Source of the DNA: a virus
Reading direction: 5' to 3' (one strand)
Virus record (IMG/VR): IMGVR_UViG_3300021400_000020
Coordinates: 32,964-96,963 of that record
DNA: 64,000 nucleotides
Shown: in pieces, positions 1 to 64,000 of the stretch
How positions within the stretch are numbered: position 1 is the first letter of the stretch
Layout: each line of letters begins with the position of its first letter
The notes under the pieces: generated by a model
Told to the model about the DNA's origin: nothing
Database searches by the model: none
The model's input: the letters and a program-made list of their open reading frames with translations, nothing else
Program-made: the position numbers and the translations under genes

Positions 1-515
1 CTCCATGCAAGGAAGGTGAAACCATCCTCCGCATCGACGGATGTAAGGAGACCGACGAGAAGTCAATGGGTGAGCGCATCATCAAGTACGTTGAGAAAGC
101 CAACACCAACGGAGCCTACATCCCAATCGGTTCCTACGGGCAGTTCCCTGTCGTAGTCAAGTCGGAAACCGTCACCAACTCAACAGGAGACACACACACC
201 GTCACTCGTATGTTTGTTCGTGGCGAAACAACTTACTACTGCACCAACAACGGAAACGTGCCTATATCTCCTATCTATGCAGCACGTCAGCCACAGCAGT
301 CACTCACCAAGATTCCGGCACTCATTGCCAAACTGACTGAGGAAAACGTTCAGCTGGCTCGATCCATCGAAGAACTCACTCCAATCATCAACAAGCCTTG
401 GCATAAGGAAGACGAACTGAAGAAGCTGCGCAATGAACTTGCACAACTCGACAAGAAAATCGCAAGCTCCCTCAATGCACAAGAGCGTGAGATGTCCACG
501 GAGGAAGAGGACTAA
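1..515 (+). CDS. 3' part of a CDS that enters from upstream of the window (hypothetical; coiled-coil then acidic tail)
   Basis: The frame of ORF 66..515 stays open back to nt 3 with no stop, so the Met at 66 is probably internal. No motif recognised. Confidence 0.55.
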   Translation, partial: PCKEGETILRIDGCKETDEKSMGERIIKYVEKANTNGAYIPIGSYGQFPVVVKSETVTNSTGDTHTVTRMFVRGETTYYCTNNGNVPISPIYAARQPQQSLTKIPALIAKLTEENVQLARSIEELTPIINKPWHKEDELKKLRNELAQLDKKIASSLNAQEREMSTEEED

Positions 516-620
516 ACTCAACCATCGGTTTGCGGAATGACTCACACATTCCGCAAACCTCCATCCAAAGATAACTAACTTAACAAGGGAGTAGCACCTG
601 CCCTGAGTGGTGCGCTGAAT

Positions 621-1073
621 ATGAGTTGTTTTATTATTGACAAGATTGAGTATGTGAAGGCAGCTGGACTTCTCTACGGCGTCACAGAACAAGACGAAGA
701 CATGCTTCACTCGCGTTTCCTGGCAAACATCCGAGAGAACTTCATGGATGCCTACAAGAAGAACGTGCAAAGCGTTAACGAACGCTACAACGAAAACACC
801 AAACCCGAAGAAGAGGAATACGATGAGATGTTTGAAGTCTATCGGGTGTTGGGACATGAGATTGGTACCAACACGAACGCCACCATGAACATGGAACAGT
901 TCCGATGGAGCCTGTATCACTTCTTTGGCTCGGTCCTCTACCAAATCGAGAACCAACAACTGCACATGGAAGTGTCCGCATACTTCTACCAGGTAATGAC
1001 AAACCTCTTCTATAAAAAGATTCACCAATCTGGAACTTGGTGGGGTGAAGTCTCCGTTGATGCTAATGCCTAA
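621..1073 (+). CDS. hypothetical protein (150 aa)
   Basis: ATG-initiated ORF co-oriented and tightly packed with its neighbours. The antisense ORF 300..1112 looks like a shadow. Confidence 0.55.
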   Translation: MSCFIIDKIEYVKAAGLLYGVTEQDEDMLHSRFLANIRENFMDAYKKNVQSVNERYNENTKPEEEEYDEMFEVYRVLGHEIGTNTNATMNMEQFRWSLYHFFGSVLYQIENQQLHMEVSAYFYQVMTNLFYKKIHQSGTWWGEVSVDANA

Positions 1074-1119
1074 TATATAATAAGGTGTGATAAGTGAAAA
1101 GCAAAAATTCAAAATCGCA

Positions 1120-1470
1120 ATGGGAACAAAAAGAAAACCAAACTATAGTGCAAAGATTGCCAACATGAACCGCGCTATGATTAACGAAATGTGGAACATC
1201 ATAGGACAGCGGGCTAAGACCGATGACCGTTATAAAGCATCGAATCAATTTTGCGAGCGCACTTTCGAGAGCGAACATGAAGTTTGCGAGGTGTCGTTTG
1301 GCGGGCATGACTATGGTGTGACAGGCATTCGCATTGAAGAACATTGGAAATGGGGTAGAAGTGTTAGTATCACAGCGCATGATGGTTATGATTACTCAGG
1401 TCTTGATACTGAAAGTTTGTGCGTTTTGCTCTCTGCTTTGCGCCGCCAGCGTTGCAGAAAGGTAGCTTGA
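1120..1470 (+). CDS. hypothetical protein (116 aa from the first ATG)
   Basis: The ORF-track start at 1087 is GTG. The first in-frame ATG is at 1120. Confidence 0.5.
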   Translation: MGTKRKPNYSAKIANMNRAMINEMWNIIGQRAKTDDRYKASNQFCERTFESEHEVCEVSFGGHDYGVTGIRIEEHWKWGRSVSITAHDGYDYSGLDTESLCVLLSALRRQRCRKVA

Positions 1471-1540
1471 CAATTCCGTTACTCCTTAACTCCGTAGATA
1501 TAAAATCAAAATCAGTTGTAATATAATAAGGTATAAGACT

Positions 1541-1720
1541 ATGGCAAAGAAAACAACGAAAGCAGAACTCAGACACGCCATCTTTAAATTCAAAGATGCG
1601 ATCCGTGAAGAACTCGTCAACAACTATGCAAAGTACGGAGAGAACCCTCCGAACATCGAACTTTGGAAGAAGATGCACGACATCTGGAACGAAATGAACG
1701 AGTATTGCAAATCCATCTAA
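1541..1720 (+). CDS. small hypothetical protein (59 aa, MAKKTTKAELRH...)
   Basis: ATG at 1541 and TAA at 1718-1720, just below the ORF-track cutoff. It fills an otherwise empty gap and is followed by a 14-bp-stem hairpin. Confidence 0.45.
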   Translation: MAKKTTKAELRHAIFKFKDAIREELVNNYAKYGENPPNIELWKKMHDIWNEMNEYCKSI

Positions 1721-1726
1721 TCTCAA

Positions 1727-1760
1727 AACCTGCTGCACAACATATTTTGTGCGGCAGGTT
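1727..1760 (+). terminator. strong hairpin after the small ORF (possible terminator or processing site)
   Basis: AACCTGCTGCACAA / TTGTGCGGCAGGTT, a 14-bp stem with one G-U pair and loop CATATT. There is no T-tract afterwards. Confidence 0.35.
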
Positions 1761-1840
1761 AATCCAAGAAACCCGTGTAACTTTGCATGGGATAGTCACT
1801 AACTAAAACAGCCCTCGACAACACGGTTAAGTCATGAATC

Positions 1841-2527
1841 ATGAAAAAAGTATTCGATTCCATTAACCTTGACATTCCTGAAGTGGAATCCTTTATCGAA
1901 GAACAAGGTCTTTCGTTCGTATGTAATGACAAGATGCAGGTGGAAGCATCAGAAGAGGATTTTGAAACCCTCTTGGAACGTTTCCCTTTCATCGACTATG
2001 TGGAAGCAGAAGAAAAATCCTTGCAAGATATTGCAGACGAGAATGACTTGTTAGTCGTTGAAACAACCAGCTCGCGCAATGGTTACCCATCGAATCTACG
2101 TAAGGCAATCACAGGATTCAGCGGCTTTGAAGAAGCAAAACGTATTGCAAGTGAGAACGGACTGACACTTGTCTGGCTTGATTTGCGTGAAGGTTGGAAA
2201 CTCTGGCATCGTGGCGACACCGCCACTGAACCGATGACCATCACCAGCAACGACTTCGGAGACGACTACAACTTTGAGGACAACAGCGAAGAAATCATGC
2301 AGTGTGCTTACGATGTGATAGCAGACTTAGCTAACCAAGGTGCATCGTTTGACGACATTCGTTCCTACATGGCGAAGGTGGAAAAGATAACAGATGCTAT
2401 CAAGAAGGCAGACTACCGCCAAGTGGTTGTAACCTATAAAGGTGAATACTACGACACCATCGAGGAGCACCCTATCTATTTCCACTTCGATTCCAAGTAC
2501 ACACAACTTGCCGCAATAGAATCATAG
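1841..2527 (+). CDS. acidic hypothetical protein (228 aa)
   Basis: Clean ATG ORF with an Asp/Glu-rich composition. No motif recognised. Confidence 0.6.
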   Translation: MKKVFDSINLDIPEVESFIEEQGLSFVCNDKMQVEASEEDFETLLERFPFIDYVEAEEKSLQDIADENDLLVVETTSSRNGYPSNLRKAITGFSGFEEAKRIASENGLTLVWLDLREGWKLWHRGDTATEPMTITSNDFGDDYNFEDNSEEIMQCAYDVIADLANQGASFDDIRSYMAKVEKITDAIKKADYRQVVVTYKGEYYDTIEEHPIYFHFDSKYTQLAAIES

Positions 2528-2538
2528 CGAATCATATT

Positions 2539-2564
2539 AACCCCATAAACCCCATTACCCCATG
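2539..2564 (+). repeat. CCCCATNAA nonamer array running into the ATG of the 2562 gene
   Basis: AACCCCATAAACCCCATTACCCCATG. The last unit supplies the AT of the start codon. Confidence 0.8.
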
Positions 2565-2981
2565 AAAAAAATAATCACCCTGATAGCACTCTTGTGCATC
2601 ACCATCACACTCTCCGCACAGAACAACAACCCTCGTCCAGACGACATCTATTCCCTTGCCAATGGTTATAACGAGAAAGTCCAAAAGGAAAAAATCAATC
2701 AGGAACGCATGGCGAAAGTAGAAGCCAACAAGAACGCCATCTTTGCAGCTGGCACAGCACTCAAGTCATCCGCCAACTGGCAATGGGTAGCTTTCGGCAG
2801 TGCAGCCGTCGGTGGAGCAACATTAGCCATCGGCTTCGACCAGAAAGAGGATGCACTGAAAATCGTCGGTTACACCTGCATGGGCTTCGCACTCGTCTCG
2901 CAAGTCGTTTCCATCACCAAGAAATACAAGGCAGGAAAACAACTCCAAATCGGTGCAGGAAAAATTACCTACACCTTCTAA
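2562..2981 (+). CDS. secreted or membrane protein (139 aa)
   Basis: Signal-peptide-like N-terminus MKKIITLIALLCITITLSAQ, plus Gly/Ala-rich hydrophobic segments near the C-terminus. Confidence 0.6.
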   Translation: MKKIITLIALLCITITLSAQNNNPRPDDIYSLANGYNEKVQKEKINQERMAKVEANKNAIFAAGTALKSSANWQWVAFGSAAVGGATLAIGFDQKEDALKIVGYTCMGFALVSQVVSITKKYKAGKQLQIGAGKITYTF

Positions 2982-3013
2982 ATGCCATCCGATATAATCG
3001 ACTGAACCATCGC

Positions 3014-3099
3014 GCTCACCACGTTCCGACGAATGGTGAGCCACATCGGGTAGGGGATGCTCGACAGTCCTCTACCCACTCCTTCACCCATCTTGGGTG
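3014..3099 (+). other. three consecutive hairpins in non-coding DNA
   Basis: Stems GCTCACCA/TGGTGAGC (3014-3041), GGGTAGGGGA/TCCTCTACCC (3048-3077) and CACCCA/TGGGTG (3085-3099). Confidence 0.4.
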
Positions 3100-3168
3100 A
3101 CGTGTTTCATGTTGTTGCACATTTTTAGTTGCGCACATGATGTATTTAAAAGTTTGAAAATTTTTTGG

Positions 3169-3200
3169 AGTGGCTGCCCGTGAGGGTCGCCACTTTTTCT
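3169..3200 (+). terminator. rho-independent terminator-like hairpin
   Basis: AGTGGC-T-GCCC [GTGA] GGGT-C-GCCACT followed by TTTTTCTTTC. The loop is a GNRA-type tetraloop. Confidence 0.55.
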
Positions 3201-3316
3201 TTCGAAAATTATGTTCTACAACATATTTCCCAAAATAATTAGAAAATAATTTGGCAGTTCAAACCGAAAACCATACATTTGCACTGTCAAAACCAGAATT
3301 GCGGTACGAAATGGAT

Positions 3317-3339
3317 GCCGCCCAACAGCGGCTATTTTT
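3317..3339 (+). terminator. weak terminator-like hairpin
   Basis: GCCGC CCAACA GCGGC followed by TATTTTT. The stem is only 5 bp. Confidence 0.3.
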
Positions 3340-3481
3340 GTATCTGCCAACATTGTAATAAACCTATTATATCCTATAGGCAATAATGAGTCGGGTAGTG
3401 GTGACACCCCGAAAGTTTCCGCAGTTTTGGACTTTGACAACTCTTATTGCCTATTTTTTATTTTGTCAAAACCAAAACTTT

Positions 3482-3928
3482 ATGAGTAAAAGAATCAAAG
3501 CCCTTACAAATCAGCAGCGTGACTATGCCAAGATGCTGAAGGAGTATTTCAGCTTCCATCTTCGAGGCATGGAAGTGAAGGAAGAAGGCGGCCAGGTACA
3601 GGCGCAAGTCATCTACAGCGATTACAAGCACATCGACACCGTTCGACACGAACTCGCACAGATGATGCCAGAAGTGGAATTCACAAAGCTTCGACGCGAC
3701 TTTTCCGATTCGGCAAAGATGTGGGCGTTGCGAAGCATCTTATGGGAAGACTGCCCTGTGCCTGTCATCTACGTGCAGCGTGGAGAAACGCTCGTCCAAA
3801 CCACACTCCGAGACATCGCCATCAGCGAACTCCGACAACTGGAACTCGAAGACGGCGACATCCAGTATCAGGATTACGAGACAAAGCATCTCGACAACGA
3901 ACGACTCGAAGAAAACTCTTGGAATTAA
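3482..3928 (+). CDS. hypothetical protein (148 aa, MSKRIKALTNQQ...)
   Basis: The ORF-track start at 3386 lies in AT-rich non-coding-looking DNA. The ATG at 3482 follows the AT-rich region. Confidence 0.55.
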   Translation: MSKRIKALTNQQRDYAKMLKEYFSFHLRGMEVKEEGGQVQAQVIYSDYKHIDTVRHELAQMMPEVEFTKLRRDFSDSAKMWALRSILWEDCPVPVIYVQRGETLVQTTLRDIAISELRQLELEDGDIQYQDYETKHLDNERLEENSWN

Positions 3929-3957
3929 CCACCGTGCCCGAAAGTTCTGCTTTCGGG
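3929..3957 (+). repeat. type-A hairpin element (CCACCGT box + CCCGAAAG/CTTTCGGG stem)
   Basis: CCACCGTGCCCGAAAGTTCTGCTTTCGGG: an 8-bp stem and a 5-nt loop. Confidence 0.85.
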
Positions 3958-3960
3958 ATT

Positions 3961-3996
3961 CCCATTCATCAACCCCATCAACCCCATTTTCCCATG
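3961..3996 (+). repeat. CCCAT/CCCCAT repeat array running into the ATG at 3994
   Basis: CCCATTCATCAACCCCATCAACCCCATTTTCCCATG. Confidence 0.75.
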
Positions 3997-4158
3997 ATTC
4001 TACTACTTATCATCGGCTCCCTCGTCTCAGCCATTATCGACATCCTCTTGAAGAGACGTAACGGCTTCACGACCGAAGAGCAAGCCCTGCTCCAGTCGAA
4101 CAGCATCAACGAGGACGAACTCCGAGAACTCCGCAAGAACCTCTCCAACTTCAGGTAA
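3994..4158 (+). CDS. small membrane protein (54 aa)
   Basis: MILLLIIGSLVSAIIDILL gives an N-terminal TM helix. It lies in the frame of track ORF 3721..4158, but its start sits directly after the hairpin/CCCCAT cassette. Confidence 0.5.
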   Translation: MILLLIIGSLVSAIIDILLKRRNGFTTEEQALLQSNSINEDELRELRKNLSNFR

Positions 4159-4162
4159 TCCA

Positions 4163-4228
4163 CCACCGTTCCCGAAAGTTCTGCTTTCGGGTATTGTCCT
4201 TCTCAGTACCCGAAAGTTCCGCTTTCGG
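4163..4228 (+). repeat. type-A hairpin followed by a type-B-like hairpin
   Basis: CCACCGTTCCCGAAAGTTCTGCTTTCGGG (hairpin 4171-4191), then TCTCAGTAC + CCGAAAGTTCCGCTTTCGG (4210-4228). Confidence 0.85.
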
Positions 4229-4230
4229 TT

Positions 4231-4264
4231 CCCCATCAACCCCATTAACCCCATCAACCCCATG
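4231..4264 (+). repeat. perfect 9-nt periodic array CCCCATCAA CCCCATTAA CCCCATCAA CCCCATG
   Basis: Read directly from the sequence. The final unit contains the start codon of the 4262 gene. Confidence 0.9.
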
Positions 4265-4558
4265 CTTACACTCAACGATATCCGCAAACTGCAAGGTCCA
4301 GACTCCGACATCGAATGGACTTGCACCTCCATCAGCGAGGAACTGTCAGAGACATGCAGGAACTTCTTCACCCTGCCCATCCTCCTCACACTCTTTTTCA
4401 AGTTCGAAGTAGAGTGGGAGGGACACCTGCTCGAAATGCAGCAGAACGCATCCAACGTAAAGCTGCGACTCGACAACCGAACTGCCACCATCCCCGTCAA
4501 CACCCGTGGCTACGTCACCTCCTCCGACTACGCTCAAGCATTTGCCTCCCTTGTCTAA
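4262..4558 (+). CDS. hypothetical protein (98 aa)
   Basis: The ATG is embedded in the last CCCCAT unit. This is the last + strand gene before the convergent junction. Confidence 0.5.
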   Translation: MLTLNDIRKLQGPDSDIEWTCTSISEELSETCRNFFTLPILLTLFFKFEVEWEGHLLEMQQNASNVKLRLDNRTATIPVNTRGYVTSSDYAQAFASLV

Positions 4559-4591
4559 TTCCGTTGTTTCCCTGCAATCCTTTTTCTCTCG

Positions 4592-4656
4592 CCACCGTCC
4601 CCGAAAGTTTCGCTTTCGGTCTTTGATTTCTCAGTACCCGAAAGTTTTGCTTTCGG
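4592..4656 (+). repeat. type-A + type-B hairpin pair
   Basis: CCACCGTCCCCGAAAGTTTCGCTTTCGG (4601-4619), then TTTCTCAGTAC + CCGAAAGTTTTGCTTTCGG (4638-4656). Confidence 0.85.
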
Positions 4657-4667
4657 CACAAAAGCGA

Positions 4668-4704
4668 GGAAGTGACAACAACCGTTGCCACTTCCCTGCT
4701 TTTT
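4668..4704. terminator. bidirectional terminator at the convergent junction
   Basis: GGAAGTGACAAC [AACC] GTTGCCACTTCC pairs at 11 of 12 positions. TTTTT lies downstream on the + strand and TTTT downstream on the - strand. It sits between the 4558 (+) and 4717 (-) stops. Confidence 0.55.
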
Positions 4705-4716
4705 CGTGTTTGTCAA

Positions 4717-7700
4717 CTATCCTCTACCTCTGCGTTGCATGAACCTTTCAGCCTTCTTCATCCGCTGACGAACTCCATTGTCGCCATACATGTCCACGTG
4801 GGCATCAATGCCAGCTTCCAACTGTGCATGAAGGGCTTTGAGCATCGCGGTATTCGCGGCAATCAAAGACTGCATACCTTCCATGCTGTCACCACCATCG
4901 TCCACCGCTGCACCCGCATCGGTCGTTGTGCCAATCTCGTCAAGATTGCCATCCGCATAAGTGGCAACACCTCGTTGCTTCCTCCGCTTCGGATAGTTAG
5001 GAATGACACCCGTCTTACTGAGCACTTGAATGTTGTCCCAGATTTCAGGGTAGTTCAGAACCAGCTTCTGCGTCGTTGGTCCATCAATCACGGCTTCAGG
5101 CATCTTCTCTGAGAAGATACCATAATGCGCACCACCTCGGTAAATCTTCGTCTGTAGCTTGTCCTCGCGCTTAGCCATGTAAGTCTCACCATCTGCACCC
5201 AACACAGGATAACGACCTTCAGCATAGGTGAGGAAACCTGCTTTCAACTGTCCCGAACTGGCTCCCGTGGCAGCGGCTACCTCGCTCTTGCTCTTATTGA
5301 TAGCACCTAAAGCGAGTCCTAACAGCGAACTCAAAGCAAGACTGATGGCAGCACCGATGGCGAGACCCAGCCAGCCTTTCTTGGCAACTTCTTGCGATGT
5401 TCCTTTTATGCCACCAACGGCTGCTTCTGCCGTGCTCGTACTGCCTTCCACTTCCAGCTCGGCAATCTTCTTAGCACCGTAGTCCGCTAAGCTCTTTTGA
5501 CGAAGGGCTTGTATCTGCGTTTGCTTCTGCGCTTCAAGTTGCACCTCCATCTGGTCCACCGTGCGCTTGGTGCTGACTTGTATCAGATACTGCTGAACCA
5601 AGTTCTTGGTCGTCGTCAACACGTCGGTCAACAACTGCTTGGCGGCATTCTGGCGGTCTTCCTTGCTACCAAATACACCCTCGCCGAAACTCTGGGCAAA
5701 ACTGCTCATCTCATTGCTGTATTCCTGCAAGGTGTCGAAGTCTCGTGCTGCACGCTCCACCATCTTCTGCATATACTTCTCTTGCAAATCGGTCATGGCA
5801 GTGTAGCTGTCACTCAGAGCGATATTCTGCTCCTCCTGCAACTCCCTCACCGACATCTGCAAGCTGGCGCGACGTGCCTCTAACGACTGAATCTCGTTCT
5901 CGGCTGCCTTGCGCTCTTCGTCGGACATAGAACTGCTGCGACGGGCATAGTCCAACTCCTTGGCGGCAAGACGGGCAGTCGTCTCGGCTTCCTGAGCCTT
6001 CATGTTCTCGATGTGCTTGTCTGTCTCCTGCTGCAAGAGGGCGATATAGGCTTTCTTGGCTTCCATCTGAGCATAAATCACGTCTATCTCAGCATTGGCG
6101 GAAACCAACTCACCACCAAAGCCCCAACTGCTGGCATAGTTCGCGGCAGTCTGCCCCGACTGGCTTCTGCGCTCTCGGTCTTCGGCTAACTCGCTCTGAG
6201 TCCTGCCACCAAGTCCCTCTTCCCTGCGACCTGTCCAAATCTTGTCAGCCACACGGGTGTACTCCTTGGCTGCCTTGCGCTCGGCATCGATGATGTCGTC
6301 GGAATACTGCTGGAGCTTCTGAAGAAAGGCGGTCAACTCGGCATCGGCATTGTCTCCTAAGCCCTCAAACCACACGTGGTAGATATTATCCTCCTTGCGC
6401 ATGGCTTCTTTCAGCTGCTCGATGGTCAGGGAATAGGCATCCCTCGCCCATGTCTGCAACTGCGCCAGACGCTTCTCGGCTAATGCCTTCGTGCGCTCCT
6501 CGGCTTCTTCGTTGATACCGAAGATAAAACCGATGGTGTCCATCGACCGACGAAACTCTTCACGCACCTTGCCGGTGAAGTCACCCTCAAGAAGTATCTT
6601 CTCGATGGCATCCTTGTGCTTGTGAATAATCTCCTGTATCTTGGTAGCATCCTCCTGCATCTTACGGGTGGCTCCGTCATACTCACTGCGCACATCATAC
6701 ATGAACTTCTGAATCAGGCTCCAATTCGCCTTTCTCAACTTCAGTTCATTGTTCCAGTGCTCCACAAACTGCTTGCTCTCCGTGGCGTTGAGCTGCTTCG
6801 TCCACTGCTTTCTCAACTTCATCCTGTCAGCCAACCAGACAAGTTCATTCTCGTTGTTCCTGCGCTCGGCTTCCTCCTCGGTAATGGATTCCTCGGCTAA
6901 CCGCTGCTTGATAAGGGCTTCACGCTCCTGGTAGTAGGCATCCAACTGCGCGAGAGTGGCATCACGCTCGTCTTTTGCCTCACGCTTCCATTTGTCCTTG
7001 TCACGATCGCTATTCTTGTCACTCTTATAGTTGCCTTGAATTGTGTCGTGGCGACGGTCAAGCTCTGCCTTCACCTTGTCATACTCTTCCTTCACACTTC
7101 TCTGAGCATCCTCCATGCTCATACTGTCATCAAGCACTCCCTTCTTCACGAGGTCGGCATAAATCTTGCTGAATTGCTGCCCCACTTTCAAGCCGTTCTC
7201 AACCACGCTGTCCAGATAATCAGCATAGTTCTTCAAGGTCTCGGTATCCATTTTGTCAAGGGTGGTACCATTCTTTCCCCATACATTCGGATGGGCAATG
7301 TCCTCCCACTGATTACGTACCTGTCCTTGCAGATAGCGGTTGTTGTTCTCCACACGCTGAAGCACCTGACCGCTCATCCGTGGACCTGCCTGATGAGCAA
7401 GGTTCTGATAGTCGGCTGAGAGTTCAACGAGACGCTGGGCTAACTGCTGACGTTCTTTCTTGTCGGTACTGCCATTGAACTGCTTCTGCAAGTTCTGAAT
7501 CTCCTTGAGGGTGCTATTCAGCATCTTCAAGGTGTCTTGGTAGCTACGGGTGACAGCTTCGTCCATCTGAGCACCTGTACTCTCTGCAAGACGCACACGC
7601 TCACCACGCTCCTTCACAAGGTCGTTCCACAACTTCTTGATGTCGTCGAAATTATCATAGATGGCATCCTTGGCAGTCTTGTTCAGCTTCAAGCCACTCT

Positions 7701-10700
7701 GCGTAATGAGATATTCCATCATGTTACCTTGACGCATGTTCTGAACGCCCCAGTTGTCCTGGCTGTTTTTCAACTCCGACTTAGGAAGGGCATCCACCAG
7801 TCGCTGCATCGTCCTACGAAGCGCACTCTCAATGACACTCGTATTGCGGTCGCCTACTTCCTCGGTCAACTTGTCGCGCACGCCCGTCCAACGGTTTTCA
7901 CGAGTCGTTCCATACTTCTCTTCCAACAGCTTTTCAGCGGCTTCCTGCTTCTTCAGCACGATAGTTTCACGAATCTTGCTGTTCAGGAGGTCACGGGCTT
8001 GCGTCTGGTTCTTTAATAGGTTCGTCTCGCTAAGTTGAAAACCGAGGTAGCTCTGCATCACGCCATTTAAGTCGTTAATCGTCTTCTTCAACTCTCGATG
8101 GCTATCTACATTCTGCTCATTGTTCTTGGTGAGCTGGGAAATACGATCCGAGAGTTGACGACTCTTTGCAATCATCTCGTCCTCCTCCTTGGCGGCGGCA
8201 GCGATGGCTTCGTTAAACTCCTTTGTGGCTTCTACTCCCTTGCGGATGTACTGAATCAACTTAATGATACCATCAAGCACAGCGAATACAATAAAGGTCT
8301 TGAGTGCCGACTTCAATCCTTCTATCGCCACCTTGAATGTCTGTGCAGCTCCTTGGGCTGCAACCAGCCGCTGCCAGAACTGCTTGAGGGCTCTGCTACC
8401 ATGTTCCAAGGCTTGACGAAACTTCGTGCCGATATTCAACTGAAGGGAAATCAACGTAAGAATAAGCGCCTTGATGGTGGATTGCCACGAGACGATACTC
8501 TGAGAACCTTTCTGCATCCACGAAAGGAAATTGCCCAAGCCCTTGATGATACCATTGAAGAAGTCATAGATAACACTGTTGGTAAACAGCTCATTGAAGG
8601 CATTTCTCAGTCGGGCAAGACTACCTGCGGCATTATCCTGCACCTTCGTGAACTCACGCGACATCACACTCACATTGCCCATACCGACGGTGGCACTCTC
8701 ATAACCCTCACTGGCATACTGCAAGGCATCACCCAAGGCAGCGGTATTTGTCGCCAGAGAACTGAGCGTCATCGCCAGTCCTGCACTCTGTTTCATGCGT
8801 CCTGTACCCACGGCATTCATCACCTCCTGCACCTTACCTGCCCTGTCTTCGGCATCCTCAATCTTTTCCAACACGGCAACCAAGGCTTCATAGCTCTTGC
8901 CCTCGTCAATCAGACTTTGCAGATAGGTAGGAGCCAGCTCTGCGGCTTTCGCCATCTCGAAGGTGTGGTTCATCACGCCACGAATCAAGTGTATCAAGGC
9001 GGTACTGCCCTGCTCTGCACTGATACCGACGGCATCCAAACGTCCTCCCAAGGCAATCAGTTGGGGCATGGTCATCTTGGCTGTAGCACCCACTGCGCCA
9101 AGTCTTCTCACGTACTCCATGATACCCTGATAGCTGGCGGCGGTATTGTTACCGAGGTTCAGAATGGAACTACCTGCGGCATCCAAGGCTTCGCCAACAT
9201 CGTCACCATGTTTTTTCGTCTCACCCAGCACGTCATTCACCTTTGCCAGTCCTGCAATGGCTTCCGCTCCACCAATATCTTCACCAAGGGTGGCATTGAT
9301 ACGTTCACCCATCTCCACGAAACCCTTCATGCCTTCAAGCCCATGCTCGGTATAGATACCTAACTTACCTGCTTGCGTGGCAAACTCCATCAGGTCGTGG
9401 GTGGTGGTGCGGGTGTCGAGGTCCTGCAAGCTCTTCGACAAGCGGCGCACCTCCTCAGTCGTCATGTTCGTTACCTTCTGCACATTCGTCATCTGGTCAC
9501 TGAGTTCCATGATATGCCCGAACTGCTTGCGTACCTCGTTCATGATGGCATTGAAGCCCAGATAGACGGCGATATAGCTTTTGAGTCGGTTGATGGCGCC
9601 ACGAATACCACTTTGATGATGTGTCCAAGTTTCTGTCAACTCCTTCATCTGCTTGTCAATGGCTTTCATCTGCGCCGCCTTCGCTATATACTCGTCCTGC
9701 GTCAGTTCTGTATTGTTGATTTCGAATTTCAGACGCTTATACGCCATCCTCAATTCGTCGATATTCTTCACACCCTTTGGGTTTTTAAGAATTTCATCAA
9801 ACCGCTCGGCAGTCAAGGTGGCAGTCTCCTGCAACATGTCGAGACGCTGTAACTCGCGCTCAACGGCAATGATTTTTTCTTGTCCGTCCTTGCTCGTCAC
9901 GTCAAGCGTACTCTTATAGGCACGGAGTCCATTGCGTAAGCGGTCGAGGTCGGTCAACGTACCCTTGAAGCCATTGCCGCTGTTCACATTCTCCAAGTAT
10001 TTCTTGGCTTCCAGCACACGGTCATTGGCTTGCTGCAAGTCGGCAGTCATCTTGCGGATAGTTTCATCAACCCTCGATAAACCTCCCTCATTGGTGGTCT
10101 CCAAGTTCTCCCTGTACTGCTGCAAGAGCTTGATATTCTCCTGAATCTTGGTGGTACTCTGCGACCCCGATGTGTAGTTCATCGCTTGCTGGGCTTTGTC
10201 TTCCAACGAGGTCTGCGCACGATGCTGGATGGTGTCGTTGATGGCTTCCAACTGGTTCTTCACCCGCTCAAGCACCCGCTCTTCCATGTTTCCGGCATCC
10301 ACCATGCCCTGCAAGAAACGTTGCACATCCGACAACTGCTTGTCGGTGGCGTTGCCGATGTCGGCAAGGACATTTCCTCCACCTGTCTTCATCCAGTTAC
10401 TGAACTTAACGCTGTTGATGCGCTTCTCATAAATCGCCCATTGCGATTGGGTCTTGGCAAGGGTCTGCTGCTCCTGCTTCAGCACCTCAATCACACGCAA
10501 ATTCGTGGCAACACTGTTGTTGGAGGCGTTCTCGCTGGTTTGCCAGACAGATTGAAAACCTGCCTTCAGTTCGTTCAAGCGGTTCTTGATGAGCTGCATC
10601 ACCTCCGACTTACGGGCAAACTCCTCGGCGGAAACGCCCGACTTCTGAACCTCGAAACTCAGACGCTCGTAGGCTTGCTCCAACTCCTTCACACTGCGCC

Positions 10701-17587: not shown

Positions 17588-20500
17588 ATGAACCAGTTAG
17601 CTCTCTATATCGACTCCATCCCCGTCTGTCTGGATGACGACCAATCAATCAAAATAGAATGGATTTCTCCTGTCTGGAACCCCGAATCTAACGGACTGTT
17701 TTCTTACAACTTCCTGCTGAGCTGCGAGGCAAACCGCGAACTCTTCGGCAATATAGATGAACTGCACGGACAGTCCATCTATGAACGACTGCACGAGAAG
17801 CCGTTCTCGCTATACGTCAAAGGACTGCCTTTCTGCACGGGAAAGGTAGAGGTGGAAGCGGAGGTGGAGATAGAAGAGGGTCATATCCCCATCGCGCTCG
17901 TCTCCAACGGTCAGGAGCTGTCTAAACTCATAGATGGTATGAACTGCCAGGATGTACCAGTCAAGGACAAGATACCCGTGGGAACGGTGTTCGACCATCT
18001 GGAGTGCGCATTACAATACGAACTGGAAGGAGACTACTCCGACACAAACGCATTCATACGATTCGTCACGCATGTCGAGGAAAGGAACGGACATACATAT
18101 CCTATCACCTATTCGGAGATGGAAGAGGATTTCGACATCGCCATCCCTGAAAACGTGTTTGCCATCAACCGACATTCCATGAGTGGACGGGAACAGGACT
18201 TCGAACACATGGTGTCGGACATCAACGTGTCGTTGCCATACCCTGCCGCCAAGTTCTGCAACGTGCGAACCTGCATACAGCGAAGGGTCAAGGATGAAGA
18301 GTCGAACTCGTGGAAGTCTGTTCGACAATACGATGTGTTCGACCCCGTACTCGACGAGGAAAATGCTCTTCAGCCTACGGAAGAGGACATCGAGACAGCA
18401 CGTAACTCCAGAATACCGCTCTACGGCACTTGCTTCTATGTGCCTTATTTTTTCGACTGCCTCTTTCAGCATATCAACGTCTATGTCAAGTCGAACCGAC
18501 TCACGGACATGGACGACTACAACCGACTGGCGTTCTTCACGACGCAGTGCAACTACGACAAAGGGACGGCTCGCGTGGTGTTTCGCTCTCAGGAGAGATT
18601 TGCAGACAGGTACGGACTCGAAATCAAGGAAGTGGCAAGCGCCATCCGAGAGACGCATTTACAGTACGTAGCAGTCGGCAATACGGTCTATGCCAACTCG
18701 AAGAACTTCCCGAATAAGGATGTGAAGGAGGTGATGGAATCCATACAGAACGCCTTCTGCGCACGATTCGACTATTCCAGCGATGAGCAAGCCATCGAAA
18801 TGTACTACGTAAAAGACATCCTCGAAGATAACCAGCAGCACGACCTCAATATCGAGGTGAGCGAGGTGCACAAGGGCGAGAACCTGGTGCGTGGCTTCAG
18901 ACTCAGGTACGGAGGTGACGACGGAGACACATCCTACAACTACCAAGACTTCTTCAAGTCACAGCTACAGTCCTACAAGTACATATCGGCATCGGTTAAC
19001 GACGACACATGCTACATTGATCCGACAACGGGCAACGCTTACCGAACCAAAATCAACGAGGAAGCAGAGGACGTGGATGAACTCTACCCTGTACTCGTCG
19101 AAGTGGGACAATACAACGCCGCAGAGGACGGAGACTGCACGGACAGCGACTACGTGGAGGAACTGACGATAGGCTTCGCGCCCGCCATCGTGAATGCAGT
19201 CGTATTCAGCGAGGACGACGACGAATCAAAGTCTTCTGGTAGGACTGCCAACAGGACTTCGAGCCAGGGGGAGAGGGAAGAGAGTCATAGCACAACGCGA
19301 TATGCGGTGCTGATAGCAGAGGAAATAAACGGACTTGAGGAAAAGACAGTGCCTGTGAAATACCTCACCACCTATGGACCGAAGCGCACCATCGACGGCA
19401 GGGTTTTTTATGATACGATGACTTACCGCTGTAGCTATACCTTCAAGGCTCGCTACTCCTACCGTGAGGCTTATCTGAAAAAACTGGATGAAGCCTACAG
19501 CGCACGCGACGGACGCTCCTACGACGCTAACGGAAACAGAGAGCAGACATCGCAACGCACCATCAACAAATACACGACATTCTTCACGCCTTACGAGGAT
19601 TCCCCTTTCCAGAACTATGACGCAGGATTCACGCTCGGCATCATGCGAGGACCTGGCAACGCGGGCGGCGTGGAAATCTTCGATACCAACTATGACGGTG
19701 AAGGAAACAGCAAATGGAATACCGTACCAAAGGACTATGCCTTTCATATCGACACGCTCGACTACGAGGGCAGTGTTTTCGACTATAACGGTACGGAGGA
19801 ATCCATCGGTGGCGAACTGGAAAACCGCTTCTCGCTCAAACTCAGGGCGGAGAAACAAACCCCTGCTGGCATCTACCATCAGCGTACCATGCACACCGTC
19901 GAAAGCCAAAGCGACGCAATCGACTTGCTCAACACGTACTTCTCGGACGGGAATATCACGACACACACGGGCGTACACCAGACATTCTACAACGAAATGC
20001 TGCTGGCAGGATGGTCAATGTCGGAATACTCAGGACAACGCACCTTCGCTACGCTACTGACAACAAGGGATAAGAAGAATCGCGAGAGACGACTGCTCAT
20101 CACACCTATCATATCTTCTACCCTCGTACTCACACCAGCGGAATTGGAGGATTACGTGAACGAGCATATCCGCTATGCAGAGGATTTTCTCGCTGCCGAC
20201 ACACAAGGACTCATCATCCGCGTGGATGCAGACTTCATCGATGCAGCCACATACATACAACTCGCCAATATCGCTTACGGCATTACTGACGTGTCGGAGG
20301 TGAGCGGACGAAGCAGGAGAGTGACGAACATCGCCATCGCACAGAAGATAGAGTCCGACTACTACCCTGTCGAACCGACAATAGCAGCTTACCGTGGACT
20401 CATGGACAAGTTTTATTCGGCGTATTCCTACTGGATTCGACACCGAAATACGGCATTCATCACGGGACACATGGAAATAGCCGACCTTATCAACATCGAT

Positions 20501-20617
20501 TTCAAGAAGAAATACAAAATAAACGACCTCGTGGGACTCATCAACCGCATCCTCTTTTCCCTCGATAACAAAAAGGGACTCTCGGATGTGAATATCGAAC
20601 TCTACTACATCTCTTAA
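17588..20617 (+). CDS. large structural-like protein (1009 aa), possibly tail or baseplate
   Basis: Size and neighbourhood only. No motif recognised. Confidence 0.6.
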   Translation: MNQLALYIDSIPVCLDDDQSIKIEWISPVWNPESNGLFSYNFLLSCEANRELFGNIDELHGQSIYERLHEKPFSLYVKGLPFCTGKVEVEAEVEIEEGHIPIALVSNGQELSKLIDGMNCQDVPVKDKIPVGTVFDHLECALQYELEGDYSDTNAFIRFVTHVEERNGHTYPITYSEMEEDFDIAIPENVFAINRHSMSGREQDFEHMVSDINVSLPYPAAKFCNVRTCIQRRVKDEESNSWKSVRQYDVFDPVLDEENALQPTEEDIETARNSRIPLYGTCFYVPYFFDCLFQHINVYVKSNRLTDMDDYNRLAFFTTQCNYDKGTARVVFRSQERFADRYGLEIKEVASAIRETHLQYVAVGNTVYANSKNFPNKDVKEVMESIQNAFCARFDYSSDEQAIEMYYVKDILEDNQQHDLNIEVSEVHKGENLVRGFRLRYGGDDGDTSYNYQDFFKSQLQSYKYISASVNDDTCYIDPTTGNAYRTKINEEAEDVDELYPVLVEVGQYNAAEDGDCTDSDYVEELTIGFAPAIVNAVVFSEDDDESKSSGRTANRTSSQGEREESHSTTRYAVLIAEEINGLEEKTVPVKYLTTYGPKRTIDGRVFYDTMTYRCSYTFKARYSYREAYLKKLDEAYSARDGRSYDANGNREQTSQRTINKYTTFFTPYEDSPFQNYDAGFTLGIMRGPGNAGGVEIFDTNYDGEGNSKWNTVPKDYAFHIDTLDYEGSVFDYNGTEESIGGELENRFSLKLRAEKQTPAGIYHQRTMHTVESQSDAIDLLNTYFSDGNITTHTGVHQTFYNEMLLAGWSMSEYSGQRTFATLLTTRDKKNRERRLLITPIISSTLVLTPAELEDYVNEHIRYAEDFLAADTQGLIIRVDADFIDAATYIQLANIAYGITDVSEVSGRSRRVTNIAIAQKIESDYYPVEPTIAAYRGLMDKFYSAYSYWIRHRNTAFITGHMEIADLINIDFKKKYKINDLVGLINRILFSLDNKKGLSDVNIELYYIS

Positions 20618-20622
20618 TTAAC

Positions 20623-21714
20623 ATGGCATCATTCGGACCTCTCACTCAAGGCGAAGGACTGAACTTCGCACATTCTCCCATTATCGTGCAAGTGGTGGCG
20701 GGCACATTCCCTGCTACTGCATACCTCTGCAAGGTAAAGCTCAGAGTGGCTTGCACATTCCTGCTCTATGATGAAAACGGTGACTACACGGCGGTCACTT
20801 CTGAACATCCGTTCTCTGCCGAAGCTGCATCGGGACAGTCAATTCCGTTCGATATTTCGTCGGCAATACGCTCGGCACTGGCTCCGTTCATCCCAGATGC
20901 CAACGAGATATTGCAAAGCGGTGCGTCATTCACCTACCCATTCATCAAATACCACCTCTACGCCAAGGATGAATACATGCTGAAAAACGTGCGCTACGAC
21001 TCGCCCGAAGCCATCTTTGGAGGATACGTCAACGAACAGCCTGCCGTCAACGGAATTGGCGTGGCTGGAGGATTGTCGGCATTCGAGCGGTACAAAACCG
21101 CTCACTTCCCTTCGGAATACCCAATCAGCTTTTCTGACCTAACTCGCAAACCTGCCAACGGAGAGGTGTATGCTGTGGGCGACATCATTACTCATGCCTA
21201 TTTCGATACGCAACTCAAACGGGTGGTAGCAACAAACGCGACCATCATCCAAGGGATGAACACGTACTTCGACGGAATGCGACGGGTATTCGGAGAGACA
21301 AACGCTGATAGACGACTCTTCGCCTTCGTGAATGCCTTCGGAGTGGTAGAGACGGTTTCTGCACTGTCAAAGGAAAGTCTTGAATGGGAATCGGAAAGTG
21401 AAGAAACAAACCTCTCACAAACCCCATCGTTTCATCCTGCTCCTGTTCGAACCATGATACAGGCGGAAGGCACGGAGTTCTACGGATGCTCGTCTGGACC
21501 TCAGACAAGGGAATGGATTGCATGGTGGGCAACGGAATTTCTCTCGGCGAAGCACTTCTGGATGATGATGGAAGGACTATGGGTTCCTTGCACCATCAAA
21601 CCAACCGATGAGAAAGTCACCATCTACGATAAGAAAACTCAGAATCTTCAGTCGGTGGACTTCGACGTGACTCCTGCCCTGAACGGATCATCCATCACAT
21701 CATTCGTCCTTTGA
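20623..21714 (+). CDS. hypothetical protein (363 aa), co-transcribed with the 1009-aa gene
   Basis: ATG 5 nt after the upstream stop. The 3' end overlaps the convergent 21700 gene by 15 nt. Confidence 0.6.
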   Translation: MASFGPLTQGEGLNFAHSPIIVQVVAGTFPATAYLCKVKLRVACTFLLYDENGDYTAVTSEHPFSAEAASGQSIPFDISSAIRSALAPFIPDANEILQSGASFTYPFIKYHLYAKDEYMLKNVRYDSPEAIFGGYVNEQPAVNGIGVAGGLSAFERYKTAHFPSEYPISFSDLTRKPANGEVYAVGDIITHAYFDTQLKRVVATNATIIQGMNTYFDGMRRVFGETNADRRLFAFVNAFGVVETVSALSKESLEWESESEETNLSQTPSFHPAPVRTMIQAEGTEFYGCSSGPQTREWIAWWATEFLSAKHFWMMMEGLWVPCTIKPTDEKVTIYDKKTQNLQSVDFDVTPALNGSSITSFVL

Positions 21715-22356
21715 CTCTTCTCGCGTATAGGCACTCTTCAGAATACGAGCACGTAAGGCTTTATTCTCCTTCTGCATCTCCTCGATTTTCTCCTCCAGCT
21801 TGCTAATCTGAACACGCAACAAGCCTATCGTGATATTTGTTTCTCCCTGCTTCTGGTAGTCCAAACTCTTATAGATGTCTTTCACGGGGGAATTCTTGTC
21901 TATCAGATACTTACTCGGATTCAAAGAGAAAGCATCGCACAAACGTAAGAATTCTCCTACCCATATATTCGAAGGCTTGTCGTCCTTCGGCGGAAACCAC
22001 TGGTCGAAAGTGACTTGATTCGTTCCAAGCACTTTCCTTAGCTTGATTTTACTTGACACACCTGGACGGGAAAGCAAGTCACTCAGCAACGTCTGGATGT
22101 CAAAGGTGATGTCCGTCCACTTCCCTTTAAACACCTTGTAGTCGTTCTCTCCCTCACCATCGGGCGTGATAAATGCACTCGTCCCAATCCAGTAGCGGTT
22201 GCAGTAGTAGATAAGTGTGGAAAGACGTACTCGCTTCCTACGCTTCATCTTCTGCAACTCGTCACTGTCTTCCTCTATCAACTTTCGAACCTCCAAAAGA
22301 TTCTTACTCGTCAGCAAGGGAAAGAGCTGAAGCAGTTTCTGATTGAACTTATACAT
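21700..22356 (-). CDS. putative DNA-binding regulator (HTH-like segment + C-terminal coiled coil)
   Basis: The ATG at 22356 (MYKFNQ...) is preferred over the track start. KLRKVLGTNQVTFDQW...VGEFLRLCDAFSLNPSKYL looks like an XRE/Cro-type HTH. The C-terminus LLRVQISKLEEKIEEMQKENKALRARIL is zipper-like. The gene faces an AT-rich iteron region. Confidence 0.4.
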   Translation of the reverse strand: MYKFNQKLLQLFPLLTSKNLLEVRKLIEEDSDELQKMKRRKRVRLSTLIYYCNRYWIGTSAFITPDGEGENDYKVFKGKWTDITFDIQTLLSDLLSRPGVSSKIKLRKVLGTNQVTFDQWFPPKDDKPSNIWVGEFLRLCDAFSLNPSKYLIDKNSPVKDIYKSLDYQKQGETNITIGLLRVQISKLEEKIEEMQKENKALRARILKSAYTREESKDE

Positions 22357-22374
22357 GTGTGTTTTATTTTTGTG

Positions 22375-22405
22375 CAAATATAATAAAAATTTTATCCTAC
22401 ACAAA
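22375..22405 (-). promoter_or_regulatory. Bacteroides-type promoter for the regulator gene
   Basis: In - sense: TTTG (22405-22402), a 19-nt spacer, then TATATTTG (22382-22375). The ATG is at 22356. Confidence 0.45.
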
Positions 22406-22538
22406 AATTATTTTGAGGTAAAAATTTATTTGTGTGAAAATATTTTAGGCAATTCGTAATTTTTTGCATAAAAATTTTTGTTGATAAAAATTTATCTGCT
22501 ATATTTGCAAGCGAATTTTAAAGAGATAAAATTTTTTA
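22383..22538. promoter_or_regulatory. array of ~7 AT-rich iterons RTAAAAATTTWT
   Basis: ATAAAAATTTTAT, ACAAAAATTATTT, GTAAAAATTTATT, GTGAAAATATTTT, ATAAAAATTTTTG, ATAAAAATTTATC, ATAAAATTTTTTA, mostly spaced 16-18 nt apart. Confidence 0.6.
22477..22507 (+). promoter_or_regulatory. Bacteroides-type promoter for the + strand early operon
   Basis: TTTG (22477-22480), a 19-nt spacer, then TATATTTG (22500-22507). This mirrors the - strand promoter. Confidence 0.45.
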
Positions 22539-22580
22539 CAAATCCATTTTCGCACCCTCTGCGAATCTACTTTCCAAAAA

Positions 22581-22648
22581 CCACCGTTCCCGAAAGTTCT
22601 GCTTTCGGGTTCAGAAAAAACCACCGTTCCCGAAAGTTCTGCTTTCGG
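22581..22648 (+). repeat. two type-A hairpins in the leader of the methyltransferase gene
   Basis: CCACCGTTCCCGAAAGTTCTGCTTTCGGG (22589-22609) and CCACCGTTCCCGAAAGTTCTGCTTTCGG (22630-22648). Confidence 0.85.
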
Positions 22649-22669
22649 TCATCAGAAAGAAAGAAATCT

Positions 22670-24340
22670 ATGAGCTCCTGTCCTTACCTATTATATATAG
22701 ACCTCTTCTGTGGGGCTGGTGGAACGTCCACTGGCGTTGAACATGCAACCATCAACGGCTCTAAATGCGCCAAGGTGATTGCTTGTGTCAACCATGATGC
22801 CAATGCCATCCTCTCGCACCAGGCTAACCATCCCGACGCCCTGCACTTCATGGAGGATATTCGCACACTGGAACTCACTCCGCTCATCGAGCACCTGCAC
22901 AAGATGAAGAGCCTATACCCTGACGCACGCGTCGTACTGTGGGCATCGCTGGAATGCACGAACTTCTCGAAGGCAAAGGGAGGACAGCCAAGGGATGCGG
23001 ACAGCCGCACACTCGCTGAACACCTGTTCCGCTATATCAAAACCATCAAACCCAACTATATCCAAATAGAGAATGTGGAGGAATTCATGTCGTGGGGAAA
23101 ACTCGACGAGAACGGACACCCACTATCTCGGTTCAACGGCGCGGATTATGTCCGATGGGTGAAGCAGGTGAACGCCTATGGCTATGAATTCGATTACCGC
23201 ATCCTCAATGCCGCTGACTTTGGCGCATACACTTCAAGGAAAAGGTTCTTCGGACTCTTCGCACAAATCGGACTACCCATCGCTTTCCCTATACCTACAT
23301 ACGCCAAGGATGGCGACTCTGGCATGTTCCTCACCTACAAGAAATGGAAAGCCGTCCGCGATGTGCTCGACCTCCAAGAGGAAGGGACAAGCATATTTCA
23401 ACGTAAGAAGCCGCTCTGCGAGAAAACACTTCAGCGCATCTATGCAGGACTGGTGAAGTTCGTGGCAGGTGGAAAGGACAAGCACGACGCTTGGATTCTC
23501 AAGTACAATTCCATGAACCAGTCCGCACAGCATAACGCACCCTCCATCGACGAGCCTTGTCCCACCGTGGCGGTACAGAACCGCCTCGGATTGGTCAAAC
23601 TGAATTTTCTCAGTAAGCAGTTTTCAGGTGAACCGATGAGCAAGAATCAAAGCATCGAACAGCCAGCGGGCACAGTCACGTGCGTGGATCATCACGCTCT
23701 GGTATCTGCACGTTTCATCTCTGAGTATTATGGTGGTAACGAGCATAATCATTCTCTCAACGTACCAGCTTCTACCATCACCACAAAGGACCGACACGCT
23801 TTCGTGACTGCCTATTTCGGAAATGGCTACAACAGCTCTATCGATGAACCCAACCCTACCATCACCACCAAGGAGCGACACGCCCTCGTAAGTATCGACA
23901 TGGATGCTCCCATGCCAGACGTGCCTTTCGACAAGCTAAGATTAGCGTCATCTCAGTACCTAATGAATCCGTATTCGTTCCAAAGCGATGGAGGAAGCAT
24001 CGAAAAGCCTTGTTTCACACTCATTGCACGGATGGACAAGATGCCTCCTTACCTGGTCAGCACGGAACAAGGCGACCTCGCCATCGAAATCTATGAGCAC
24101 GACTCACCCATGACTCGACAAATCAAGGAATTCATGGCAATGTACGGCATCATCGACATCAAAATGCGAATGCTCACAGTAATGGAACTGAAACGCATCA
24201 TGGGATTCCCTTCCGACTACATCCTCATTGGTACTCAGGCGGAACAAAAGAAATTCATTGGCAACGCGGTAGAGGTGGGCATGGCACAGAAGCTGTGTGA
24301 AGCACTCTGCACGAAACTACTCAACGAGAAATGGCTGTAG
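22670..24340 (+). CDS. DNA (cytosine-5)-methyltransferase (556 aa)
   Basis: Motif I DLFCGAGGTSTG; motif IV-like ASLECTNFSKAKGG; motif VI IQIENVEEF; motif X FIGNAVEV. The ATG at 22670 follows the hairpins, and the track start at 22478 runs through repeats. Confidence 0.85.
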   Translation: MSSCPYLLYIDLFCGAGGTSTGVEHATINGSKCAKVIACVNHDANAILSHQANHPDALHFMEDIRTLELTPLIEHLHKMKSLYPDARVVLWASLECTNFSKAKGGQPRDADSRTLAEHLFRYIKTIKPNYIQIENVEEFMSWGKLDENGHPLSRFNGADYVRWVKQVNAYGYEFDYRILNAADFGAYTSRKRFFGLFAQIGLPIAFPIPTYAKDGDSGMFLTYKKWKAVRDVLDLQEEGTSIFQRKKPLCEKTLQRIYAGLVKFVAGGKDKHDAWILKYNSMNQSAQHNAPSIDEPCPTVAVQNRLGLVKLNFLSKQFSGEPMSKNQSIEQPAGTVTCVDHHALVSARFISEYYGGNEHNHSLNVPASTITTKDRHAFVTAYFGNGYNSSIDEPNPTITTKERHALVSIDMDAPMPDVPFDKLRLASSQYLMNPYSFQSDGGSIEKPCFTLIARMDKMPPYLVSTEQGDLAIEIYEHDSPMTRQIKEFMAMYGIIDIKMRMLTVMELKRIMGFPSDYILIGTQAEQKKFIGNAVEVGMAQKLCEALCTKLLNEKWL

Positions 24341-24549
24341 CATCAAAGAAAACAAAGAAACAACAGACGGGCGTCTGCTGCATGGACTGCAAACACGCCA
24401 TCTGTATGAGGCGAGTCAAAGAAAACCCTATTATAGCGGAATGCAAAATCACCAAAGAAAGGTTTGTGGCACGATACAAAAAATGCTGTAACGAATACGA
24501 ACCAAGAATCGGAGCACTCCGACTTTCTCAATGGGTCGATGCCACTTAA
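24331..24549 (+). CDS. Cys-rich small protein (72 aa), possible zinc ribbon
   Basis: CCMDCKHAIC ... CCNEY. The ATG overlaps the methyltransferase stop (ATGGCTGTAG). Confidence 0.5.
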   Translation: MAVASKKTKKQQTGVCCMDCKHAICMRRVKENPIIAECKITKERFVARYKKCCNEYEPRIGALRLSQWVDAT

Positions 24550-24558
24550 CCCCTCCAG

Positions 24559-24734
24559 CCACCGTCCCCCGAAATTTTGTTTCGGGTTTCAAAAGCCACC
24601 GTTCTCAAAAGTTTCGCTTTCAGGTTCCCCTCTCCACCGTCCCCGAAAGTTCTGCTTTCAGTCCTTCGTTTCTCCGTACCTCTCGGCTCAGCCGAGAGCC
24701 CACTCATAAAAACCATTAACCCCATAAACCCCAA
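24559..24734 (+). repeat. composite cassette copy 1 (3 type-A hairpins + type-B CTCTCGG hairpin + CCCCAT units)
   Basis: Hairpins at 24568-24586, ~24603-24623 (degenerate), 24642-24660 and 24680-24698, then CCATTAACCCCATAAACCCC. Confidence 0.85.
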
Positions 24735-24740
24735 AAACAA

Positions 24741-25262
24741 ATGGCAAACACTTACCTCAAAGAACCCTACGTTCACCCCAAAATCGAGCTGAACGAATCA
24801 GACTACAAGCGAATCCTCAGTCTGGCACGAGCAAACGCCAAGCAGATTGAGAAACGAGCGCGAGAACTATACGAGCAATACGGCGTGTTCGAAGTCCGCA
24901 TCCGTGCAGAAGTCAGAAAAACAAACATCGGTTGCGATGACCTGAAACACTCTTACGAACTGGACTGCAAGCCATCCTCTCTCTATATCTATGCCCCATC
25001 GATGGATGACAACACCGACAAGCCACTCGTCTTGCTGTCTGAGGAAGAGAGAAGAAGAATTTCAGTCTTTGCTACTAATTACGTGAGAAGCTTGTTCGAT
25101 ACTTGCTTTGGCGAAAACCTTGCCAGCATCAATAAGGCACATTCATACGAGCGTTCGGCTCGACGCACATGGAAAATCACCTTCCTCTTCACCATCTTAG
25201 GATGGCTCGTAGCATTCGCATTCTTCGTTTTCTTATTTCAAGTTTACTTTCATGGGAACTAA
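24741..25262 (+). CDS. hypothetical protein with a C-terminal TM helix (173 aa)
   Basis: ATG ORF after the cassette. C-terminus ITFLFTILGWLVAFAFFVFLF. Confidence 0.55.
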   Translation: MANTYLKEPYVHPKIELNESDYKRILSLARANAKQIEKRARELYEQYGVFEVRIRAEVRKTNIGCDDLKHSYELDCKPSSLYIYAPSMDDNTDKPLVLLSEEERRRISVFATNYVRSLFDTCFGENLASINKAHSYERSARRTWKITFLFTILGWLVAFAFFVFLFQVYFHGN

Positions 25263-25593
25263 TACTTTCGCACCTGTCTGCATGGCAGAAGAATATTGGG
25301 CAAACACTTACTTTTCCATCGCCCGACATACAGGTGAAGTTAAAATCGGCTCACATGAGTACATCATCGTGAACAAGGAAGGAAAGGACATCTACGAATG
25401 CTCCATCGAAGCGGAAAAGGCTGGGCGTGAAAAAGCCATCGAACCAGGCGAACCCGCCGACCTCTGCCGCAAGGACTTCGTAAAATTCTACCGCGCCCTG
25501 GGACGTGAGAAATTCCTGAACGTACTCAAGGAACACCAACATGCCTCCGACAAGGAACTCATCCAAATCTACCAAAAACTCACCAAGAAATGA
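25252..25593 (+). CDS. hypothetical protein (113 aa)
   Basis: ATG ORF overlapping the upstream gene by 11 nt. Confidence 0.55.
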   Translation: MGTNTFAPVCMAEEYWANTYFSIARHTGEVKIGSHEYIIVNKEGKDIYECSIEAEKAGREKAIEPGEPADLCRKDFVKFYRALGREKFLNVLKEHQHASDKELIQIYQKLTKK

Positions 25594-25597
25594 CATC

Positions 25598-25999
25598 ATG
25601 AGCCGGAAACAAACGCCTTACTTCACACCCTACAACCTAAGCATCGGCGACTGGGTGATGATAAACAAGCAAAAAGAAAAAGTAAGATTCATCGACGATT
25701 ACGGCAACGTAGGATTATCCGACGAGAAACCTTGTCTGATAAGCGAACTGCGCCCCATTCCACTCACCTCCGAAATCCTCATGAAGAACGGATTCAAGCA
25801 CACAGGTATTGGCTTTATCATCGCTGACATCAACTTTGCCAATATCGAAGGTGGTGGACAACTGATTTGGGATGGTGGACGCATAGAGACCTTCGTCCAT
25901 TTCAGCAAACACGAATTTGCTGTATGCCAATGTAAATACGTACACTTGCTCCAGCACTTCCTACAAGTAATCGGCATAGAAAAAGACATCGAACTTTAA
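25598..25999 (+). CDS. hypothetical protein, paralog A (133 aa)
   Basis: ATG at 25598 (MSRKQTPYF). It shares the C-terminal pattern C.YVH.LQH.L...G..K..EL with the next gene. Confidence 0.55.
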   Translation: MSRKQTPYFTPYNLSIGDWVMINKQKEKVRFIDDYGNVGLSDEKPCLISELRPIPLTSEILMKNGFKHTGIGFIIADINFANIEGGGQLIWDGGRIETFVHFSKHEFAVCQCKYVHLLQHFLQVIGIEKDIEL

Positions 26000-26009
26000 T
26001 ATCTTAATC

Positions 26010-26399
26010 ATGGAAATAACAGGCTTGACTATAGGTGATAAGCTGCTGCTGAATGGACACCCTCACACCATTCAAGGACTGCAAATGAAGGATGGCAACT
26101 GGCTGTTCTTCTCGAAGGAACTGCAAACATGGTGCTCTGTTATGGATGCCTTCCCCATCTTCATCACACAGACATTCTTGGCTAAGAACTTCGACGAGAA
26201 AAACGGAGGATTCAAGTACGGCATATTCGAGGATTACTTCGACCTCTCCATCGAGGAATACAACGACGGCACTTACTCCATCGAATACCACATCACGGAA
26301 ATGTCACTGCCTGATACCGTCATCTCCAACGTCTGTTATGTCCACGAACTCCAGCACGCCCTCAACCTCTTCGGACTCTCCAAGGAACTGGAACTTTAA
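26010..26399 (+). CDS. hypothetical protein, paralog B (129 aa)
   Basis: Ends ...VCYVHELQHALNLFGLSKELEL, compared with ...CKYVHLLQHFLQVIGIEKDIEL in the previous gene. Confidence 0.55.
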   Translation: MEITGLTIGDKLLLNGHPHTIQGLQMKDGNWLFFSKELQTWCSVMDAFPIFITQTFLAKNFDEKNGGFKYGIFEDYFDLSIEEYNDGTYSIEYHITEMSLPDTVISNVCYVHELQHALNLFGLSKELEL

Positions 26400-26402
26400 A
26401 AG

Positions 26403-26549
26403 CCACCGTTCCTGCCACCGTTCCCAAAAGTTTCGCTTTCGGGTTCCCCTCTCCACCGTCCCTGAAACTTCTGCTTTCAGTCCTTCGTTTCTCCGTACCT
26501 CTCGGCTCAGCCGAGAGCTTTCTCACCAAACCCATTAACCCCATCAACC
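26403..26549 (+). repeat. composite cassette copy 2
   Basis: About 110 bp nearly identical to copy 1 (AAAGCCACCGTT...GGTTCCCCTCTCCACCGTCCC...CTGCTTTCAGTCCTTCGTTTCTCCGTACCTCTCGGCTCAGCCGAGAGC). CTCTCGG hairpin at 26499-26517, then CCCATTAACCCCATCAACC. Confidence 0.85.
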
Positions 26550-26557
26550 AAAAAACT

Positions 26558-26833
26558 ATGACACCTGCAACCATCATTCTCACAGTCTTCCTGATACTGG
26601 CGGTTTTTGTTGCTGCACAGCTCGACGACAAACTTCTCAAGGAACGCCACGTCACTAAGGGACTACTCGAACAACTGGGACAAGCCAAGGCTCAGACGAA
26701 AGACCTTGAAAAACGTCTTCAAGAAGCCAACACAACCATTCAGAAGCTCAATCACAAGCTCGAAGCTTGTGGAATCGATTACGACAGACTCCTGACCGAC
26801 TACCACCGTTTGGAAAACGAAAATCTAAAATGA
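26558..26833 (+). CDS. small membrane-anchored coiled-coil protein (91 aa)
   Basis: N-terminal TM segment TPATIILTVFLILAVFVAAQL followed by a heptad-like helix. Confidence 0.55.
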   Translation: MTPATIILTVFLILAVFVAAQLDDKLLKERHVTKGLLEQLGQAKAQTKDLEKRLQEANTTIQKLNHKLEACGIDYDRLLTDYHRLENENLK

Positions 26834-26834
26834 T

Positions 26835-27083
26835 ATGGCAAGAATCTCCAGAGTTATCAAACTAAAACTGGGACCAGACACGCACATCATCAAGAAGAAT
26901 GCTGCCGACAAACAAGGTACTCAGGCTTGCCAGCAATGCTCTTTGCGAAGCCTCTGCTTCGAAATCGGAAAGACAGAGCGAAAACGACTCTGCGACGCTA
27001 TCCTCATAGAAGTTTATGACTCACCATCAGACTTCTCTCCCTACGGCGGACACTTCGAAGTCTCCAGCCATAACCCAGTCTAA
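26835..27083 (+). CDS. hypothetical protein (82 aa)
   Basis: ATG 2 nt after the upstream stop. Confidence 0.5.
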   Translation: MARISRVIKLKLGPDTHIIKKNAADKQGTQACQQCSLRSLCFEIGKTERKRLCDAILIEVYDSPSDFSPYGGHFEVSSHNPV

Positions 27084-27103
27084 ATCCCTTTTCTCCATCC
27101 CCA

Positions 27104-27131
27104 CCACCGTCCCCGAAAGTTCCGCTTTCGG
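27104..27131 (+). repeat. type-A hairpin
   Basis: CCACCGTCCCCGAAAGTTCCGCTTTCGG (hairpin 27113-27131), followed by AACAACCCATCAACAATG. Confidence 0.85.
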
Positions 27132-27150
27132 TCAAAACAACCCATCAACA

Positions 27151-27792
27151 ATGAATAACGAAAAAGCCCTGCTCTACCTCTTTGTCTCAGCCGACGAACA
27201 CCGACCTTCCATCACGGCACCATTCCTTCAGCATGGCAAGGTATGTGCCACAGACGGACGTAATCTCATCCGCATCAATGCAGCACTATGCGAAAATACA
27301 TATCCCGAAACCGTCAACGACCGCACACCTCCTAATACGGAAACAGTGATTCCTGCACCCACACGCAACGAAAAACTGACACAGAAAATGCTATCGGACG
27401 CATTTGCAAAAGCACCGGAAAAAGAAAAAGACCGTACCTGCCCTGAATGCGGAGGGAACGGAGAGGTATATTGGCATTACCACGATAGGGACGGTAAACA
27501 TTATACTCATTGGTACGGTTGTCCCGTGTGCGAAGGAACAGGAGACATTTCCGGCTACAAACCAATCACATGTCAGTTCACTATCAACGGCTGTTATCTG
27601 GCTTACGGACACATCAAACTCCTGTCAAACGTTATGAAATACCTTGAAGTGGACACACTGATACTTCGACACGCGGAAATGCTCGAACACAGAGTCACAC
27701 CCATGCTATTGGGCGTTGAAGACAAAGACATTGAAATAGTCATAATGCCCCTATGCCCTGGTGAAGACATCGAAGAAATCACCATTCTCTAA
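27151..27792 (+). CDS. hypothetical protein with a DnaJ-type zinc-finger motif (213 aa)
   Basis: CPECGGNGEVYW...CPVCEGTG (CxxCxGxG twice). ATG at 27151 after the hairpin. Confidence 0.55.
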   Translation: MNNEKALLYLFVSADEHRPSITAPFLQHGKVCATDGRNLIRINAALCENTYPETVNDRTPPNTETVIPAPTRNEKLTQKMLSDAFAKAPEKEKDRTCPECGGNGEVYWHYHDRDGKHYTHWYGCPVCEGTGDISGYKPITCQFTINGCYLAYGHIKLLSNVMKYLEVDTLILRHAEMLEHRVTPMLLGVEDKDIEIVIMPLCPGEDIEEITIL

Positions 27793-27796
27793 CCCA

Positions 27797-27901
27797 CCAC
27801 CGTTCCTGAAAGTTCTGCTTTCAGTCTTTCGTTTCTCCGTACCTCTCGGCTCAGCCGAGAGCCTTCTCACCAACCCCATTAACCCCATCCCCCCCCCCAT
27901 C
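27797..27901 (+). repeat. composite cassette copy 3, ending in a C10 tract
   Basis: CCACCGTTCCTGAAAGTTCTGCTTTCAG (27806-27824), TTTCTCCGTAC+CTCTCGGCTCAGCCGAGAG (27843-27861), AACCCCATTAACCCCAT, then C x10 (27889-27898), then ATCATG. Confidence 0.85.
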
Positions 27902-28324
27902 ATGGAAATAGCAATCATCATCGCATTCGCTGTCGTCTTACTCCAAGCCATCGTTATCTTCGGACTTGGAAAGCGATACACCCAAGCAATCAAGCAAATC
28001 AAAGAGATGGAACTTGACCTTCAAGACCATATCACTGGCAGCGACAAGGACGCACGAACCATCACCGCCCTCAGACGTACCATCAATGAAATAAAGACAT
28101 TCCCTAACGATTATCCTCCTATGGAGTGGACTCAAAAGGACGAATCTATATGTAATTCCATCCTCTCCGATTTGGATCAAGAACTTAAACAGGCAATAAT
28201 AAAAGGGTACGACGCTGTTTGTAAAGAGAAATTGGACTGGCTTCAGTCCATCAGAGAAAGGATTAGACTCCAAATGAATCTCTACACAGACATAAAGAAT
28301 TCCCAAACCTCCAATCATCCGTAG
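27902..28324 (+). CDS. membrane-anchored hypothetical protein (140 aa)
   Basis: MEIAIIIAFAVVLLQAIVIFGLG gives an N-terminal TM helix. The ATG is 3 nt after the C10 tract. Confidence 0.55.
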   Translation: MEIAIIIAFAVVLLQAIVIFGLGKRYTQAIKQIKEMELDLQDHITGSDKDARTITALRRTINEIKTFPNDYPPMEWTQKDESICNSILSDLDQELKQAIIKGYDAVCKEKLDWLQSIRERIRLQMNLYTDIKNSQTSNHP

Positions 28325-28342
28325 AAAAAACTCAATAGAACC

Positions 28343-28912
28343 ATGAAGAAAGCTTATTTCAGCAAGAGGTACGGACTTCGGCAAGCCGTTTTGAAAAGAC
28401 GAAAGACCAAGACTCGGCGCATCATCAAAGGCGACTTCGAGAACGTGACCGCGTACCATGCAAATGGAGTTTGGCACTTTATCGCAGACACAAAGGATGG
28501 CGACTCAATCGAATTGAAACCAGCCTTTCAAATTGGCGAAGTGGTTGCCGTGGCGCAAAGCTATGCGAGTGCTATCAATCCTCTTGATTGGGCAAATAGA
28601 TTGATATACAAAGACACACCTGGCTGGAACAATGCTTTATACACCCGTCCCGACCTCATGCCCCATTGCATCCGCATCACCGACATCAAATGTGAGCGCT
28701 TGCAGGACATCAGCGACGAGGATTGCATCAAGGAAGGATTGCTTGTAGGCGAAACAGACCCAAAGATGTATGGTTTCAAGGTTGGGAAGCACGTTAATAG
28801 TTATATGTCTCCTCGCGAAGCCTACGCTGTCCTCATCGACCGCATCTGTGGCAAAGGCACATGGAACCGCAACCCTTGGGTATTCGCTTACGGTTTTGAA
28901 CTCATAGAATAA
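28343..28912 (+). CDS. possible ASCH-domain-like protein (189 aa)
   Basis: RRKTKTRRII ... IRITDIKCERLQDISDEDCIKEG resembles the ASCH-family pattern (GxKTxTRR ... V.VERLQDISEEDA..EG). Recognised by eye. Confidence 0.45.
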   Translation: MKKAYFSKRYGLRQAVLKRRKTKTRRIIKGDFENVTAYHANGVWHFIADTKDGDSIELKPAFQIGEVVAVAQSYASAINPLDWANRLIYKDTPGWNNALYTRPDLMPHCIRITDIKCERLQDISDEDCIKEGLLVGETDPKMYGFKVGKHVNSYMSPREAYAVLIDRICGKGTWNRNPWVFAYGFELIE

Positions 28913-28914
28913 TT

Positions 28915-28941
28915 CACCCCATTATCCCCGTCAACCCAATG
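28915..28941 (+). repeat. degenerate CCCCAT array running into the ATG at 28939
   Basis: CACCCCATTATCCCCGTCAACCCAATG. Confidence 0.65.
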
Positions 28942-29361
28942 GAAAGAAGACTACTCCCTGTCTATTACGGATGGGCAAAACTTAACAAGATAGCCAAGCG
29001 TGAGGCTTTGACGGTCGTCTTTCTTAATGACTTCACATCGCCACGCACCAACAAGGACGGCTACGATGGTGTGACACGATACATCGACGTGTGCGCCATG
29101 AGATACCAGACGGATGCAGAACGGGAGGATGCAAAGCTCTGCAACCGCATCTACACCGTCTATAGCATCTTCATGGATGACAAGCACATCCGTGGAAGTT
29201 TGGCAGCCGCCCTCCATGCCAACTTCATGGCTGACAAGAACAACGTCAGCGAGAAGGACAGAAAGGAAATCATGGAGAAGCTGAAGACTCACTACATAGC
29301 AACCCATCGAGGCTACAGAGAGCCAAGAGGCTACCAACTAAGTATTGAATTTGAAGATTAA
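28939..29361 (+). CDS. hypothetical protein (140 aa)
   Basis: ATG ORF after a CCCCAT-type leader. Confidence 0.55.
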   Translation: MERRLLPVYYGWAKLNKIAKREALTVVFLNDFTSPRTNKDGYDGVTRYIDVCAMRYQTDAEREDAKLCNRIYTVYSIFMDDKHIRGSLAAALHANFMADKNNVSEKDRKEIMEKLKTHYIATHRGYREPRGYQLSIEFED

Positions 29362-29373
29362 AAAGATTTGACT

Positions 29374-29958
29374 ATGAAACTATACGAAGGAACTGCCCCA
29401 TGCCCAGGATGCGGGCGAACGGGTGAAGAGGTGGCACGTAGTAGTAAAGATTCGCTGTGCCATGACTGCATGAACGCATTGGAAATAGGCAAAGCTATCG
29501 TCAAGGAAAGGAACCTTGACCGTAACAATTACATAATGGATGACCTCAGAATAGGACTATTAACGTGGTACACCATTCCTATTAGAAAAATTGAAAATGC
29601 TTTGACCGACTTACTCTCTACATTCTCTCAGTTCGACAGCAAGCATGTAGTAACGAAAGACGGTTTTGATGGGAGCATTCTGGCAGGAAGGCTTGAAGCA
29701 GCTACAGCAAGAGATAGGTTTGTTTTGCCTGATATAACTTTTGACGCTGCAAAACGGTTGTGTGAGTCTCTAAGAGAGGCTTGTTTGCAATTGAAGAATG
29801 ACCGTGATAATTACAAAAATGAGCTCGACAAAAAACTGAACGAGGAACGTAATCGCATCTATAATGATGGTGTAGCACACGGTCGTAACCTTCTGATGCA
29901 ATTAAATAGTGGCGAAATCGGTGTCAACGACTTCGAGAAGCCTGTCAAGAAATTCTGA
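29374..29958 (+). CDS. hypothetical protein with an N-terminal zinc-ribbon-like CxxC...CxxC (194 aa)
   Basis: CPGCGRTGEE...CHDC. The track start at 29368 is TTG; an ATG is at 29374. Confidence 0.5.
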   Translation: MKLYEGTAPCPGCGRTGEEVARSSKDSLCHDCMNALEIGKAIVKERNLDRNNYIMDDLRIGLLTWYTIPIRKIENALTDLLSTFSQFDSKHVVTKDGFDGSILAGRLEAATARDRFVLPDITFDAAKRLCESLREACLQLKNDRDNYKNELDKKLNEERNRIYNDGVAHGRNLLMQLNSGEIGVNDFEKPVKKF

Positions 29959-29993
29959 ATTGCAAACTAAACAATGATTAAACAGATGTAATC

Positions 29994-30206
29994 ATGAACA
30001 AACGAATAGCAAGAAAGGTGCTGAACAGAGACAGTTTTCATTGGCAATGGTACAGGAGAGGTCCACTCATATCTCTTGCACCCATCCACTCTGAGCTGTA
30101 CTTCAGAGCCTGCAAAAGACTCCACGAAAAGCCATACTACGACAGAACGTGGTTGGCAAAAATCCAAAGATGGAGAAAAGAATCAAAGGTAACCATCAGA
30201 CGTTAA
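29994..30206 (+). CDS. basic small protein (70 aa)
   Basis: ATG ORF in the AT-rich islet. Confidence 0.4.
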   Translation: MNKRIARKVLNRDSFHWQWYRRGPLISLAPIHSELYFRACKRLHEKPYYDRTWLAKIQRWRKESKVTIRR

Positions 30207-30260
30207 CCTCCTAAATTAAACAAAACAAAAACTTATTCAAGAACTGAAAGGAGGTAAAGA

Positions 30261-30521
30261 ATGAAAAAGATTATAATATTTGTACTTGCTGCCTTTATGA
30301 TGGTGGCATGCGACTATAGAACAGAAGCTGAAATAGAAGAGGCAAAGCGTTTAAAAGGTTGTAACATTATTGTTATTGATAGTTGTGAGTATCTTAAAAA
30401 TGATATGGCTAATGGTAATCAAGGATTCGGACATTTCGCCCACAAAGGCAACTGCCGTTTTTGCAAAGAACGCAGACAAAAAGAATTAGAATGGTTGATA
30501 ATCAAATTAAAAGAAAAATAA
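30261..30521 (+). CDS. lipoprotein (86 aa)
   Basis: MKKIIIFVLAAFMMVAC is a lipobox-type signal. The gene is preceded by AAAGGAGGTAAAGA-ATG, a canonical SD that is otherwise absent from this window. Confidence 0.6.
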   Translation: MKKIIIFVLAAFMMVACDYRTEAEIEEAKRLKGCNIIVIDSCEYLKNDMANGNQGFGHFAHKGNCRFCKERRQKELEWLIIKLKEK

Positions 30522-30524
30522 GTT

Positions 30525-30731
30525 ATGCACATCTTTCATAATCATTTTAAGTATAATGATAGTTGGATGTGGTGTGATTGGGTAAGACATCAGCCTTTAT
30601 TCGGAATGCCACACCTTCACATTGCATGCACAAGATTTGACATGTATTTCATTTTTGAAATTATATGGGGAAAACTTCATTGGTATTGGACTACTGGGAA
30701 TGTAAAATATAAAGCACGAAAAGAACACTAA
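30525..30731 (+). CDS. Trp/His-rich small protein (68 aa)
   Basis: ATG 4 nt after the upstream stop. Confidence 0.4.
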   Translation: MHIFHNHFKYNDSWMWCDWVRHQPLFGMPHLHIACTRFDMYFIFEIIWGKLHWYWTTGNVKYKARKEH

Positions 30732-30737
30732 TCAATC

Positions 30738-30893
30738 ATGAAACTAAAAGACGAAAACTCCCTTATTGATAAAATTGAATTTGCGGTTGCAGATTATTGC
30801 AGTGATTGTAATGATAACGACTTTAATATTATCTTGTCTGTATCAGCTTCAGATGGGTGGGTTAAAGTAAAAATAGAAAAAGAAAACAACTAA
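30738..30893 (+). CDS. small hypothetical protein (51 aa, MKLKDENSLIDK...)
   Basis: ATG at 30738 and TAA at 30891-30893. It is below the ORF-track cutoff and fills a gap. Confidence 0.35.
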   Translation: MKLKDENSLIDKIEFAVADYCSDCNDNDFNIILSVSASDGWVKVKIEKENN

Positions 30894-30994
30894 CGATTAT
30901 GAGAACAATAAAATTCAGAGGCAAAGATGTGACGATTATAAAACTATCAAAACATAATCTCATTTAATTATAGAAAAAACGAAAAAATGGAACT

Positions 30995-31456
30995 ATGAAC
31001 GAATTTCCAATGACTTACGATGATGCACTGGCCGTGATTACGGCTTGTTGCAATGGTGCCAGAAACAAGCATCTGAAAGGAGCATTGCAAGTAGCACAGC
31101 GTGCCCTCCGCACCGAGATTGGACGGGGCCGAAGGTTCGACACAGACCTGGAAAGTGCTGAGAGCGACTACGTGAGAGACATTGCCTACGGGCAAGGCTT
31201 GGAAGGTGAGAGTGCTGACGATTTCTTCGGAGATGTAAAGGCCGACGGCTACGACTTGATGGAGGCTTTCCATGATGGAGCAGAATGGCAGCACGACCAC
31301 AACGTCAGAAATGACAGATGGAAGGACTTCGACCATGTGAAGGGAATCCTGCGTTTGGTTCTGGAGAGCCACATGCACGGTGGTGAGTCTGACGAGGTGC
31401 TGGCAGAATTGGATCAGCAAGTACGCGATGCGTGGATAGTGAATACTACGAATTAA
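30995..31456 (+). CDS. acidic hypothetical protein (153 aa)
   Basis: ATG ORF. The antisense ORF 30968..31558 looks like a shadow. Confidence 0.5.
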   Translation: MNEFPMTYDDALAVITACCNGARNKHLKGALQVAQRALRTEIGRGRRFDTDLESAESDYVRDIAYGQGLEGESADDFFGDVKADGYDLMEAFHDGAEWQHDHNVRNDRWKDFDHVKGILRLVLESHMHGGESDEVLAELDQQVRDAWIVNTTN

Positions 31457-31525
31457 ACGAGTTTCACGGATGGCACGAAAATCCTTTCCGTAGGATATAA
31501 AAAAAACAAAGCATTGAATTTGATT

Positions 31526-31552
31526 AACCCCATTAAACCCATAAACCCCATG
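31526..31552 (+). repeat. CCCCAT-type array running into the ATG at 31550
   Basis: TAACCCCATTAAACCCATAAACCCCATG. Confidence 0.8.
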
Positions 31553-31975
31553 AGCCAACCCATAATCGACAGGAACCAGCGTCGATACGAAATCGCAAAG
31601 GAAATGCTGCCTACCATCATGCGAACAGCATCCGCAATATTAGCCTGTGGACACGAACTCGGACCCGAAGCAGAAGGAAAGACGCTTGCAGAATACTGTG
31701 CCGAATCCGCATGTGCGTATGCGGATGCACTTATCGCAGAACTAAAGAAGTCAACGGAAAACTTGACGCCAGTCGTAACGGACACCAAAGAAGTTGCCAT
31801 TGGACAGGTCATAGAATTCGATGGCGTAAAACTGATATGTGTAGAATTGCCAGAGGGAGTACATGAGTGTACGGGATGCGCATTCTATAACTCAGGCAGC
31901 TGCAGATACAAAGGTCCATGTAGTTTCACAACCCGCACCGATGGCAAGGAAGTGATATTCATTCACAAAACTTAG
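31550..31975 (+). CDS. hypothetical protein (141 aa), Cys cluster near the C-terminus
   Basis: The ATG is embedded in the last CCCCAT unit. The track start at 31514 would translate the repeat (NLINPIKPINP). Confidence 0.55.
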   Translation: MSQPIIDRNQRRYEIAKEMLPTIMRTASAILACGHELGPEAEGKTLAEYCAESACAYADALIAELKKSTENLTPVVTDTKEVAIGQVIEFDGVKLICVELPEGVHECTGCAFYNSGSCRYKGPCSFTTRTDGKEVIFIHKT

Positions 31976-31987
31976 AACTAATCAATC

Positions 31988-32470
31988 ATGAAACGAGCAG
32001 GAGAAAGCCAGTTGCAGCGCATCATCCGCAAGACTGGACGCAAACCGATTCAATGCAAGTGCAAGCAATGCCAGCAGCAGTGCCACACACCGTGCCTGGC
32101 AACCCCACAGGACATCCTGAAACTGATTAAGGCTGGCTATGCCGACCGTTTGGCATGGACTGACTGGTATGCTGGAATGCTCATCGGAGTCACCGACCAC
32201 ATCATCGGAATGGTACAAGCAACAACCGTAGGAGATTGGTGTACCTTCTTCCATGACGGACTCTGTGAGCTGCACGACAAGGGACTGAAGCCAACAGAAG
32301 GACGCTTGTCGCATCATTCCATGAAGATAGACAACTGGACACCGAAAAAGTCCATCTCTTGGAATGTGGCGAAGGAATGGGAAGACGCTGACAACACTCC
32401 CGTACTGGAAGAAATCATCAAAGAATTAAAAAAAACAAAGCACCATGATGAAAAAGAAAACCGACACTAA
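31988..32470 (+). CDS. Cys-cluster protein, possibly YkgJ/UPF0153-like (160 aa)
   Basis: CKCKQCQQQCHTPC ... WCTFFHDGLCELHDKGLKPTEGR resembles the CxxCxxCC ... CxF...G.C.I...RP pattern. Confidence 0.4.
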   Translation: MKRAGESQLQRIIRKTGRKPIQCKCKQCQQQCHTPCLATPQDILKLIKAGYADRLAWTDWYAGMLIGVTDHIIGMVQATTVGDWCTFFHDGLCELHDKGLKPTEGRLSHHSMKIDNWTPKKSISWNVAKEWEDADNTPVLEEIIKELKKTKHHDEKENRH

Positions 32471-32879
32471 GAACGACAAACTGTTTGTGACCGACGTGGT
32501 GTCCCTCTTCAAGCAGCTCAAGCACCAAGAAGAGTATAACATCATCTCTAACATCCGAGAGAAGTTCCAGCACCTGATACTGGTGGATGGTATCAACGGA
32601 GTCAAAGAAGAGTGCCAGAAAGTCATCGACGAAGTAACCAACGGACAGCCCATCAAGGGTCACATCAGTTATTTCGCTGAGTATTCCGAAGAGAACTGCC
32701 AGAATATCGAGATAGTCAGATACGCACACGGAGGTGGTCAGAATATTGCCAAGCGTACCAACGGAGGTGTGGTGATAGCAACACTTGTCATCGTCAAAAT
32801 CAAAGGCGAGTATTCACGCATCATGGGATTCACTTGGTATCATCCAGAACAATTCGACCCCTTCGCCCATCTAATCTAA
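32445..32879 (+). CDS. hypothetical protein (144 aa)
   Basis: ATG ORF overlapping the upstream gene by 26 nt. Confidence 0.5.
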   Translation: MMKKKTDTKNDKLFVTDVVSLFKQLKHQEEYNIISNIREKFQHLILVDGINGVKEECQKVIDEVTNGQPIKGHISYFAEYSEENCQNIEIVRYAHGGGQNIAKRTNGGVVIATLVIVKIKGEYSRIMGFTWYHPEQFDPFAHLI

Positions 32880-32892
32880 TCCAAGAACTCCG

Positions 32893-33114
32893 ATGATATA
32901 TATCTATAGAACTCTTTGGGCGATATTCTATATCCCCATCTTCCTGATGGAATGCGTGGCATTCGTAATAGGCTGTCTTTCTTACCCATTTATTGCTTTT
33001 GTTTACTATGTCAAGCATGGCTCAACCATAGGTCTGAAATGGGCAGGTGACACAATAGCATTTTGGATCGAGAAAAAATATCAGAACCTAAGAACATACA
33101 TCGAAACATTATGA
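32893..33114 (+). CDS. small membrane protein (73 aa)
   Basis: Two hydrophobic segments (WAIFYIPIFLMECVAFVIGCLSYPFIAFVYYV). Confidence 0.5.
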   Translation: MIYIYRTLWAIFYIPIFLMECVAFVIGCLSYPFIAFVYYVKHGSTIGLKWAGDTIAFWIEKKYQNLRTYIETL

Positions 33115-33998
33115 AAATCCTATCAAAAACCAAAGGCAATGCAGAAGAGTACGGACGATGGAGCGTAAACCCCTACATCGGCTGCTCAAACGGTTGCACA
33201 TATTGCTACTTGAAGTCGGGACCATCAGGCAAATACCTCGGACAGAACAAACCCGTACTGAAGAAGGGAATCATTGATGACGAACATGCCTTCTATCTCG
33301 CTATGGCGGAAATCCTCGAAAACCGCAAACAAATCCATAAGGATGGTGGTGTGTTTATGAGTTTTGTGACTGACCCTATGCTTGAAGAATGTCAGCGTTT
33401 GTCCTATCGCATAGCAGCAGAATGTGTGAAATATGAAATACCTGTCACATTCCTAACGAAACGCCTTGCCTATTATCTTGACTCAGCAATCGAAGAATAT
33501 CAAAACCTCTGGAAACTCGATAATACGCTTGTCGCTTATGGCTTCACGTTGACAGGACACGACGAGCTGGAACCCAATGCACACGACAATCGCGCAAGGA
33601 TAGCTACGATGCGTGCATTGCGCCGTGCTACATACTTTCACGTTTGGGCGTCAATAGAACCCATCATCGACTTCCCATCCTCCTTCCGTATGATCCAGCA
33701 AGCACTCGATGCAGGGTGTGAGCATTTCAAAATTGGTTTGATGACCAAGAACACAAAAGTATGTCGTGACAAGTACGACGTATCAGAATGCCTTTCCTTT
33801 ATTCAGGACGTGATGGTAGCGACAAAAGACAAAGCAACGGTCTATTGGAAGCAATCAGTCCGTGACTTCATCGGAGGTACACCAACCCATCGCCGTTTCT
33901 CCGACAAAGAACTACACAAAATTCTCGACGACTACCCTCACGCCGTCAGCAAGAACTGGAGCATCTTCACACAAAGTAACCTCCATACAGAGGATTGA
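33111..33998 (+). CDS. radical SAM protein, SplB / DNA-repair-photolyase-like (295 aa)
   Basis: WSVNPYIGCSNGCTYCY contains the CxxxCxxC cluster in the context typical of COG1533-type proteins. The ATG at 33111 overlaps the upstream stop (ATGA). Confidence 0.65.
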   Translation: MKILSKTKGNAEEYGRWSVNPYIGCSNGCTYCYLKSGPSGKYLGQNKPVLKKGIIDDEHAFYLAMAEILENRKQIHKDGGVFMSFVTDPMLEECQRLSYRIAAECVKYEIPVTFLTKRLAYYLDSAIEEYQNLWKLDNTLVAYGFTLTGHDELEPNAHDNRARIATMRALRRATYFHVWASIEPIIDFPSSFRMIQQALDAGCEHFKIGLMTKNTKVCRDKYDVSECLSFIQDVMVATKDKATVYWKQSVRDFIGGTPTHRRFSDKELHKILDDYPHAVSKNWSIFTQSNLHTED

Positions 33999-34114
33999 AA
34001 AAGAAATAATTTTATAAAGAGCCATACGGGGGCTGTGCGTGACAGTCCGCTAACAGTATAATCTGCCAGACACAGGTGCAACTCCTGTAGCCCTCGTTTA
34101 ATATCAAAAAAACT

Positions 34115-34405
34115 ATGAACGAAAAGATTTATGCAGTACCTAACCCAATGTGGTTATCGGACACTTTTGTGTTTCGCAAGCATGAAGACAAGAAACTTGG
34201 TACAGTTTACATAAAGCTGAACCACGAAAACAAAATAGAGGAAGTCGGCATTAATATTGAAGATAGGATGCACAACACACCTCTGGAAAGTATTCTGACA
34301 GAGAAGAGTTGTCAAGAGGCTAACGAACTTCAGAAAACAATCCTCAATAGTATCGGTGATGAGTATTGGTATGGAGTTCTGAATCGTAAAAGGAGATTCT
34401 CTTGA
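34115..34405 (+). CDS. hypothetical protein (96 aa)
   Basis: ATG ORF. Confidence 0.45.
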   Translation: MNEKIYAVPNPMWLSDTFVFRKHEDKKLGTVYIKLNHENKIEEVGINIEDRMHNTPLESILTEKSCQEANELQKTILNSIGDEYWYGVLNRKRRFS

Positions 34406-34453
34406 TAAAGATAACATCAAACATCCGAACAATCAACCAACGAATAGAGGACT

Positions 34454-34882
34454 ATGACAGAGAAAGAACGAAAGGCAAGAATAATGAATGGAGCCAGTAA
34501 TTATATGACTGGAAGGGCGATGGCACTCTCCTTTAAACCGCTTTCATTACAAGATGTGAAGGATGCTTATATAAGCGGAGCTTACGACATGGAACAACTG
34601 ATCGACTCATCGATGTGGTGGAAGATTGCAGACGACGAACTACCCAAGATAAACAGAGAAGTGATAGTTCTTACGTCTGACGGGACATTAGCATACGCTC
34701 ATCGTCCACAAGAATCATTTAAGGGGAGGACTATTGCTTCAGGCATAGATGAAATAATCACCCCTACACGATACGGAAGAGGACAATGGAATATCCCCAA
34801 CGTCCTATTCTGGCTCGACATCGAAATTCCTGACATCAAAGACTACTTGGAGAGAACAAAACAATCCTTCCAAATCCTTTAA
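34454..34882 (+). CDS. hypothetical protein (142 aa)
   Basis: ATG ORF. The last codons (SFQIL*) are encoded by the AAATCC leader repeat. Confidence 0.5.
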   Translation: MTEKERKARIMNGASNYMTGRAMALSFKPLSLQDVKDAYISGAYDMEQLIDSSMWWKIADDELPKINREVIVLTSDGTLAYAHRPQESFKGRTIASGIDEIITPTRYGRGQWNIPNVLFWLDIEIPDIKDYLERTKQSFQIL

Positions 34883-34920
34883 ATCCCTGATAAAATTAAA
34901 TCCCAGATTAAGACAATAGC
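34866..34920 (+). repeat. ~55-bp AAATCC leader repeat, copy 1 (ATA in place of ATG)
   Basis: CCTTCCAAATCCTTTAAATCCCTGATAAAATTAAATCCCAGATTAAGACAATAGC. Confidence 0.85.
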
Positions 34921-35030
34921 AGCATTGGAACAGTGCGCAACTTCTGCGAAGCTAACCATACAGACACGCTCATTATAACAGGCGAAGGAGACAAGGTGCT
35001 TTTCGAAGCAATACTAAAAGACAAGGAATC

Positions 35031-35273
35031 ATGACTAAAAGACAAAGAAATAATTTGAACAGATTGCGAGAATTGGTTGCTGATTTTCAGCCATACATTC
35101 CTTATGTGCATGATAGCACTGTTATAGAGATATTCAATTATATTGGGACTGTGCTGTATGGCGTTCTTGTAGATTGTCCTGAAAATGAAGAGTTAGAGTA
35201 TAATCTTGAACAAATAGAAAAATCTCTACAAGAGTTTGAGAAATTATTAAAACATGAAAAAAGCATTGGATAA
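35031..35273 (+). CDS. hypothetical protein (80 aa)
   Basis: ATG ORF. Confidence 0.45.
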   Translation: MTKRQRNNLNRLRELVADFQPYIPYVHDSTVIEIFNYIGTVLYGVLVDCPENEELEYNLEQIEKSLQEFEKLLKHEKSIG

Positions 35274-35361
35274 ATGGTATGAGTGTTTTCGACTCTGTTT
35301 TAAAAAGTGATAAGGGCTTTGAGTGGAAATTAAACAATTTAAACTATAGATAGAACGTGTT

Positions 35362-35940
35362 ATGGATTTAATAAAATGTAAATGTATAAGAACTGCAAGG
35401 GTAAATGGATTAACATTTGTTCCTGATGAAGTTTACTACCTCGAAGAGCAGGTATTTACTAAGGAATATAAACCTGCCATACATCCTCAGCCTGCTCGTG
35501 GTTATCTCATCCGCTACAAACGCTATAAGGTCGCATTACCAACAGAGGAACCACTGTTAGAAGACGATGATGATTTGTACCGTATGGTAAATGTACGAAT
35601 AGCATATTTCTACGACCGCTCTTACTGCGAGCACCACGATTGGAAAGATGAACGAGGATGTGATACAGAATGCTTTGAGGACCATTTCGTTACCATTAGG
35701 CCCACTCAAGATAGCGTTGTGCCTAAGTTTAAGAGCAAACTCTATACAAAACCATTGACAAGAAAGTTAAATAACATTCCTATGGAATTTGTAAAAGAGG
35801 ACATCACAGGTTATATGAGACGAAACTGGCAGGAGCAGATGTATGCAAAGTTCGGCGGCATGAGTCCTGAAGACTGGGATTTCGATACCTTCATGCAAAG
35901 AATTGGTGAATACACGATGAATACGAAACAAAATAAATAA
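35362..35940 (+). CDS. hypothetical protein (192 aa)
   Basis: ATG ORF. Confidence 0.55.
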   Translation: MDLIKCKCIRTARVNGLTFVPDEVYYLEEQVFTKEYKPAIHPQPARGYLIRYKRYKVALPTEEPLLEDDDDLYRMVNVRIAYFYDRSYCEHHDWKDERGCDTECFEDHFVTIRPTQDSVVPKFKSKLYTKPLTRKLNNIPMEFVKEDITGYMRRNWQEQMYAKFGGMSPEDWDFDTFMQRIGEYTMNTKQNK

Positions 35941-35976
35941 CCTCTACGGAGGAAAGGAGTTGTTTTTAGTGAGGAA

Positions 35977-36066
35977 TTTTTACTTTTTACTTTTTCATTC
36001 AAAATCATTCCTTCCAAATCCTTTAAATCCCTGATAAAATTATAAATCCCAGATTAAGACAATGGC
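35977..36066 (+). repeat. TTTTTAC heptads plus AAATCC leader repeat copy 2, ending in the ATG at 36062
   Basis: TTTTTAC TTTTTAC TTTTTCA (35977-35997), then CCTTCCAAATCCTTTAAATCCCTGATAAAATTATAAATCCCAGATTAAGACAATGGC. Confidence 0.85.
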
Positions 36067-36514
36067 ACGAATCCACCGCAATGGCAACATGCTTATCAGA
36101 CTTGATAGCATCGTAGCAGTATCATCCGACATGGACAAACCTAAAGAATTGGCGATTTTCACCAACTCACCAGGAATATTCAAAATCCATTTTGAAAAAG
36201 ACGAGGAAGTAACCAAATACATCGACGACCTGCAAGCAAGAATCGAGAAGGAACTTCCCGATTCTATAACCATGAGCAAAAAAGAGAAGACCAACAAAGA
36301 CTTAACAAGTAAAATAATCCGCTCTACTTTCATCCGAGGAGAGGAGGACGGCAAGAAGGACATGCTGGACGCTGCCTGTGACTACCTCGAAAGCATCGAG
36401 ATAGACGTGTATTTCAACGCGAACAAAGAGAAGCCAGACTTCGACTATGAGCGATTCGTCAATGACTTCCGCACCTCCCTCACCAAAAAACTCCTGTCTC
36501 CAAACACTCTTTAA
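36062..36514 (+). CDS. hypothetical protein (150 aa)
   Basis: The ATG is supplied by the leader repeat. Confidence 0.55.
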   Translation: MARIHRNGNMLIRLDSIVAVSSDMDKPKELAIFTNSPGIFKIHFEKDEEVTKYIDDLQARIEKELPDSITMSKKEKTNKDLTSKIIRSTFIRGEEDGKKDMLDAACDYLESIEIDVYFNANKEKPDFDYERFVNDFRTSLTKKLLSPNTL

Positions 36515-36517
36515 AGA

Positions 36518-36754
36518 ATGACCTACCAGGAATACATACAGCGACATATCATTGCAGCTGATTACAAAGAGCAGAATAACCAATGCGAAGCCGTTCCCAT
36601 GATTTCAAAAGAGAATGCAGAGAAGGCTTGTGAGTTGGCAGTGTGCAACTTCGCTCAGGACCTACTACCGCTCTGCGAGTCCGCAAGAAAAGAACTATTG
36701 AAAAAAGTAATCATCGATTTCAAAACAAAATATGGCAACAGAGAAATGCTTTGA
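36518..36754 (+). CDS. hypothetical protein (78 aa)
   Basis: ATG 4 nt after the upstream stop. Confidence 0.45.
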   Translation: MTYQEYIQRHIIAADYKEQNNQCEAVPMISKENAEKACELAVCNFAQDLLPLCESARKELLKKVIIDFKTKYGNREML

Positions 36755-36989
36755 CTTAGACAGCATCCGCCGAAGCTGTCCGCACGGTTCCAGCGTTAAC
36801 TTTCCAGTCGGCACCGTCATGCACGTCAAAATCGGCGACATGAACTGCATCAAATGCCCCTGCTTTGGAGGAGCCGACGAATCAAATCCAAGCAACCAAA
36901 AGGAGATGGCAATCATCTGTCACTACCCACACTTCAGTCAACCAATGAAAACATTTCAACAAAATGAATCGAGTCCACCAAAAACATAA
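36732..36989 (+). CDS. Cys-containing hypothetical protein (85 aa)
   Basis: ATG ORF overlapping the upstream gene by 23 nt. Confidence 0.4.
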   Translation: MATEKCFDLDSIRRSCPHGSSVNFPVGTVMHVKIGDMNCIKCPCFGGADESNPSNQKEMAIICHYPHFSQPMKTFQQNESSPPKT

Positions 36990-37129
36990 TAGCCGATGAA
37001 TCATCAACCTCCTTTCATCAAAAAAGGGAATAAATTGGGAAATATTTAAAATTGCAAATCAACCGATGTAGCATAACGAATGCGAGGCTCATCCCCTGAT
37101 GGTGGTTCCAACCCACCCATCGGTTTTTC

Positions 37130-37225
37130 AGTTTTTCCGAACCAAGTTCCGCTTTCGGTCCTCCCTCTCCACCGTTCCCCGAAATTTTGTTTCGGGTTTC
37201 ATCAACCCCATAAACCCATCAACAA
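37130..37225 (+). repeat. partial composite cassette (degenerate hairpin, type-A hairpin, CCCCAT units)
   Basis: ...CTCCCTCTCCACCGTTCCCCGAAATTTTGTTTCGGG (37178-37196), then TTTCATCAACCCCATAAACCCATCAACAAATG. Confidence 0.8.
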
Positions 37226-37816
37226 ATGTCCTCACCAAACACCCAAACAACCCAAGACACCCTCATTTCCCGCCCCACATTCAAATACAATATCGGGGAT
37301 ATACTCAAAATAAACAACATTAGTAGTTTTGTTTCTTCTGACCTAAACAAAGAGTACAACGACAACCTGCAGGTTATTTTCCGATTCTATGATGGAAACA
37401 ACAATAACGTCTATATAGTGGAATGCGAAGACGGCTTTGCTTTCACACTCTGTGAGCAAGAAGCAGACTTGGTTAAACATTCCACAGTCCCGAACACACC
37501 ACCTGACAACAAACCAGTGAATAGCCGTCAACTCGACGAGGAAACCTACCAGGCACTGAGACGTTTGGGTGTGCTCGACACATCTGTCCGTTCCTACAAC
37601 CGAGGCAAAAGCGACTATTCGCGCCACATCATCCAACCGTGGAGCATCTGGCAAGAATACAACTTGAACCCGTGGGATGCCGACATCGTGAAGCGCATCC
37701 TCCGTACCAAACAAGGGGACAGCCGACGACTCGACTACGAGAAAATCATCCACATCTGCGAAGAACGCATCCGACAAATAGAATGCGAAGCAGAGAATCC
37801 ACAGCATAAGCATTGA
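37226..37816 (+). CDS. DUF3310-like phage protein (196 aa)
   Basis: YSRHIIQPWSIWQEYNLNPWDADIVKRILRTKQGDSRRLDYEKIIHICEERI matches the DUF3310 pattern as I recall it. Confidence 0.55.
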   Translation: MSSPNTQTTQDTLISRPTFKYNIGDILKINNISSFVSSDLNKEYNDNLQVIFRFYDGNNNNVYIVECEDGFAFTLCEQEADLVKHSTVPNTPPDNKPVNSRQLDEETYQALRRLGVLDTSVRSYNRGKSDYSRHIIQPWSIWQEYNLNPWDADIVKRILRTKQGDSRRLDYEKIIHICEERIRQIECEAENPQHKH

Positions 37817-37829
37817 TGAATCCATCGGC

Positions 37830-37875
37830 TTTCTCCGTACCTCTCGGTTCTGCCGAGAGCCTACTCATCAACCCC
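37830..37875 (+). repeat. type-B hairpin + single CCCCAT unit
   Basis: TTTCTCCGTAC+CTCTCGGTTCTGCCGAGAG (37841-37859), then CCTACTCATCAACCCCATAAG. Confidence 0.85.
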
Positions 37876-38125
37876 ATAAGAAAGCATTATAGATTTCTTC
37901 ATAATTCAGTTCGGACTTGTCTGCGAAGATAGGAACGAACGCCTCGCATAACCCTTGCCATTGAGCAAACAACATATCTCTCAGGCTTACCACAGCCCGC
38001 AGAGGGGATAATGGTACTAAACAGGATTCCCCTCCATTTCAGAAATCCCTTCAAACCCTAAAAATCACAGACACATACGTCCCCGTGGTGTTTGGCAGCT
38101 GGGAAGGGGTAGCAGCCTCGGACTA

Positions 38126-38134
38126 CCCCCCCCC
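38126..38134 (+). repeat. C9 homopolymer tract 21 nt upstream of the ATG at 38156
   Basis: Counted directly in GACTACCCCCCCCCAG. Confidence 0.9.
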
Positions 38135-38155
38135 AGTTTTAATACACAACTTCAC

Positions 38156-38407
38156 ATGGTAATCATCGACGGAAGAAAAATATATGAACAACCTGCGTGC
38201 TGCGGACAATGCCCGTTCCTCTTCGACTACTCCACACACATGACCCCAGCCAAAGGACCATTGCCCTGCACACTCTTCAACGAAATGCACAGATACATGA
38301 CCACCCCTCCACGCCGCTGCCAAAAACTCTTTAAGAAGGCATTCGAGTATTTCAACGACAGCGGCATCGACCTCTCCATCGTCAAAAACCAAAACAAAGA
38401 ACAATGA
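38156..38407 (+). CDS. Cys-rich small protein (83 aa)
   Basis: ATG ORF. Contains ACCGQCPF ... C ... RRC. Confidence 0.45.
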   Translation: MVIIDGRKIYEQPACCGQCPFLFDYSTHMTPAKGPLPCTLFNEMHRYMTTPPRRCQKLFKKAFEYFNDSGIDLSIVKNQNKEQ

Positions 38408-38790
38408 AACTCTATATCTCCACACCCATCAACGCACGTTCGGAAGCTACCTTCCAAGAGAAGTACGAGACAGCTCGGAAACGTGTGGAAGAAATCAAGG
38501 AACAACTGCCATCCATCTACCAGGAATGCTACGACATCGTTTCCTCCTTCGACCTGAACCCACTCGGAACCTACACCGAAGCGGAAGCAATGGGAAGATG
38601 TATCCAAGCCGTCATGGAGTCCGACGCCATCCTGCTCGACGATGGTTGGGTGACATCCCAAGGATGCTGTCTTGAATTCCGCACAGCGGAAATCTACAAC
38701 AAAATCATCTATTCCACCAGCCCCAACAACCCCATCAATCCCATGAACCCCATCCTCCCAGATGGATTTCACAACAAATCTTATGTTTAA
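38404..38790 (+). CDS. DUF4406 / nucleoside 2-deoxyribosyltransferase-like protein (128 aa)
   Basis: MKLYISTPINARS ... SDAILLDDGWVTSQGCCLEFRTAEIYNKIIY fits the DUF4406 pattern. The ATGA overlaps the upstream stop. The C-terminus is encoded by CCCCAT-type repeats (PNNPINPMNPI). Confidence 0.5.
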   Translation: MKLYISTPINARSEATFQEKYETARKRVEEIKEQLPSIYQECYDIVSSFDLNPLGTYTEAEAMGRCIQAVMESDAILLDDGWVTSQGCCLEFRTAEIYNKIIYSTSPNNPINPMNPILPDGFHNKSYV

Positions 38791-38807
38791 TTGACCCCAT
38801 CCACTAC

Positions 38808-38843
38808 AAAAAAAACGGTCCTTGCCTCACGACAAGAAACCGT
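38808..38843 (-). terminator. rho-independent terminator of the - strand lysis operon
   Basis: In - sense: ACGGTTTCTTG [TCGTGAGG] CAAGGACCGT followed by TTTTTTTT. Confidence 0.55.
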
Positions 38844-38875
38844 CCAACGTAATTCAAAAACTAACTAACTTTTAA

Positions 38876-39424
38876 CTAAAATAATCTATAGTACACGCCT
38901 ACCCCAACAAACGGCTCGGCGTTTTTGTTCTTCATTCCAAGACCAACACCACCCATCACACCAACACCCCAACGCGGATATTTCTTGATAGTAATTGTCT
39001 GTGTGTTGGTAATGATCGTCGTTCGCATCCTCAGTTCAATGGAGTCCAGCTTTGCATGATAGCCACTGACCCAAGCCCTATATAGACTATCCTCATAGAT
39101 TGTCTGCTCAATCGGTATCTCCACCTGAACACTGTCCATCATCTTATTGGCGTCAATAAGATGGTCGTCTTTCTCAGTAAGTGTCGGTTCTGCCGACACC
39201 TTCAGATACCCCACTTCGGTCCTTACCTGCATACTGTCCGTCGGTACGGGCTCGCGCACCCTCACGGTGTCATGCACCGTCACCGTGTCACTCACCGTCA
39301 CCGTGTCCCTCGTCTCCTTGAACACAACACTCGGCTCATAACAACTGCGCACACAAATCACAGCCAGCACAATCACAGCCAGCACCCCAATCGCACAGAG
39401 CTGCATCTTTGCTATATCCTTCAT
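38876..39424 (-). CDS. membrane-anchored protein at the end of the lysis cassette (possible spanin-like), 182 aa
   Basis: N-terminal TM segment LCAIGVLAVIVLAVICV. It lies directly downstream of the endolysin. Confidence 0.35.
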   Translation of the reverse strand: MKDIAKMQLCAIGVLAVIVLAVICVRSCYEPSVVFKETRDTVTVSDTVTVHDTVRVREPVPTDSMQVRTEVGYLKVSAEPTLTEKDDHLIDANKMMDSVQVEIPIEQTIYEDSLYRAWVSGYHAKLDSIELRMRTTIITNTQTITIKKYPRWGVGVMGGVGLGMKNKNAEPFVGVGVYYRLF

Positions 39425-39442
39425 AACATCTTGCTTTTAGTT

Positions 39443-39490
39443 ACCGTTCCCGAAAGTTCTGCTTTCGGGTAAAAGAAAGTTCCGTTTTCG
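39443..39490 (+). repeat. type-A hairpin (TACCGTT variant) + degenerate half copy
   Basis: TTACCGTTCCCGAAAGTTCTGCTTTCGGG (39449-39469), then TAAAAGAAAGTTCCGTTTTCG. It lies between two - strand genes but in + orientation. Confidence 0.85.
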
Positions 39491-39495
39491 TTCTA

Positions 39496-39975
39496 TCAAA
39501 CCGACAAACGCCGATAAATCGTTTTGCCTTCTTTGTTTCTGAACGCTTCAAGAACTTCATTCCTCTTTGCCGTTCTACCGTCTTGGTAGCTTACATGTAT
39601 CCAGTCATAGTCGTATTCGTTGATAATCTGCTTGACACCTATCTCTCCGTTCTTCATCATCTTCACAAGCAGGTCAAACAGAGCCTTGTTATCGGCTCTT
39701 GAATCGCTCTGGCTTCGAATGTCGGCGGCATTACCGTAGAGATGGTCACTGGTAGAAGCTCCACCAACAACCTTGTTCAACCTCGGACAACGATACCCAC
39801 AGGTGACGACAATACTTCTATTATACTTGTTACGTAGTGGCTGGAGAACTTTCCTGCATAACGTCGCAAGTTTATTCTTGACAACAACACTGGGCGTATT
39901 GTCGATACCTAACCTTTGCGCTGTAGCTGATTTTATCAGCTCCTCAAGCGTGAAATTATCACTCAGTTTCATCAT
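39496..39975 (-). CDS. endolysin, peptidase M15 (D-Ala-D-Ala carboxypeptidase-like) family
   Basis: CGYRCPRLNKVVGGASTSDHLYGNAADI ... YDWIHVSY provides the H/D/H zinc-ligand pattern of M15 peptidases. Confidence 0.8.
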   Translation of the reverse strand: MMKLSDNFTLEELIKSATAQRLGIDNTPSVVVKNKLATLCRKVLQPLRNKYNRSIVVTCGYRCPRLNKVVGGASTSDHLYGNAADIRSQSDSRADNKALFDLLVKMMKNGEIGVKQIINEYDYDWIHVSYQDGRTAKRNEVLEAFRNKEGKTIYRRLSV

Positions 39976-40435
39976 GCTCCTTGTTTTCTTTGTTTTCCAA
40001 TACTGAAAGCACCCTGTCTTTAAGGTCCTGGTTCTTTGCTATCTCTCTAAGTATGCGGATGAAATCCTCTTGCGCCTTCTTCTCCTTAACATTCGATGGC
40101 TCTACAATACTCTTCACCTCCACAAAGGAAATGTAGAACGTACCGAGAAGCGTAAACAAGGGAACCATAGGAATATCATAGCGATACTCATGCCAAAGAA
40201 AGAATATCAGCCCGATTTGGACAGCATCCACAAAGGTCAATGCGATAAGCATGTTGTAATACTTGTTCAGCTTGTCGATGGTTCTGCGATATGCCTCGCT
40301 CGTCCTCATTTCACCTCGCTTCTTTGCCTTACGAACGCCGCTCCATAAATCAGCACCAATCAGTCCGAAGACGATGACATAGAACAACACCACCAGACAA
40401 CCAACTATAATCAATGTTACTTCTCTTCCTTCCAT
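39959..40435 (-). CDS. holin-like membrane protein (158 aa)
   Basis: Three hydrophobic helices. FVEVKSIVEP resembles the E.SI.EN motif of the Phage_holin_4 family. The 3' end overlaps the endolysin start. Confidence 0.55.
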   Translation of the reverse strand: MEGREVTLIIVGCLVVLFYVIVFGLIGADLWSGVRKAKKRGEMRTSEAYRRTIDKLNKYYNMLIALTFVDAVQIGLIFFLWHEYRYDIPMVPLFTLLGTFYISFVEVKSIVEPSNVKEKKAQEDFIRILREIAKNQDLKDRVLSVLENKENKEHDETE

Positions 40436-40456
40436 TTTTTTTCTACATAATAATGA

Positions 40457-40726
40457 TTAAAGTACCATCAGAATGAATGCCTGGACAATAGCACCAATTC
40501 CGCTCCATTTCACATAGTTCTTCAAATCCTCTCGTTCCAATACACCGCTTTTCTTTTCCTGAGCCAACTCACGATATACGGCAAGCATACAAGCAAGTCC
40601 GCTAATCAAGAGACCCAAGACAAAAAAGACAATAGCACCCACCTTGTTCCTGTCAACTGCCTTCAAACTATCAAGCCATTTCATATTACATTGTTTTTTA
40701 GTGTTACCAAATATTACCCCACTCAT
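40457..40726 (-). CDS. small two-TM membrane protein (89 aa, or 75 aa from the ATG at 40684)
   Basis: VGAIVFFVLGLLISGLACMLAV and GIGAIVQAFILMVL. The start is ambiguous. Confidence 0.5.
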   Translation of the reverse strand: MSGVIFGNTKKQCNMKWLDSLKAVDRNKVGAIVFFVLGLLISGLACMLAVYRELAQEKKSGVLEREDLKNYVKWSGIGAIVQAFILMVL

Positions 40727-40865
40727 CCTCTTTCTCCGTATGTGAAGGCTCTGCCTTTACCTGTGGAGTTGCACAACCCTCGTGATAGGAATAGAACTGC
40801 GCATAGTCTGCATCTAATTCAGTTTCACGAGTTATCATTGCTGGTTTTAAATATTCCTTTTTCAT
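40704..40865 (-). CDS. small hypothetical protein (53 aa, MKKEYLKPAMITRETE...)
   Basis: The ATG overlaps the stop of the upstream 85-aa gene (ATGA). The longer track ORF 40704..41081 overlaps that gene out of frame. Confidence 0.35.
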   Translation of the reverse strand: MKKEYLKPAMITRETELDADYAQFYSYHEGCATPQVKAEPSHTEKEDEWGNIW

Positions 40866-41119
40866 TGCTCTGTCAATAATTGAATAATTCCTTGTCCTAC
40901 TACGGAGCACAAGAAAGTTAATATCATTGTCCACCAACTGTGGTCTTTCTTGTACTCGACACGAAAGTAAACCACGTAAAAGATACTCATAATCACTCCC
41001 GAATGTGCGGCATTGTACCAGTTGCACGAACTCAATCCTACCACCAAACCCGCCAACATCCATGCCCAGCGAGTTTTCCACTTGAAAATTCTGCCGATAA
41101 ATTTAATAATTTCTTTCAT
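40862..41119 (-). CDS. small membrane protein (85 aa)
   Basis: Hydrophobic segments WAWMLAGLVVGLSS, VIMSIFYVVYF and WWTMILTFLCSVVGQGII. Confidence 0.5.
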   Translation of the reverse strand: MKEIIKFIGRIFKWKTRWAWMLAGLVVGLSSCNWYNAAHSGVIMSIFYVVYFRVEYKKDHSWWTMILTFLCSVVGQGIIQLLTEQ

Positions 41120-41181
41120 ATTCCTTCTTGTTATTTGGGGTTAATACTAAAATATTGATAAAAAGTCTCAATTTCCAAAAC

Positions 41182-42276
41182 CTATTCCACCGCTTTCGCG
41201 TACCTTGGAATCGAAGCGAGGTGCCATAAGCACTGAGTAAGCGATTCGATACACAGATACACAACGCCCTCGTCAAGATAATACAAGCCTTCCACCAGCT
41301 CCATGTTTATACTGAAAGGAATAGGATTTTCCAATGTGCCTTCATCAGCACCACCCTTCACAACTTGGGTGAACAACGATGTGGCAACTCTTGGATTCCA
41401 GTTGTCTTGTGCCGTATGTGTCTGCACCACCTTCCAGAGCGCATCATCATAGTAGTAACGCTCATCTTTCTTCAGCTCCTTACCAAGCATCGACTCCCAA
41501 GATGGAAAGAGTTCAATACACTCCAAAGCGGCATCATCATCTCGCTCCACCACCGTTGGCAACACCATCTTCTTTAAAGCAGCGACTACATCCTTGGCGG
41601 TTGGCTCCTTCTTCACGTAGGTAAATATCTCGTCACCGAAGGAAAGCGGTTCAGGATAGCCGTCTTGATAGTCGTATTCATGGACAGCCGCGTAAGTCTC
41701 CAAGCCTTCAATCGACAACTGATGACTGTTAGTCATGTCGTAGCACTCAGCGGCATACACCTCCAAGTCCTTCAGCATCGACCTCGCACTCGCAATCGGC
41801 ACGTTGAACAAATGACAATTCCCAAAGGAGAGATTGGTGGTTCTCTTGCCTTTCTCTTCTTCTGCGTCAAGCCTCGAAAGAATACTGGTACGTGTGGTTT
41901 TGTCTATCCAGCAGTTCTTGTCCTCATAGCGGAAGACATTGACATCCTCCGACGATCCGTAAGCCGAGTTAAGTGCGAACAACAACTTCTTAGATGCCTC
42001 AAACAGCTCATCGTCTTCTACATGCACATTGAAAGTATGGACAAGCGCATTACTGACACCTTCAAGCTCCTGAACACTACACAGCCTTCCCGACCCAATG
42101 ATGGCATCGGCAACCTCCGTGATGGTAGGCACTTCCTCTGACTTGAACTGCACACTGTCTGCTTCCCATTCTCCATCATCAGACGGGGCGACATTATAGT
42201 TCAAAGTAATATAAATCACTTGTGGACCTACACTCGTCACCATCTGACTTGGCTTCTCTGTAAATTTCTGTTTCAT
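41182..42276 (-). CDS. fibre-associated protein, DUF4376-like middle region and CBM5/12-like C-terminal motif (364 aa)
   Basis: CWIDKTTRTSILSRL...ARSMLKDLEVYAAECYDMTNSHQLSIEGLET...YDYQDGYP resembles DUF4376. YYYDDALWKVVQTHTAQDNWNPRVATSLFTQV resembles the YxxGD.V.Y.G..Y.C.Q.HTSQ..W.P....SLW motif. The ATG at 42276 lies 10 nt after the RT stop. Confidence 0.4.
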   Translation of the reverse strand: MKQKFTEKPSQMVTSVGPQVIYITLNYNVAPSDDGEWEADSVQFKSEEVPTITEVADAIIGSGRLCSVQELEGVSNALVHTFNVHVEDDELFEASKKLLFALNSAYGSSEDVNVFRYEDKNCWIDKTTRTSILSRLDAEEEKGKRTTNLSFGNCHLFNVPIASARSMLKDLEVYAAECYDMTNSHQLSIEGLETYAAVHEYDYQDGYPEPLSFGDEIFTYVKKEPTAKDVVAALKKMVLPTVVERDDDAALECIELFPSWESMLGKELKKDERYYYDDALWKVVQTHTAQDNWNPRVATSLFTQVVKGGADEGTLENPIPFSINMELVEGLYYLDEGVVYLCIESLTQCLWHLASIPRYAKAVE

Positions 42277-42286
42277 TTTTTTGATT

Positions 42287-43780
42287 TTATAAATTAAGTT
42301 TGAATACATTCTTCATGTGGATACTCTCATAGTGACCCTGCACATAGAAATACGTCCAAAAGATTTCACCCATCAACGCAATCATCTCCTTCCGATAATG
42401 ATAGGTTCGCTTCCTCCGACAAAATCCAAGATAGGAATTCACGACCTGCTCAATACGCTTGCAGTCCAGATACGTCAAATCCTTCTTTGCCTCCATCAGA
42501 CGACGGAACCCGATAGCACGCTCCTTGAATCGAGCCAGCGTCCTGTTCGAAAGATACAGTCTGCAAGGCTTGATATAAGTACCGACAAACAACACGCCAT
42601 GACTCACTGGCTGCAAGTATCTCTCTTCGTGCATCTCCAGCTGAAGATGGGTCTTGAGGAACTTTTCCATCTTCACAATCGCACCCTTCAGGAAATCGAG
42701 GTCGTCACACTGACAGACGAAATCATCCACGAACCGCTCGTAGGAGAACGAATGGTGACGGAAAAGGAAAAGCACATACATGTCGAAATACGACATCAAG
42801 AAGTTGGCAAACAACTGAGTCGTGAGATTACCGATAGGCTCACCCTTGGTTTTCTCACAACCAAACAAGGACTTGTTAGGCGATAACCGCTCCCAAAGAT
42901 GCACGGGCGAATTCAGCACACAATTCTCTTCTGGACGATGCAACACAACTGTCTTCGTGGTATGGATAAGCACGTCCCAGAACATCTCTGGCATACGCTG
43001 CATACCAAGACGAACAAGGACATCGGGAGAAACCGACTCGAAGCCCTTGCGCTCCATGCGCTTCCTCCATCGGTTGATGAACCTCTCCATGAAGTACCAC
43101 AAAACCAACTTGTCTATACTCATGAAGAAGCCTACAATATCACCCTTGAATAGCCATGCCTTACGATGATAATGCCCAGTGATACGCTCCATGCCTTCAG
43201 CACAATGTGCAACACATTTGTCTGTACCGAAACCCTTACGGCAATTGAAACTGACATTGCCCTGCGACACAAAACGCTCCTCAAACAACGGCTCTAACCG
43301 TAAGCAAATCCAATGGTGAACAATCCTGTCACGAAAGCTGGCGGCAAACACCTCCCTCGGTTTGGGATAGAGAACCATAAAGCAGGTGGATGTGCCTGGT
43401 TGATATGTCTTGCTCCACAACTCGTATGCCAAGGCGGGAATATCCTCTATGGCTTTAGACATGTACTCGATGGCTTGCTTGGAACGGAACTTGCCGTGCA
43501 TACAGTCTTTGTACGCCGCCCAAACAGAGTCAAGAAAGGCTTGCGGCACGGAGCTATAATCGTGGAACGCTGTGACCGCCCTGACAACATACGAATTATA
43601 CTTGTTGTTGTTGTTCACATTACCATTCTGGAAATTCACGTTGTACGAATTCGTGGTATTGTTCTCGGACGCGGACCAGAAGTTACTGTCTTTTTGCGAT
43701 TCTGCATCTTCGTAGCTAACACATCTTGAGAATGTGTTAGCGAATCGCCCGTTCAACGGATTATAGGATGCTCTAACCAT
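42287..43780 (-). CDS. DGR reverse transcriptase (the ORF as drawn includes the TR in frame)
   Basis: FVDDFV (YxDD box); GEPIGNLTTQLFANF (DGR-type [LIV]GxxxSQ motif with T in place of S); RDRIVHHW. It is adjacent to Avd, TR and VR. The conserved RT N-terminus starts around FLDSVWAAYKDC (near 43540). Confidence 0.9.
   Translation of the reverse strand: MVRASYNPLNGRFANTFSRCVSYEDAESQKDSNFWSASENNTTNSYNVNFQNGNVNNNNKYNSYVVRAVTAFHDYSSVPQAFLDSVWAAYKDCMHGKFRSKQAIEYMSKAIEDIPALAYELWSKTYQPGTSTCFMVLYPKPREVFAASFRDRIVHHWICLRLEPLFEERFVSQGNVSFNCRKGFGTDKCVAHCAEGMERITGHYHRKAWLFKGDIVGFFMSIDKLVLWYFMERFINRWRKRMERKGFESVSPDVLVRLGMQRMPEMFWDVLIHTTKTVVLHRPEENCVLNSPVHLWERLSPNKSLFGCEKTKGEPIGNLTTQLFANFLMSYFDMYVLFLFRHHSFSYERFVDDFVCQCDDLDFLKGAIVKMEKFLKTHLQLEMHEERYLQPVSHGVLFVGTYIKPCRLYLSNRTLARFKERAIGFRRLMEAKKDLTYLDCKRIEQVVNSYLGFCRRKRTYHYRKEMIALMGEIFWTYFYVQGHYESIHMKNVFKLNL
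43565..43689 (-). repeat. DGR template repeat (TR), 125-bp core
   Basis: Aligns to 44306-44430 at a constant offset of 741 nt. There are 11 mismatches, all at + strand T (= A in the - sense) of this copy. It encodes an Asn-rich stretch (NNTTNSYNVNFQNGNVNNNNKY). Confidence 0.9.
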
Positions 43781-43786
43781 AATTGC

Positions 43787-44215
43787 TTATGAATTACCCT
43801 GACCACTGGTATAATCTCGCAACGCTATTGCTTGCGCGACGATGCCCCGTGTCAGCTGCCTTATCTTGTTCTCTGTGTCCTTACTGATATGATTCATCTT
43901 GTGCAAAATCTTGATGTCGTCCTGAACATCTTCAACGAAGATATGGACCATATCAAGATACTCTATCCTCATGGCGGAGTCACGAGTCGCATGTGCCAAT
44001 CCTACACATTTCTTCGCCTCGCTCACAGTCAGCAAGATACTGTCTATGTAGCGAGTGAACTTCCTCGGAACTCGTTCATAAAGACATACCACGAAATACT
44101 TCAAGTTCGCAATGTCACGATAAATCGGCATCTGACGAAGTGTCCTGTGCTGACGCTTCTTCTGCTCACTGTCTTGTATCGTTGCTTGTGGAATGACTAC
44201 ACCATTTGTGCTCAT
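43787..44215 (-). CDS. avd: DGR accessory variability determinant (Avd-like)
   Basis: 142 aa. It sits between the target gene and TR-RT exactly as in canonical DGRs. The basic, helical-looking sequence is consistent with the four-helix-bundle family. The call rests mainly on position and size. Confidence 0.65.
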   Translation of the reverse strand: MSTNGVVIPQATIQDSEQKKRQHRTLRQMPIYRDIANLKYFVVCLYERVPRKFTRYIDSILLTVSEAKKCVGLAHATRDSAMRIEYLDMVHIFVEDVQDDIKILHKMNHISKDTENKIRQLTRGIVAQAIALRDYTSGQGNS

Positions 44216-44248
44216 ATCATTGTTGTTAAATCATTTGTGTATCCTTGG

Positions 44249-44270
44249 GCGACGGCTTGAATGCCGTCGC
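44249..44270. promoter_or_regulatory. GC-rich hairpin between the target stop and the avd start
   Basis: GCGACGGC [TTGAAT] GCCGTCGC, an 8-bp perfect stem about 36 nt 3' of the VR end in coding sense. Confidence 0.6.
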
Positions 44271-44290
44271 TATAAGTAAAAAGTGACACG

Positions 44291-47200
44291 CTAAAGCGTG
44301 TAGGTGAACGCTGTGACCGCCCTGACAACATACGAATTATACTTGAGGTTGCTGCCCACACTACCATTCTGGAAACCCACGTTGTACGAATACGCGGTAT
44401 TGTACTCGGACGCGGACCAGAAGTTACTGTTACCCCACCAAGTAAATATTGAAGAGGTCTCTCCTGCATCCTCCAATCTTTTCAGAATGTTCGCCATCAG
44501 TGGATAATCAACATCTTGAACTCCTTCTTGGGCTTCATTCGCGTATTGCGCACTAATAGTACCACCACTTACCTTATTACGGGAAGCATGGTACATACCG
44601 TAAATCTTGTTGACCATACCACAGGCAGGAAGCATCCAATTTTCTCGCGCATAGCGAGCGTCCAATACTTCACCTTCTTTAACAGCTGGTTCATACAACT
44701 TGCATGCGTATGCAGCAGGATAGAACAACTGATAGAATCTTGTCGAGTTTGTTGTACCTAACGCGTTTTGCAAATAGCTCAAAGCCACCATCATATCTGC
44801 AAGCTCTGTTCTATTATTAGGGCGAGAGTTTGACGAAGATCGTTCTTTTGCCCACCGCATCAACCCGTATTGCGATGGTGTTAGCAAACTCCATGACGAA
44901 GTGTCGAATGTCCCAGTAGTTGATACTGCCTTGCACATATACAAAGCACTACTATAGCGAACGACATTTCCACTCGCGTAAGTATTTTCAGTATTATAAG
45001 CAGGTGGCGTTTCTGGTAAATCATAATTTCCCCAGACATAACGAATCCAACCTGAAAGGATTTCGTTTGCTCGATCAACCATAGCCGCGGACTTTACTGC
45101 AGTAGAGAAGTCACCCGAACCACTACCAGTCGTTGCAAAAGAATGAAGAGTTACATTTCTACTATGTTCTCGGATTGCAGCTTGAATATCAGAGTTAAAG
45201 CCATTAGCATCAGTTGATGGATAAATACCCCACGGTAATGAAGCAGTGTTGTTGATAGTACCATCAGAACTTTTTAGGTTGGCATTCTCTTTCGCAACAA
45301 CATCGATAGTTCGTGTTGAACCAGCACCACCACTACCAGAAACCCGAACAACAAAGCCAACAACCGTTTTATCGTATCGGTACTCATCATCAAACGTACC
45401 GTCCGCAAAGGCGAAGTCGCCTCTTTGTGGCTTGCGGTTGAAGAAACCAATATTCCAATAAGCACTAATCGTAGTGTCATTCAGCAGCTCAGCAGTCACC
45501 TTCAGACGATAGCGGGTCGTGTCTCCAGAAGCAGCCAAACGAATGACATTGGCAATACCTGCAACATCGTCAACAAACTGCATATAGGAAGAGGCATCAA
45601 GGTCTTCCACCTCATTTCCACCGCTATCTGTCTTGACAAATCGCCACTGCAACACAGGCTTTCCATCCACAAACTTCAGATTGTTTCCTGCATCGGTAGC
45701 AACACCAAACTGAGTCTGACCTAAAGCAGTAAAATACTTCTGACCTGTGATAGACAAACGCTCAATCAGCACAGGCACATAATCGATATACAAATCATTC
45801 GACTCGCTCCGAATATTGCCATACTTGCCAAACAGATACGTCAAGTCAGACAACGAGAGATTGGCAGCCGTGTGCATCGTAATCCTACCCGTCAAAGTAC
45901 AAGACTCTAACGACGTAATCCACATCAGGAAGTCACGACGTACCGACTCCCAGAGAATATTGGTCAAGGTCAGCACCTCCAACGGAGCATTCTCTTCATG
46001 GCATTGCTCTACCAACGCACGTCCCAGACTACCTACACCGCGCAAAATCAAAGTTCTCAACTCATACGTGTGTATGACTCTGAGCGTCGTGAGGTTAGGC
46101 AAGTTGTTCAGTGTCAGATTAACCAAGCGACTGCCCAGCTCCACACTCGTCATCAGCAAACTGGATGGTAACTGAATGCCGACGATACCACCCGAAACAT
46201 TGCCGTTGCCGTCATCAATGCCGTCGCAGCCCATCGTATTGACACTACGCAAGCGAATGCAGTTCGACAAGTTCAACGTGCCACCAATCCCTGCACTACC
46301 CTCCAAGTCAAGATGCTCTATCAACGGACAGTTAAGCACAATCTCAGACGGCTTGAAAGCAGGGTTCGACGGACTCGACGGATTGGAAACGAACTCAGTC
46401 AAATGCTGAGCGGTTAGCGTGAATCGGGAAGCGGAACTGATATGAAGGTCGCCCACATTACCAAAGGAACGATAGTAATTGGCAGCGTAAAGGGCAATAG
46501 CGGTATCGACACCATCAACAGGAGAACCACCCGTCATGTCAAAGACAACAGGAACACCTGGCTTGCATCTCTGACGCATGGAGATATTCGTCTGTCCAAT
46601 ACGACCGCATGGATAGATATACTGATGCGGAACCAAACCATTGAACACAATAAGATCTCCACCGTTCAAACCAAATACGTTCTCAAGGTCTGAAAAACCG
46701 ACATTTCCAGACGACAGGCTGAAATCACCCCATTCGGCATAACTCGCCAGCAATACCAACCTGCGCTTCATGTACTGCACCTCCGCTTCTAATTGGTCAC
46801 CCATCGACTGCGTGATAGGGTCAACACCTCGCTCGGAAATGAAATGGACGGAAGCAGGGTATTCATAGCGAATACGGGCAGCCTCGTTATAGGCAACGGC
46901 AGGAATGTATTGCTGAATCTTGAAGAAGTATTTCCACATGCAACCCCACGGCGTAGTCTTCTGATTGTTGCTCAATGGCAAATCATCCGACACACTAACA
47001 AGCCCGCTCATGGTGGTAAAGATACGCTGGAACATACTGCGCAACTCGCCATTGCCCTCATACAACTCTTCTGTCAAATTGAAAAGCACATTGGCATTAC
47101 CACGATAGAGACTTTCAGTCGAGCCTTCAGCGCAAGGATGCAGACGGTCGATATAGTACGGCTTGGTCTGGAAACCGCTATTATCAGTTTTGAAAATAGT

Positions 47201-50200
47201 ATCTTGGTCGTCCTGATGCAACTCCCACTTCCACGTCCACGTACTCTTGTCAGCAGAAGCATCACCATACGGAACAAGGCAATAGTAAGTATTCTTCGAA
47301 CAGTTATCAGAACCGCAAATCATCCAGTTCGTGAAGCAATAATGGAACTTCAGACTATCTACATTGATGATATTGCCAATCTTACTACGAGCATCTTCAA
47401 CAACAGCTGCAATAAAACCTGCATTCATCGCCTCGAAATTACCAGGATGACTGACATAGGCATTGCGATAGATACTACCAACAGCGGTCAAGTCACATTC
47501 CTCCACAACTTCATTGGTTTCATCCCAACCATAATCAACCCACTTGCCTTCAAAGAAGTCATAGCGCATCAACTTGTAAGAACCTGCGCCTTCTGTCCAC
47601 CAATAAAGGTAGTTGACATCATTGGCAGCTGCACTCGCCTCGAACTGCGTCTTCGTACCAGAAAAATATTTGATACGAGGGTTGTGCTTATAAAGGAAAT
47701 TGACAAACTGCTTGATGTGGTTCAGAATCGTAGAAGAAGGTACTTCTACCTCATTACCATCAATCGTGATTGTCTGAGCGACGAACTTGTCAAGGTCAAG
47801 ACTGGTATAGCCATTATAGATAAAGCCAGCAGCTTCTCCATCTTCTATCTCGTAACTGATTCTGTCACTCTGCCAAGGCACACGGAAATCGGTCAAAGGA
47901 AGGTCGTTATCGGCTCCTTCCAACATCACGAAATTAGGATGCTTCTTCTTGTTGAATCCCCAAGTACCGTCGTCCATCTTGCCAGGACCGAAAGTACAAG
48001 GTCCTTGATAAACAGCGGTGTCACCTTCTTGCAAGAAATACAAGAACACATTCTGACACTTCGCCACACGTGCGCCAGCGGTCTGCACCTGCATCACATT
48101 CCTTCCGACGATGGCTTGATGCAAATCGTTGTAGAGGTTACAAGCACCCATCAGGTGACTCTGCATCGAGGATGCATAGTTGATTTTTGCGACGAGCTTT
48201 TGAGCGTATGGCACACCGTTCATCAACTTATACTGAGGACCACGATACATACCATTGCCATCAACCCAGCCGTCAGGGACAAAGGCATAGCCATTCCTTG
48301 CAGTAGATGGCGTGAAGTCACTGTAGTCTGGATGAATCTTCGTAATTTCCACCCAGATACCATGCGGACAAAGCTCAGCGGTCTGCTCCAGCGTCACAGT
48401 CTCTGCGTCAAGCCCGTTCTTCGAAAGTTCCTTATCGTAAGCCTTCGCCACGTCCTTCAACTTGCTTTGCAGATTCCAATAGTAGTAAGTCTTGGCTGTG
48501 GAACCCTGACCTGTCTGCTCAACCGAAGCGGTTTCCCTACAAAGACTTCCGCTATAGTCTAACAACTCGTTACCATTGTCGTCGTATTGATGGATTTCCC
48601 ACCAACCCGTTTTGGTAGCAGTGTCACCCTTTCGTATCTGACCACCAGCACAGTGCCATATCAGACAGTTCTTCTTCCTCTCCTGACACTTGGTAAGACT
48701 AATCAAGCCTGTATTGCCAAGAAGGTCGTTCTCATCTCGCACACTGACCTTCTGAGCCGCCGTAGGCATCGTACTTCGATAGTTCTGCAAGATGTCGGCT
48801 GAATCAAGGGCTTGGTTCTTATACACACGCAAAGCAAAGATGTCAATATCAGCACCAGCCTGACCTATCACAATGGATGAACCACGACTATACCATGTGC
48901 CGGCAGTGTCCTTGTCAAAAATGAACTCACGATTGATACAACCATTGATAAAAACACGACACAAGGCAAGCGTACTGGCATTATTGTCGGTCGATGCTCG
49001 CAAAGCGGAAACGATATTGATAACGACATGAGTGCGCTCACCTTCCTGCCAAGAGAAATTCTGCTCCAGCTCGGTACGGTTCGATGAAGTCCAGACACTA
49101 CCCTCCAATGGGCGCATCTTCAAACCGATAAAGCCGTCACCGTATCCTTCGCACGCCTGAAAAACAGGGTCGTCCTCATTAGTGACATTCCGAACCTTGA
49201 AATCCAACTCCAACGTGACATTGGCAGCGGCATTGTTGGCGAAAGGACTCAACCAGTCATAGTTAATAGTCAGTAACTGACCAGCAAGCACACGAAGGAC
49301 ACGCTGATTATCTTCATCCTGAACCCAAGCGTCGTTGATAGCTCCGAAATTTGACCATGTGGATGGAACAAGGACATTGCCAACGGCATTCACAATGGAA
49401 AGTGGCGTACCCTCGGCATTACTTCGAGTCGAAGGATTCAAATAGAAGTCTGCACCATTCGTAGGAGCGAAGTTCTCCTTGTTGTCAACAGTTATCACTT
49501 CACCGCTGGCGAAAGTATAAGTCGTTCCTCGGTCAATGATATAGGCATAGAAATAGGCATAAAGGGTTAAGTCGGTGCTCTCAATACCCACACTACCATT
49601 CAAGTGATAAGGAGTACCAGGAGTTGCCAAGACTTCCATATTCAGATAGTCCTGAGTCTGCGAATTGTTGCGGATGGCGAAACTGACAGCGATGGAATCC
49701 CTACCAGGCGCATAGACAGCGTAGGAACAAATCTCGGTCTGCACGTAGTTCTCCGTCGTCTTGATGAGATTCTGGATGAGCAAGCGAGGAGTGTCCGTCA
49801 CATTACTGGTCACAACCATCAACTGATTGATGACATGATCCGTAGAGTTCACGTCTTCTTGCGTACCGTCGGAATAGGTCAGCCATGCCTCAATCGTGAT
49901 GATACCACCCGACAAGAAACCATAATATTGGGAAGCATCAGCAACGGTGTCTGTGTCCTTCCAAGTGGAAAGATAATTGGTATATTCATTCGCACCAATG
50001 GAAAAGACATGCTCGTACTCACGGGTTCCGCCTGTAATCCTGACATGTAACTTTCTCGCTACACTTCCCTTGAGGTGATAATTGAGAGGAATCACAGTCG
50101 GATTCGTCAGAGGCGCATTGTAGTCACCTGCAAATTCCAAACCCACCTCAGTATAGGTGACGGATGAGAAGGTGACATAACCCTGTGTGTTCATGGTTTG

Positions 50201-50731
50201 CATGTTGCCAGTCATATCCTCATAGTCAAAAGCAGCACGCAACTGCACGACAACAGTTTCATCTTGCTTCAGATACGGTCCGATATTAACAGGATAATAG
50301 GAACTTGGATGCTCGTCATACTCCAACGAAGGAACATCTAAAACAGCCTTGTCCTCACCATTGACCCTGACCGTCAAACGTCCATTGGCACCGTAGTTAC
50401 GAGGAACGACTCCATCCATGTAGGCACCAGTGAACCTGACTCCAATCCAACAGTCCTTGGAGCTGACAACAATCGGGAGAGTAGGGTCTTGCTCCACCAT
50501 CAAGTAAGCCTTGTATTCAGCACCTGACAAGTCAATGGTCAGACGAACCGTTCCTTCCGGATCTGGAGTCTGTGGCGTATTTCCATTCAAGGAAATGCCC
50601 ATGACACTGTTCTGATTCTGCCTAACAGCACGGACCAACCTAACAAACTCTTGAGCTGTTAGCTTACCCTCTGGGTCGTCAGGATGATTGTCGATTTTCG
50701 ACAACAAGTCTGAAATATCTTCTTTCGCCAT
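44291..50731 (-). CDS. DGR target protein: giant tail-fibre / receptor-binding-like protein (2146 aa) with a C-terminal variable domain
   Basis: An uninterrupted 6.4-kb ORF within the virion block. The C-terminus ...WWGNSNFWSASEYNTAYSYNVGFQNGSVGSNLKYNSYVVRAVTAFTYTL carries the VR and resembles DUF1566 / C-type-lectin-fold DGR variable regions. Confidence 0.85.
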   Translation of the reverse strand: MAKEDISDLLSKIDNHPDDPEGKLTAQEFVRLVRAVRQNQNSVMGISLNGNTPQTPDPEGTVRLTIDLSGAEYKAYLMVEQDPTLPIVVSSKDCWIGVRFTGAYMDGVVPRNYGANGRLTVRVNGEDKAVLDVPSLEYDEHPSSYYPVNIGPYLKQDETVVVQLRAAFDYEDMTGNMQTMNTQGYVTFSSVTYTEVGLEFAGDYNAPLTNPTVIPLNYHLKGSVARKLHVRITGGTREYEHVFSIGANEYTNYLSTWKDTDTVADASQYYGFLSGGIITIEAWLTYSDGTQEDVNSTDHVINQLMVVTSNVTDTPRLLIQNLIKTTENYVQTEICSYAVYAPGRDSIAVSFAIRNNSQTQDYLNMEVLATPGTPYHLNGSVGIESTDLTLYAYFYAYIIDRGTTYTFASGEVITVDNKENFAPTNGADFYLNPSTRSNAEGTPLSIVNAVGNVLVPSTWSNFGAINDAWVQDEDNQRVLRVLAGQLLTINYDWLSPFANNAAANVTLELDFKVRNVTNEDDPVFQACEGYGDGFIGLKMRPLEGSVWTSSNRTELEQNFSWQEGERTHVVINIVSALRASTDNNASTLALCRVFINGCINREFIFDKDTAGTWYSRGSSIVIGQAGADIDIFALRVYKNQALDSADILQNYRSTMPTAAQKVSVRDENDLLGNTGLISLTKCQERKKNCLIWHCAGGQIRKGDTATKTGWWEIHQYDDNGNELLDYSGSLCRETASVEQTGQGSTAKTYYYWNLQSKLKDVAKAYDKELSKNGLDAETVTLEQTAELCPHGIWVEITKIHPDYSDFTPSTARNGYAFVPDGWVDGNGMYRGPQYKLMNGVPYAQKLVAKINYASSMQSHLMGACNLYNDLHQAIVGRNVMQVQTAGARVAKCQNVFLYFLQEGDTAVYQGPCTFGPGKMDDGTWGFNKKKHPNFVMLEGADNDLPLTDFRVPWQSDRISYEIEDGEAAGFIYNGYTSLDLDKFVAQTITIDGNEVEVPSSTILNHIKQFVNFLYKHNPRIKYFSGTKTQFEASAAANDVNYLYWWTEGAGSYKLMRYDFFEGKWVDYGWDETNEVVEECDLTAVGSIYRNAYVSHPGNFEAMNAGFIAAVVEDARSKIGNIINVDSLKFHYCFTNWMICGSDNCSKNTYYCLVPYGDASADKSTWTWKWELHQDDQDTIFKTDNSGFQTKPYYIDRLHPCAEGSTESLYRGNANVLFNLTEELYEGNGELRSMFQRIFTTMSGLVSVSDDLPLSNNQKTTPWGCMWKYFFKIQQYIPAVAYNEAARIRYEYPASVHFISERGVDPITQSMGDQLEAEVQYMKRRLVLLASYAEWGDFSLSSGNVGFSDLENVFGLNGGDLIVFNGLVPHQYIYPCGRIGQTNISMRQRCKPGVPVVFDMTGGSPVDGVDTAIALYAANYYRSFGNVGDLHISSASRFTLTAQHLTEFVSNPSSPSNPAFKPSEIVLNCPLIEHLDLEGSAGIGGTLNLSNCIRLRSVNTMGCDGIDDGNGNVSGGIVGIQLPSSLLMTSVELGSRLVNLTLNNLPNLTTLRVIHTYELRTLILRGVGSLGRALVEQCHEENAPLEVLTLTNILWESVRRDFLMWITSLESCTLTGRITMHTAANLSLSDLTYLFGKYGNIRSESNDLYIDYVPVLIERLSITGQKYFTALGQTQFGVATDAGNNLKFVDGKPVLQWRFVKTDSGGNEVEDLDASSYMQFVDDVAGIANVIRLAASGDTTRYRLKVTAELLNDTTISAYWNIGFFNRKPQRGDFAFADGTFDDEYRYDKTVVGFVVRVSGSGGAGSTRTIDVVAKENANLKSSDGTINNTASLPWGIYPSTDANGFNSDIQAAIREHSRNVTLHSFATTGSGSGDFSTAVKSAAMVDRANEILSGWIRYVWGNYDLPETPPAYNTENTYASGNVVRYSSALYMCKAVSTTGTFDTSSWSLLTPSQYGLMRWAKERSSSNSRPNNRTELADMMVALSYLQNALGTTNSTRFYQLFYPAAYACKLYEPAVKEGEVLDARYARENWMLPACGMVNKIYGMYHASRNKVSGGTISAQYANEAQEGVQDVDYPLMANILKRLEDAGETSSIFTWWGNSNFWSASEYNTAYSYNVGFQNGSVGSNLKYNSYVVRAVTAFTYTL
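44306..44430 (-). repeat. DGR variable repeat (VR)
   Basis: Partner of the TR. It differs only at TR-adenine positions, in 8 codons. The 3' 40 nt (coding sense, 44306-44345) are identical to the TR and are GC-rich, as expected for an IMH. Confidence 0.9.
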
Positions 50732-50749
50732 AATTGTGTATTTTTGAAA

Positions 50750-51190
50750 TTAAAATGTAAACGGAAAAGTATAAGGGAACCCGACGCTTCCCGTTTCTCC
50801 ACGAGATGCAATCAAAGTCGAACCTAAGTAAATCCTCTGCAAGACACCGACATTATTCGTAACAGCATACCAGCTCGCAGGGTTTTTCTCGGTCAACGCA
50901 GAGAACTCGGATTCTGTCAAACGAATAACGCCACCACCCGAAGGGGACGAAGAGGAAGAAACCTCCTCCACCCACTCGCCACCAAGCCAACGATAAGTCT
51001 TCTGCTCGGCAACGACATAACAGGTACAGCCCTCCGTCAGTCGCTCAATAGGGATATTGTCTCGGTCAGCCAGTGTGGAGACTTCCTTGGAACCACCCTT
51101 GCCATAGAGACTGCTATGTGTCGGAAACCTGTCCTCTGTCGTAAACGGCGCAATCATCGCCGCTACATTTGTTCCTGGAATATTTGCCAT
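50750..51190 (-). CDS. small fibre-module protein (146 aa)
   Basis: TLADRDNIPIERLTEGCTCYVVAEQKTYRWLGGEW resembles the RDxIPxxxRxxGMxVxV...YxLxGG motif common at tail-fibre N-termini. Confidence 0.45.
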   Translation of the reverse strand: MANIPGTNVAAMIAPFTTEDRFPTHSSLYGKGGSKEVSTLADRDNIPIERLTEGCTCYVVAEQKTYRWLGGEWVEEVSSSSSPSGGGVIRLTESEFSALTEKNPASWYAVTNNVGVLQRIYLGSTLIASRGETGSVGFPYTFPFTF

Positions 51191-51191
51191 A

Positions 51192-52151
51192 CTACTTCAC
51201 TTGTAATGAAATTGAACTTCCTGTCTGAATATTACGCAAACGGTAAATGGTGTAGTTGGTCTGATTACCTGAACTATTGGTGACATCCATCGTACTCACC
51301 TCCCAGTCTGAGTTGGAGAATCCTCCTACACGAAAATCCGGCAAGGAAGCAGGAGCTTTACTCGTAGGGATGATATAATAGATATACTTACCACCCGAAC
51401 AGTTCATGCTTACTTCACCCATCGTATAACTATCTGCCCAAGCCTTCTGAAACGAGAGTATGTCGCTATTCGACAACGATGTCTTGGTACTCGTGCCATA
51501 ATACTTCCTGAGCTTAAACAACACGGACACACTCTTGCTGAAGGACTTGCCCTTATACACTGCAACCAGCGTATAGGTCCTGTCACTGTTGACTGCCATA
51601 TAGGTGAGCCTGCGCGTATTCGAAGGAGTTATATCAACACCATTGATTTTCTGAGAATCGATTTCCTCAAAGGCGTAAGTCCAAGTCAATGTGATGTTCT
51701 GCGAAGAACCCAGTTCGTAAGTACCACCACCCGTAAAAGTCTTGATAGAGAACGGAAACAGGGCATCATACAACTCCTGTAATTGATCATCAACGGTGGG
51801 CTTCCACGAAACAAGCGCCTCAATCTGAGCAAGCAAAGCGGGGTCTATATCTGCAGACTCACCACCGCCGCCACTACTACCACCTCCTCCAGTGCCAATC
51901 TTTTTCTTTGCAGCAGCCCAACCAGCAGCAGCTTCATGGGCAGCATCAACGGCGGACTGGGCATTAGCAACCGCCGCGTCAAGATATGCCACAATCATGC
52001 GAAATGGAACACTGACAAGTATCTGACGCTCTTCATCAACAGCAGGAAGCGACTTGATATGCTCAAGAGACGTCGCCTCTTCAAGGGAGTTGACATCACG
52101 CGCCTGCGTGAGAAGACGCTGAATCAGTTCCAAAAATTCTGCATTAGTCAT
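51192..52151 (-). CDS. hypothetical virion protein (319 aa) with a Gly-rich linker
   Basis: Helical N-terminus, a GTGGGGSSGGGGES linker and a beta-rich C-terminus. The stop abuts the next ATG. Confidence 0.55.
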   Translation of the reverse strand: MTNAEFLELIQRLLTQARDVNSLEEATSLEHIKSLPAVDEERQILVSVPFRMIVAYLDAAVANAQSAVDAAHEAAAGWAAAKKKIGTGGGGSSGGGGESADIDPALLAQIEALVSWKPTVDDQLQELYDALFPFSIKTFTGGGTYELGSSQNITLTWTYAFEEIDSQKINGVDITPSNTRRLTYMAVNSDRTYTLVAVYKGKSFSKSVSVLFKLRKYYGTSTKTSLSNSDILSFQKAWADSYTMGEVSMNCSGGKYIYYIIPTSKAPASLPDFRVGGFSNSDWEVSTMDVTNSSGNQTNYTIYRLRNIQTGSSISLQVK

Positions 52152-52163
52152 AATCGGTCTTTT

Positions 52164-55100
52164 TTATTGCGTGATGTTAGCCACCAAATTCAATCCTACA
52201 CTTTGCGAACCGACGGCAAAAGCCGATAGGTTCTGGTCGGCGTCGCCATTTATTGTCAGGTCTATTCCTTTATAAGCGGTAACTGCATAAGCCTTGTCAG
52301 CGTCAACCATGCAAGCGTAATAGCCAAGTTCATCGGTATCGCACTGAAATTCATCTTCTCCATTGTCAAAGGTAATCCGTGCTCCAGCAACTGCACTGTT
52401 CGACCTGTCAATCAGTCTTCCATAGACATAGATAACAGTATCACTACGAGAAGCAGAACGCTCAATCTCCCAATAGATACACTCCTTGCCGTTGAACTCT
52501 CCAAGACAGCATTGAAGAATGGCTATCTGGGACGTGCCAACAGAAGTGTAATCAATGCGACTGTATTGTGGAGAGACTGCGATAGGGTCTGTGTCTTCAA
52601 CCTCATGGCTTGTATTACCAAACGAAACACCTCGACTCCTAACCTCGACCAAGAATCGGCTCTTTATATTCAACGCATACAGTAAATTGTTAGAGATATA
52701 TGGGAAAAGATAGAACTTCTTTCCTATACACTGCCGTAAATCCTCACTCGTCATACCAGGAAACTCAACCAAATCCCTATCATTAAGGGCACTACACTCA
52801 ATATGAACTACCCCATCAGAATCAGAATACAAGGAAGGAAGATATAACGTGTGAGAGGTGGAAGCTGTGAATTCAATGATACTGCCCCAGCGCAAAGGAT
52901 TCAAAAACCAAACCTCACCTTCTGAAAGAACCTTCCTTTGTATCAAGTTGTTCAGTACGCCTGCAATCGTGCAGTTATTCATCTCGGCATTGCCTTCCTC
53001 ATCTACCTTGAAATTGCCGTTGATAGTCGTATAGCCCTCAAGACGGATATTGTCAGCCTTAATCAACACACCTCCCTTGATAAAGTTGTTGCCGTATTCA
53101 TCCTCGACGCGCTGACCTTTTGAATCCAGCTCATACTGAATATATGTGCTAATTTGAGAAGCAATCGTAAACTGACCATTCTTAATATAACCAGTAAACG
53201 TCGAAGCAAAGCCTTCCGTAGTCACAAAACCGCTCGTCAATGATTCTACATCAGATTCTGTTACATAATGATTCGAATTCAAATGATCACGAATAGAACT
53301 TAACAAAGAATCGGAATTGACATAGTGGTTCGAAACATACTGGAGAATGTAGTTTTGAGTGAGAGATAGTAGAGAATTTCGCGTCATTGGAGTACCAGCA
53401 ATACTATAAAGATGCAATGTGCCACCACTCACACGCAACGTGATACCCTGCGCATAATCAAAATTCAACTCGATACTATCTTCAGCAAAACCGTCAGTTC
53501 CTATATACTCGAAGGACTGCGTAATATCTTTCCAGGACTGAGCAGAATCGGTGGATTCCTTGGATTTGACTCGAACCTTTGCGTTTTCTGAGACAGATTC
53601 AAAAACACCTTTGAACCTAAAAGTAATGGCTTCACCATCATATTCTTTAGCTGTTGGAAGTAAACCAAACTTCAACTCGATATATTCTGGATATACGGTC
53701 TCCTTAATACACAGGCAAGGCAAACCGCCAAAGATTTCTTCGTAGATATAACCTTCGGTCTCTTCTCCGTCGGCAGACCCATTGCCATTGTAATAATCAA
53801 AACTTCTATAGAGATTCGAGAATATCTTGTTGCCTGACAGGGAAGAAACACGCATCTGAATAGCGTCAGCCGTTTGCCTGATTTCAGACGTGCTACTCTC
53901 CACGACTTCAAGAAGAGTGCCGACCGACGTTATCTTTTCGAGATAGAAAACCGTACCATCACAACGAATAGTGAAACTCCTACTATAGTCAAGCATGACA
54001 GGCACCACAACCTCGGTCAAGCCCTCCGTATCAGGGAATACAAACAAAGGGTCATCCTGCAACTCGGAATAGAGCTGGGCAACACCCGAAGACTTGTGAT
54101 AGGTAACACGAAGATGAATCTGCTCACCGTCAAGCTGACTCGCACTCGGCAAGAGAGTGAAGCGGACATTGATACCAACCTGGTCGTCGTCAATCATCAA
54201 GACAGACTTGCCTTGGAAAGTGGTCTCTTGAATCAACCAAGTGTCATGCTCAGGATAATCCGCTTCAAACGTATAACCTCCAACGAAAGGAGCAACAGGC
54301 GTAAGGAATATTTCCTTGGCAAGCTCCTTCTCAATCGTACTGCTGACCGTCGAGACGATACTATTGCTGAGCAACTCAATCGCCGCCGTATTGCTGGCAA
54401 CATCGTTGCCAAGTTGTTGCAGACTCTCCACCTGAAGGGCAATCTCGTGGGCTGTCTGTGAGATGGAAGACTGGTATTCGCTGATAATATTGGTAGTATC
54501 ATCGGACAAGGAACAGTCACGCAAGAAGACACCAGCATACTCTATGCGGATGAAAAGTTGCGTAAAGCCCTGATGCGAACTGCTATTCTCGTAGGACCAA
54601 CTGCTCTTGAAGCGAAGGGTGTTATACTTCGTGCTGTCTGCCACAAGAGACTGGACATAGAGAGTTCTCGTCGTACCATCATGGAACTTCTCACCAACAA
54701 TAATCTTCGGAAGGACGGTTGCAGAGTTGAAGTTAGTAATGACAGTGCTACACTTATACGTCAATCTGAAGACAATAGGACGACTCGCGTGCTCAATCGG
54801 TTCAATCACATCAGGAACGACAGCCCTCGATATGCCATCATCGCCACTTAATGCCTGAATATCGATAACGGTTCTACCACCATCTGTGGCAGCGGTAACA
54901 TGACTACTCGATGTGTCCTCCTTGGAATCATCGTACTTGTGGCAATGGTAAAGCCCCTCAGAGAACAACGGGTCAAGTATATAATCGTTGGCATCCGTCG
55001 CGTTGATGTCTCGCGTACTGCTGACAGTGCTCGTAATGCCGTCTGCTGTTTGCTCTACGGCTGACAACCTACCATTGAATCCGTTGACAGTCGAAGAAAT

Positions 55101-58100
55101 ACTATTGACAGTCTGCTTGATTTCTGAACGTGCAGACTGAGCAAACGCAATGGCATTCGCACTGACACAGAAGTCGGTCAGATAAACCTGTGCAGCACTA
55201 CCACTTGTCGCACCCTGGACACCAATATAAAGGTTCTCCCTTCCACATAGGAAAGTGGTACGCAAATAGACATAGGTCGTTGATTGGGAAAGTTCAAAAC
55301 GCGCTATCTCAGTCGTGGTTTCAGCCGTATTGCCAACGGCATCACCATTGCCTTTATGAAGAACAAGCAACGCACTGGCAGAAAGACATCTGACACCAAT
55401 ACGAATATAAGTCGGAAAATTGGTAATATCCGCACCGACACTACTGTAGTCCATCTTCGGCTTGATACCACGCAACGAACCATTATCAGCATGGATATTG
55501 ATGATATACTTGTTACCCGACGCTATCGATTGCACATGGTTGCCTGAATCCTCTGTGTCGGACAACCACTTGGAATAGCCGTAGTCGCCACCCTCACCAT
55601 ACTCAAACAAAGGGTCAACAACATAGTCGTTGGCTTCCTTGGCAGATATGTTTCGGGTTTCTTCAACCGTACTGGTAATGGAATCGCTCAACTGCTGAAT
55701 GGAGGAGGACTGATTTTGTAAACTACTATCAACATGAGATTTCCACCCAGAGTAAGTTTGCAAGAAAGAGGAAAAAGCTATCAAATTTCCATTAGCATCA
55801 AAAGCACTCACAATCCCTTGAATAGACTGAGCGGTTTGCTCCAACTGGGAAGAGAAACGGTTAATCAGAGCTTCATTCAAGTTCAGACTAACAACAAAAC
55901 CAAAAATCCTAACGGCACGTCCGTTGGTGTAAATAGAGAAGTCACCCTGTCCGTCCCAGTTGAAAGAGGTGGCAACCTTGTTGTATTTGCCATCTGCCTT
56001 GATGCTCAGAGAGGTATCAACAGAACCCAGCACCAACCGAACGGATGTGTCCGTGCTATTGCCAACAGGCTCCGCCATCGCATAGAACGAGACAGCAACC
56101 GTCTGAGGAATAATCTGCTGGTTCTCATCTCGCTCAAAAGTCGGCAAATTACGCATGTCAGCATTGAACTGAACAATACCGCGACTGTGCTCGTAGTCAC
56201 CACAAATCTCAACGTACTTTCGACCGTTAGACTCACCCATACGGGTGTAATAAGCCGTACCACCATCACTAAGAATATTAGTGCTATCACCAATGAGATA
56301 GGCATTTCCATCGCTCTCATCGATACGGAAGAACTGACCGCCAGCATAAATATTCCACTTGTCCCAACCATCAGCGAAAGCATTGTTGGAAATGAAGCCT
56401 TCGTCGGCTATCAAGTCCTCACGCAAGGCACTCACAGAGCTGCGGACAACACCATCCAACACCTGAAACAAAGTGCCTAAGTCCTGATACTCGTTATTGA
56501 TTTTAACGATGAACTTACCCTTCAACCAGGCATTGTCGGAATAAAGTCCATAACCGTTAGGCTGCTCCAAACCGTTCCAAAAAGCATCATCGATACCATC
56601 CAAGCAACCCAAGCGACAACGAAGATTGCCACCACCTGCTTTGGAATTGCAGCCGTCCATAACGTCGATGCGAGGAACACCGTCCTCGGTAGCACTGATA
56701 TAGATATAGTTCTGACGCTTCACATATTGAGTGTTACCCATCAGCACACACTCATCATTCACCTGCGGTACAGAACCAGCATCCAGCATGGAGGTCTCGC
56801 CTGTCACGGGGTCAGTGTATTCAATCGGAGCACCAAACTCGCTACAAGGCACAAGAATGTCATAGGCGGAAGAAAACTCAACCAAGACTTGTTGTTCCTG
56901 CTCATCTAACACGGGCTGCCACTCGTCGTCAAGGAGATATAAAGGGCTTGGGGTTTCAGCATTGTCACTATTGGTGAAAGCGGAAGTGTCGGGATATGCC
57001 ACTTCCACCCAATAGTATTGCATGGCATCCACATCTGGAAGGTCAGCGTCATCATCGTCCGTACCCATATTATACCTGCCATTATTCCAACGCTGGCAAC
57101 GCATTAGGTCGTGACGCACAAAGTTATTGGTATCTTCAAATGTAATTTTGTAGTATTCTACATTGTTCGCAAGTACACGCTGCACTGCCTTGACCTTTCC
57201 TTGAGCTGCACTGACAATCAATATACCACCCACGGAACGAATCTTCTGAATAACCAGCTCAAAGATATACATGATTCTGCGCACGGTAAGCGTGTCGAGT
57301 TCCATGTTCCAGCCAGTGTGTTCATCAAACCAAATCTTCGCACCATGACCGTTGAAACCACTCTGGAAAGATGCACCTACCTTCGTTTCTGGATCTGCAC
57401 TGACCAATTCAGAAAAGACACCGTTCACAATCGTAGTGAGCTTGCGAACAAACAAATTGTCCAACTCCCCGCCCCATTCGTCATTGTTGCCCTTGACAAA
57501 TCGACCTCCCACACCTTGAACACCACCTTCAAAACCAAGTTGAGAGCCAAGGAAAAGGGAACCAAGAATTTCAGCTACCGCACTTGCGTTAATGCCTAAC
57601 TTCTCGGTAATCCTGACATTGGCATGGGTTTCAACACCCGTATGACTCTCGTCGCCTGAATGGGATTCAACACCTCTATGCGTCTCTGCAGACTCATGAA
57701 ACTCCTGACCCTTGAAAGTGGCAGTTCCCGTCTTGAAGACGACATTGCCGGAATGGGACTCGTCGTTCTGAAAATATACCTGACCTTCATGTACTTCCGT
57801 CCCACCATGCTCCTCCGCATCATGGAACGTAGCCAGCCCACTCACGTCAATGCCTGACTGAAAACTAATCTTTCCTGCCGCCGTGTCATTATGGACCTTA
57901 CTCAAATACAAGTCATCAAGCTCTTCCAGCTTCTTCTTGATATACAATTTGATGTAGCCAGCCGTCGCTAACTGACTGTCATTCATGCCTGCATCATCCT
58001 CCAAGCCGCGAGCCATCGTCAACAAGGTAGATAACTCAACACCATCAAAAACGAACTTCTTGCCATTGCCAATCGTCAAGCCACCTAAAGCCATCAGCAT

Positions 58101-58667
58101 ACCACCAACAGACAAGGAACCGACAATCTCAAGCATCTTGACAGGATAATTGAAGACAAGGTTGCCTTCGACATCCAAGGAGAAATACTCGTTGCTCGCC
58201 TCTCGCTCTCCCCTATCCGTACCTAACAATCCAGAATCATAGGAAATGACACGCTCACCCTCCGAAGGAGCAGACACCTGACCAATACGGACGTACCAGA
58301 AATCGGCATCCTCGACAGCCGATTCATCCGCCAACTCCCCTTGCTCGTTCAGGATACGACCATAGACATCGTACAGGTTGGGAGAATAAATCACCAAAGC
58401 CGTTCTGCCTACCTTCGTCAGACGGGCATAGATATACAGCATCTTATTGGCATGGGCTGACGAGAAGGCAGTGGGATAGGCATAGAGAAGCCAACGGTCG
58501 TAACTGCCGTCTGCAGAGAAGCCAATGGGCGTTCCTGTATAAACAAGAATTTTTGTACCTTGCTGCAAGGAAACACTCACCTTCTCGGAGTCTCCCAGGG
58601 CATTCTCTGAGAAACTCAAAGCAAAAGGCGCAATGTAGTAAGTGTTGTTATTCTGAGTGCGAATCAT
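52164..58667 (-). CDS. second giant tail-fibre-like protein (2167 aa)
   Basis: Repeated Q-T-A-x-x-I / S-T-V modules typical of phage host-specificity proteins (IRQTADAIQMRVSSL, VEQTADGITSTVSS). The C-terminus has a CarboxypepD_reg-like segment (VYGRLIDRSNSAVAGARITF). Confidence 0.7.
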   Translation of the reverse strand: MIRTQNNNTYYIAPFALSFSENALGDSEKVSVSLQQGTKILVYTGTPIGFSADGSYDRWLLYAYPTAFSSAHANKMLYIYARLTKVGRTALVIYSPNLYDVYGRILNEQGELADESAVEDADFWYVRIGQVSAPSEGERVISYDSGLLGTDRGEREASNEYFSLDVEGNLVFNYPVKMLEIVGSLSVGGMLMALGGLTIGNGKKFVFDGVELSTLLTMARGLEDDAGMNDSQLATAGYIKLYIKKKLEELDDLYLSKVHNDTAAGKISFQSGIDVSGLATFHDAEEHGGTEVHEGQVYFQNDESHSGNVVFKTGTATFKGQEFHESAETHRGVESHSGDESHTGVETHANVRITEKLGINASAVAEILGSLFLGSQLGFEGGVQGVGGRFVKGNNDEWGGELDNLFVRKLTTIVNGVFSELVSADPETKVGASFQSGFNGHGAKIWFDEHTGWNMELDTLTVRRIMYIFELVIQKIRSVGGILIVSAAQGKVKAVQRVLANNVEYYKITFEDTNNFVRHDLMRCQRWNNGRYNMGTDDDDADLPDVDAMQYYWVEVAYPDTSAFTNSDNAETPSPLYLLDDEWQPVLDEQEQQVLVEFSSAYDILVPCSEFGAPIEYTDPVTGETSMLDAGSVPQVNDECVLMGNTQYVKRQNYIYISATEDGVPRIDVMDGCNSKAGGGNLRCRLGCLDGIDDAFWNGLEQPNGYGLYSDNAWLKGKFIVKINNEYQDLGTLFQVLDGVVRSSVSALREDLIADEGFISNNAFADGWDKWNIYAGGQFFRIDESDGNAYLIGDSTNILSDGGTAYYTRMGESNGRKYVEICGDYEHSRGIVQFNADMRNLPTFERDENQQIIPQTVAVSFYAMAEPVGNSTDTSVRLVLGSVDTSLSIKADGKYNKVATSFNWDGQGDFSIYTNGRAVRIFGFVVSLNLNEALINRFSSQLEQTAQSIQGIVSAFDANGNLIAFSSFLQTYSGWKSHVDSSLQNQSSSIQQLSDSITSTVEETRNISAKEANDYVVDPLFEYGEGGDYGYSKWLSDTEDSGNHVQSIASGNKYIINIHADNGSLRGIKPKMDYSSVGADITNFPTYIRIGVRCLSASALLVLHKGNGDAVGNTAETTTEIARFELSQSTTYVYLRTTFLCGRENLYIGVQGATSGSAAQVYLTDFCVSANAIAFAQSARSEIKQTVNSISSTVNGFNGRLSAVEQTADGITSTVSSTRDINATDANDYILDPLFSEGLYHCHKYDDSKEDTSSSHVTAATDGGRTVIDIQALSGDDGISRAVVPDVIEPIEHASRPIVFRLTYKCSTVITNFNSATVLPKIIVGEKFHDGTTRTLYVQSLVADSTKYNTLRFKSSWSYENSSSHQGFTQLFIRIEYAGVFLRDCSLSDDTTNIISEYQSSISQTAHEIALQVESLQQLGNDVASNTAAIELLSNSIVSTVSSTIEKELAKEIFLTPVAPFVGGYTFEADYPEHDTWLIQETTFQGKSVLMIDDDQVGINVRFTLLPSASQLDGEQIHLRVTYHKSSGVAQLYSELQDDPLFVFPDTEGLTEVVVPVMLDYSRSFTIRCDGTVFYLEKITSVGTLLEVVESSTSEIRQTADAIQMRVSSLSGNKIFSNLYRSFDYYNGNGSADGEETEGYIYEEIFGGLPCLCIKETVYPEYIELKFGLLPTAKEYDGEAITFRFKGVFESVSENAKVRVKSKESTDSAQSWKDITQSFEYIGTDGFAEDSIELNFDYAQGITLRVSGGTLHLYSIAGTPMTRNSLLSLTQNYILQYVSNHYVNSDSLLSSIRDHLNSNHYVTESDVESLTSGFVTTEGFASTFTGYIKNGQFTIASQISTYIQYELDSKGQRVEDEYGNNFIKGGVLIKADNIRLEGYTTINGNFKVDEEGNAEMNNCTIAGVLNNLIQRKVLSEGEVWFLNPLRWGSIIEFTASTSHTLYLPSLYSDSDGVVHIECSALNDRDLVEFPGMTSEDLRQCIGKKFYLFPYISNNLLYALNIKSRFLVEVRSRGVSFGNTSHEVEDTDPIAVSPQYSRIDYTSVGTSQIAILQCCLGEFNGKECIYWEIERSASRSDTVIYVYGRLIDRSNSAVAGARITFDNGEDEFQCDTDELGYYACMVDADKAYAVTAYKGIDLTINGDADQNLSAFAVGSQSVGLNLVANITQ

Positions 58668-58744
58668 AACGCGAATGGACGCTTTAAAAACATTTCAAAA
58701 TTAAACAAACCACACCGACGACAAAAGGACATTATTGGTAATGA

Positions 58745-58785
58745 CAAAAAATGAGGGCACTAACCCATTGCGGATTAGCACCCTC
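58745..58785 (-). terminator. terminator-like hairpin after the 194-aa gene
   Basis: In - sense: GAGGGTGCTAA [TCCGCAATGGG] TTAGTGCCCTC (2-nt internal mismatch) followed by ATTTTTTGT. Confidence 0.45.
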
Positions 58786-58811
58786 GGCAGAGTGATTGGG
58801 TGGGGGAAATG

Positions 58812-59396
58812 CTACTGAGCGCTTGCGGAAGCGAGCCAATCGTCGAGCGAGCCTGTTGCTGGACCAGCCCAAGTCATGGCAGGGTACTTCATCTTGGCAC
58901 AAGTACAAGTGACTGTGTGTCCGTGCTCGTCGTCTGGGTTCGCACCAGTGTCGCCCTCAAGCTGGAACTGTGCACTCGCATACTGGCTGAAAAGCACATA
59001 GCACTCGTTGCCGTTACCAGTCGGAATCAAAACACCGAAGTCGGTGGCGTTCATGGCACGTGCGAGGCGAGAGAACTTCTTCATGCCCTTGCTGACGATG
59101 AAACGACCAACGTTGGTGAAGCCGCCGCCATCTGGAGTGTTCGTCCAGGTGACCTGACCACTGTTAGGCTTGATGTCAACACCGACAAGCTTGCCTTGAA
59201 GATTGGCAAAACTACTTGCTGTATAAGCAGCATTATCAGTGTCAACCTCTGGATAGACGTACTTCTTCTCTGTCGAATCGTAGAGTTGACTCTTCTTGAA
59301 GAGATAGATGCGTTCTGCGGTTCCAGAGAAATTCTCCTCGCACTCGGCATCCTGATTCAGCACGTCGATAAAGTCACAAATATTAGATGCTGGCAT
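58812..59396 (-). CDS. hypothetical virion protein (194 aa) downstream of the capsid gene
   Basis: ATG ORF on the operon strand. The overlapping + ORF 58800..59414 was rejected as a shadow. Confidence 0.55.
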   Translation of the reverse strand: MPASNICDFIDVLNQDAECEENFSGTAERIYLFKKSQLYDSTEKKYVYPEVDTDNAAYTASSFANLQGKLVGVDIKPNSGQVTWTNTPDGGGFTNVGRFIVSKGMKKFSRLARAMNATDFGVLIPTGNGNECYVLFSQYASAQFQLEGDTGANPDDEHGHTVTCTCAKMKYPAMTWAGPATGSLDDWLASASAQ

Positions 59397-59528
59397 AATG
59401 AATATGGGTTTTAAGTGAGTTTCGAATTAATATGACTTGTAAGAATGGACTTTGGCACGACATCCGCTTTAGGGCTTAAAACAAACGCCAAAGCCAAAGC
59501 CAGTCTTCATGTTCGTAACGCCATGCGT

Positions 59529-60791
59529 TTAGGAGCGGATGTAATAAGCCTTCTGTGCGGTTACAGTCTCATCGTTCGTCAGAACGTAACCACCATTGCC
59601 GTCCGACTCATACCAACCGTTAGTCTTAGGGTTCGCACCTGCTTCAGCAAGGGCTTCGGAACCTACAGGAGTATAAGTGTAGGTCGTCTCACCTCCACCG
59701 CCTCCGTCACCAGAGTCTCCGTCATCAGAGGAAGCGGAAATCGTAACTGCGTAGGCGCTCACGTCTTCATCCTCAAATGGAGTTGGCGTCAACGTACCTG
59801 TAGTGATGGCGAACGCACGGGAAAGCACGTCAAGCACACGAGTACCACAAGCCACCTGGATCTGATAACGAATCACATTCGCATCATTGTAGCTCTGAGC
59901 CAAGTCGATAAAAGCACTGTTGGCTTCACCATTGGAAGTCAGGTCTGCACCATACTCGAAGTTGTCAGGCTCTGTGAAAATGAGAACGTCACCTTCACCC
60001 ATGATGTCGAGCGGTACAAACTGAACATTCTTCAAGCCGACAAAGCGGAACTCAGGGTTATAGACGGTCTCCTTCTGGAGTGACTGGTACTTGAGAAGAT
60101 AGCCTTCGCAAATCAGACGATGGGTCTCTACAGTACAGTAGCAAAGCAGAAGAGGAAGACGACGAAGACGAGGGTCGAGCTGGTTGTAGGCAGTCACCAC
60201 ATTGTCGAAGTTGGCAATCTTGTCAGCCACAGTAGTAGCTGCTGCGATTGGCGACATGGCAATGAGGTTCTTGTTGGCAACACTGATGGTACCATCGGCG
60301 ATGTCGTCAGTGATGTGCTTCAACCAACCATCGTAGGCATCCCAAGTGGTAGTCTTGGCAGTGTCACGCTTGGAAAAGAACAAAGCACAGTAGATATCTT
60401 CACCAAAAGTAGTGGCAACCTGACGAAGGTTGAACTCAATGTGCGGAGCATTCAGAGGACCACCAGAGCTGACACCTGCCATCGAAAGCGGCTCCTTCTC
60501 TCGGTAGTTCTGAACATTGTCGGGAACAAAGTTGAACACAGGAGCAACCTTCAGCTCGCGTGGCACAACCTTTCCAATCGTACTCGAAAGCTGCTTCTCC
60601 TGAACGTAGCTGGTGGCAGTACCACGCTTGCGCTTGAAGAGGTACTTGGTATTCGCATTCTCGATGTCGGTATGCACAACAGCGTGCATCTCTGCGAAGA
60701 CGGCATGATTGACAATCGCTATGTCCTCCTTGAGGTCGCGCTCAATCTGGTTCTTCACATTCTGAACCAAAGTTAAATCGATTGCTGGCAT
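59529..60791 (-). CDS. putative major capsid protein (420 aa)
   Basis: Immediately downstream of the protease-scaffold gene, with typical size and an acidic/Gly-rich C-terminal extension. No motif-level proof. Confidence 0.55.
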   Translation of the reverse strand: MPAIDLTLVQNVKNQIERDLKEDIAIVNHAVFAEMHAVVHTDIENANTKYLFKRKRGTATSYVQEKQLSSTIGKVVPRELKVAPVFNFVPDNVQNYREKEPLSMAGVSSGGPLNAPHIEFNLRQVATTFGEDIYCALFFSKRDTAKTTTWDAYDGWLKHITDDIADGTISVANKNLIAMSPIAAATTVADKIANFDNVVTAYNQLDPRLRRLPLLLCYCTVETHRLICEGYLLKYQSLQKETVYNPEFRFVGLKNVQFVPLDIMGEGDVLIFTEPDNFEYGADLTSNGEANSAFIDLAQSYNDANVIRYQIQVACGTRVLDVLSRAFAITTGTLTPTPFEDEDVSAYAVTISASSDDGDSGDGGGGGETTYTYTPVGSEALAEAGANPKTNGWYESDGNGGYVLTNDETVTAQKAYYIRS

Positions 60792-60826
60792 AAATTCGTT
60801 GGTTTTAAAAGGTTAATCTATTTGGG

Positions 60827-62374
60827 TTACACAGTCTTCAGAGAGTGCATACGTGCAGCACGAGCCTGGCGCTTCTCTTCTGCCGTCATGCCCTCCTTAT
60901 AGATGGAATGGGCAGAGAGGTCGGTATGCGAAACAGCTGGACCACCATCACCTGCGGATGGAACAGGAACCTGGGGAGCACGCTTGGACACATCGTCCAA
61001 CTCCTGCTGCTTGGCTGCAAGGTCTTGCTGCAACCGCTGAACCTGAGCTTTAGACGCATCAAGCTGAGAACGAAGAGCGTCAAGTTCTGTGTCCTTGGCG
61101 GAAAGCGCGTCCTGATGGGAAGCTGACAACTCCTGCACCTTGGCATCCATCTCCTGCTGATGAGTGGATTTCAAAAGGTCCATCTCCTGCTGATGAGCGG
61201 AAACAGCGGAAGCAAGGTCGGTAGCCGACTTGTCACGCTCTTCCTGAACAAGCAGATTCAACTTGGTAATCTCATCCTGCTTGGCAGCAAGCGTCAACTT
61301 GGTGGTCTCGGCTTCAGCCAAAGACTTGTCGATACACTCCGCGTAAGACTCGTTAAGATAGACTCCGTTCGTGGAATCGCTCTCCAACGCTTCCAAACCG
61401 AGTGCCTTCTGAATGTTTTCGTAATTCTTCATATTTATTGAGGATTGTGAGGAGGACACCCTCCTCTGGTTACTATTGCTTCGAGAAAAGGATGCGGATG
61501 AGGAAACTGACATCAACTCATCAACACACCCTCGAATGGTATTCTGACCATCCACTAAACTTCCGACAACATCTTTAACAACATAGACATCACCACTAAG
61601 CTGCTCTTCCTGAACGGAAGGACGACATGAACGTACCAACGACATGAACTCGTCGTCGCACTTGTCCAAATCCTTCTGAAGTGTCTCAAAATTGCCGTCT
61701 TTAACATCACGAATCAGCTTGTTCTTCAGACTGCTCTTGGAAGCGTATAACTCTACAAATTCCTCCTGAGTGATACTGTTCACATCACCATGACGCTGAA
61801 TATAAAAAGCTGCAAAGACACCGATACTGCCTACCTTGTCGTTCGGATTCACAAAATAAATCTTGTCACACTGCGATGCTAAAGCATAACCAGCAGAACA
61901 ACAGGAACCATCTATCAAAGCATAAACCTTCTGACCCTTAGAATGAGCATAATCGATCGCTATGCGAAAATCATACAAGGAATCAAAACTGCCACCCAAC
62001 GTATTGATGATAAACAAATGACCACGACACTGACGGAAGTCGGCAATCTTCATCAACTGGTCACGCAAGTCCATGCTTCCGTAGGAACAGCCATCACCAC
62101 CACGAGTGATAGGACCAGAGACCCGCAGAACATCTATGACAGCATCCTCTTCCTCGAAATCTTTTTCGCTCCAATAACGACTACTGGTCAGATAAAGCTT
62201 CGACTGAAAATCATGGTGATGAGAAGAAAGCAAATAACCAGGCTTCTTCTGACTCTTATAAACAGCTAAATCCACACGAGACGATACACCAAACTCGACG
62301 TCTTTGCGATAACCTCGCAAGGCATCTTGTTCCATCGCCCAAAACTTAGTTGTCAGTATTTCGTGTAAAAGCAT
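60827..62374 (-). CDS. head maturation protease (S49/ClpP-like) fused to a coiled-coil scaffold region
   Basis: INTLGGSFDSLYDFRIAIDYAHSKGQKVYALIDGSCCSAGYALASQCDKIYFVNPNDKVGSIGVFA fits the S49 pattern. The C-terminal ~200 aa are Gln/Leu/Asp-rich coiled coil. An ATG is at 62374; the track start at 62395 is TTG. Confidence 0.75.
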   Translation of the reverse strand: MLLHEILTTKFWAMEQDALRGYRKDVEFGVSSRVDLAVYKSQKKPGYLLSSHHHDFQSKLYLTSSRYWSEKDFEEEDAVIDVLRVSGPITRGGDGCSYGSMDLRDQLMKIADFRQCRGHLFIINTLGGSFDSLYDFRIAIDYAHSKGQKVYALIDGSCCSAGYALASQCDKIYFVNPNDKVGSIGVFAAFYIQRHGDVNSITQEEFVELYASKSSLKNKLIRDVKDGNFETLQKDLDKCDDEFMSLVRSCRPSVQEEQLSGDVYVVKDVVGSLVDGQNTIRGCVDELMSVSSSASFSRSNSNQRRVSSSQSSINMKNYENIQKALGLEALESDSTNGVYLNESYAECIDKSLAEAETTKLTLAAKQDEITKLNLLVQEERDKSATDLASAVSAHQQEMDLLKSTHQQEMDAKVQELSASHQDALSAKDTELDALRSQLDASKAQVQRLQQDLAAKQQELDDVSKRAPQVPVPSAGDGGPAVSHTDLSAHSIYKEGMTAEEKRQARAARMHSLKTV

Positions 62375-62465
62375 GTCCGTGATAATTTTTCGCAAAGGTA
62401 TCTACCCAAAGAAAAACTATCACGGACATTTCCACAACACACATAAAATCACGAATTTATGTGCA

Positions 62466-62512
62466 ACACTCCCCTACCCCATCAATCACATTCACCCCAT
62501 AAGACCCATCAA
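62466..62512 (+). repeat. CCCCAT-type units in + orientation inside a - strand block
   Basis: CCCCTACCCCATCAATCACATTCACCCCATAAGACCCATCAAAAAACC. Confidence 0.6.
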
Positions 62513-62521
62513 AAAACCAAA

Positions 62522-64000: not shown

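Follow-up and report, generated by a model that had tools for sequence, protein, structure and literature searches.

A strand-oriented box-plus-hairpin repeat of a Bacteroidales phage, likeliest a REP-like element of its host lineage

What are the roughly 30 "box plus hairpin" repeats that crowd the intergenic gaps of a ~97-kb Bacteroidales phage, all on one strand? The initial annotation of a 64,000-nt stretch of this genome (the window) described a dispersed family of hairpins behind a CCACCGT box, here called type A. This family is real: a unit lies at every coordinate listed there, with offsets of 1 to 2 nt (16660, 26453, and 39441), and the window contains 18 complete type A units and 4 truncated ones (12905, 12927, 17347, and 26403), together with box-less remnants that include those at 12984, 37138, and 39475. 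The heptamer CCACCGT occurs 28 times in the window, 25 of them on the + strand, against an expectation of 5.0 ± 2.1, and none of 100 shuffles reached 28. With filtering disabled, a covariance model (R1) yielded 32 matches of at least 32 bits, every one on the + strand, and its best match on the - strand of the window scored 14 bits. Another 13 units, identically oriented, lie on the same contig just outside the window, for a total of 45 to 0. Their density in the phage is 0.5 per kb, rising to ~1.5 per kb over 22.5 to 28 kb, and there are no units in the 25-kb late gene block (41 to 64 kb).

Type A consists of CCACCGTY followed by a 7-bp hairpin. The window also holds 13 copies of a second unit, type B (TTTCTCCGTA plus hairpin), all on the + strand. 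The geometry of the two types is identical, with a 7-nt box (YCNCCGT), 2 nt, and a 7-bp hairpin with a T-rich 5-nt loop, and unit length is ~30 to 38 nt. The initial annotation does not connect type A with type B. Gap-free alignment is possible for 31 A and B units, in which 88.7% of stem cells pair, as opposed to 66% after shuffling (0 of 500 shuffles) and 22 to 55% when the alignment of the stems is slid. Seven of 8 pairs vary on both sides, and 50 cells are compensated, versus 12 in shuffles. Many additional stems at other loci covary too, and the earlier claim that the structure itself is under selection is borne out by covariation within the window and beyond it. Over 97 distinct copies, the stems comprise 650 Watson-Crick, 7 G.T, and 7 A.C cells (96% Watson-Crick); the pairing is of the DNA type, with no excess of G.T over A.C. 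Comparison with Rfam matched the units to no family.

The sites occupied in the window are listed in Table 1. As had been annotated, copies stand directly after stop codons (3929, 4163, 26403, and 27797), in a 5' leader, in the divergent region (17347 to 17490), and within a coding sequence. The latter ORF encodes a 588-amino-acid, portal-like protein, in which the two units are translated as ESEGRTFGNGNLLPENQIFGNGGE within a hypervariable linker. The B units at 17395 to 17484 form a 60-nt VNTR. A 142-nt A-A-B cassette occurs three times, and the cassette at 26403 to 26518 is 91% identical to that at 24595 to 24736.

Table 1. Repeat units in the window
Feature	Positions	Strand	Context
Type A	3929-3957	+	Immediately 3' of the stop of gene 3482-3928
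Type A	4163-4191	+	4 nt past the stop of 3994-4158
Type B (TTCTCAGTA + hairpin)	4200-4229	+	ATG 4262 follows 32 nt on
Type A	4592-4620	+	Behind the final + gene of the left cluster
Type B	4628-4657	+	Followed by canonical bidirectional terminator 4662-4705; no gene next
B 12658-12687, box variant 12691-12722, B 12727-12756	12658-12756	+	Gap between two - genes and hence antisense to local transcription
Two truncated 22-nt left halves (12905, 12927) and complete type A 12949-12977	12905-12977	+	
Type B	13021-13050	+	1 nt short of the stop end of - gene 13052-13627
Two type A (16660-16688, 16696-16724)	16660-16724	+	Antisense and in frame in ORF 15498-17264 (-)
Truncated box 17347, A 17359-17387, B 17395-17424, B 17455-17484	17347-17484	+	Divergent region
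Two type A	22581-22649	+	Leader between promoter TAtaTTTG (22500) and C5-methylase ATG (22670)
Cassette A-A-A-B (24559, 24596, 24634, B 24670)	24559-24699	+	Then AACCCCAT leader and ATG 24741
Paralogous cassette: truncated box 26403, A 26415, A 26453, B 26489	26403-26518	+	Directly after a stop codon
Lone type A	27104-27132	+	Between two + genes; ATG 27151 18 nt away
Cassette A 27797, B 27833	27797-27862	+	Directly past a stop; ATG 27902 39 nt on
Box-less remnant 37131-37162 and type A 37169-37197	37131-37197	+	28 nt to ATG 37226
Type B	37831-37860	+	3' of gene 37226-37816; next 500 nt gene-free
Type B	39171-39200	+	Antisense within - ORF 38876-39424
Type A variant (TTACCGT box) and box-less remnant	39441-39495	+	Between two - genes
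Type B	40732-40761	+	Antisense, 5' edge of - ORF 40704-41081

Co-orientation holds in every multicopy locus, be it in phages, CTn-like elements/ICEs, or viral contigs. Of 37 loci, 33 (19 of 22 plus 14 of 15) carry their units on the C-rich strand, independent of gene direction, a correlation computed on short stretches; AT skew, unlike the GC skew of the unit strand, flips with gene direction. GC skew on the + strand of the window is negative almost throughout, and 22 of the 32 copies are sense to + genes, with ~10 of the 32 antisense to local genes. Unit orientation tracks the C-rich DNA strand rather than transcription, and among the loci examined, no skew flip was paired with an orientation flip.

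Type A is not specific to the phage. A pattern specified at 20 nt, for which we estimate about one chance match in 596 Gb, has matches in 28 genome contigs, almost all of them with a Bacteroidales label, and in over 113 contigs from gut metagenomes, and 15 further IMG/VR viral contigs bear units. In Prevotella/Bacteroidaceae genomes, AGCCACCGTTCCCGA...TCGGG units separate housekeeping genes, with chromosomal sites among aroE/purM/prfA, ruvB, and nadC that are sense to the flanking genes. Host cobalamin genes contain in-frame units, translated as ATVPE/D every time, and a CTn-like tra operon containing traG carries units that are all antisense to its genes. Beneath the constant box, host stems are greatly diverse. 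Host copy density derives from 8-kb stretches picked for containing a match and is therefore biased upward. Type B is confined to this phage lineage, and among phages the units are lineage specific: phage relatives at ~45% portal identity have no unit matches.

The presence and absence of individual copies, which the initial annotation proposed to compare, prove to be polymorphic. Orthologous host sites have zero, one, or two units, and phage strains that are 95.5% identical carry 13, 8, and 9 units, with a clean 38-nt indel of one unit and a 4x51-nt VNTR. One relative (L114) has three B units in the divergent region, versus two in the window, and another (L089) lacks both gene 3482-3928 and the type A unit at 3929 and has a different module after an extra unit. 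Indel junctions between near-identical strains coincide with units. Strict conservation of unit positions across strains is contradicted by both the host-site and the phage-strain comparisons.

We assign an even chance to the reading that these units are REP/RPE-like, being DNA hairpin repeats with a fixed strand orientation that belong to the host lineage and have colonised this phage. Type A is most likely a host-lineage REP-like repeat rather than a phage-specific RNA switch or terminator, because the repeat occurs in host chromosomes, even within genes, and in conjugative elements. The phage-specific RNA element implied by the initial annotation is at odds with these copies, with the antisense third of the window units, with the parity of G.T and A.C, and with orientation by the C-rich strand. 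That annotation had set against its proposal a common host REP-like element with no phage enrichment; the host REP-like element is what we find, but a lack of enrichment does not follow, given the dense loading of the phage and its own type B box.

The family resides in one Bacteroidales lineage (Prevotella-like hosts) and its mobile elements, with type B as a phage-only sister of type A. Like REP elements or Rickettsia palindromic elements, its units land in gene gaps, mostly right behind stop codons, persist inside genes only in frame within tolerant linkers, build tandem and truncated arrays, and are rapidly gained and lost among strains. We infer that a unit is made or copied as DNA on one strand, via a single-strand hairpin exposed in replication, which would account for the one direction shared within each replicon and for location on the C-rich strand. 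The units would be carried passively in transcripts, either in the long mRNAs of early genes or running antisense to late ones, and some protection of mRNA ends is possible. Their main effect may be to supply portable homology bordering small accessory genes, through which modules could be duplicated, lost, or swapped, like the PeSL cassettes of T4-type phages. Several observations run against the host-repeat reading. Diverse host stems under a constant box look more like a selected functional signal than recent copy-and-paste; B, which is phage-only, is regularly placed 32 to 41 nt upstream of four ATGs, which may point to a part in gene expression; neither a target-site duplication nor an empty-site signature was delimited; and no cognate enzyme was found, either as a transposase domain (HUH/Y1, RAYT, or another kind) among the 59 window proteins or by tblastn of 1.39 Mb of DNA.

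It is unlikely that the units act instead as RNA-level cis-regulatory elements of early transcripts, with box and hairpin bound by protein as in boxA and boxB of lambda nut and serving in processing, 3'-end protection, or processive antitermination (through a host factor for A and a phage factor for B). The layout does resemble a nut site, in that a short hairpin with a 5-nt loop comes after a linear box, the RNA hairpin is stable (-12.6 kcal/mol, z -4), and the majority of window copies, like the host chromosomal ones, are sense to neighbouring genes. Moreover, two A units occupy the leader behind the promoter at 22500, which is the sole host-type promoter of the + block at 22.6 to 38.8 kb, and B units precede four ATGs. 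But the ~10 antisense copies of the window and several in sequence L150 have no nearby + strand promoter, those of the CTn tra operon are antisense without exception, G.U is not in excess of A.C, some copies are within coding sequences, and unit number and position differ among 95%-identical strains; in addition, no NusG-like, sigma, or RNA-binding domain was found in the window. More doubtful is a strand-specific DNA signal for the replication or protection of mobile replicons, either as a single-strand priming hairpin on the strand exposed in lagging-strand or rolling-circle synthesis or as a Chi-like polar signal, the box complement ACGGTGG resembling E. coli Chi, GCTGGTGG. Absolute co-orientation on the C-rich strand in phage, ICE, and viral contigs, essentially Watson-Crick pairing, a DNA hairpin stable on either strand (-8.7 to -9.7 kcal/mol), and enrichment in mobile replicons are all as expected of such a signal, and ParA is encoded by the contig and its relatives, with a Rep_3 replication-initiator domain in two of the latter (L144 and L145). 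Such a function poorly explains copies in housekeeping coding sequences or gain and loss between strains, and the empty late gene block also opposes it. Chi needs no hairpin, and boxes that lack a hairpin are divided without strand bias (5 + and 3 -). Known priming hairpins number one or a few per replicon, as opposed to 45 here.

Slightly less probable again is that type B, or the whole A-B-leader cassette, constitutes a phage-specific promoter or regulatory cassette for a phage-encoded polymerase or factor, on the model of PeSLs (promoter plus stem-loop) or N4 hairpin promoters. Its restriction to this phage lineage would fit, as would the four cassettes that end with B, a C-rich AACCCCAT leader, and an ATG at constant distance, the lack of any visible host-type promoter in the + block at 24 to 39 kb, and the 1009-amino-acid protein of no recognisable family beside the A-B-B region. 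Against this, B has no following gene at 4628 and 37831, is antisense in or beside - genes at 12658, 12727, 13021, 39171, and 40732, and forms 51- or 60-nt VNTRs of strain-variable copy number; for gene 17588, a separate host-type promoter lies past the B units, and no polymerase or sigma domain was found among the window proteins. Very improbable are unusual Bacteroidales intrinsic terminators or attenuators that lack a U tract, despite the stable hairpins and the many copies immediately past stop codons in both phage and host. Bacteroides terminators are predicted by the standard hairpin-plus-U model (PMC7366714), and canonical hairpin-plus-T5 terminators lie near units (4662 to 4705 and ~37095 to 37135), but only 0 to 5 T occur in the 8 nt after the window hairpins. 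This agrees with the earlier view that a simple terminator role is unfit, as do the copies in the leader, in coding sequences, and 16 to 20 nt upstream of ATGs with no room for a promoter; the conserved box would also be left unexplained.

Among known systems, REP/BIME repeats (REPINs) are similar in that their short unit is palindromic and an asymmetric, conserved 5' box adjoins the hairpin; they too lie in gene gaps right after stop codons, form tandem arrays, and are cotranscribed, and the mechanism proposed for them acts on single-strand hairpins. They differ in belonging to proteobacteria with RAYT transposases, whereas the present units are from Bacteroidales hosts, at high density in phage and conjugative elements, are all direct with no inverted pairs, have perfect and highly diverse stems, and come with no RAYT that we found. 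Rickettsia palindromic elements (RPEs) are likewise both intergenic and in frame at tolerant sites in genes, as in the host cobalamin genes and the phage portal-like gene here. RPEs are 100 to 150 bp long and occur only in Rickettsia, in contrast to these ~30- to 38-nt units, which are strictly strand oriented and common to phages and ICEs. The ends of the IS200/IS605 family and the palindrome-associated elements derived from it, which are handled as single-stranded DNA with an orientation bias relative to replication, also place a subterminal hairpin beside a short recognition sequence, but this is mere resemblance: left and right ends are not paired here, and TnpA/TnpB were not found. Lambda nut and Bacteroides opsX, a set of pause hairpins (PMC11685472), share a conserved linear box by a short hairpin in the leaders of long operons. 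Such sites are few per genome, are always sense, and act on the RNA or the non-template DNA of a transcribing polymerase, unlike these units, about one-third of which are antisense and some of which are in coding sequences. Host MITEs are found in phage genomes, including those of Prevotella and Bacteroides phages, and are useful for host assignment, although such vMITEs are rare (~0.2% of viruses analysed) (PMC11602168). They are, like type A, short non-autonomous host repeats in phages of that host, but the present units are far shorter, number at least 45 copies on a single strand, and in an unsystematic look showed neither a target-site duplication nor, outside the hairpin, terminal inverted repeats. 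PeSL (promoter-early stem-loop) cassettes of T4-type phages are repeated and co-oriented, flank small accessory early genes, and combine a strong sigma70-like promoter with an effective terminator (PMC2839356, PMC4122927). The units described here have neither a TAnnTTTG (host-type) promoter, which is absent from the cassettes, nor a U tract, and their core is common to the host chromosome; as with PeSLs, where closely related strains differ by an inserted, deleted, or replaced segment, the junctions fall at the cassettes.

The box CCACCGT occurs 28 times in the window, as opposed to an expectation of 5.0 +/- 2.1, and 25 of the 28 occurrences are on the + strand. Every copy reported in the initial annotation was recovered, with offsets of 1 to 2 nt, and in these copies 1 or 2 bases separate the box from a perfect 7- to 8-bp hairpin with a 5-nt loop (TTYYG). 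Listing every perfect hairpin brought out a second box, TTTCTC[CA]GTA (type B), with the same loop as type A and quite dissimilar stems (CCGAAAG, GCGAAAG, CTGAAAG, GCAGCGG, CTCTCGG, and GTGTCGG). Eighteen A and 13 B units align without gaps on a common layout, in which 2 bases link a YCNCCGT box to a hairpin whose stem is 7 bp and whose loop is 5 nt. Within this alignment, 88.7% of stem cells are paired, compared with 66% after shuffling (0 of 500 shuffles as high), 7 of the 8 stem pairs have changed on both sides, and slid controls reach only 22 to 55% pairing; this compensated pairing upholds the earlier claim that the stem structure is conserved. The covariance model proposed at that stage (R1) was built and run without filters, counting units of at least 32 bits, and it detects 32 units in the window, far beyond chance and all on the + strand (top - strand match, 14 bits).

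Type B units stand at a regular 32 to 41 nt upstream of four start codons, and a 142-nt A-A-B cassette precedes three different genes within the window. Other repeats also occupy the gene gaps. Repeats that are C-rich and 9-nt periodic (AACCCCATN) reach the ATG of many + strand genes; Bacteroidota leaders are A-rich and without Shine-Dalgarno sites (PMC7366714), and C-rich 9-nt leaders are odd for this group. Analogous 9-nt repeats (GTAGTAAAT and GACAACAAA) lie ahead of genes in loci of a CTn-like conjugative element. Two more gene-gap families, AGAAATCCTTTCAAATCCTTTAAATCC and TTCACTTTTCACTCTTCACTTTT, are located upstream of - strand genes when read on that strand (GGATTT... and AAGTGAAAAG...). 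Between B and A units, a - strand gene gap at 12760-12850 contains two further imperfect hairpins (GGTTTCCACG-CTCT-CGTGAAAACC and GAGTCTCAATT...AATTGAAACTC) next to a - strand host-type promoter at 12860, which together may constitute a small RNA locus.

Coordinates of repeats, genes, and other features in the window (unless another locus is named)
Feature	Coordinates	Strand	Remarks
AACCCCATN repeats	2525-2569, 3957-4001, 4224-4277, 24704-24748, 26523-26558	+	
AACCCCATN repeats, continued	27867-27902, 28910-28945, 31512-31565, 37198-37217, 38705-38763	+	
AGAAATCCTTTCAAATCCTTTAAATCC/TTCACTTTTCACTCTTCACTTTT sites	13625-13762, 34858-34898, 36002-36042, 38041-38066, 63805-63904; also 12003-12060, 15460-15503, 35956-35999		
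In-frame cobalamin-gene units	L029 4260-4400, 4770-4850, 5700-5765, 6590-6630		Host locus; also in L015, L007, L018, L021
Second CTn box and hairpin family, L012	~5200-5230; 2778-2804		Minus-oriented; 2778-2804 reversed
Second CTn box and hairpin family, L111	1222, 3832, 6091		Reversed
c4-2 RNA match (Rfam RF02944)	3375-3457	+	42.5 bits versus gathering score of 41; E 9e-6
Gene blocks	66-4558, 17588-38790	+	
Gene blocks	4717-17264, 38876-64000	-	
DGR, complete	42287-44430	-	
DGR reverse transcriptase	42287-43780	-	
DGR template repeat	43565-43689	-	
DGR variable repeat	44306-44430	-	C-terminus of 2146-aa protein 44291-50731
Direct repeats in tape-measure-like gene	10004-10351 versus 10937-11335		~150 nt; 75-78% identical

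The type A unit extends far beyond this phage. A pattern of 20 specified bases, for which about one chance match was estimated in the genome collection, matches 28 genome contigs with labels nearly all from the Bacteroidales (Prevotella, Bacteroides, Phocaeicola, Parabacteroides, and Leyella), and it also matches >113 gut-metagenome contigs. Most often, and identically in many genera, the unit lies in the gap downstream of traG in a CTn-like conjugative element, where all copies are antisense to the tra genes. Chromosomal copies occur among aroE, purM, and prfA, after ruvB, and around nadC, in stretches where most gene gaps examined contain 1 to 3 units of AGCCACNGTTCC plus hairpin. Host-type units follow the pattern AGCCACCGTTCCCGA-stem-TCGGG, with very diverse stems (CCCACGG, CCGACG, CCCAGCGG, CCCTGCAA, CCGGCG, and others), and sit immediately 3' of a stop codon and 10 to 20 nt ahead of the next start; 8-kb host stretches, picked for holding a match, contain 1 to 5 further units each. 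A looser pattern added 15 viral contigs with units, and PLSDB contained one 32-nt match, on a Phocaeicola massiliensis plasmid. Only this phage lineage was seen to carry type B. The presence of type A in host chromosomes, coding sequences, and CTn elements leaves the phage-specific RNA function implied by the initial annotation without support. The CTn-like element also carries a second box and hairpin family (CAGCCCCCGTG plus CTCGCCG-TGTCAG-CGGCGAG) about 50 to 80 nt from each type A unit, on the same strand.

Units also reside within genes. In a cobalamin gene cluster compared across five genomes, they lie within coding sequences and are always read in the frame Ala-Thr-Val-Pro-Glu/Asp, with 0, 1, or 2 units at one site (0/1/2 in L029/L015/L007, all in the ATVPE frame) and in-frame indels of 27, 39, and 60 nt. 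Host cobalamin-biosynthesis genes contain from 0 to 3 in-frame units, read as ATVPEA..SG linkers, and their number varies by genome. Within the phage, units 16660 and 16696 are in frame and antisense inside a 588-aa portal-like protein, in which they encode 24 residues of a hypervariable, indel-rich linker that is missing from some homologues.

Copies are gained and lost quickly, and the presence/absence polymorphism raised initially as a test is observed between phage strains as well as at the host cob sites. Three strains with 95.5% identity across 10 kb contain 13, 8, and 9 units; among the indels that separate them are a 195-nt block made up of four B units of 51 nt each and a clean 38-nt deletion that removes exactly one unit. 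At a site with two B units in the window, one relative (L114) has three. Another (L089) lacks both the gene at 3482-3928 and unit A3929 and has a different 560-nt module behind one extra unit; its differences from the window at 3472-3993 and 4229-4259 have their junctions at cassettes. A MITE is marked by terminal inverted repeats and a target-site duplication. No flanking duplication was noticed at unit indels of 27, 38, and 60 nt in a non-systematic look at the host and phage-strain alignments, and inverted sequence in the units is limited to the hairpin arms.

All units of this phage are on the + strand (45:0, comprising the 32 in the window and 13 within the 10 kb of contig that follow), although about one in three occupies a - strand gene block or runs antisense within a gene, and their orientation is constant across the + and - gene blocks of the window. 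Other multi-unit loci, whether chromosomal, CTn, or viral, likewise keep to one strand per locus (up to 12 of 12), and inverted pairs are absent from every locus, units being in direct orientation throughout. Of the 22 independent loci in the first scans, 19 have their units on the C-rich strand, as do 14 of the 15 viral contigs. At these loci, gene direction reverses the sign of the AT skew but leaves the GC skew unchanged. The GC skew of the + strand is negative across both flanks and almost the whole window and is single-signed over ~84 of the 97 kb of the phage contig, with no joint flip of skew and unit orientation seen in that sequence. An RNA element would be expected to allow G.U pairs on its own strand. 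Among 97 distinct copies, 96% of stem pairs are Watson-Crick, and G.T and A.C are equally frequent (7 versus 7), on which symmetry an RNA-strand signature was rejected. Co-orientation, location on the C-rich strand, and the symmetry of G.T and A.C indicate a constraint at the DNA level that follows the strand asymmetry of the replicon and not the direction of transcription, and we infer that it is tied to replication itself.

The parent metagenome contig of 97,040 bp encodes a head protease/capsid fusion, a tape-measure-like protein of 2425 aa (whose gene contains internal direct repeats), a tail-fibre-like protein, and an endolysin. It also encodes DarB-like, ArdC, ParA, and HU proteins, which, together with a match to c4-2 RNA that has host-type promoters ahead of it at 3274 and 3333, suggests that the phage lives as a P1-like phage-plasmid and has immunity mediated by antisense RNA. 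Several window genes are preceded by Bacteroidota-type promoters, which have the consensus TAnnTTTG with an upstream TTTG (PMC7366714), and the capsid protein has distant kin in Flavobacterium, Porphyromonas, and Cellulophaga phages; both observations place the host in the Bacteroidota. More distant relatives (L144 to L148), on contigs of up to about 100 to 140 kb, have portals ~45% identical and a ParA gene adjoining the portal gene, with a Rep_3 replication-initiator domain in L144 and L145 and a weak DnaA_N-like one in L147 and L148; judged from their genes, they appear to make up a large gut-metagenome family of elements resembling phage-plasmids. No unit of either type was found in these relatives at ~45% portal identity, indicating that this phage lineage took on its units recently and did not inherit them as an ancestral system of regulation. 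The 153-aa protein of 62522-62983 occurs on at least 22 contigs. A search for IMG/VR relatives with the 1009-aa protein of 17588-20617 returned none, and megablast and blastn of the region and cassette against INPHARED phages returned no match.

The window also contains a complete, working diversity-generating retroelement (DGR), whose template and variable repeats differ at 11 positions, all of them template adenines. Just after the variable repeat is a small hairpin, ACACGC-TTTA-GCGTGT. A DGR-related origin of the units was rejected, given this separate hairpin and the lack of any DGR sign near the host units examined.

We consider it about an even bet that the phage has been colonised by a repeat of its host lineage, a strand-oriented DNA hairpin of the REP/RPE-like kind. 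The family is common to host chromosomes and conjugative elements, has a conserved structure and a strand rule, survives in frame in coding sequences, and turns over fast. On this account, a unit would be copied as a single-strand hairpin on one replication strand, the phage units would be passengers of transcription, and their main effect in the phage would be to provide homology for module shuffling. The constant box with very diverse host stems may instead denote a functional signal, and the account is further weakened by the regular spacing of type B ahead of start codons and by the failure to find a mobilising enzyme in the sequences searched. Absolute co-orientation, sharing among host chromosome, conjugative element, and phage, and a phage-only sister box are unusual features. 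A bolder, rather doubtful proposal is an undescribed class of strand-oriented ssDNA hairpins of Bacteroidales that would spread without a recognisable HUH transposase and colonise phage-plasmids, CTn-type elements, and chromosomes, where in-frame positions within housekeeping genes would be among the sites occupied, and that the phage would have domesticated, with its own box B read by a phage factor and A-B-leader cassettes controlling and shuffling early genes.

Among the alternatives, a site for RNA processing, stability, or antitermination would suit the box-plus-hairpin design and the sense copies, but it is improbable in view of the antisense and coding-sequence copies, the turnover, and the lack of wobble pairs. 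A DNA signal confined to one strand and used in priming or in protection from nucleases would suit the strand rule; this is distinctly improbable, as it accounts poorly for polymorphic copies in housekeeping genes, and the box alone has no strand skew, on which ground a Chi-like reading of the hairpin-less box was also rejected. That type B is a phage promoter would explain its restriction to the phage, yet B units also occur where no gene follows, antisense in - strand genes, and in variable tandem arrays, and this reading is about as improbable. The cassettes lack TAnnTTTG, so the units are not host-type promoters, and an ECF-type -35/-10 reading of the box found, by eye, no conserved partner element in the flanks. 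Least likely is a terminator role, and the initial doubt about a simple one was justified: the 8 nt after the hairpin contain 0 to 5 T (mean, ~2.7), which rejects a canonical intrinsic terminator, copies lie in coding sequences, and two units lie in the leader between a promoter at 22500 and the start of the C5-methylase gene. Canonical terminators, each a hairpin followed by T5, adjoin units, one at 4662-4705 between convergent gene blocks, bidirectional because of its upstream A tract, and one at about 37095-37135 ahead of A units 37131/37169. A CRISPR repeat or RNA anti-CRISPR mimic is out because the arrays have no spacers and units occur in host coding sequences.

If the host-lineage repeat reading is correct, the shared repeat ties an uncultured phage(-plasmid) of ~97 kb to one host lineage, and such ties are rare and useful; phage genomes, those of Prevotella phages included, have been reported to carry host repeats only rarely (PMC11602168). 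It would also give the Bacteroidales, members of a dominant gut phylum, a repeat family of REP/RPE-like type whose strand rule is unusually clean and in which the long-open question of how hairpin repeats are copied is directly testable, through orientation versus replichore and through a co-occurring enzyme. Host-type repeats could then serve as recombination joints of a phage accessory region, and annotating such hairpins as terminators or riboregulators would be ill-advised.

No description of the element was found in the literature on the box sequences, on REP/RAYT in Bacteroidetes, or on Bacteroides phage stem-loops. Rfam returned no match for the units over the whole window at the gathering threshold or at E <= 5, and only chance matches for a 206-nt cassette slice at E <= 10. 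Like REP elements, the units combine a short palindrome with a conserved, asymmetric box beside it, here at constant spacing from a covarying stem; unlike REPIN/BIME, they never form inverted pairs. No Pfam match to RAYT/Y1 HUH was found among the 59 window proteins, and tblastn with IS200 TnpA and RAYT over 1.39 Mb found nothing, with approximate queries and hence weak sensitivity. Lambda-type nut and ops-type sites are sense and in leaders, whereas about 10 of the 32 window units and all CTn copies are antisense; the orientation of mycobacteriophage stoperators follows the transcription of the genome arm, whereas here it does not flip between + and - blocks. Rickettsia palindromic elements resemble the units in their in-frame insertion into coding sequences and their presence or absence among relatives (here, the cob genes and the phage portal-like open reading frame), but they are 100 to 150 bp long and a sequence family of Rickettsia, while the units are 29 to 38 nt and occur in Bacteroidales. 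The phage cassettes behave as described for the PeSLs of T4-type phages, in which accessory genes are shuffled by recombination among recurring promoter/stem-loop cassettes (PMC2839356, PMC4122927), since junctions of gain, loss, and replacement between strains likewise fall at units. They differ from PeSLs in that A-B-leader cassettes have no TAnnTTTG/TTTG promoter. The PeSL stem-loop is an effective terminator, and the missing U tract argues against that role for the units.

Follow-up and report, generated by a model that had tools for sequence, protein, structure and literature searches.

The locus spans positions 42,287 to 50,731 of a 64,000-nt window, the whole stretch of viral DNA that we analysed (from IMG/VR record IMGVR_UViG_3300021400_000020), and all its features lie on the - strand. 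In coding order, it includes a gene for a giant protein of 2146 aa (44291-50731; phrog_24896, E 7e-66), a 125-nt variable repeat (VR, 44306-44430) that makes up the final ~42 codons of this gene, an accessory ORF of 142 aa (43787-44215), a template repeat (TR, 43565-43689) and a reverse transcriptase (RT) ORF of 497 aa (42287-43780; phrog_1423, E 7e-56; PDB 8ub7_A). A preliminary description made from the sequence letters had proposed a diversity-generating retroelement (DGR) with the order target, VR, Avd, TR and RT, and we reproduced the coordinates of all its ORFs and of both repeats. The order stands, but the TR does not lie in a spacer between the accessory and RT genes: it is in frame within the 497-aa RT ORF. 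The target gene is placed between tail-fibre genes and lysis genes, in a neighbourhood that includes a tail fibre, an endolysin and a 2425-aa ORF with a weak tape-measure-like match. Upstream lies a tail-fibre-like protein of 2167 aa (52164-58667, - strand; phrog_33450, tail fiber, E 1e-38), and downstream a gene of 375 aa (41182-42309, - strand) with a weak match to CBM_5_12.

The repeat finder returned one direct-repeat family, the TR and VR (125 nt, 91% identity, spacing 741). Base-by-base comparison on the TR sense strand gave 11 mismatches, 11/11 of them at TR adenines (7 A>G, 3 A>T and 1 A>C). The TR has 40 adenines in 125 nt, and the probability that all 11 mismatches would fall on A by chance is 0.32^11, i.e. 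~4e-6. The mismatches occupy eight codons, seven of which are among the 13 AAY codons of the TR (N>Y,Y,G,S,G,S,L) and one of which gives T>A. The offset, the mismatches and the amino acid changes are exactly those listed in the preliminary description. Substitutions at non-adenine positions numbered zero in the window genome and in three further VR alleles of the same phage population. We found no second VR in the whole window when scanning for matches at the non-adenine TR positions only, and the window contains no other TR-like site.

The final 40 nt are the same in the TR and VR of the window, and had been regarded as invariant. This identity holds within the window, but VR alleles in contigs of relatives vary up to position 99 of 125, with no change past it, and the true invariance covers 25 nt. 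This GC-rich, IMH-like 3' end of the VR (TGTTGTCAGGGCGGTCACAGCGTTC, 44306-44330, - strand), delimited by comparison of the VR alleles, contains three adenine positions, none of which ever varies among them. It is followed by two hairpins that covariation supports. The first, H1 (ACACGC-TTTA-GCGTGT, 44286-44301, - strand), begins 4 nt past the VR, covers the target stop codon and precedes a run of five T; five of its six pairs show compensatory changes across eight lineages. The second, H2 (GCGACGGC-ATTCAA-GCCGTCGC, 44249-44270, - strand), has an 8-bp GC-rich stem 35 nt past the VR, with compensatory changes at 5/8 pairs and 100% of cells paired. Together, 10 of the 14 pairs are compensatory and 97% of cells are paired, values that 0/500 shuffles reach. 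Neither hairpin has a counterpart after the TR. Guo et al. 2011 (PMC3240598) describe GC-rich hairpins 4-34 bp 3' of the VR that homing requires. The loops of H1 and H2 differ in sequence and size from the GRNA tetraloop consensus given by these authors, which characterises the BPP-1 group, and no Rfam family matches in 41000-46000. H1 and the T-run after it may be no more than the terminator of the target gene.

The closest solved relative of the RT is the BPP-1 DGR RT (bRT, 8ub7_A; E about 2e-25 to 3e-25), which is its sole PDB match at E<0.01. The next matches in the PDB (UG15, group II, retron and Drt RTs) have E values of 0.014-1, among them 0.098 for group II and 0.12 or worse for retrons. 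Among solved structures, the DGR RT is far ahead of the retron and group II RTs (E 2e-25 vs ~0.1 or worse). Both motifs named in the preliminary description were located, IGNLTTQ at residue 316 and FVDD at residue 350. The RT segment PIGNLTTQLFAN aligns to PIGSLTSQLFAN of bRT, such that IGNLTTQ, with TQ instead of the SQ of the (I/L/V)GxxxSQ-type motif of the DGR clade, aligns to IGSLTSQ and FVDD, for the YxDD motif, to YMDD. Judged by these matches, the RT is of DGR type.

The accessory protein is basic (pI 9.45) and has no Pfam, NCBIfam or PDB sequence match, even at E up to 5-10. It has 26 homologues, always encoded between target and RT, and none of the 26 carries a Pfam domain. Its AlphaFold2 (AF2) model (pLDDT 87) is a four-helix bundle that Foldseek matched to 2gsc, 2rld, 4dwl and the Avd chains of 8ub7 (TM 0.75-0.89, rmsd 1.4-2.8), i.e. 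to bundles of the PF05635 type, known as 23S rRNA-intervening-sequence proteins, and to Avd itself (4dwl, 8ub7). The earlier designation as Avd-like is thus upheld by fold but not by sequence, and the modelled structure indicates that the protein has the Avd fold. Since such an Avd is missed by standard HMMs, it will be under-called by DGR finders.

The RT ORF consists of an N-terminal leader (residues 1-30), a TR-encoded segment (31-72) and a DGR-type RT core (73-497). Cross-lineage comparison identified a conserved element in the leader, ATAATCCGTTGAACGGGCG (43746-43764, - strand), which lies 57 nt 5' of the TR and encodes the peptide YNPLNGR. The motif takes the form NP(L/M)NGR across lineages, preceded by Y or H. 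The element occurs once in the window; in IMG/VR it has 20 exact matches, and an in-frame TR and RT come next in 9 of them. The TR is probably translated with the RT, because the start of the ORF adjoins the Avd stop, the leader motif is conserved and the frame is kept through at least 11 indels. An Asn-rich peptide encoded by the TR would then probably be part of the N-terminus of the RT. In the alignment with bRT, the first conserved RT helix corresponds to residue 17. The variants of the leader motif are compatible with a 4-bp hairpin, but the support is not statistically significant. We found no Sp-like RNA structure with covariation 3' of the TR when applying RNAalifold to 224 nt of TR 3' end and RT 5' coding sequence from seven lineages (covariation term +1.84; 2/28 pairs compensatory).

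The natural diversity of the VR was analysed between assemblies, not inside one sample, and at this scale the heterogeneity anticipated across related genomes is present, with an invariant TR. One contig, L001, has the same TR as the window; its own VR differs from the TR at 12 A sites, and the 15 sites that separate it from the window VR are all TR adenines. Contigs of the same phage population from other metagenomes, which encode an identical Avd, reveal at least four VR DNA alleles for one unchanged TR, and 45/45 differences across four VR alleles are at TR adenines. The TR is 100% identical in five independent contigs with differing VRs. At the protein level, there are at least eight VR alleles among targets that are ≥90% identical. 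At least eight other lineages have the same cassette with A-only mismatches, as does BS-TP1, a Bacteroides phage in culture; eight related lineages have at most one or two non-A differences between TR and VR, at the repeat edges. We dropped the conservation of the TR between the window and L001 as a stand-alone selection signal: the block from Avd to the N-terminal half of the RT is 97-100% identical throughout. The VR also varies in length (+6 nt in L036, +3 nt in BS-TP1), and slippage on the (AAC)n run might allow the DGR to change its length besides its sequence. The DGR is active in nature: the VR turns over in natural populations while the TR stays unchanged. We conclude, with a probability of about 0.93, that the locus is a complete, active DGR of a ~97-kb rumen Bacteroidales phage.

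Could the repeats instead be a fossil or the product of chance, a decayed duplication of the 3' end of the gene without ongoing retrohoming? One genome alone cannot demonstrate activity, and nothing else favours this explanation. The confinement of the mismatches to adenines has the low P given above, the RT motifs are intact, and the several VR alleles against an identical TR refute it; we regard it as extremely improbable. The translation of the TR is more debatable. The N-terminal extension of the RT might be an annotation artefact, the RT starting after the TR and the TR being non-coding as in BPP-1; the TR would then merely look translated, since a duplicated stretch of coding sequence is free of stops. 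Codon periodicity is weak in the 30 codons 5' of the TR (differences of 0.40/0.275/0.40 at the three codon positions), in-frame TR peptides occur in 65 of 150 RT cluster representatives, little above the 1/3 expected by chance, and the wobble bases AAT and GGG of the leader motif are frozen, which suggests an RNA or DNA element over a peptide. Yet, in every lineage the RT ORF starts right at the Avd stop or overlaps it. Moreover, all of the at least 11 length changes in the leader and at the TR-RT junction are multiples of three, seven of them from lineages that were identified independently of the RT frame (P ~5e-4), and in the lineages compared no ATG, GTG or TTG is conserved from the TR to the first conserved RT helix. 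We consider the artefact rather unlikely.

The identity of the rewritten domain and its use by the phage are separate matters. The DGR rewrites the last ~33 codons of the target. Among these, 23 codons are able to vary (37 adenines, 13 AAY codons), a potential repertoire of ~10^22 protein variants of the putative ligand-binding surface at the tip. The preliminary description suggested a DUF1566/CLec C-terminus. The target tip itself scores 17.7-17.8 bits against Lcl_C/DUF1566 (PF07603), below the gathering cut-off of 34.9, but its homologue P0031 (50% identity to the target) reaches 39.5 bits, above it, and Lcl_C matches nine of ten members of the target family (best E 6e-6). The C-terminus is tentatively assigned, transitively via P0031, to a divergent Lcl_C/DUF1566 (CLec2-type) domain. 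An AF2 model of the last 200 aa (pLDDT 48, from a 14-sequence alignment) was too poor for a fold search. A profile search of the PDB with the target tip gave only a marginal match, to 8q4e 'HbP1' over the 41 VR-like residues (E 0.007); a literature search for this name returned unrelated HBP1 papers only.

The most likely payoff, judged by gene position and by analogy, is a change in virion binding and host receptor tropism, and the host-range switching proposed earlier would follow from it. An active DGR could also serve a target that acts on the virion surface as an adhesin to non-host ligands (mucus, glycans, other cells) or that is a structural protein of some other kind, and diversification of the tip would then leave host range unswitched. 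The target has neither Pfam nor functional PHROG annotation (phrog_24896 is a family of unassigned function), and the tail-fibre PHROG match sits on the separate 2167-aa protein. The authors of the BS-TP1 study name the homologue just a 'potential tail-related protein' (PMC12694917), and phage DGRs with non-fibre, adhesin-like targets have been described (tentaclins, PMC10743442). Set against this, the target gene lies in the tail-fibre module directly before the lysis genes, the BS-TP1 homologue comes after annotated tape measure, baseplate hub and tail fibre genes, and tropism switching classically involves a tail protein with a CLec-type VR at its C-terminus. A non-receptor role is therefore, in our opinion, the less plausible option, with perhaps a minor share of the credence.

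The flanking genes agree in part with what had been said of them. The 2167-aa neighbour, described as a second fibre without VR, has the tail-fibre match and lacks a VR, but it is not homologous to the target: we rejected it as a VR-less paralogue (BLASTP E 0.24). The downstream gene had been called DUF4376/CBM-like. Its protein is 30% identical to the syntenic gp24 of BS-TP1, annotated as DUF4376, whereas on the CBM side there is only the weak match. The element comes from an ecosystem represented by sheep, goat and cattle rumen metagenomes. Relatives of the RT at 50-59% identity are encoded on rumen and gut contigs that binning assigned to MAGs of Bacteroidaceae, Prevotella, Paludibacteraceae and other Bacteroidales. 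This binning points, indirectly, to a Bacteroidales host. The cassette had no megablast match among INPHARED phages, and we found no annotation or name for the element in public sources.

The DGR belongs to a known kind of system, of which it is a new and well-documented member. It resembles the prototype of BPP-1 (mtd-avd-TR-brt) in the order of target, accessory gene, TR and RT, in the position of the VR at the 3' end of a tail-protein gene, in the adenine-only mismatches, in an RT with conserved PIGxLT(S/T)QLFAN and (Y/F)xDD, in the Avd-fold accessory protein and in the GC-rich invariant VR 3' end followed by a hairpin. It differs in having a 2146-aa target with a putative Lcl_C/DUF1566-type tip, where that of BPP-1 is of Mtd type, an accessory protein undetected by Avd/PF05635 HMMs, hairpin loops that are not GRNA and no IMH/IMH* sequence difference inside the repeat. 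There is also no non-coding spacer: RT-coding sequence continues directly after the TR, which is itself inside the RT ORF. By analogy with BPP-1, the RT-Avd complex would bind the avd-TR-RT transcript, the TR would be reverse-transcribed with random misincorporation opposite adenines, and the cDNA would replace the VR (mutagenic retrohoming). The GC-rich invariant 3' end of the VR, together with the downstream hairpin(s) that the TR lacks, would determine the direction. We infer from this parallel an RT-dependent, cDNA-mediated adenine mutagenesis and retrohoming; with the template inside the RT coding sequence, the RT mRNA would double as template RNA.

The DGR of BS-TP1 (PQ571274) and those of other Bacteroidaceae temperate phages have been published, and ~2000-aa tail-related targets were already noted in these phages (Gut Microbes 2025, PMC12694917). 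The BS-TP1 cassette is syntenic, with a target of ~2100-2200 aa, a four-helix-bundle protein, an RT with in-frame TR and a DUF4376-like gene. In contrast, the window element is from the rumen and distant in sequence: the target is 26.9% identical to BS-TP1 gp27, the published DGR target, along the full length (2184 aligned aa), the RT 44%, the Avd 19% and the downstream gene as above. CLec2/DUF1566-type targets form category d of known DGR targets, exemplified by the Legionella DGR (Wu et al. 2018, PMC5758913). The window VR likewise overlaps a DUF1566/Lcl_C match, albeit weak, and shares the VR consensus form xW(S)S(T)E..N..NV.F..G.....K....VR.V.AF, but here the domain ends a giant phage protein rather than a bacterial surface lipoprotein, and its Pfam score is below the cut-off. 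The cassette is also close to the DiGReF 'group 3' architecture (Schillinger et al. 2012, PMC3521204). That paper gives an annotation overlap only, whereas we argue that the TR/RT overlap is real coding sequence, because the frame is conserved through many indels and the leader motif is conserved.

These results leave the general picture of what DGRs are and how they act unchanged. They provide a cleanly validated case of natural DGR activity in a rumen phage, with one TR and many VR alleles in independent metagenomes, and they tie an uncultured clade of ~100-kb phages to BS-TP1, a relative in culture that allows the predictions to be tested. Placing the TR within the RT takes away the non-coding spacer that is the basis of the BPP-1 priming model. 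A broader proposal, which we put forward tentatively and think doubtful, is that throughout the clade the TR is a translated part of the RT gene, with one RNA serving as mRNA, template and priming scaffold, and that the leader motif is functional. If so, this motif would be constrained both as a peptide and as nucleotides, might stand in for the avd and Sp RNA contacts of BPP-1, and might make the RT capture its own template as it is translated, a form of cis-preference.

The cassette lies on the minus strand, where the ORF map places a target ORF of 2146 aa (44291-50731), an accessory ORF of 142 aa (43787-44215) and a reverse transcriptase (RT) ORF of 497 aa (42287-43780). A repeat finder applied to positions 42000-51000 returned one direct-repeat family, formed by the template repeat (TR, 43565-43689) and the variable repeat (VR, 44306-44430), with 125 nt, 91% identity and a spacing of 741. 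Homology ends sharply at both flanks, and the VR copy ends 12 nt short of the target stop codon. In the coding sense there are 11 mismatches, all 11 at an A of TR (7 A>G, 3 A>T and 1 A>C). TR has 40 A in 125 nt, and the chance of all mismatches being at A is approximately 0.32^11 = 4e-6. The changes affect eight codons, seven of which are AAY (N>Y,Y,G,S,G,S,L; T>A). TR contains 13 AAY codons and 37 adenines in its mutable part, a coding capacity of ~10^22 peptide variants across 23 codons. The ORF map, the repeat finder and a base-by-base comparison reproduced all the repeat coordinates, counts and codon changes in a preliminary description made from the sequence alone.

We then compared the repeats between related contigs. 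IMG/VR contig 3300031867_000517 (L001), whose RT is 95% identical to that of the window, has an identical TR (125/125). Its VR shows 12 differences from TR, at adenines, and 15 from the window VR, all at TR-adenine sites. An accessory protein identical to the window's is encoded on contigs from several other metagenomes. Four VR DNA alleles were found (window/L005, L001, L006/7/10/11 and L008), TR is unchanged in the five of five sequences that contain it, and non-adenine TR/VR differences are 0 of 45. At the peptide level there are at least eight VR alleles (targets clustered at ≥90% identity plus C-terminal fragments). The heterogeneity of VR across related genomes, proposed earlier as a check, was thus observed: an invariant TR accompanied by at least four VR DNA alleles is the comparative signature that ongoing mutagenic retrohoming leaves. 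The last 25 nt of VR (44306-44330, TGTTGTCAGGGCGGTCACAGCGTTC) are constant across alleles despite three adenines. Because mutations reach nt 99 of 125 and never the last 25 nt, the IMH-like invariant segment is 25 nt long instead of the 40 nt initially proposed.

VR and TR differ in length precisely at an (AAC)n run in L036, a contig whose target is at least 90% identical to the window's (VR 9270-9432 with seven NNC units; TR 10020-10190 with (AAC)5; +6 nt), and in the cultured Bacteroides phage BS-TP1 (VR +3 nt relative to TR). In L035 the intervals concerned are 14876-15010 and 15711-15842, and the window run (TR 43603-43614) has four units in TR and VR alike. The difference stems either from slippage of the RT on the AAC repeat, in which case length would be diversified too, or from a contraction of TR since the latest homing event. 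The window and L001, otherwise near-identical phages, show mosaic divergence at 44730-45380: they are 100% identical down to 45430, and a stretch of ~650 nt in the target with 55-65% identity follows, adjoining the Lcl_C-like domain on its upstream side. Identity is 97-100% in Avd, TR and the N-terminal half of the RT, and 84-90% in the C-terminal half and the downstream gene. This points to recombination having swapped the distal portion of the target, independently of the diversity-generating retroelement (DGR). Many related metagenome contigs, L010, L011, L012, L013 and L020 among them, stop inside or just past TR or VR; since assemblers break at the repeat, public assemblies systematically fragment the DGR cassettes of this clade.

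The RT matches phrog_1423 (E 7e-56). Its sole match below E 0.01 among all PDB sequences is the RT of the prototype DGR, that of Bordetella phage BPP-1 (bRT, 8ub7_A, E 3e-25), with PIGNLTTQLFAN opposite PIGSLTSQLFAN and FVDD opposite YMDD. Only a relaxed threshold brings up UG15-type, Cas6-RT-Cas1, group II, retron and Drt2 RTs, with E 0.014-1, and the RT scores far under the cut-offs of the NCBIfam group II and retron models. This difference in E-values upholds the assignment to the DGR type. The RT differs from bRT by ~60 additional residues between its residues 236 and 312. Sequence searches of Pfam, NCBIfam and PDB gave no match for the 142-aa accessory protein, permissive thresholds included; its 26 homologues contain no Pfam domains, and the protein fails the sequence test for the Avd family. 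Its AF2 model, built from the homologue alignment (pLDDT 87), is a helical bundle, for which the best Foldseek matches are 2gsc and 2rld (PF05635-type), the Avd structure 4dwl and the Avd chains present in 8ub7, the DGR RNP (TMt 0.75-0.89). The protein is basic (pI 9.45). It is predicted to have an Avd fold and an Avd-like role, so that the earlier label holds for the modelled fold and not for the family HMMs.

Two minus-strand hairpins lie 3' of VR. H1 (ACACGC-TTTA-GCGTGT, 44286-44301) begins 4 nt past VR, covers the stop codon and precedes CACTTTTTAC, and H2 (GCGACGGC-ATTCAA-GCCGTCGC, 44249-44270) begins 35 nt past VR. Both are maintained by compensatory changes in eight diverged lineages, with double changes in 10 of 14 pairs and 97% of cells paired; none of 500 shuffles matches this and slid controls collapse. 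Neither hairpin was found 3' of TR. A GC-rich hairpin/cruciform located 4-34 bp 3' of VR is required for BPP-1 homing (Guo et al., PMC3240598). Phage DGRs commonly have such hairpins, their stems being 7-10 bp long and their loops GRNA tetraloops (PMC3240598), whereas the loops of H1 and H2 have 3-6 nt and are not GRNA. H1 with its T-run could also be a terminator. The interval between target and Avd in the window is only a 75-nt spacer, home of both hairpins. An extra ORF of 44-68 aa, overlapping the Avd start, occupies this interval in contigs L013 (9910-10053), L014 (4050-4184), L018 (1245-1403), L019 (81-287) and L023 (190-348).

The preliminary description had placed TR apart from the RT. 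Instead, TR corresponds to in-frame residues 31-72 of the RT ORF, in the same phase as VR in the target. The ORF starts at an ATG 7 nt past the Avd stop, and bRT residue 17 is opposite RT residue 85. In every lineage examined, the start of the RT ORF falls in the range from 14 nt upstream to 16 nt downstream of the Avd stop (two lineages have ATGA overlaps), and the ORF encodes a leader with the conserved peptide (Y/H)NP(L/M)NGR, a variable linker, the TR peptide, a junction and the conserved RT helix (S)VWEAYxDCxxGK. Lineages differ in the length of both the leader-to-TR linker (seven lengths) and the TR-to-RT junction (six), always by multiples of three. A count restricted to lineages found by Avd or target homology, which are unbiased as to RT frame, gives at least seven in-frame length changes (P ~5e-4). 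No conserved start codon was found between TR and the first conserved RT helix in the aligned lineages. We put at about 0.7 the probability that the RT is translated through TR.

One caveat is that codon-position variability is only weakly periodic in the leader (0.40/0.275/0.40, compared with 0.27/0.23/0.57 in the RT proper). The leader motif (43746-43764, minus strand, ATAATCCGTTGAACGGGCG, peptide YNPLNGR) is conserved in 13 lineages. A second caveat is that the AAT and GGG wobble bases of ATAATCCNNTNAAYGGGCG are frozen in these lineages, in contrast to the variable Leu and Arg codons, which suggests an additional nucleotide-level constraint. The motif could fold into a 4-bp hairpin (variants G-C, G-U and A-U). 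An in-frame Asn-rich TR-like peptide is present at the start of 65 of the best 150 RT cluster representatives; 43 of the 65 have at least 25 residues ahead of it, and 19 of these have an NG(R/C/P) motif upstream. Of the 20 exact leader-motif matches in IMG/VR, nine have an in-frame TR and RT downstream; these nine lie on phage contigs of 8-119 kb. Judging from these sequences, the arrangement is widespread. The overlap of TR with the RT ORF was already on record in 2012 (PMC3521204), and our literature search found no further study of it. Because RT-coding sequence lies directly 3' of TR, the element lacks the non-coding spacer that BPP-1 has at this place. An analysis of the 200 nt 3' of TR detected no RNA structure with covariation support, and Rfam gave no match. 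The combination of a translated TR and a functional leader motif, perhaps plus length variation by slippage, is a tentative proposal with the odds against it.

Identical cassette genes occur on ~97-kb contigs of a sheep-rumen assembly. The contigs that encode RT relatives (50-59% identity) were binned to MAGs of rumen and gut origin assigned to Bacteroidaceae, Prevotella, Paludibacteraceae and other Bacteroidales. Searches with the Avd homologues as queries turned up this cassette in at least eight more lineages, all with adenine-specific TR/VR mismatches, in the order target (2100-2360 aa), sometimes the 44-68-aa ORF, Avd and TR/RT. The N-terminal 1244 aa of the target match BS-TP1, a temperate phage of Bacteroides salyersiae. 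Its syntenic set, gp27 (2187 aa), gp26 ('four helix bundle protein'), gp25 (RT) and gp24 (DUF4376 protein), is downstream of annotated tape measure, baseplate hub and tail fibre genes, and has an adenine-specific TR/VR pair as in the window. The BS-TP1 DGR was published in 2025, as was the observation that DGRs of Bacteroidaceae temperate phages target unannotated ~2000-aa tail-related proteins (PMC12694917). Hence, this kind of system is already known: cassette type, target class and giant target size were all previously described, and the window element itself is unannotated.

In minus-strand order, the region begins with a head protease/capsid-like ORF of 522 aa (60827-62395), which matches head maturation protease phrog_53 (E 1e-33) and, weakly, major head protein phrog_10, and may be a protease-capsid fusion. 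It is followed by a 2167-aa protein, two small genes, the target, Avd, the RT, a 375-aa gene, holin-like small ORFs and an M15 endolysin (39496-39975). The 2167-aa protein, previously described as a second fibre without VR, has a tail-fibre PHROG match and is not homologous to the target, and there is no second VR in the window. A third giant ORF, of 2425 aa (4717-11994, minus strand), has a weak tape-measure PHROG match (E 1e-8, residues 833-1004), which makes three proteins above 2100 aa within 64 kb. The plus-strand early/replication region encodes a 620-aa DNA methyltransferase (22478-24340, phrog_116, E 6e-75). There are no tRNA genes anywhere in the window.

The last 200 aa of the target match Lcl_C (DUF1566) with 17.7 bits, below the cut-off of 34.9. 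The match is seen in nine of 10 target-family members (best E 6e-6), and a 50% identical homologue (P0031) exceeds the cut-off with 39.5 bits. The DUF1566/CLec C-terminus proposed earlier is therefore recovered in this homologue and falls short in the target itself. The family alignment shows the pattern W(M/L)LP... and xWS.(S/T)E...F..G....K....VR.V.AF, with hypervariable columns within VR, a pattern matching the CLec2/DUF1566 category described by Wu et al. (PMC5758913). The AF2 model of the tip domain is too poor (pLDDT 48) to confirm the predicted CLec-type fold. An Lcl_C-like C-terminal domain with hypervariable VR columns is also found on three stand-alone proteins of 257-264 aa (P0032, P0033 and P0034, contigs of 12-26 kb), and the module is therefore used on very different scaffolds.

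The anatomy, the adenine specificity, the natural turnover, the RT and Avd affinities and the hairpins were all observed in this analysis, and the initial interpretation as a DGR was essentially right. Following the BPP-1 paradigm, an RT-Avd complex would copy the TR RNA, misincorporating at adenines, and the cDNA would replace VR, the invariant GC-rich end and a flanking hairpin fixing its 3' boundary. The target has no functional annotation, which leaves room for an adhesin binding non-host ligands, a reading that we regard as unlikely. Under the same paradigm, the outcome would be an altered ligand-binding surface at the tip of the tail-associated protein; in what is the least supported step, this would most plausibly result in altered receptor specificity.
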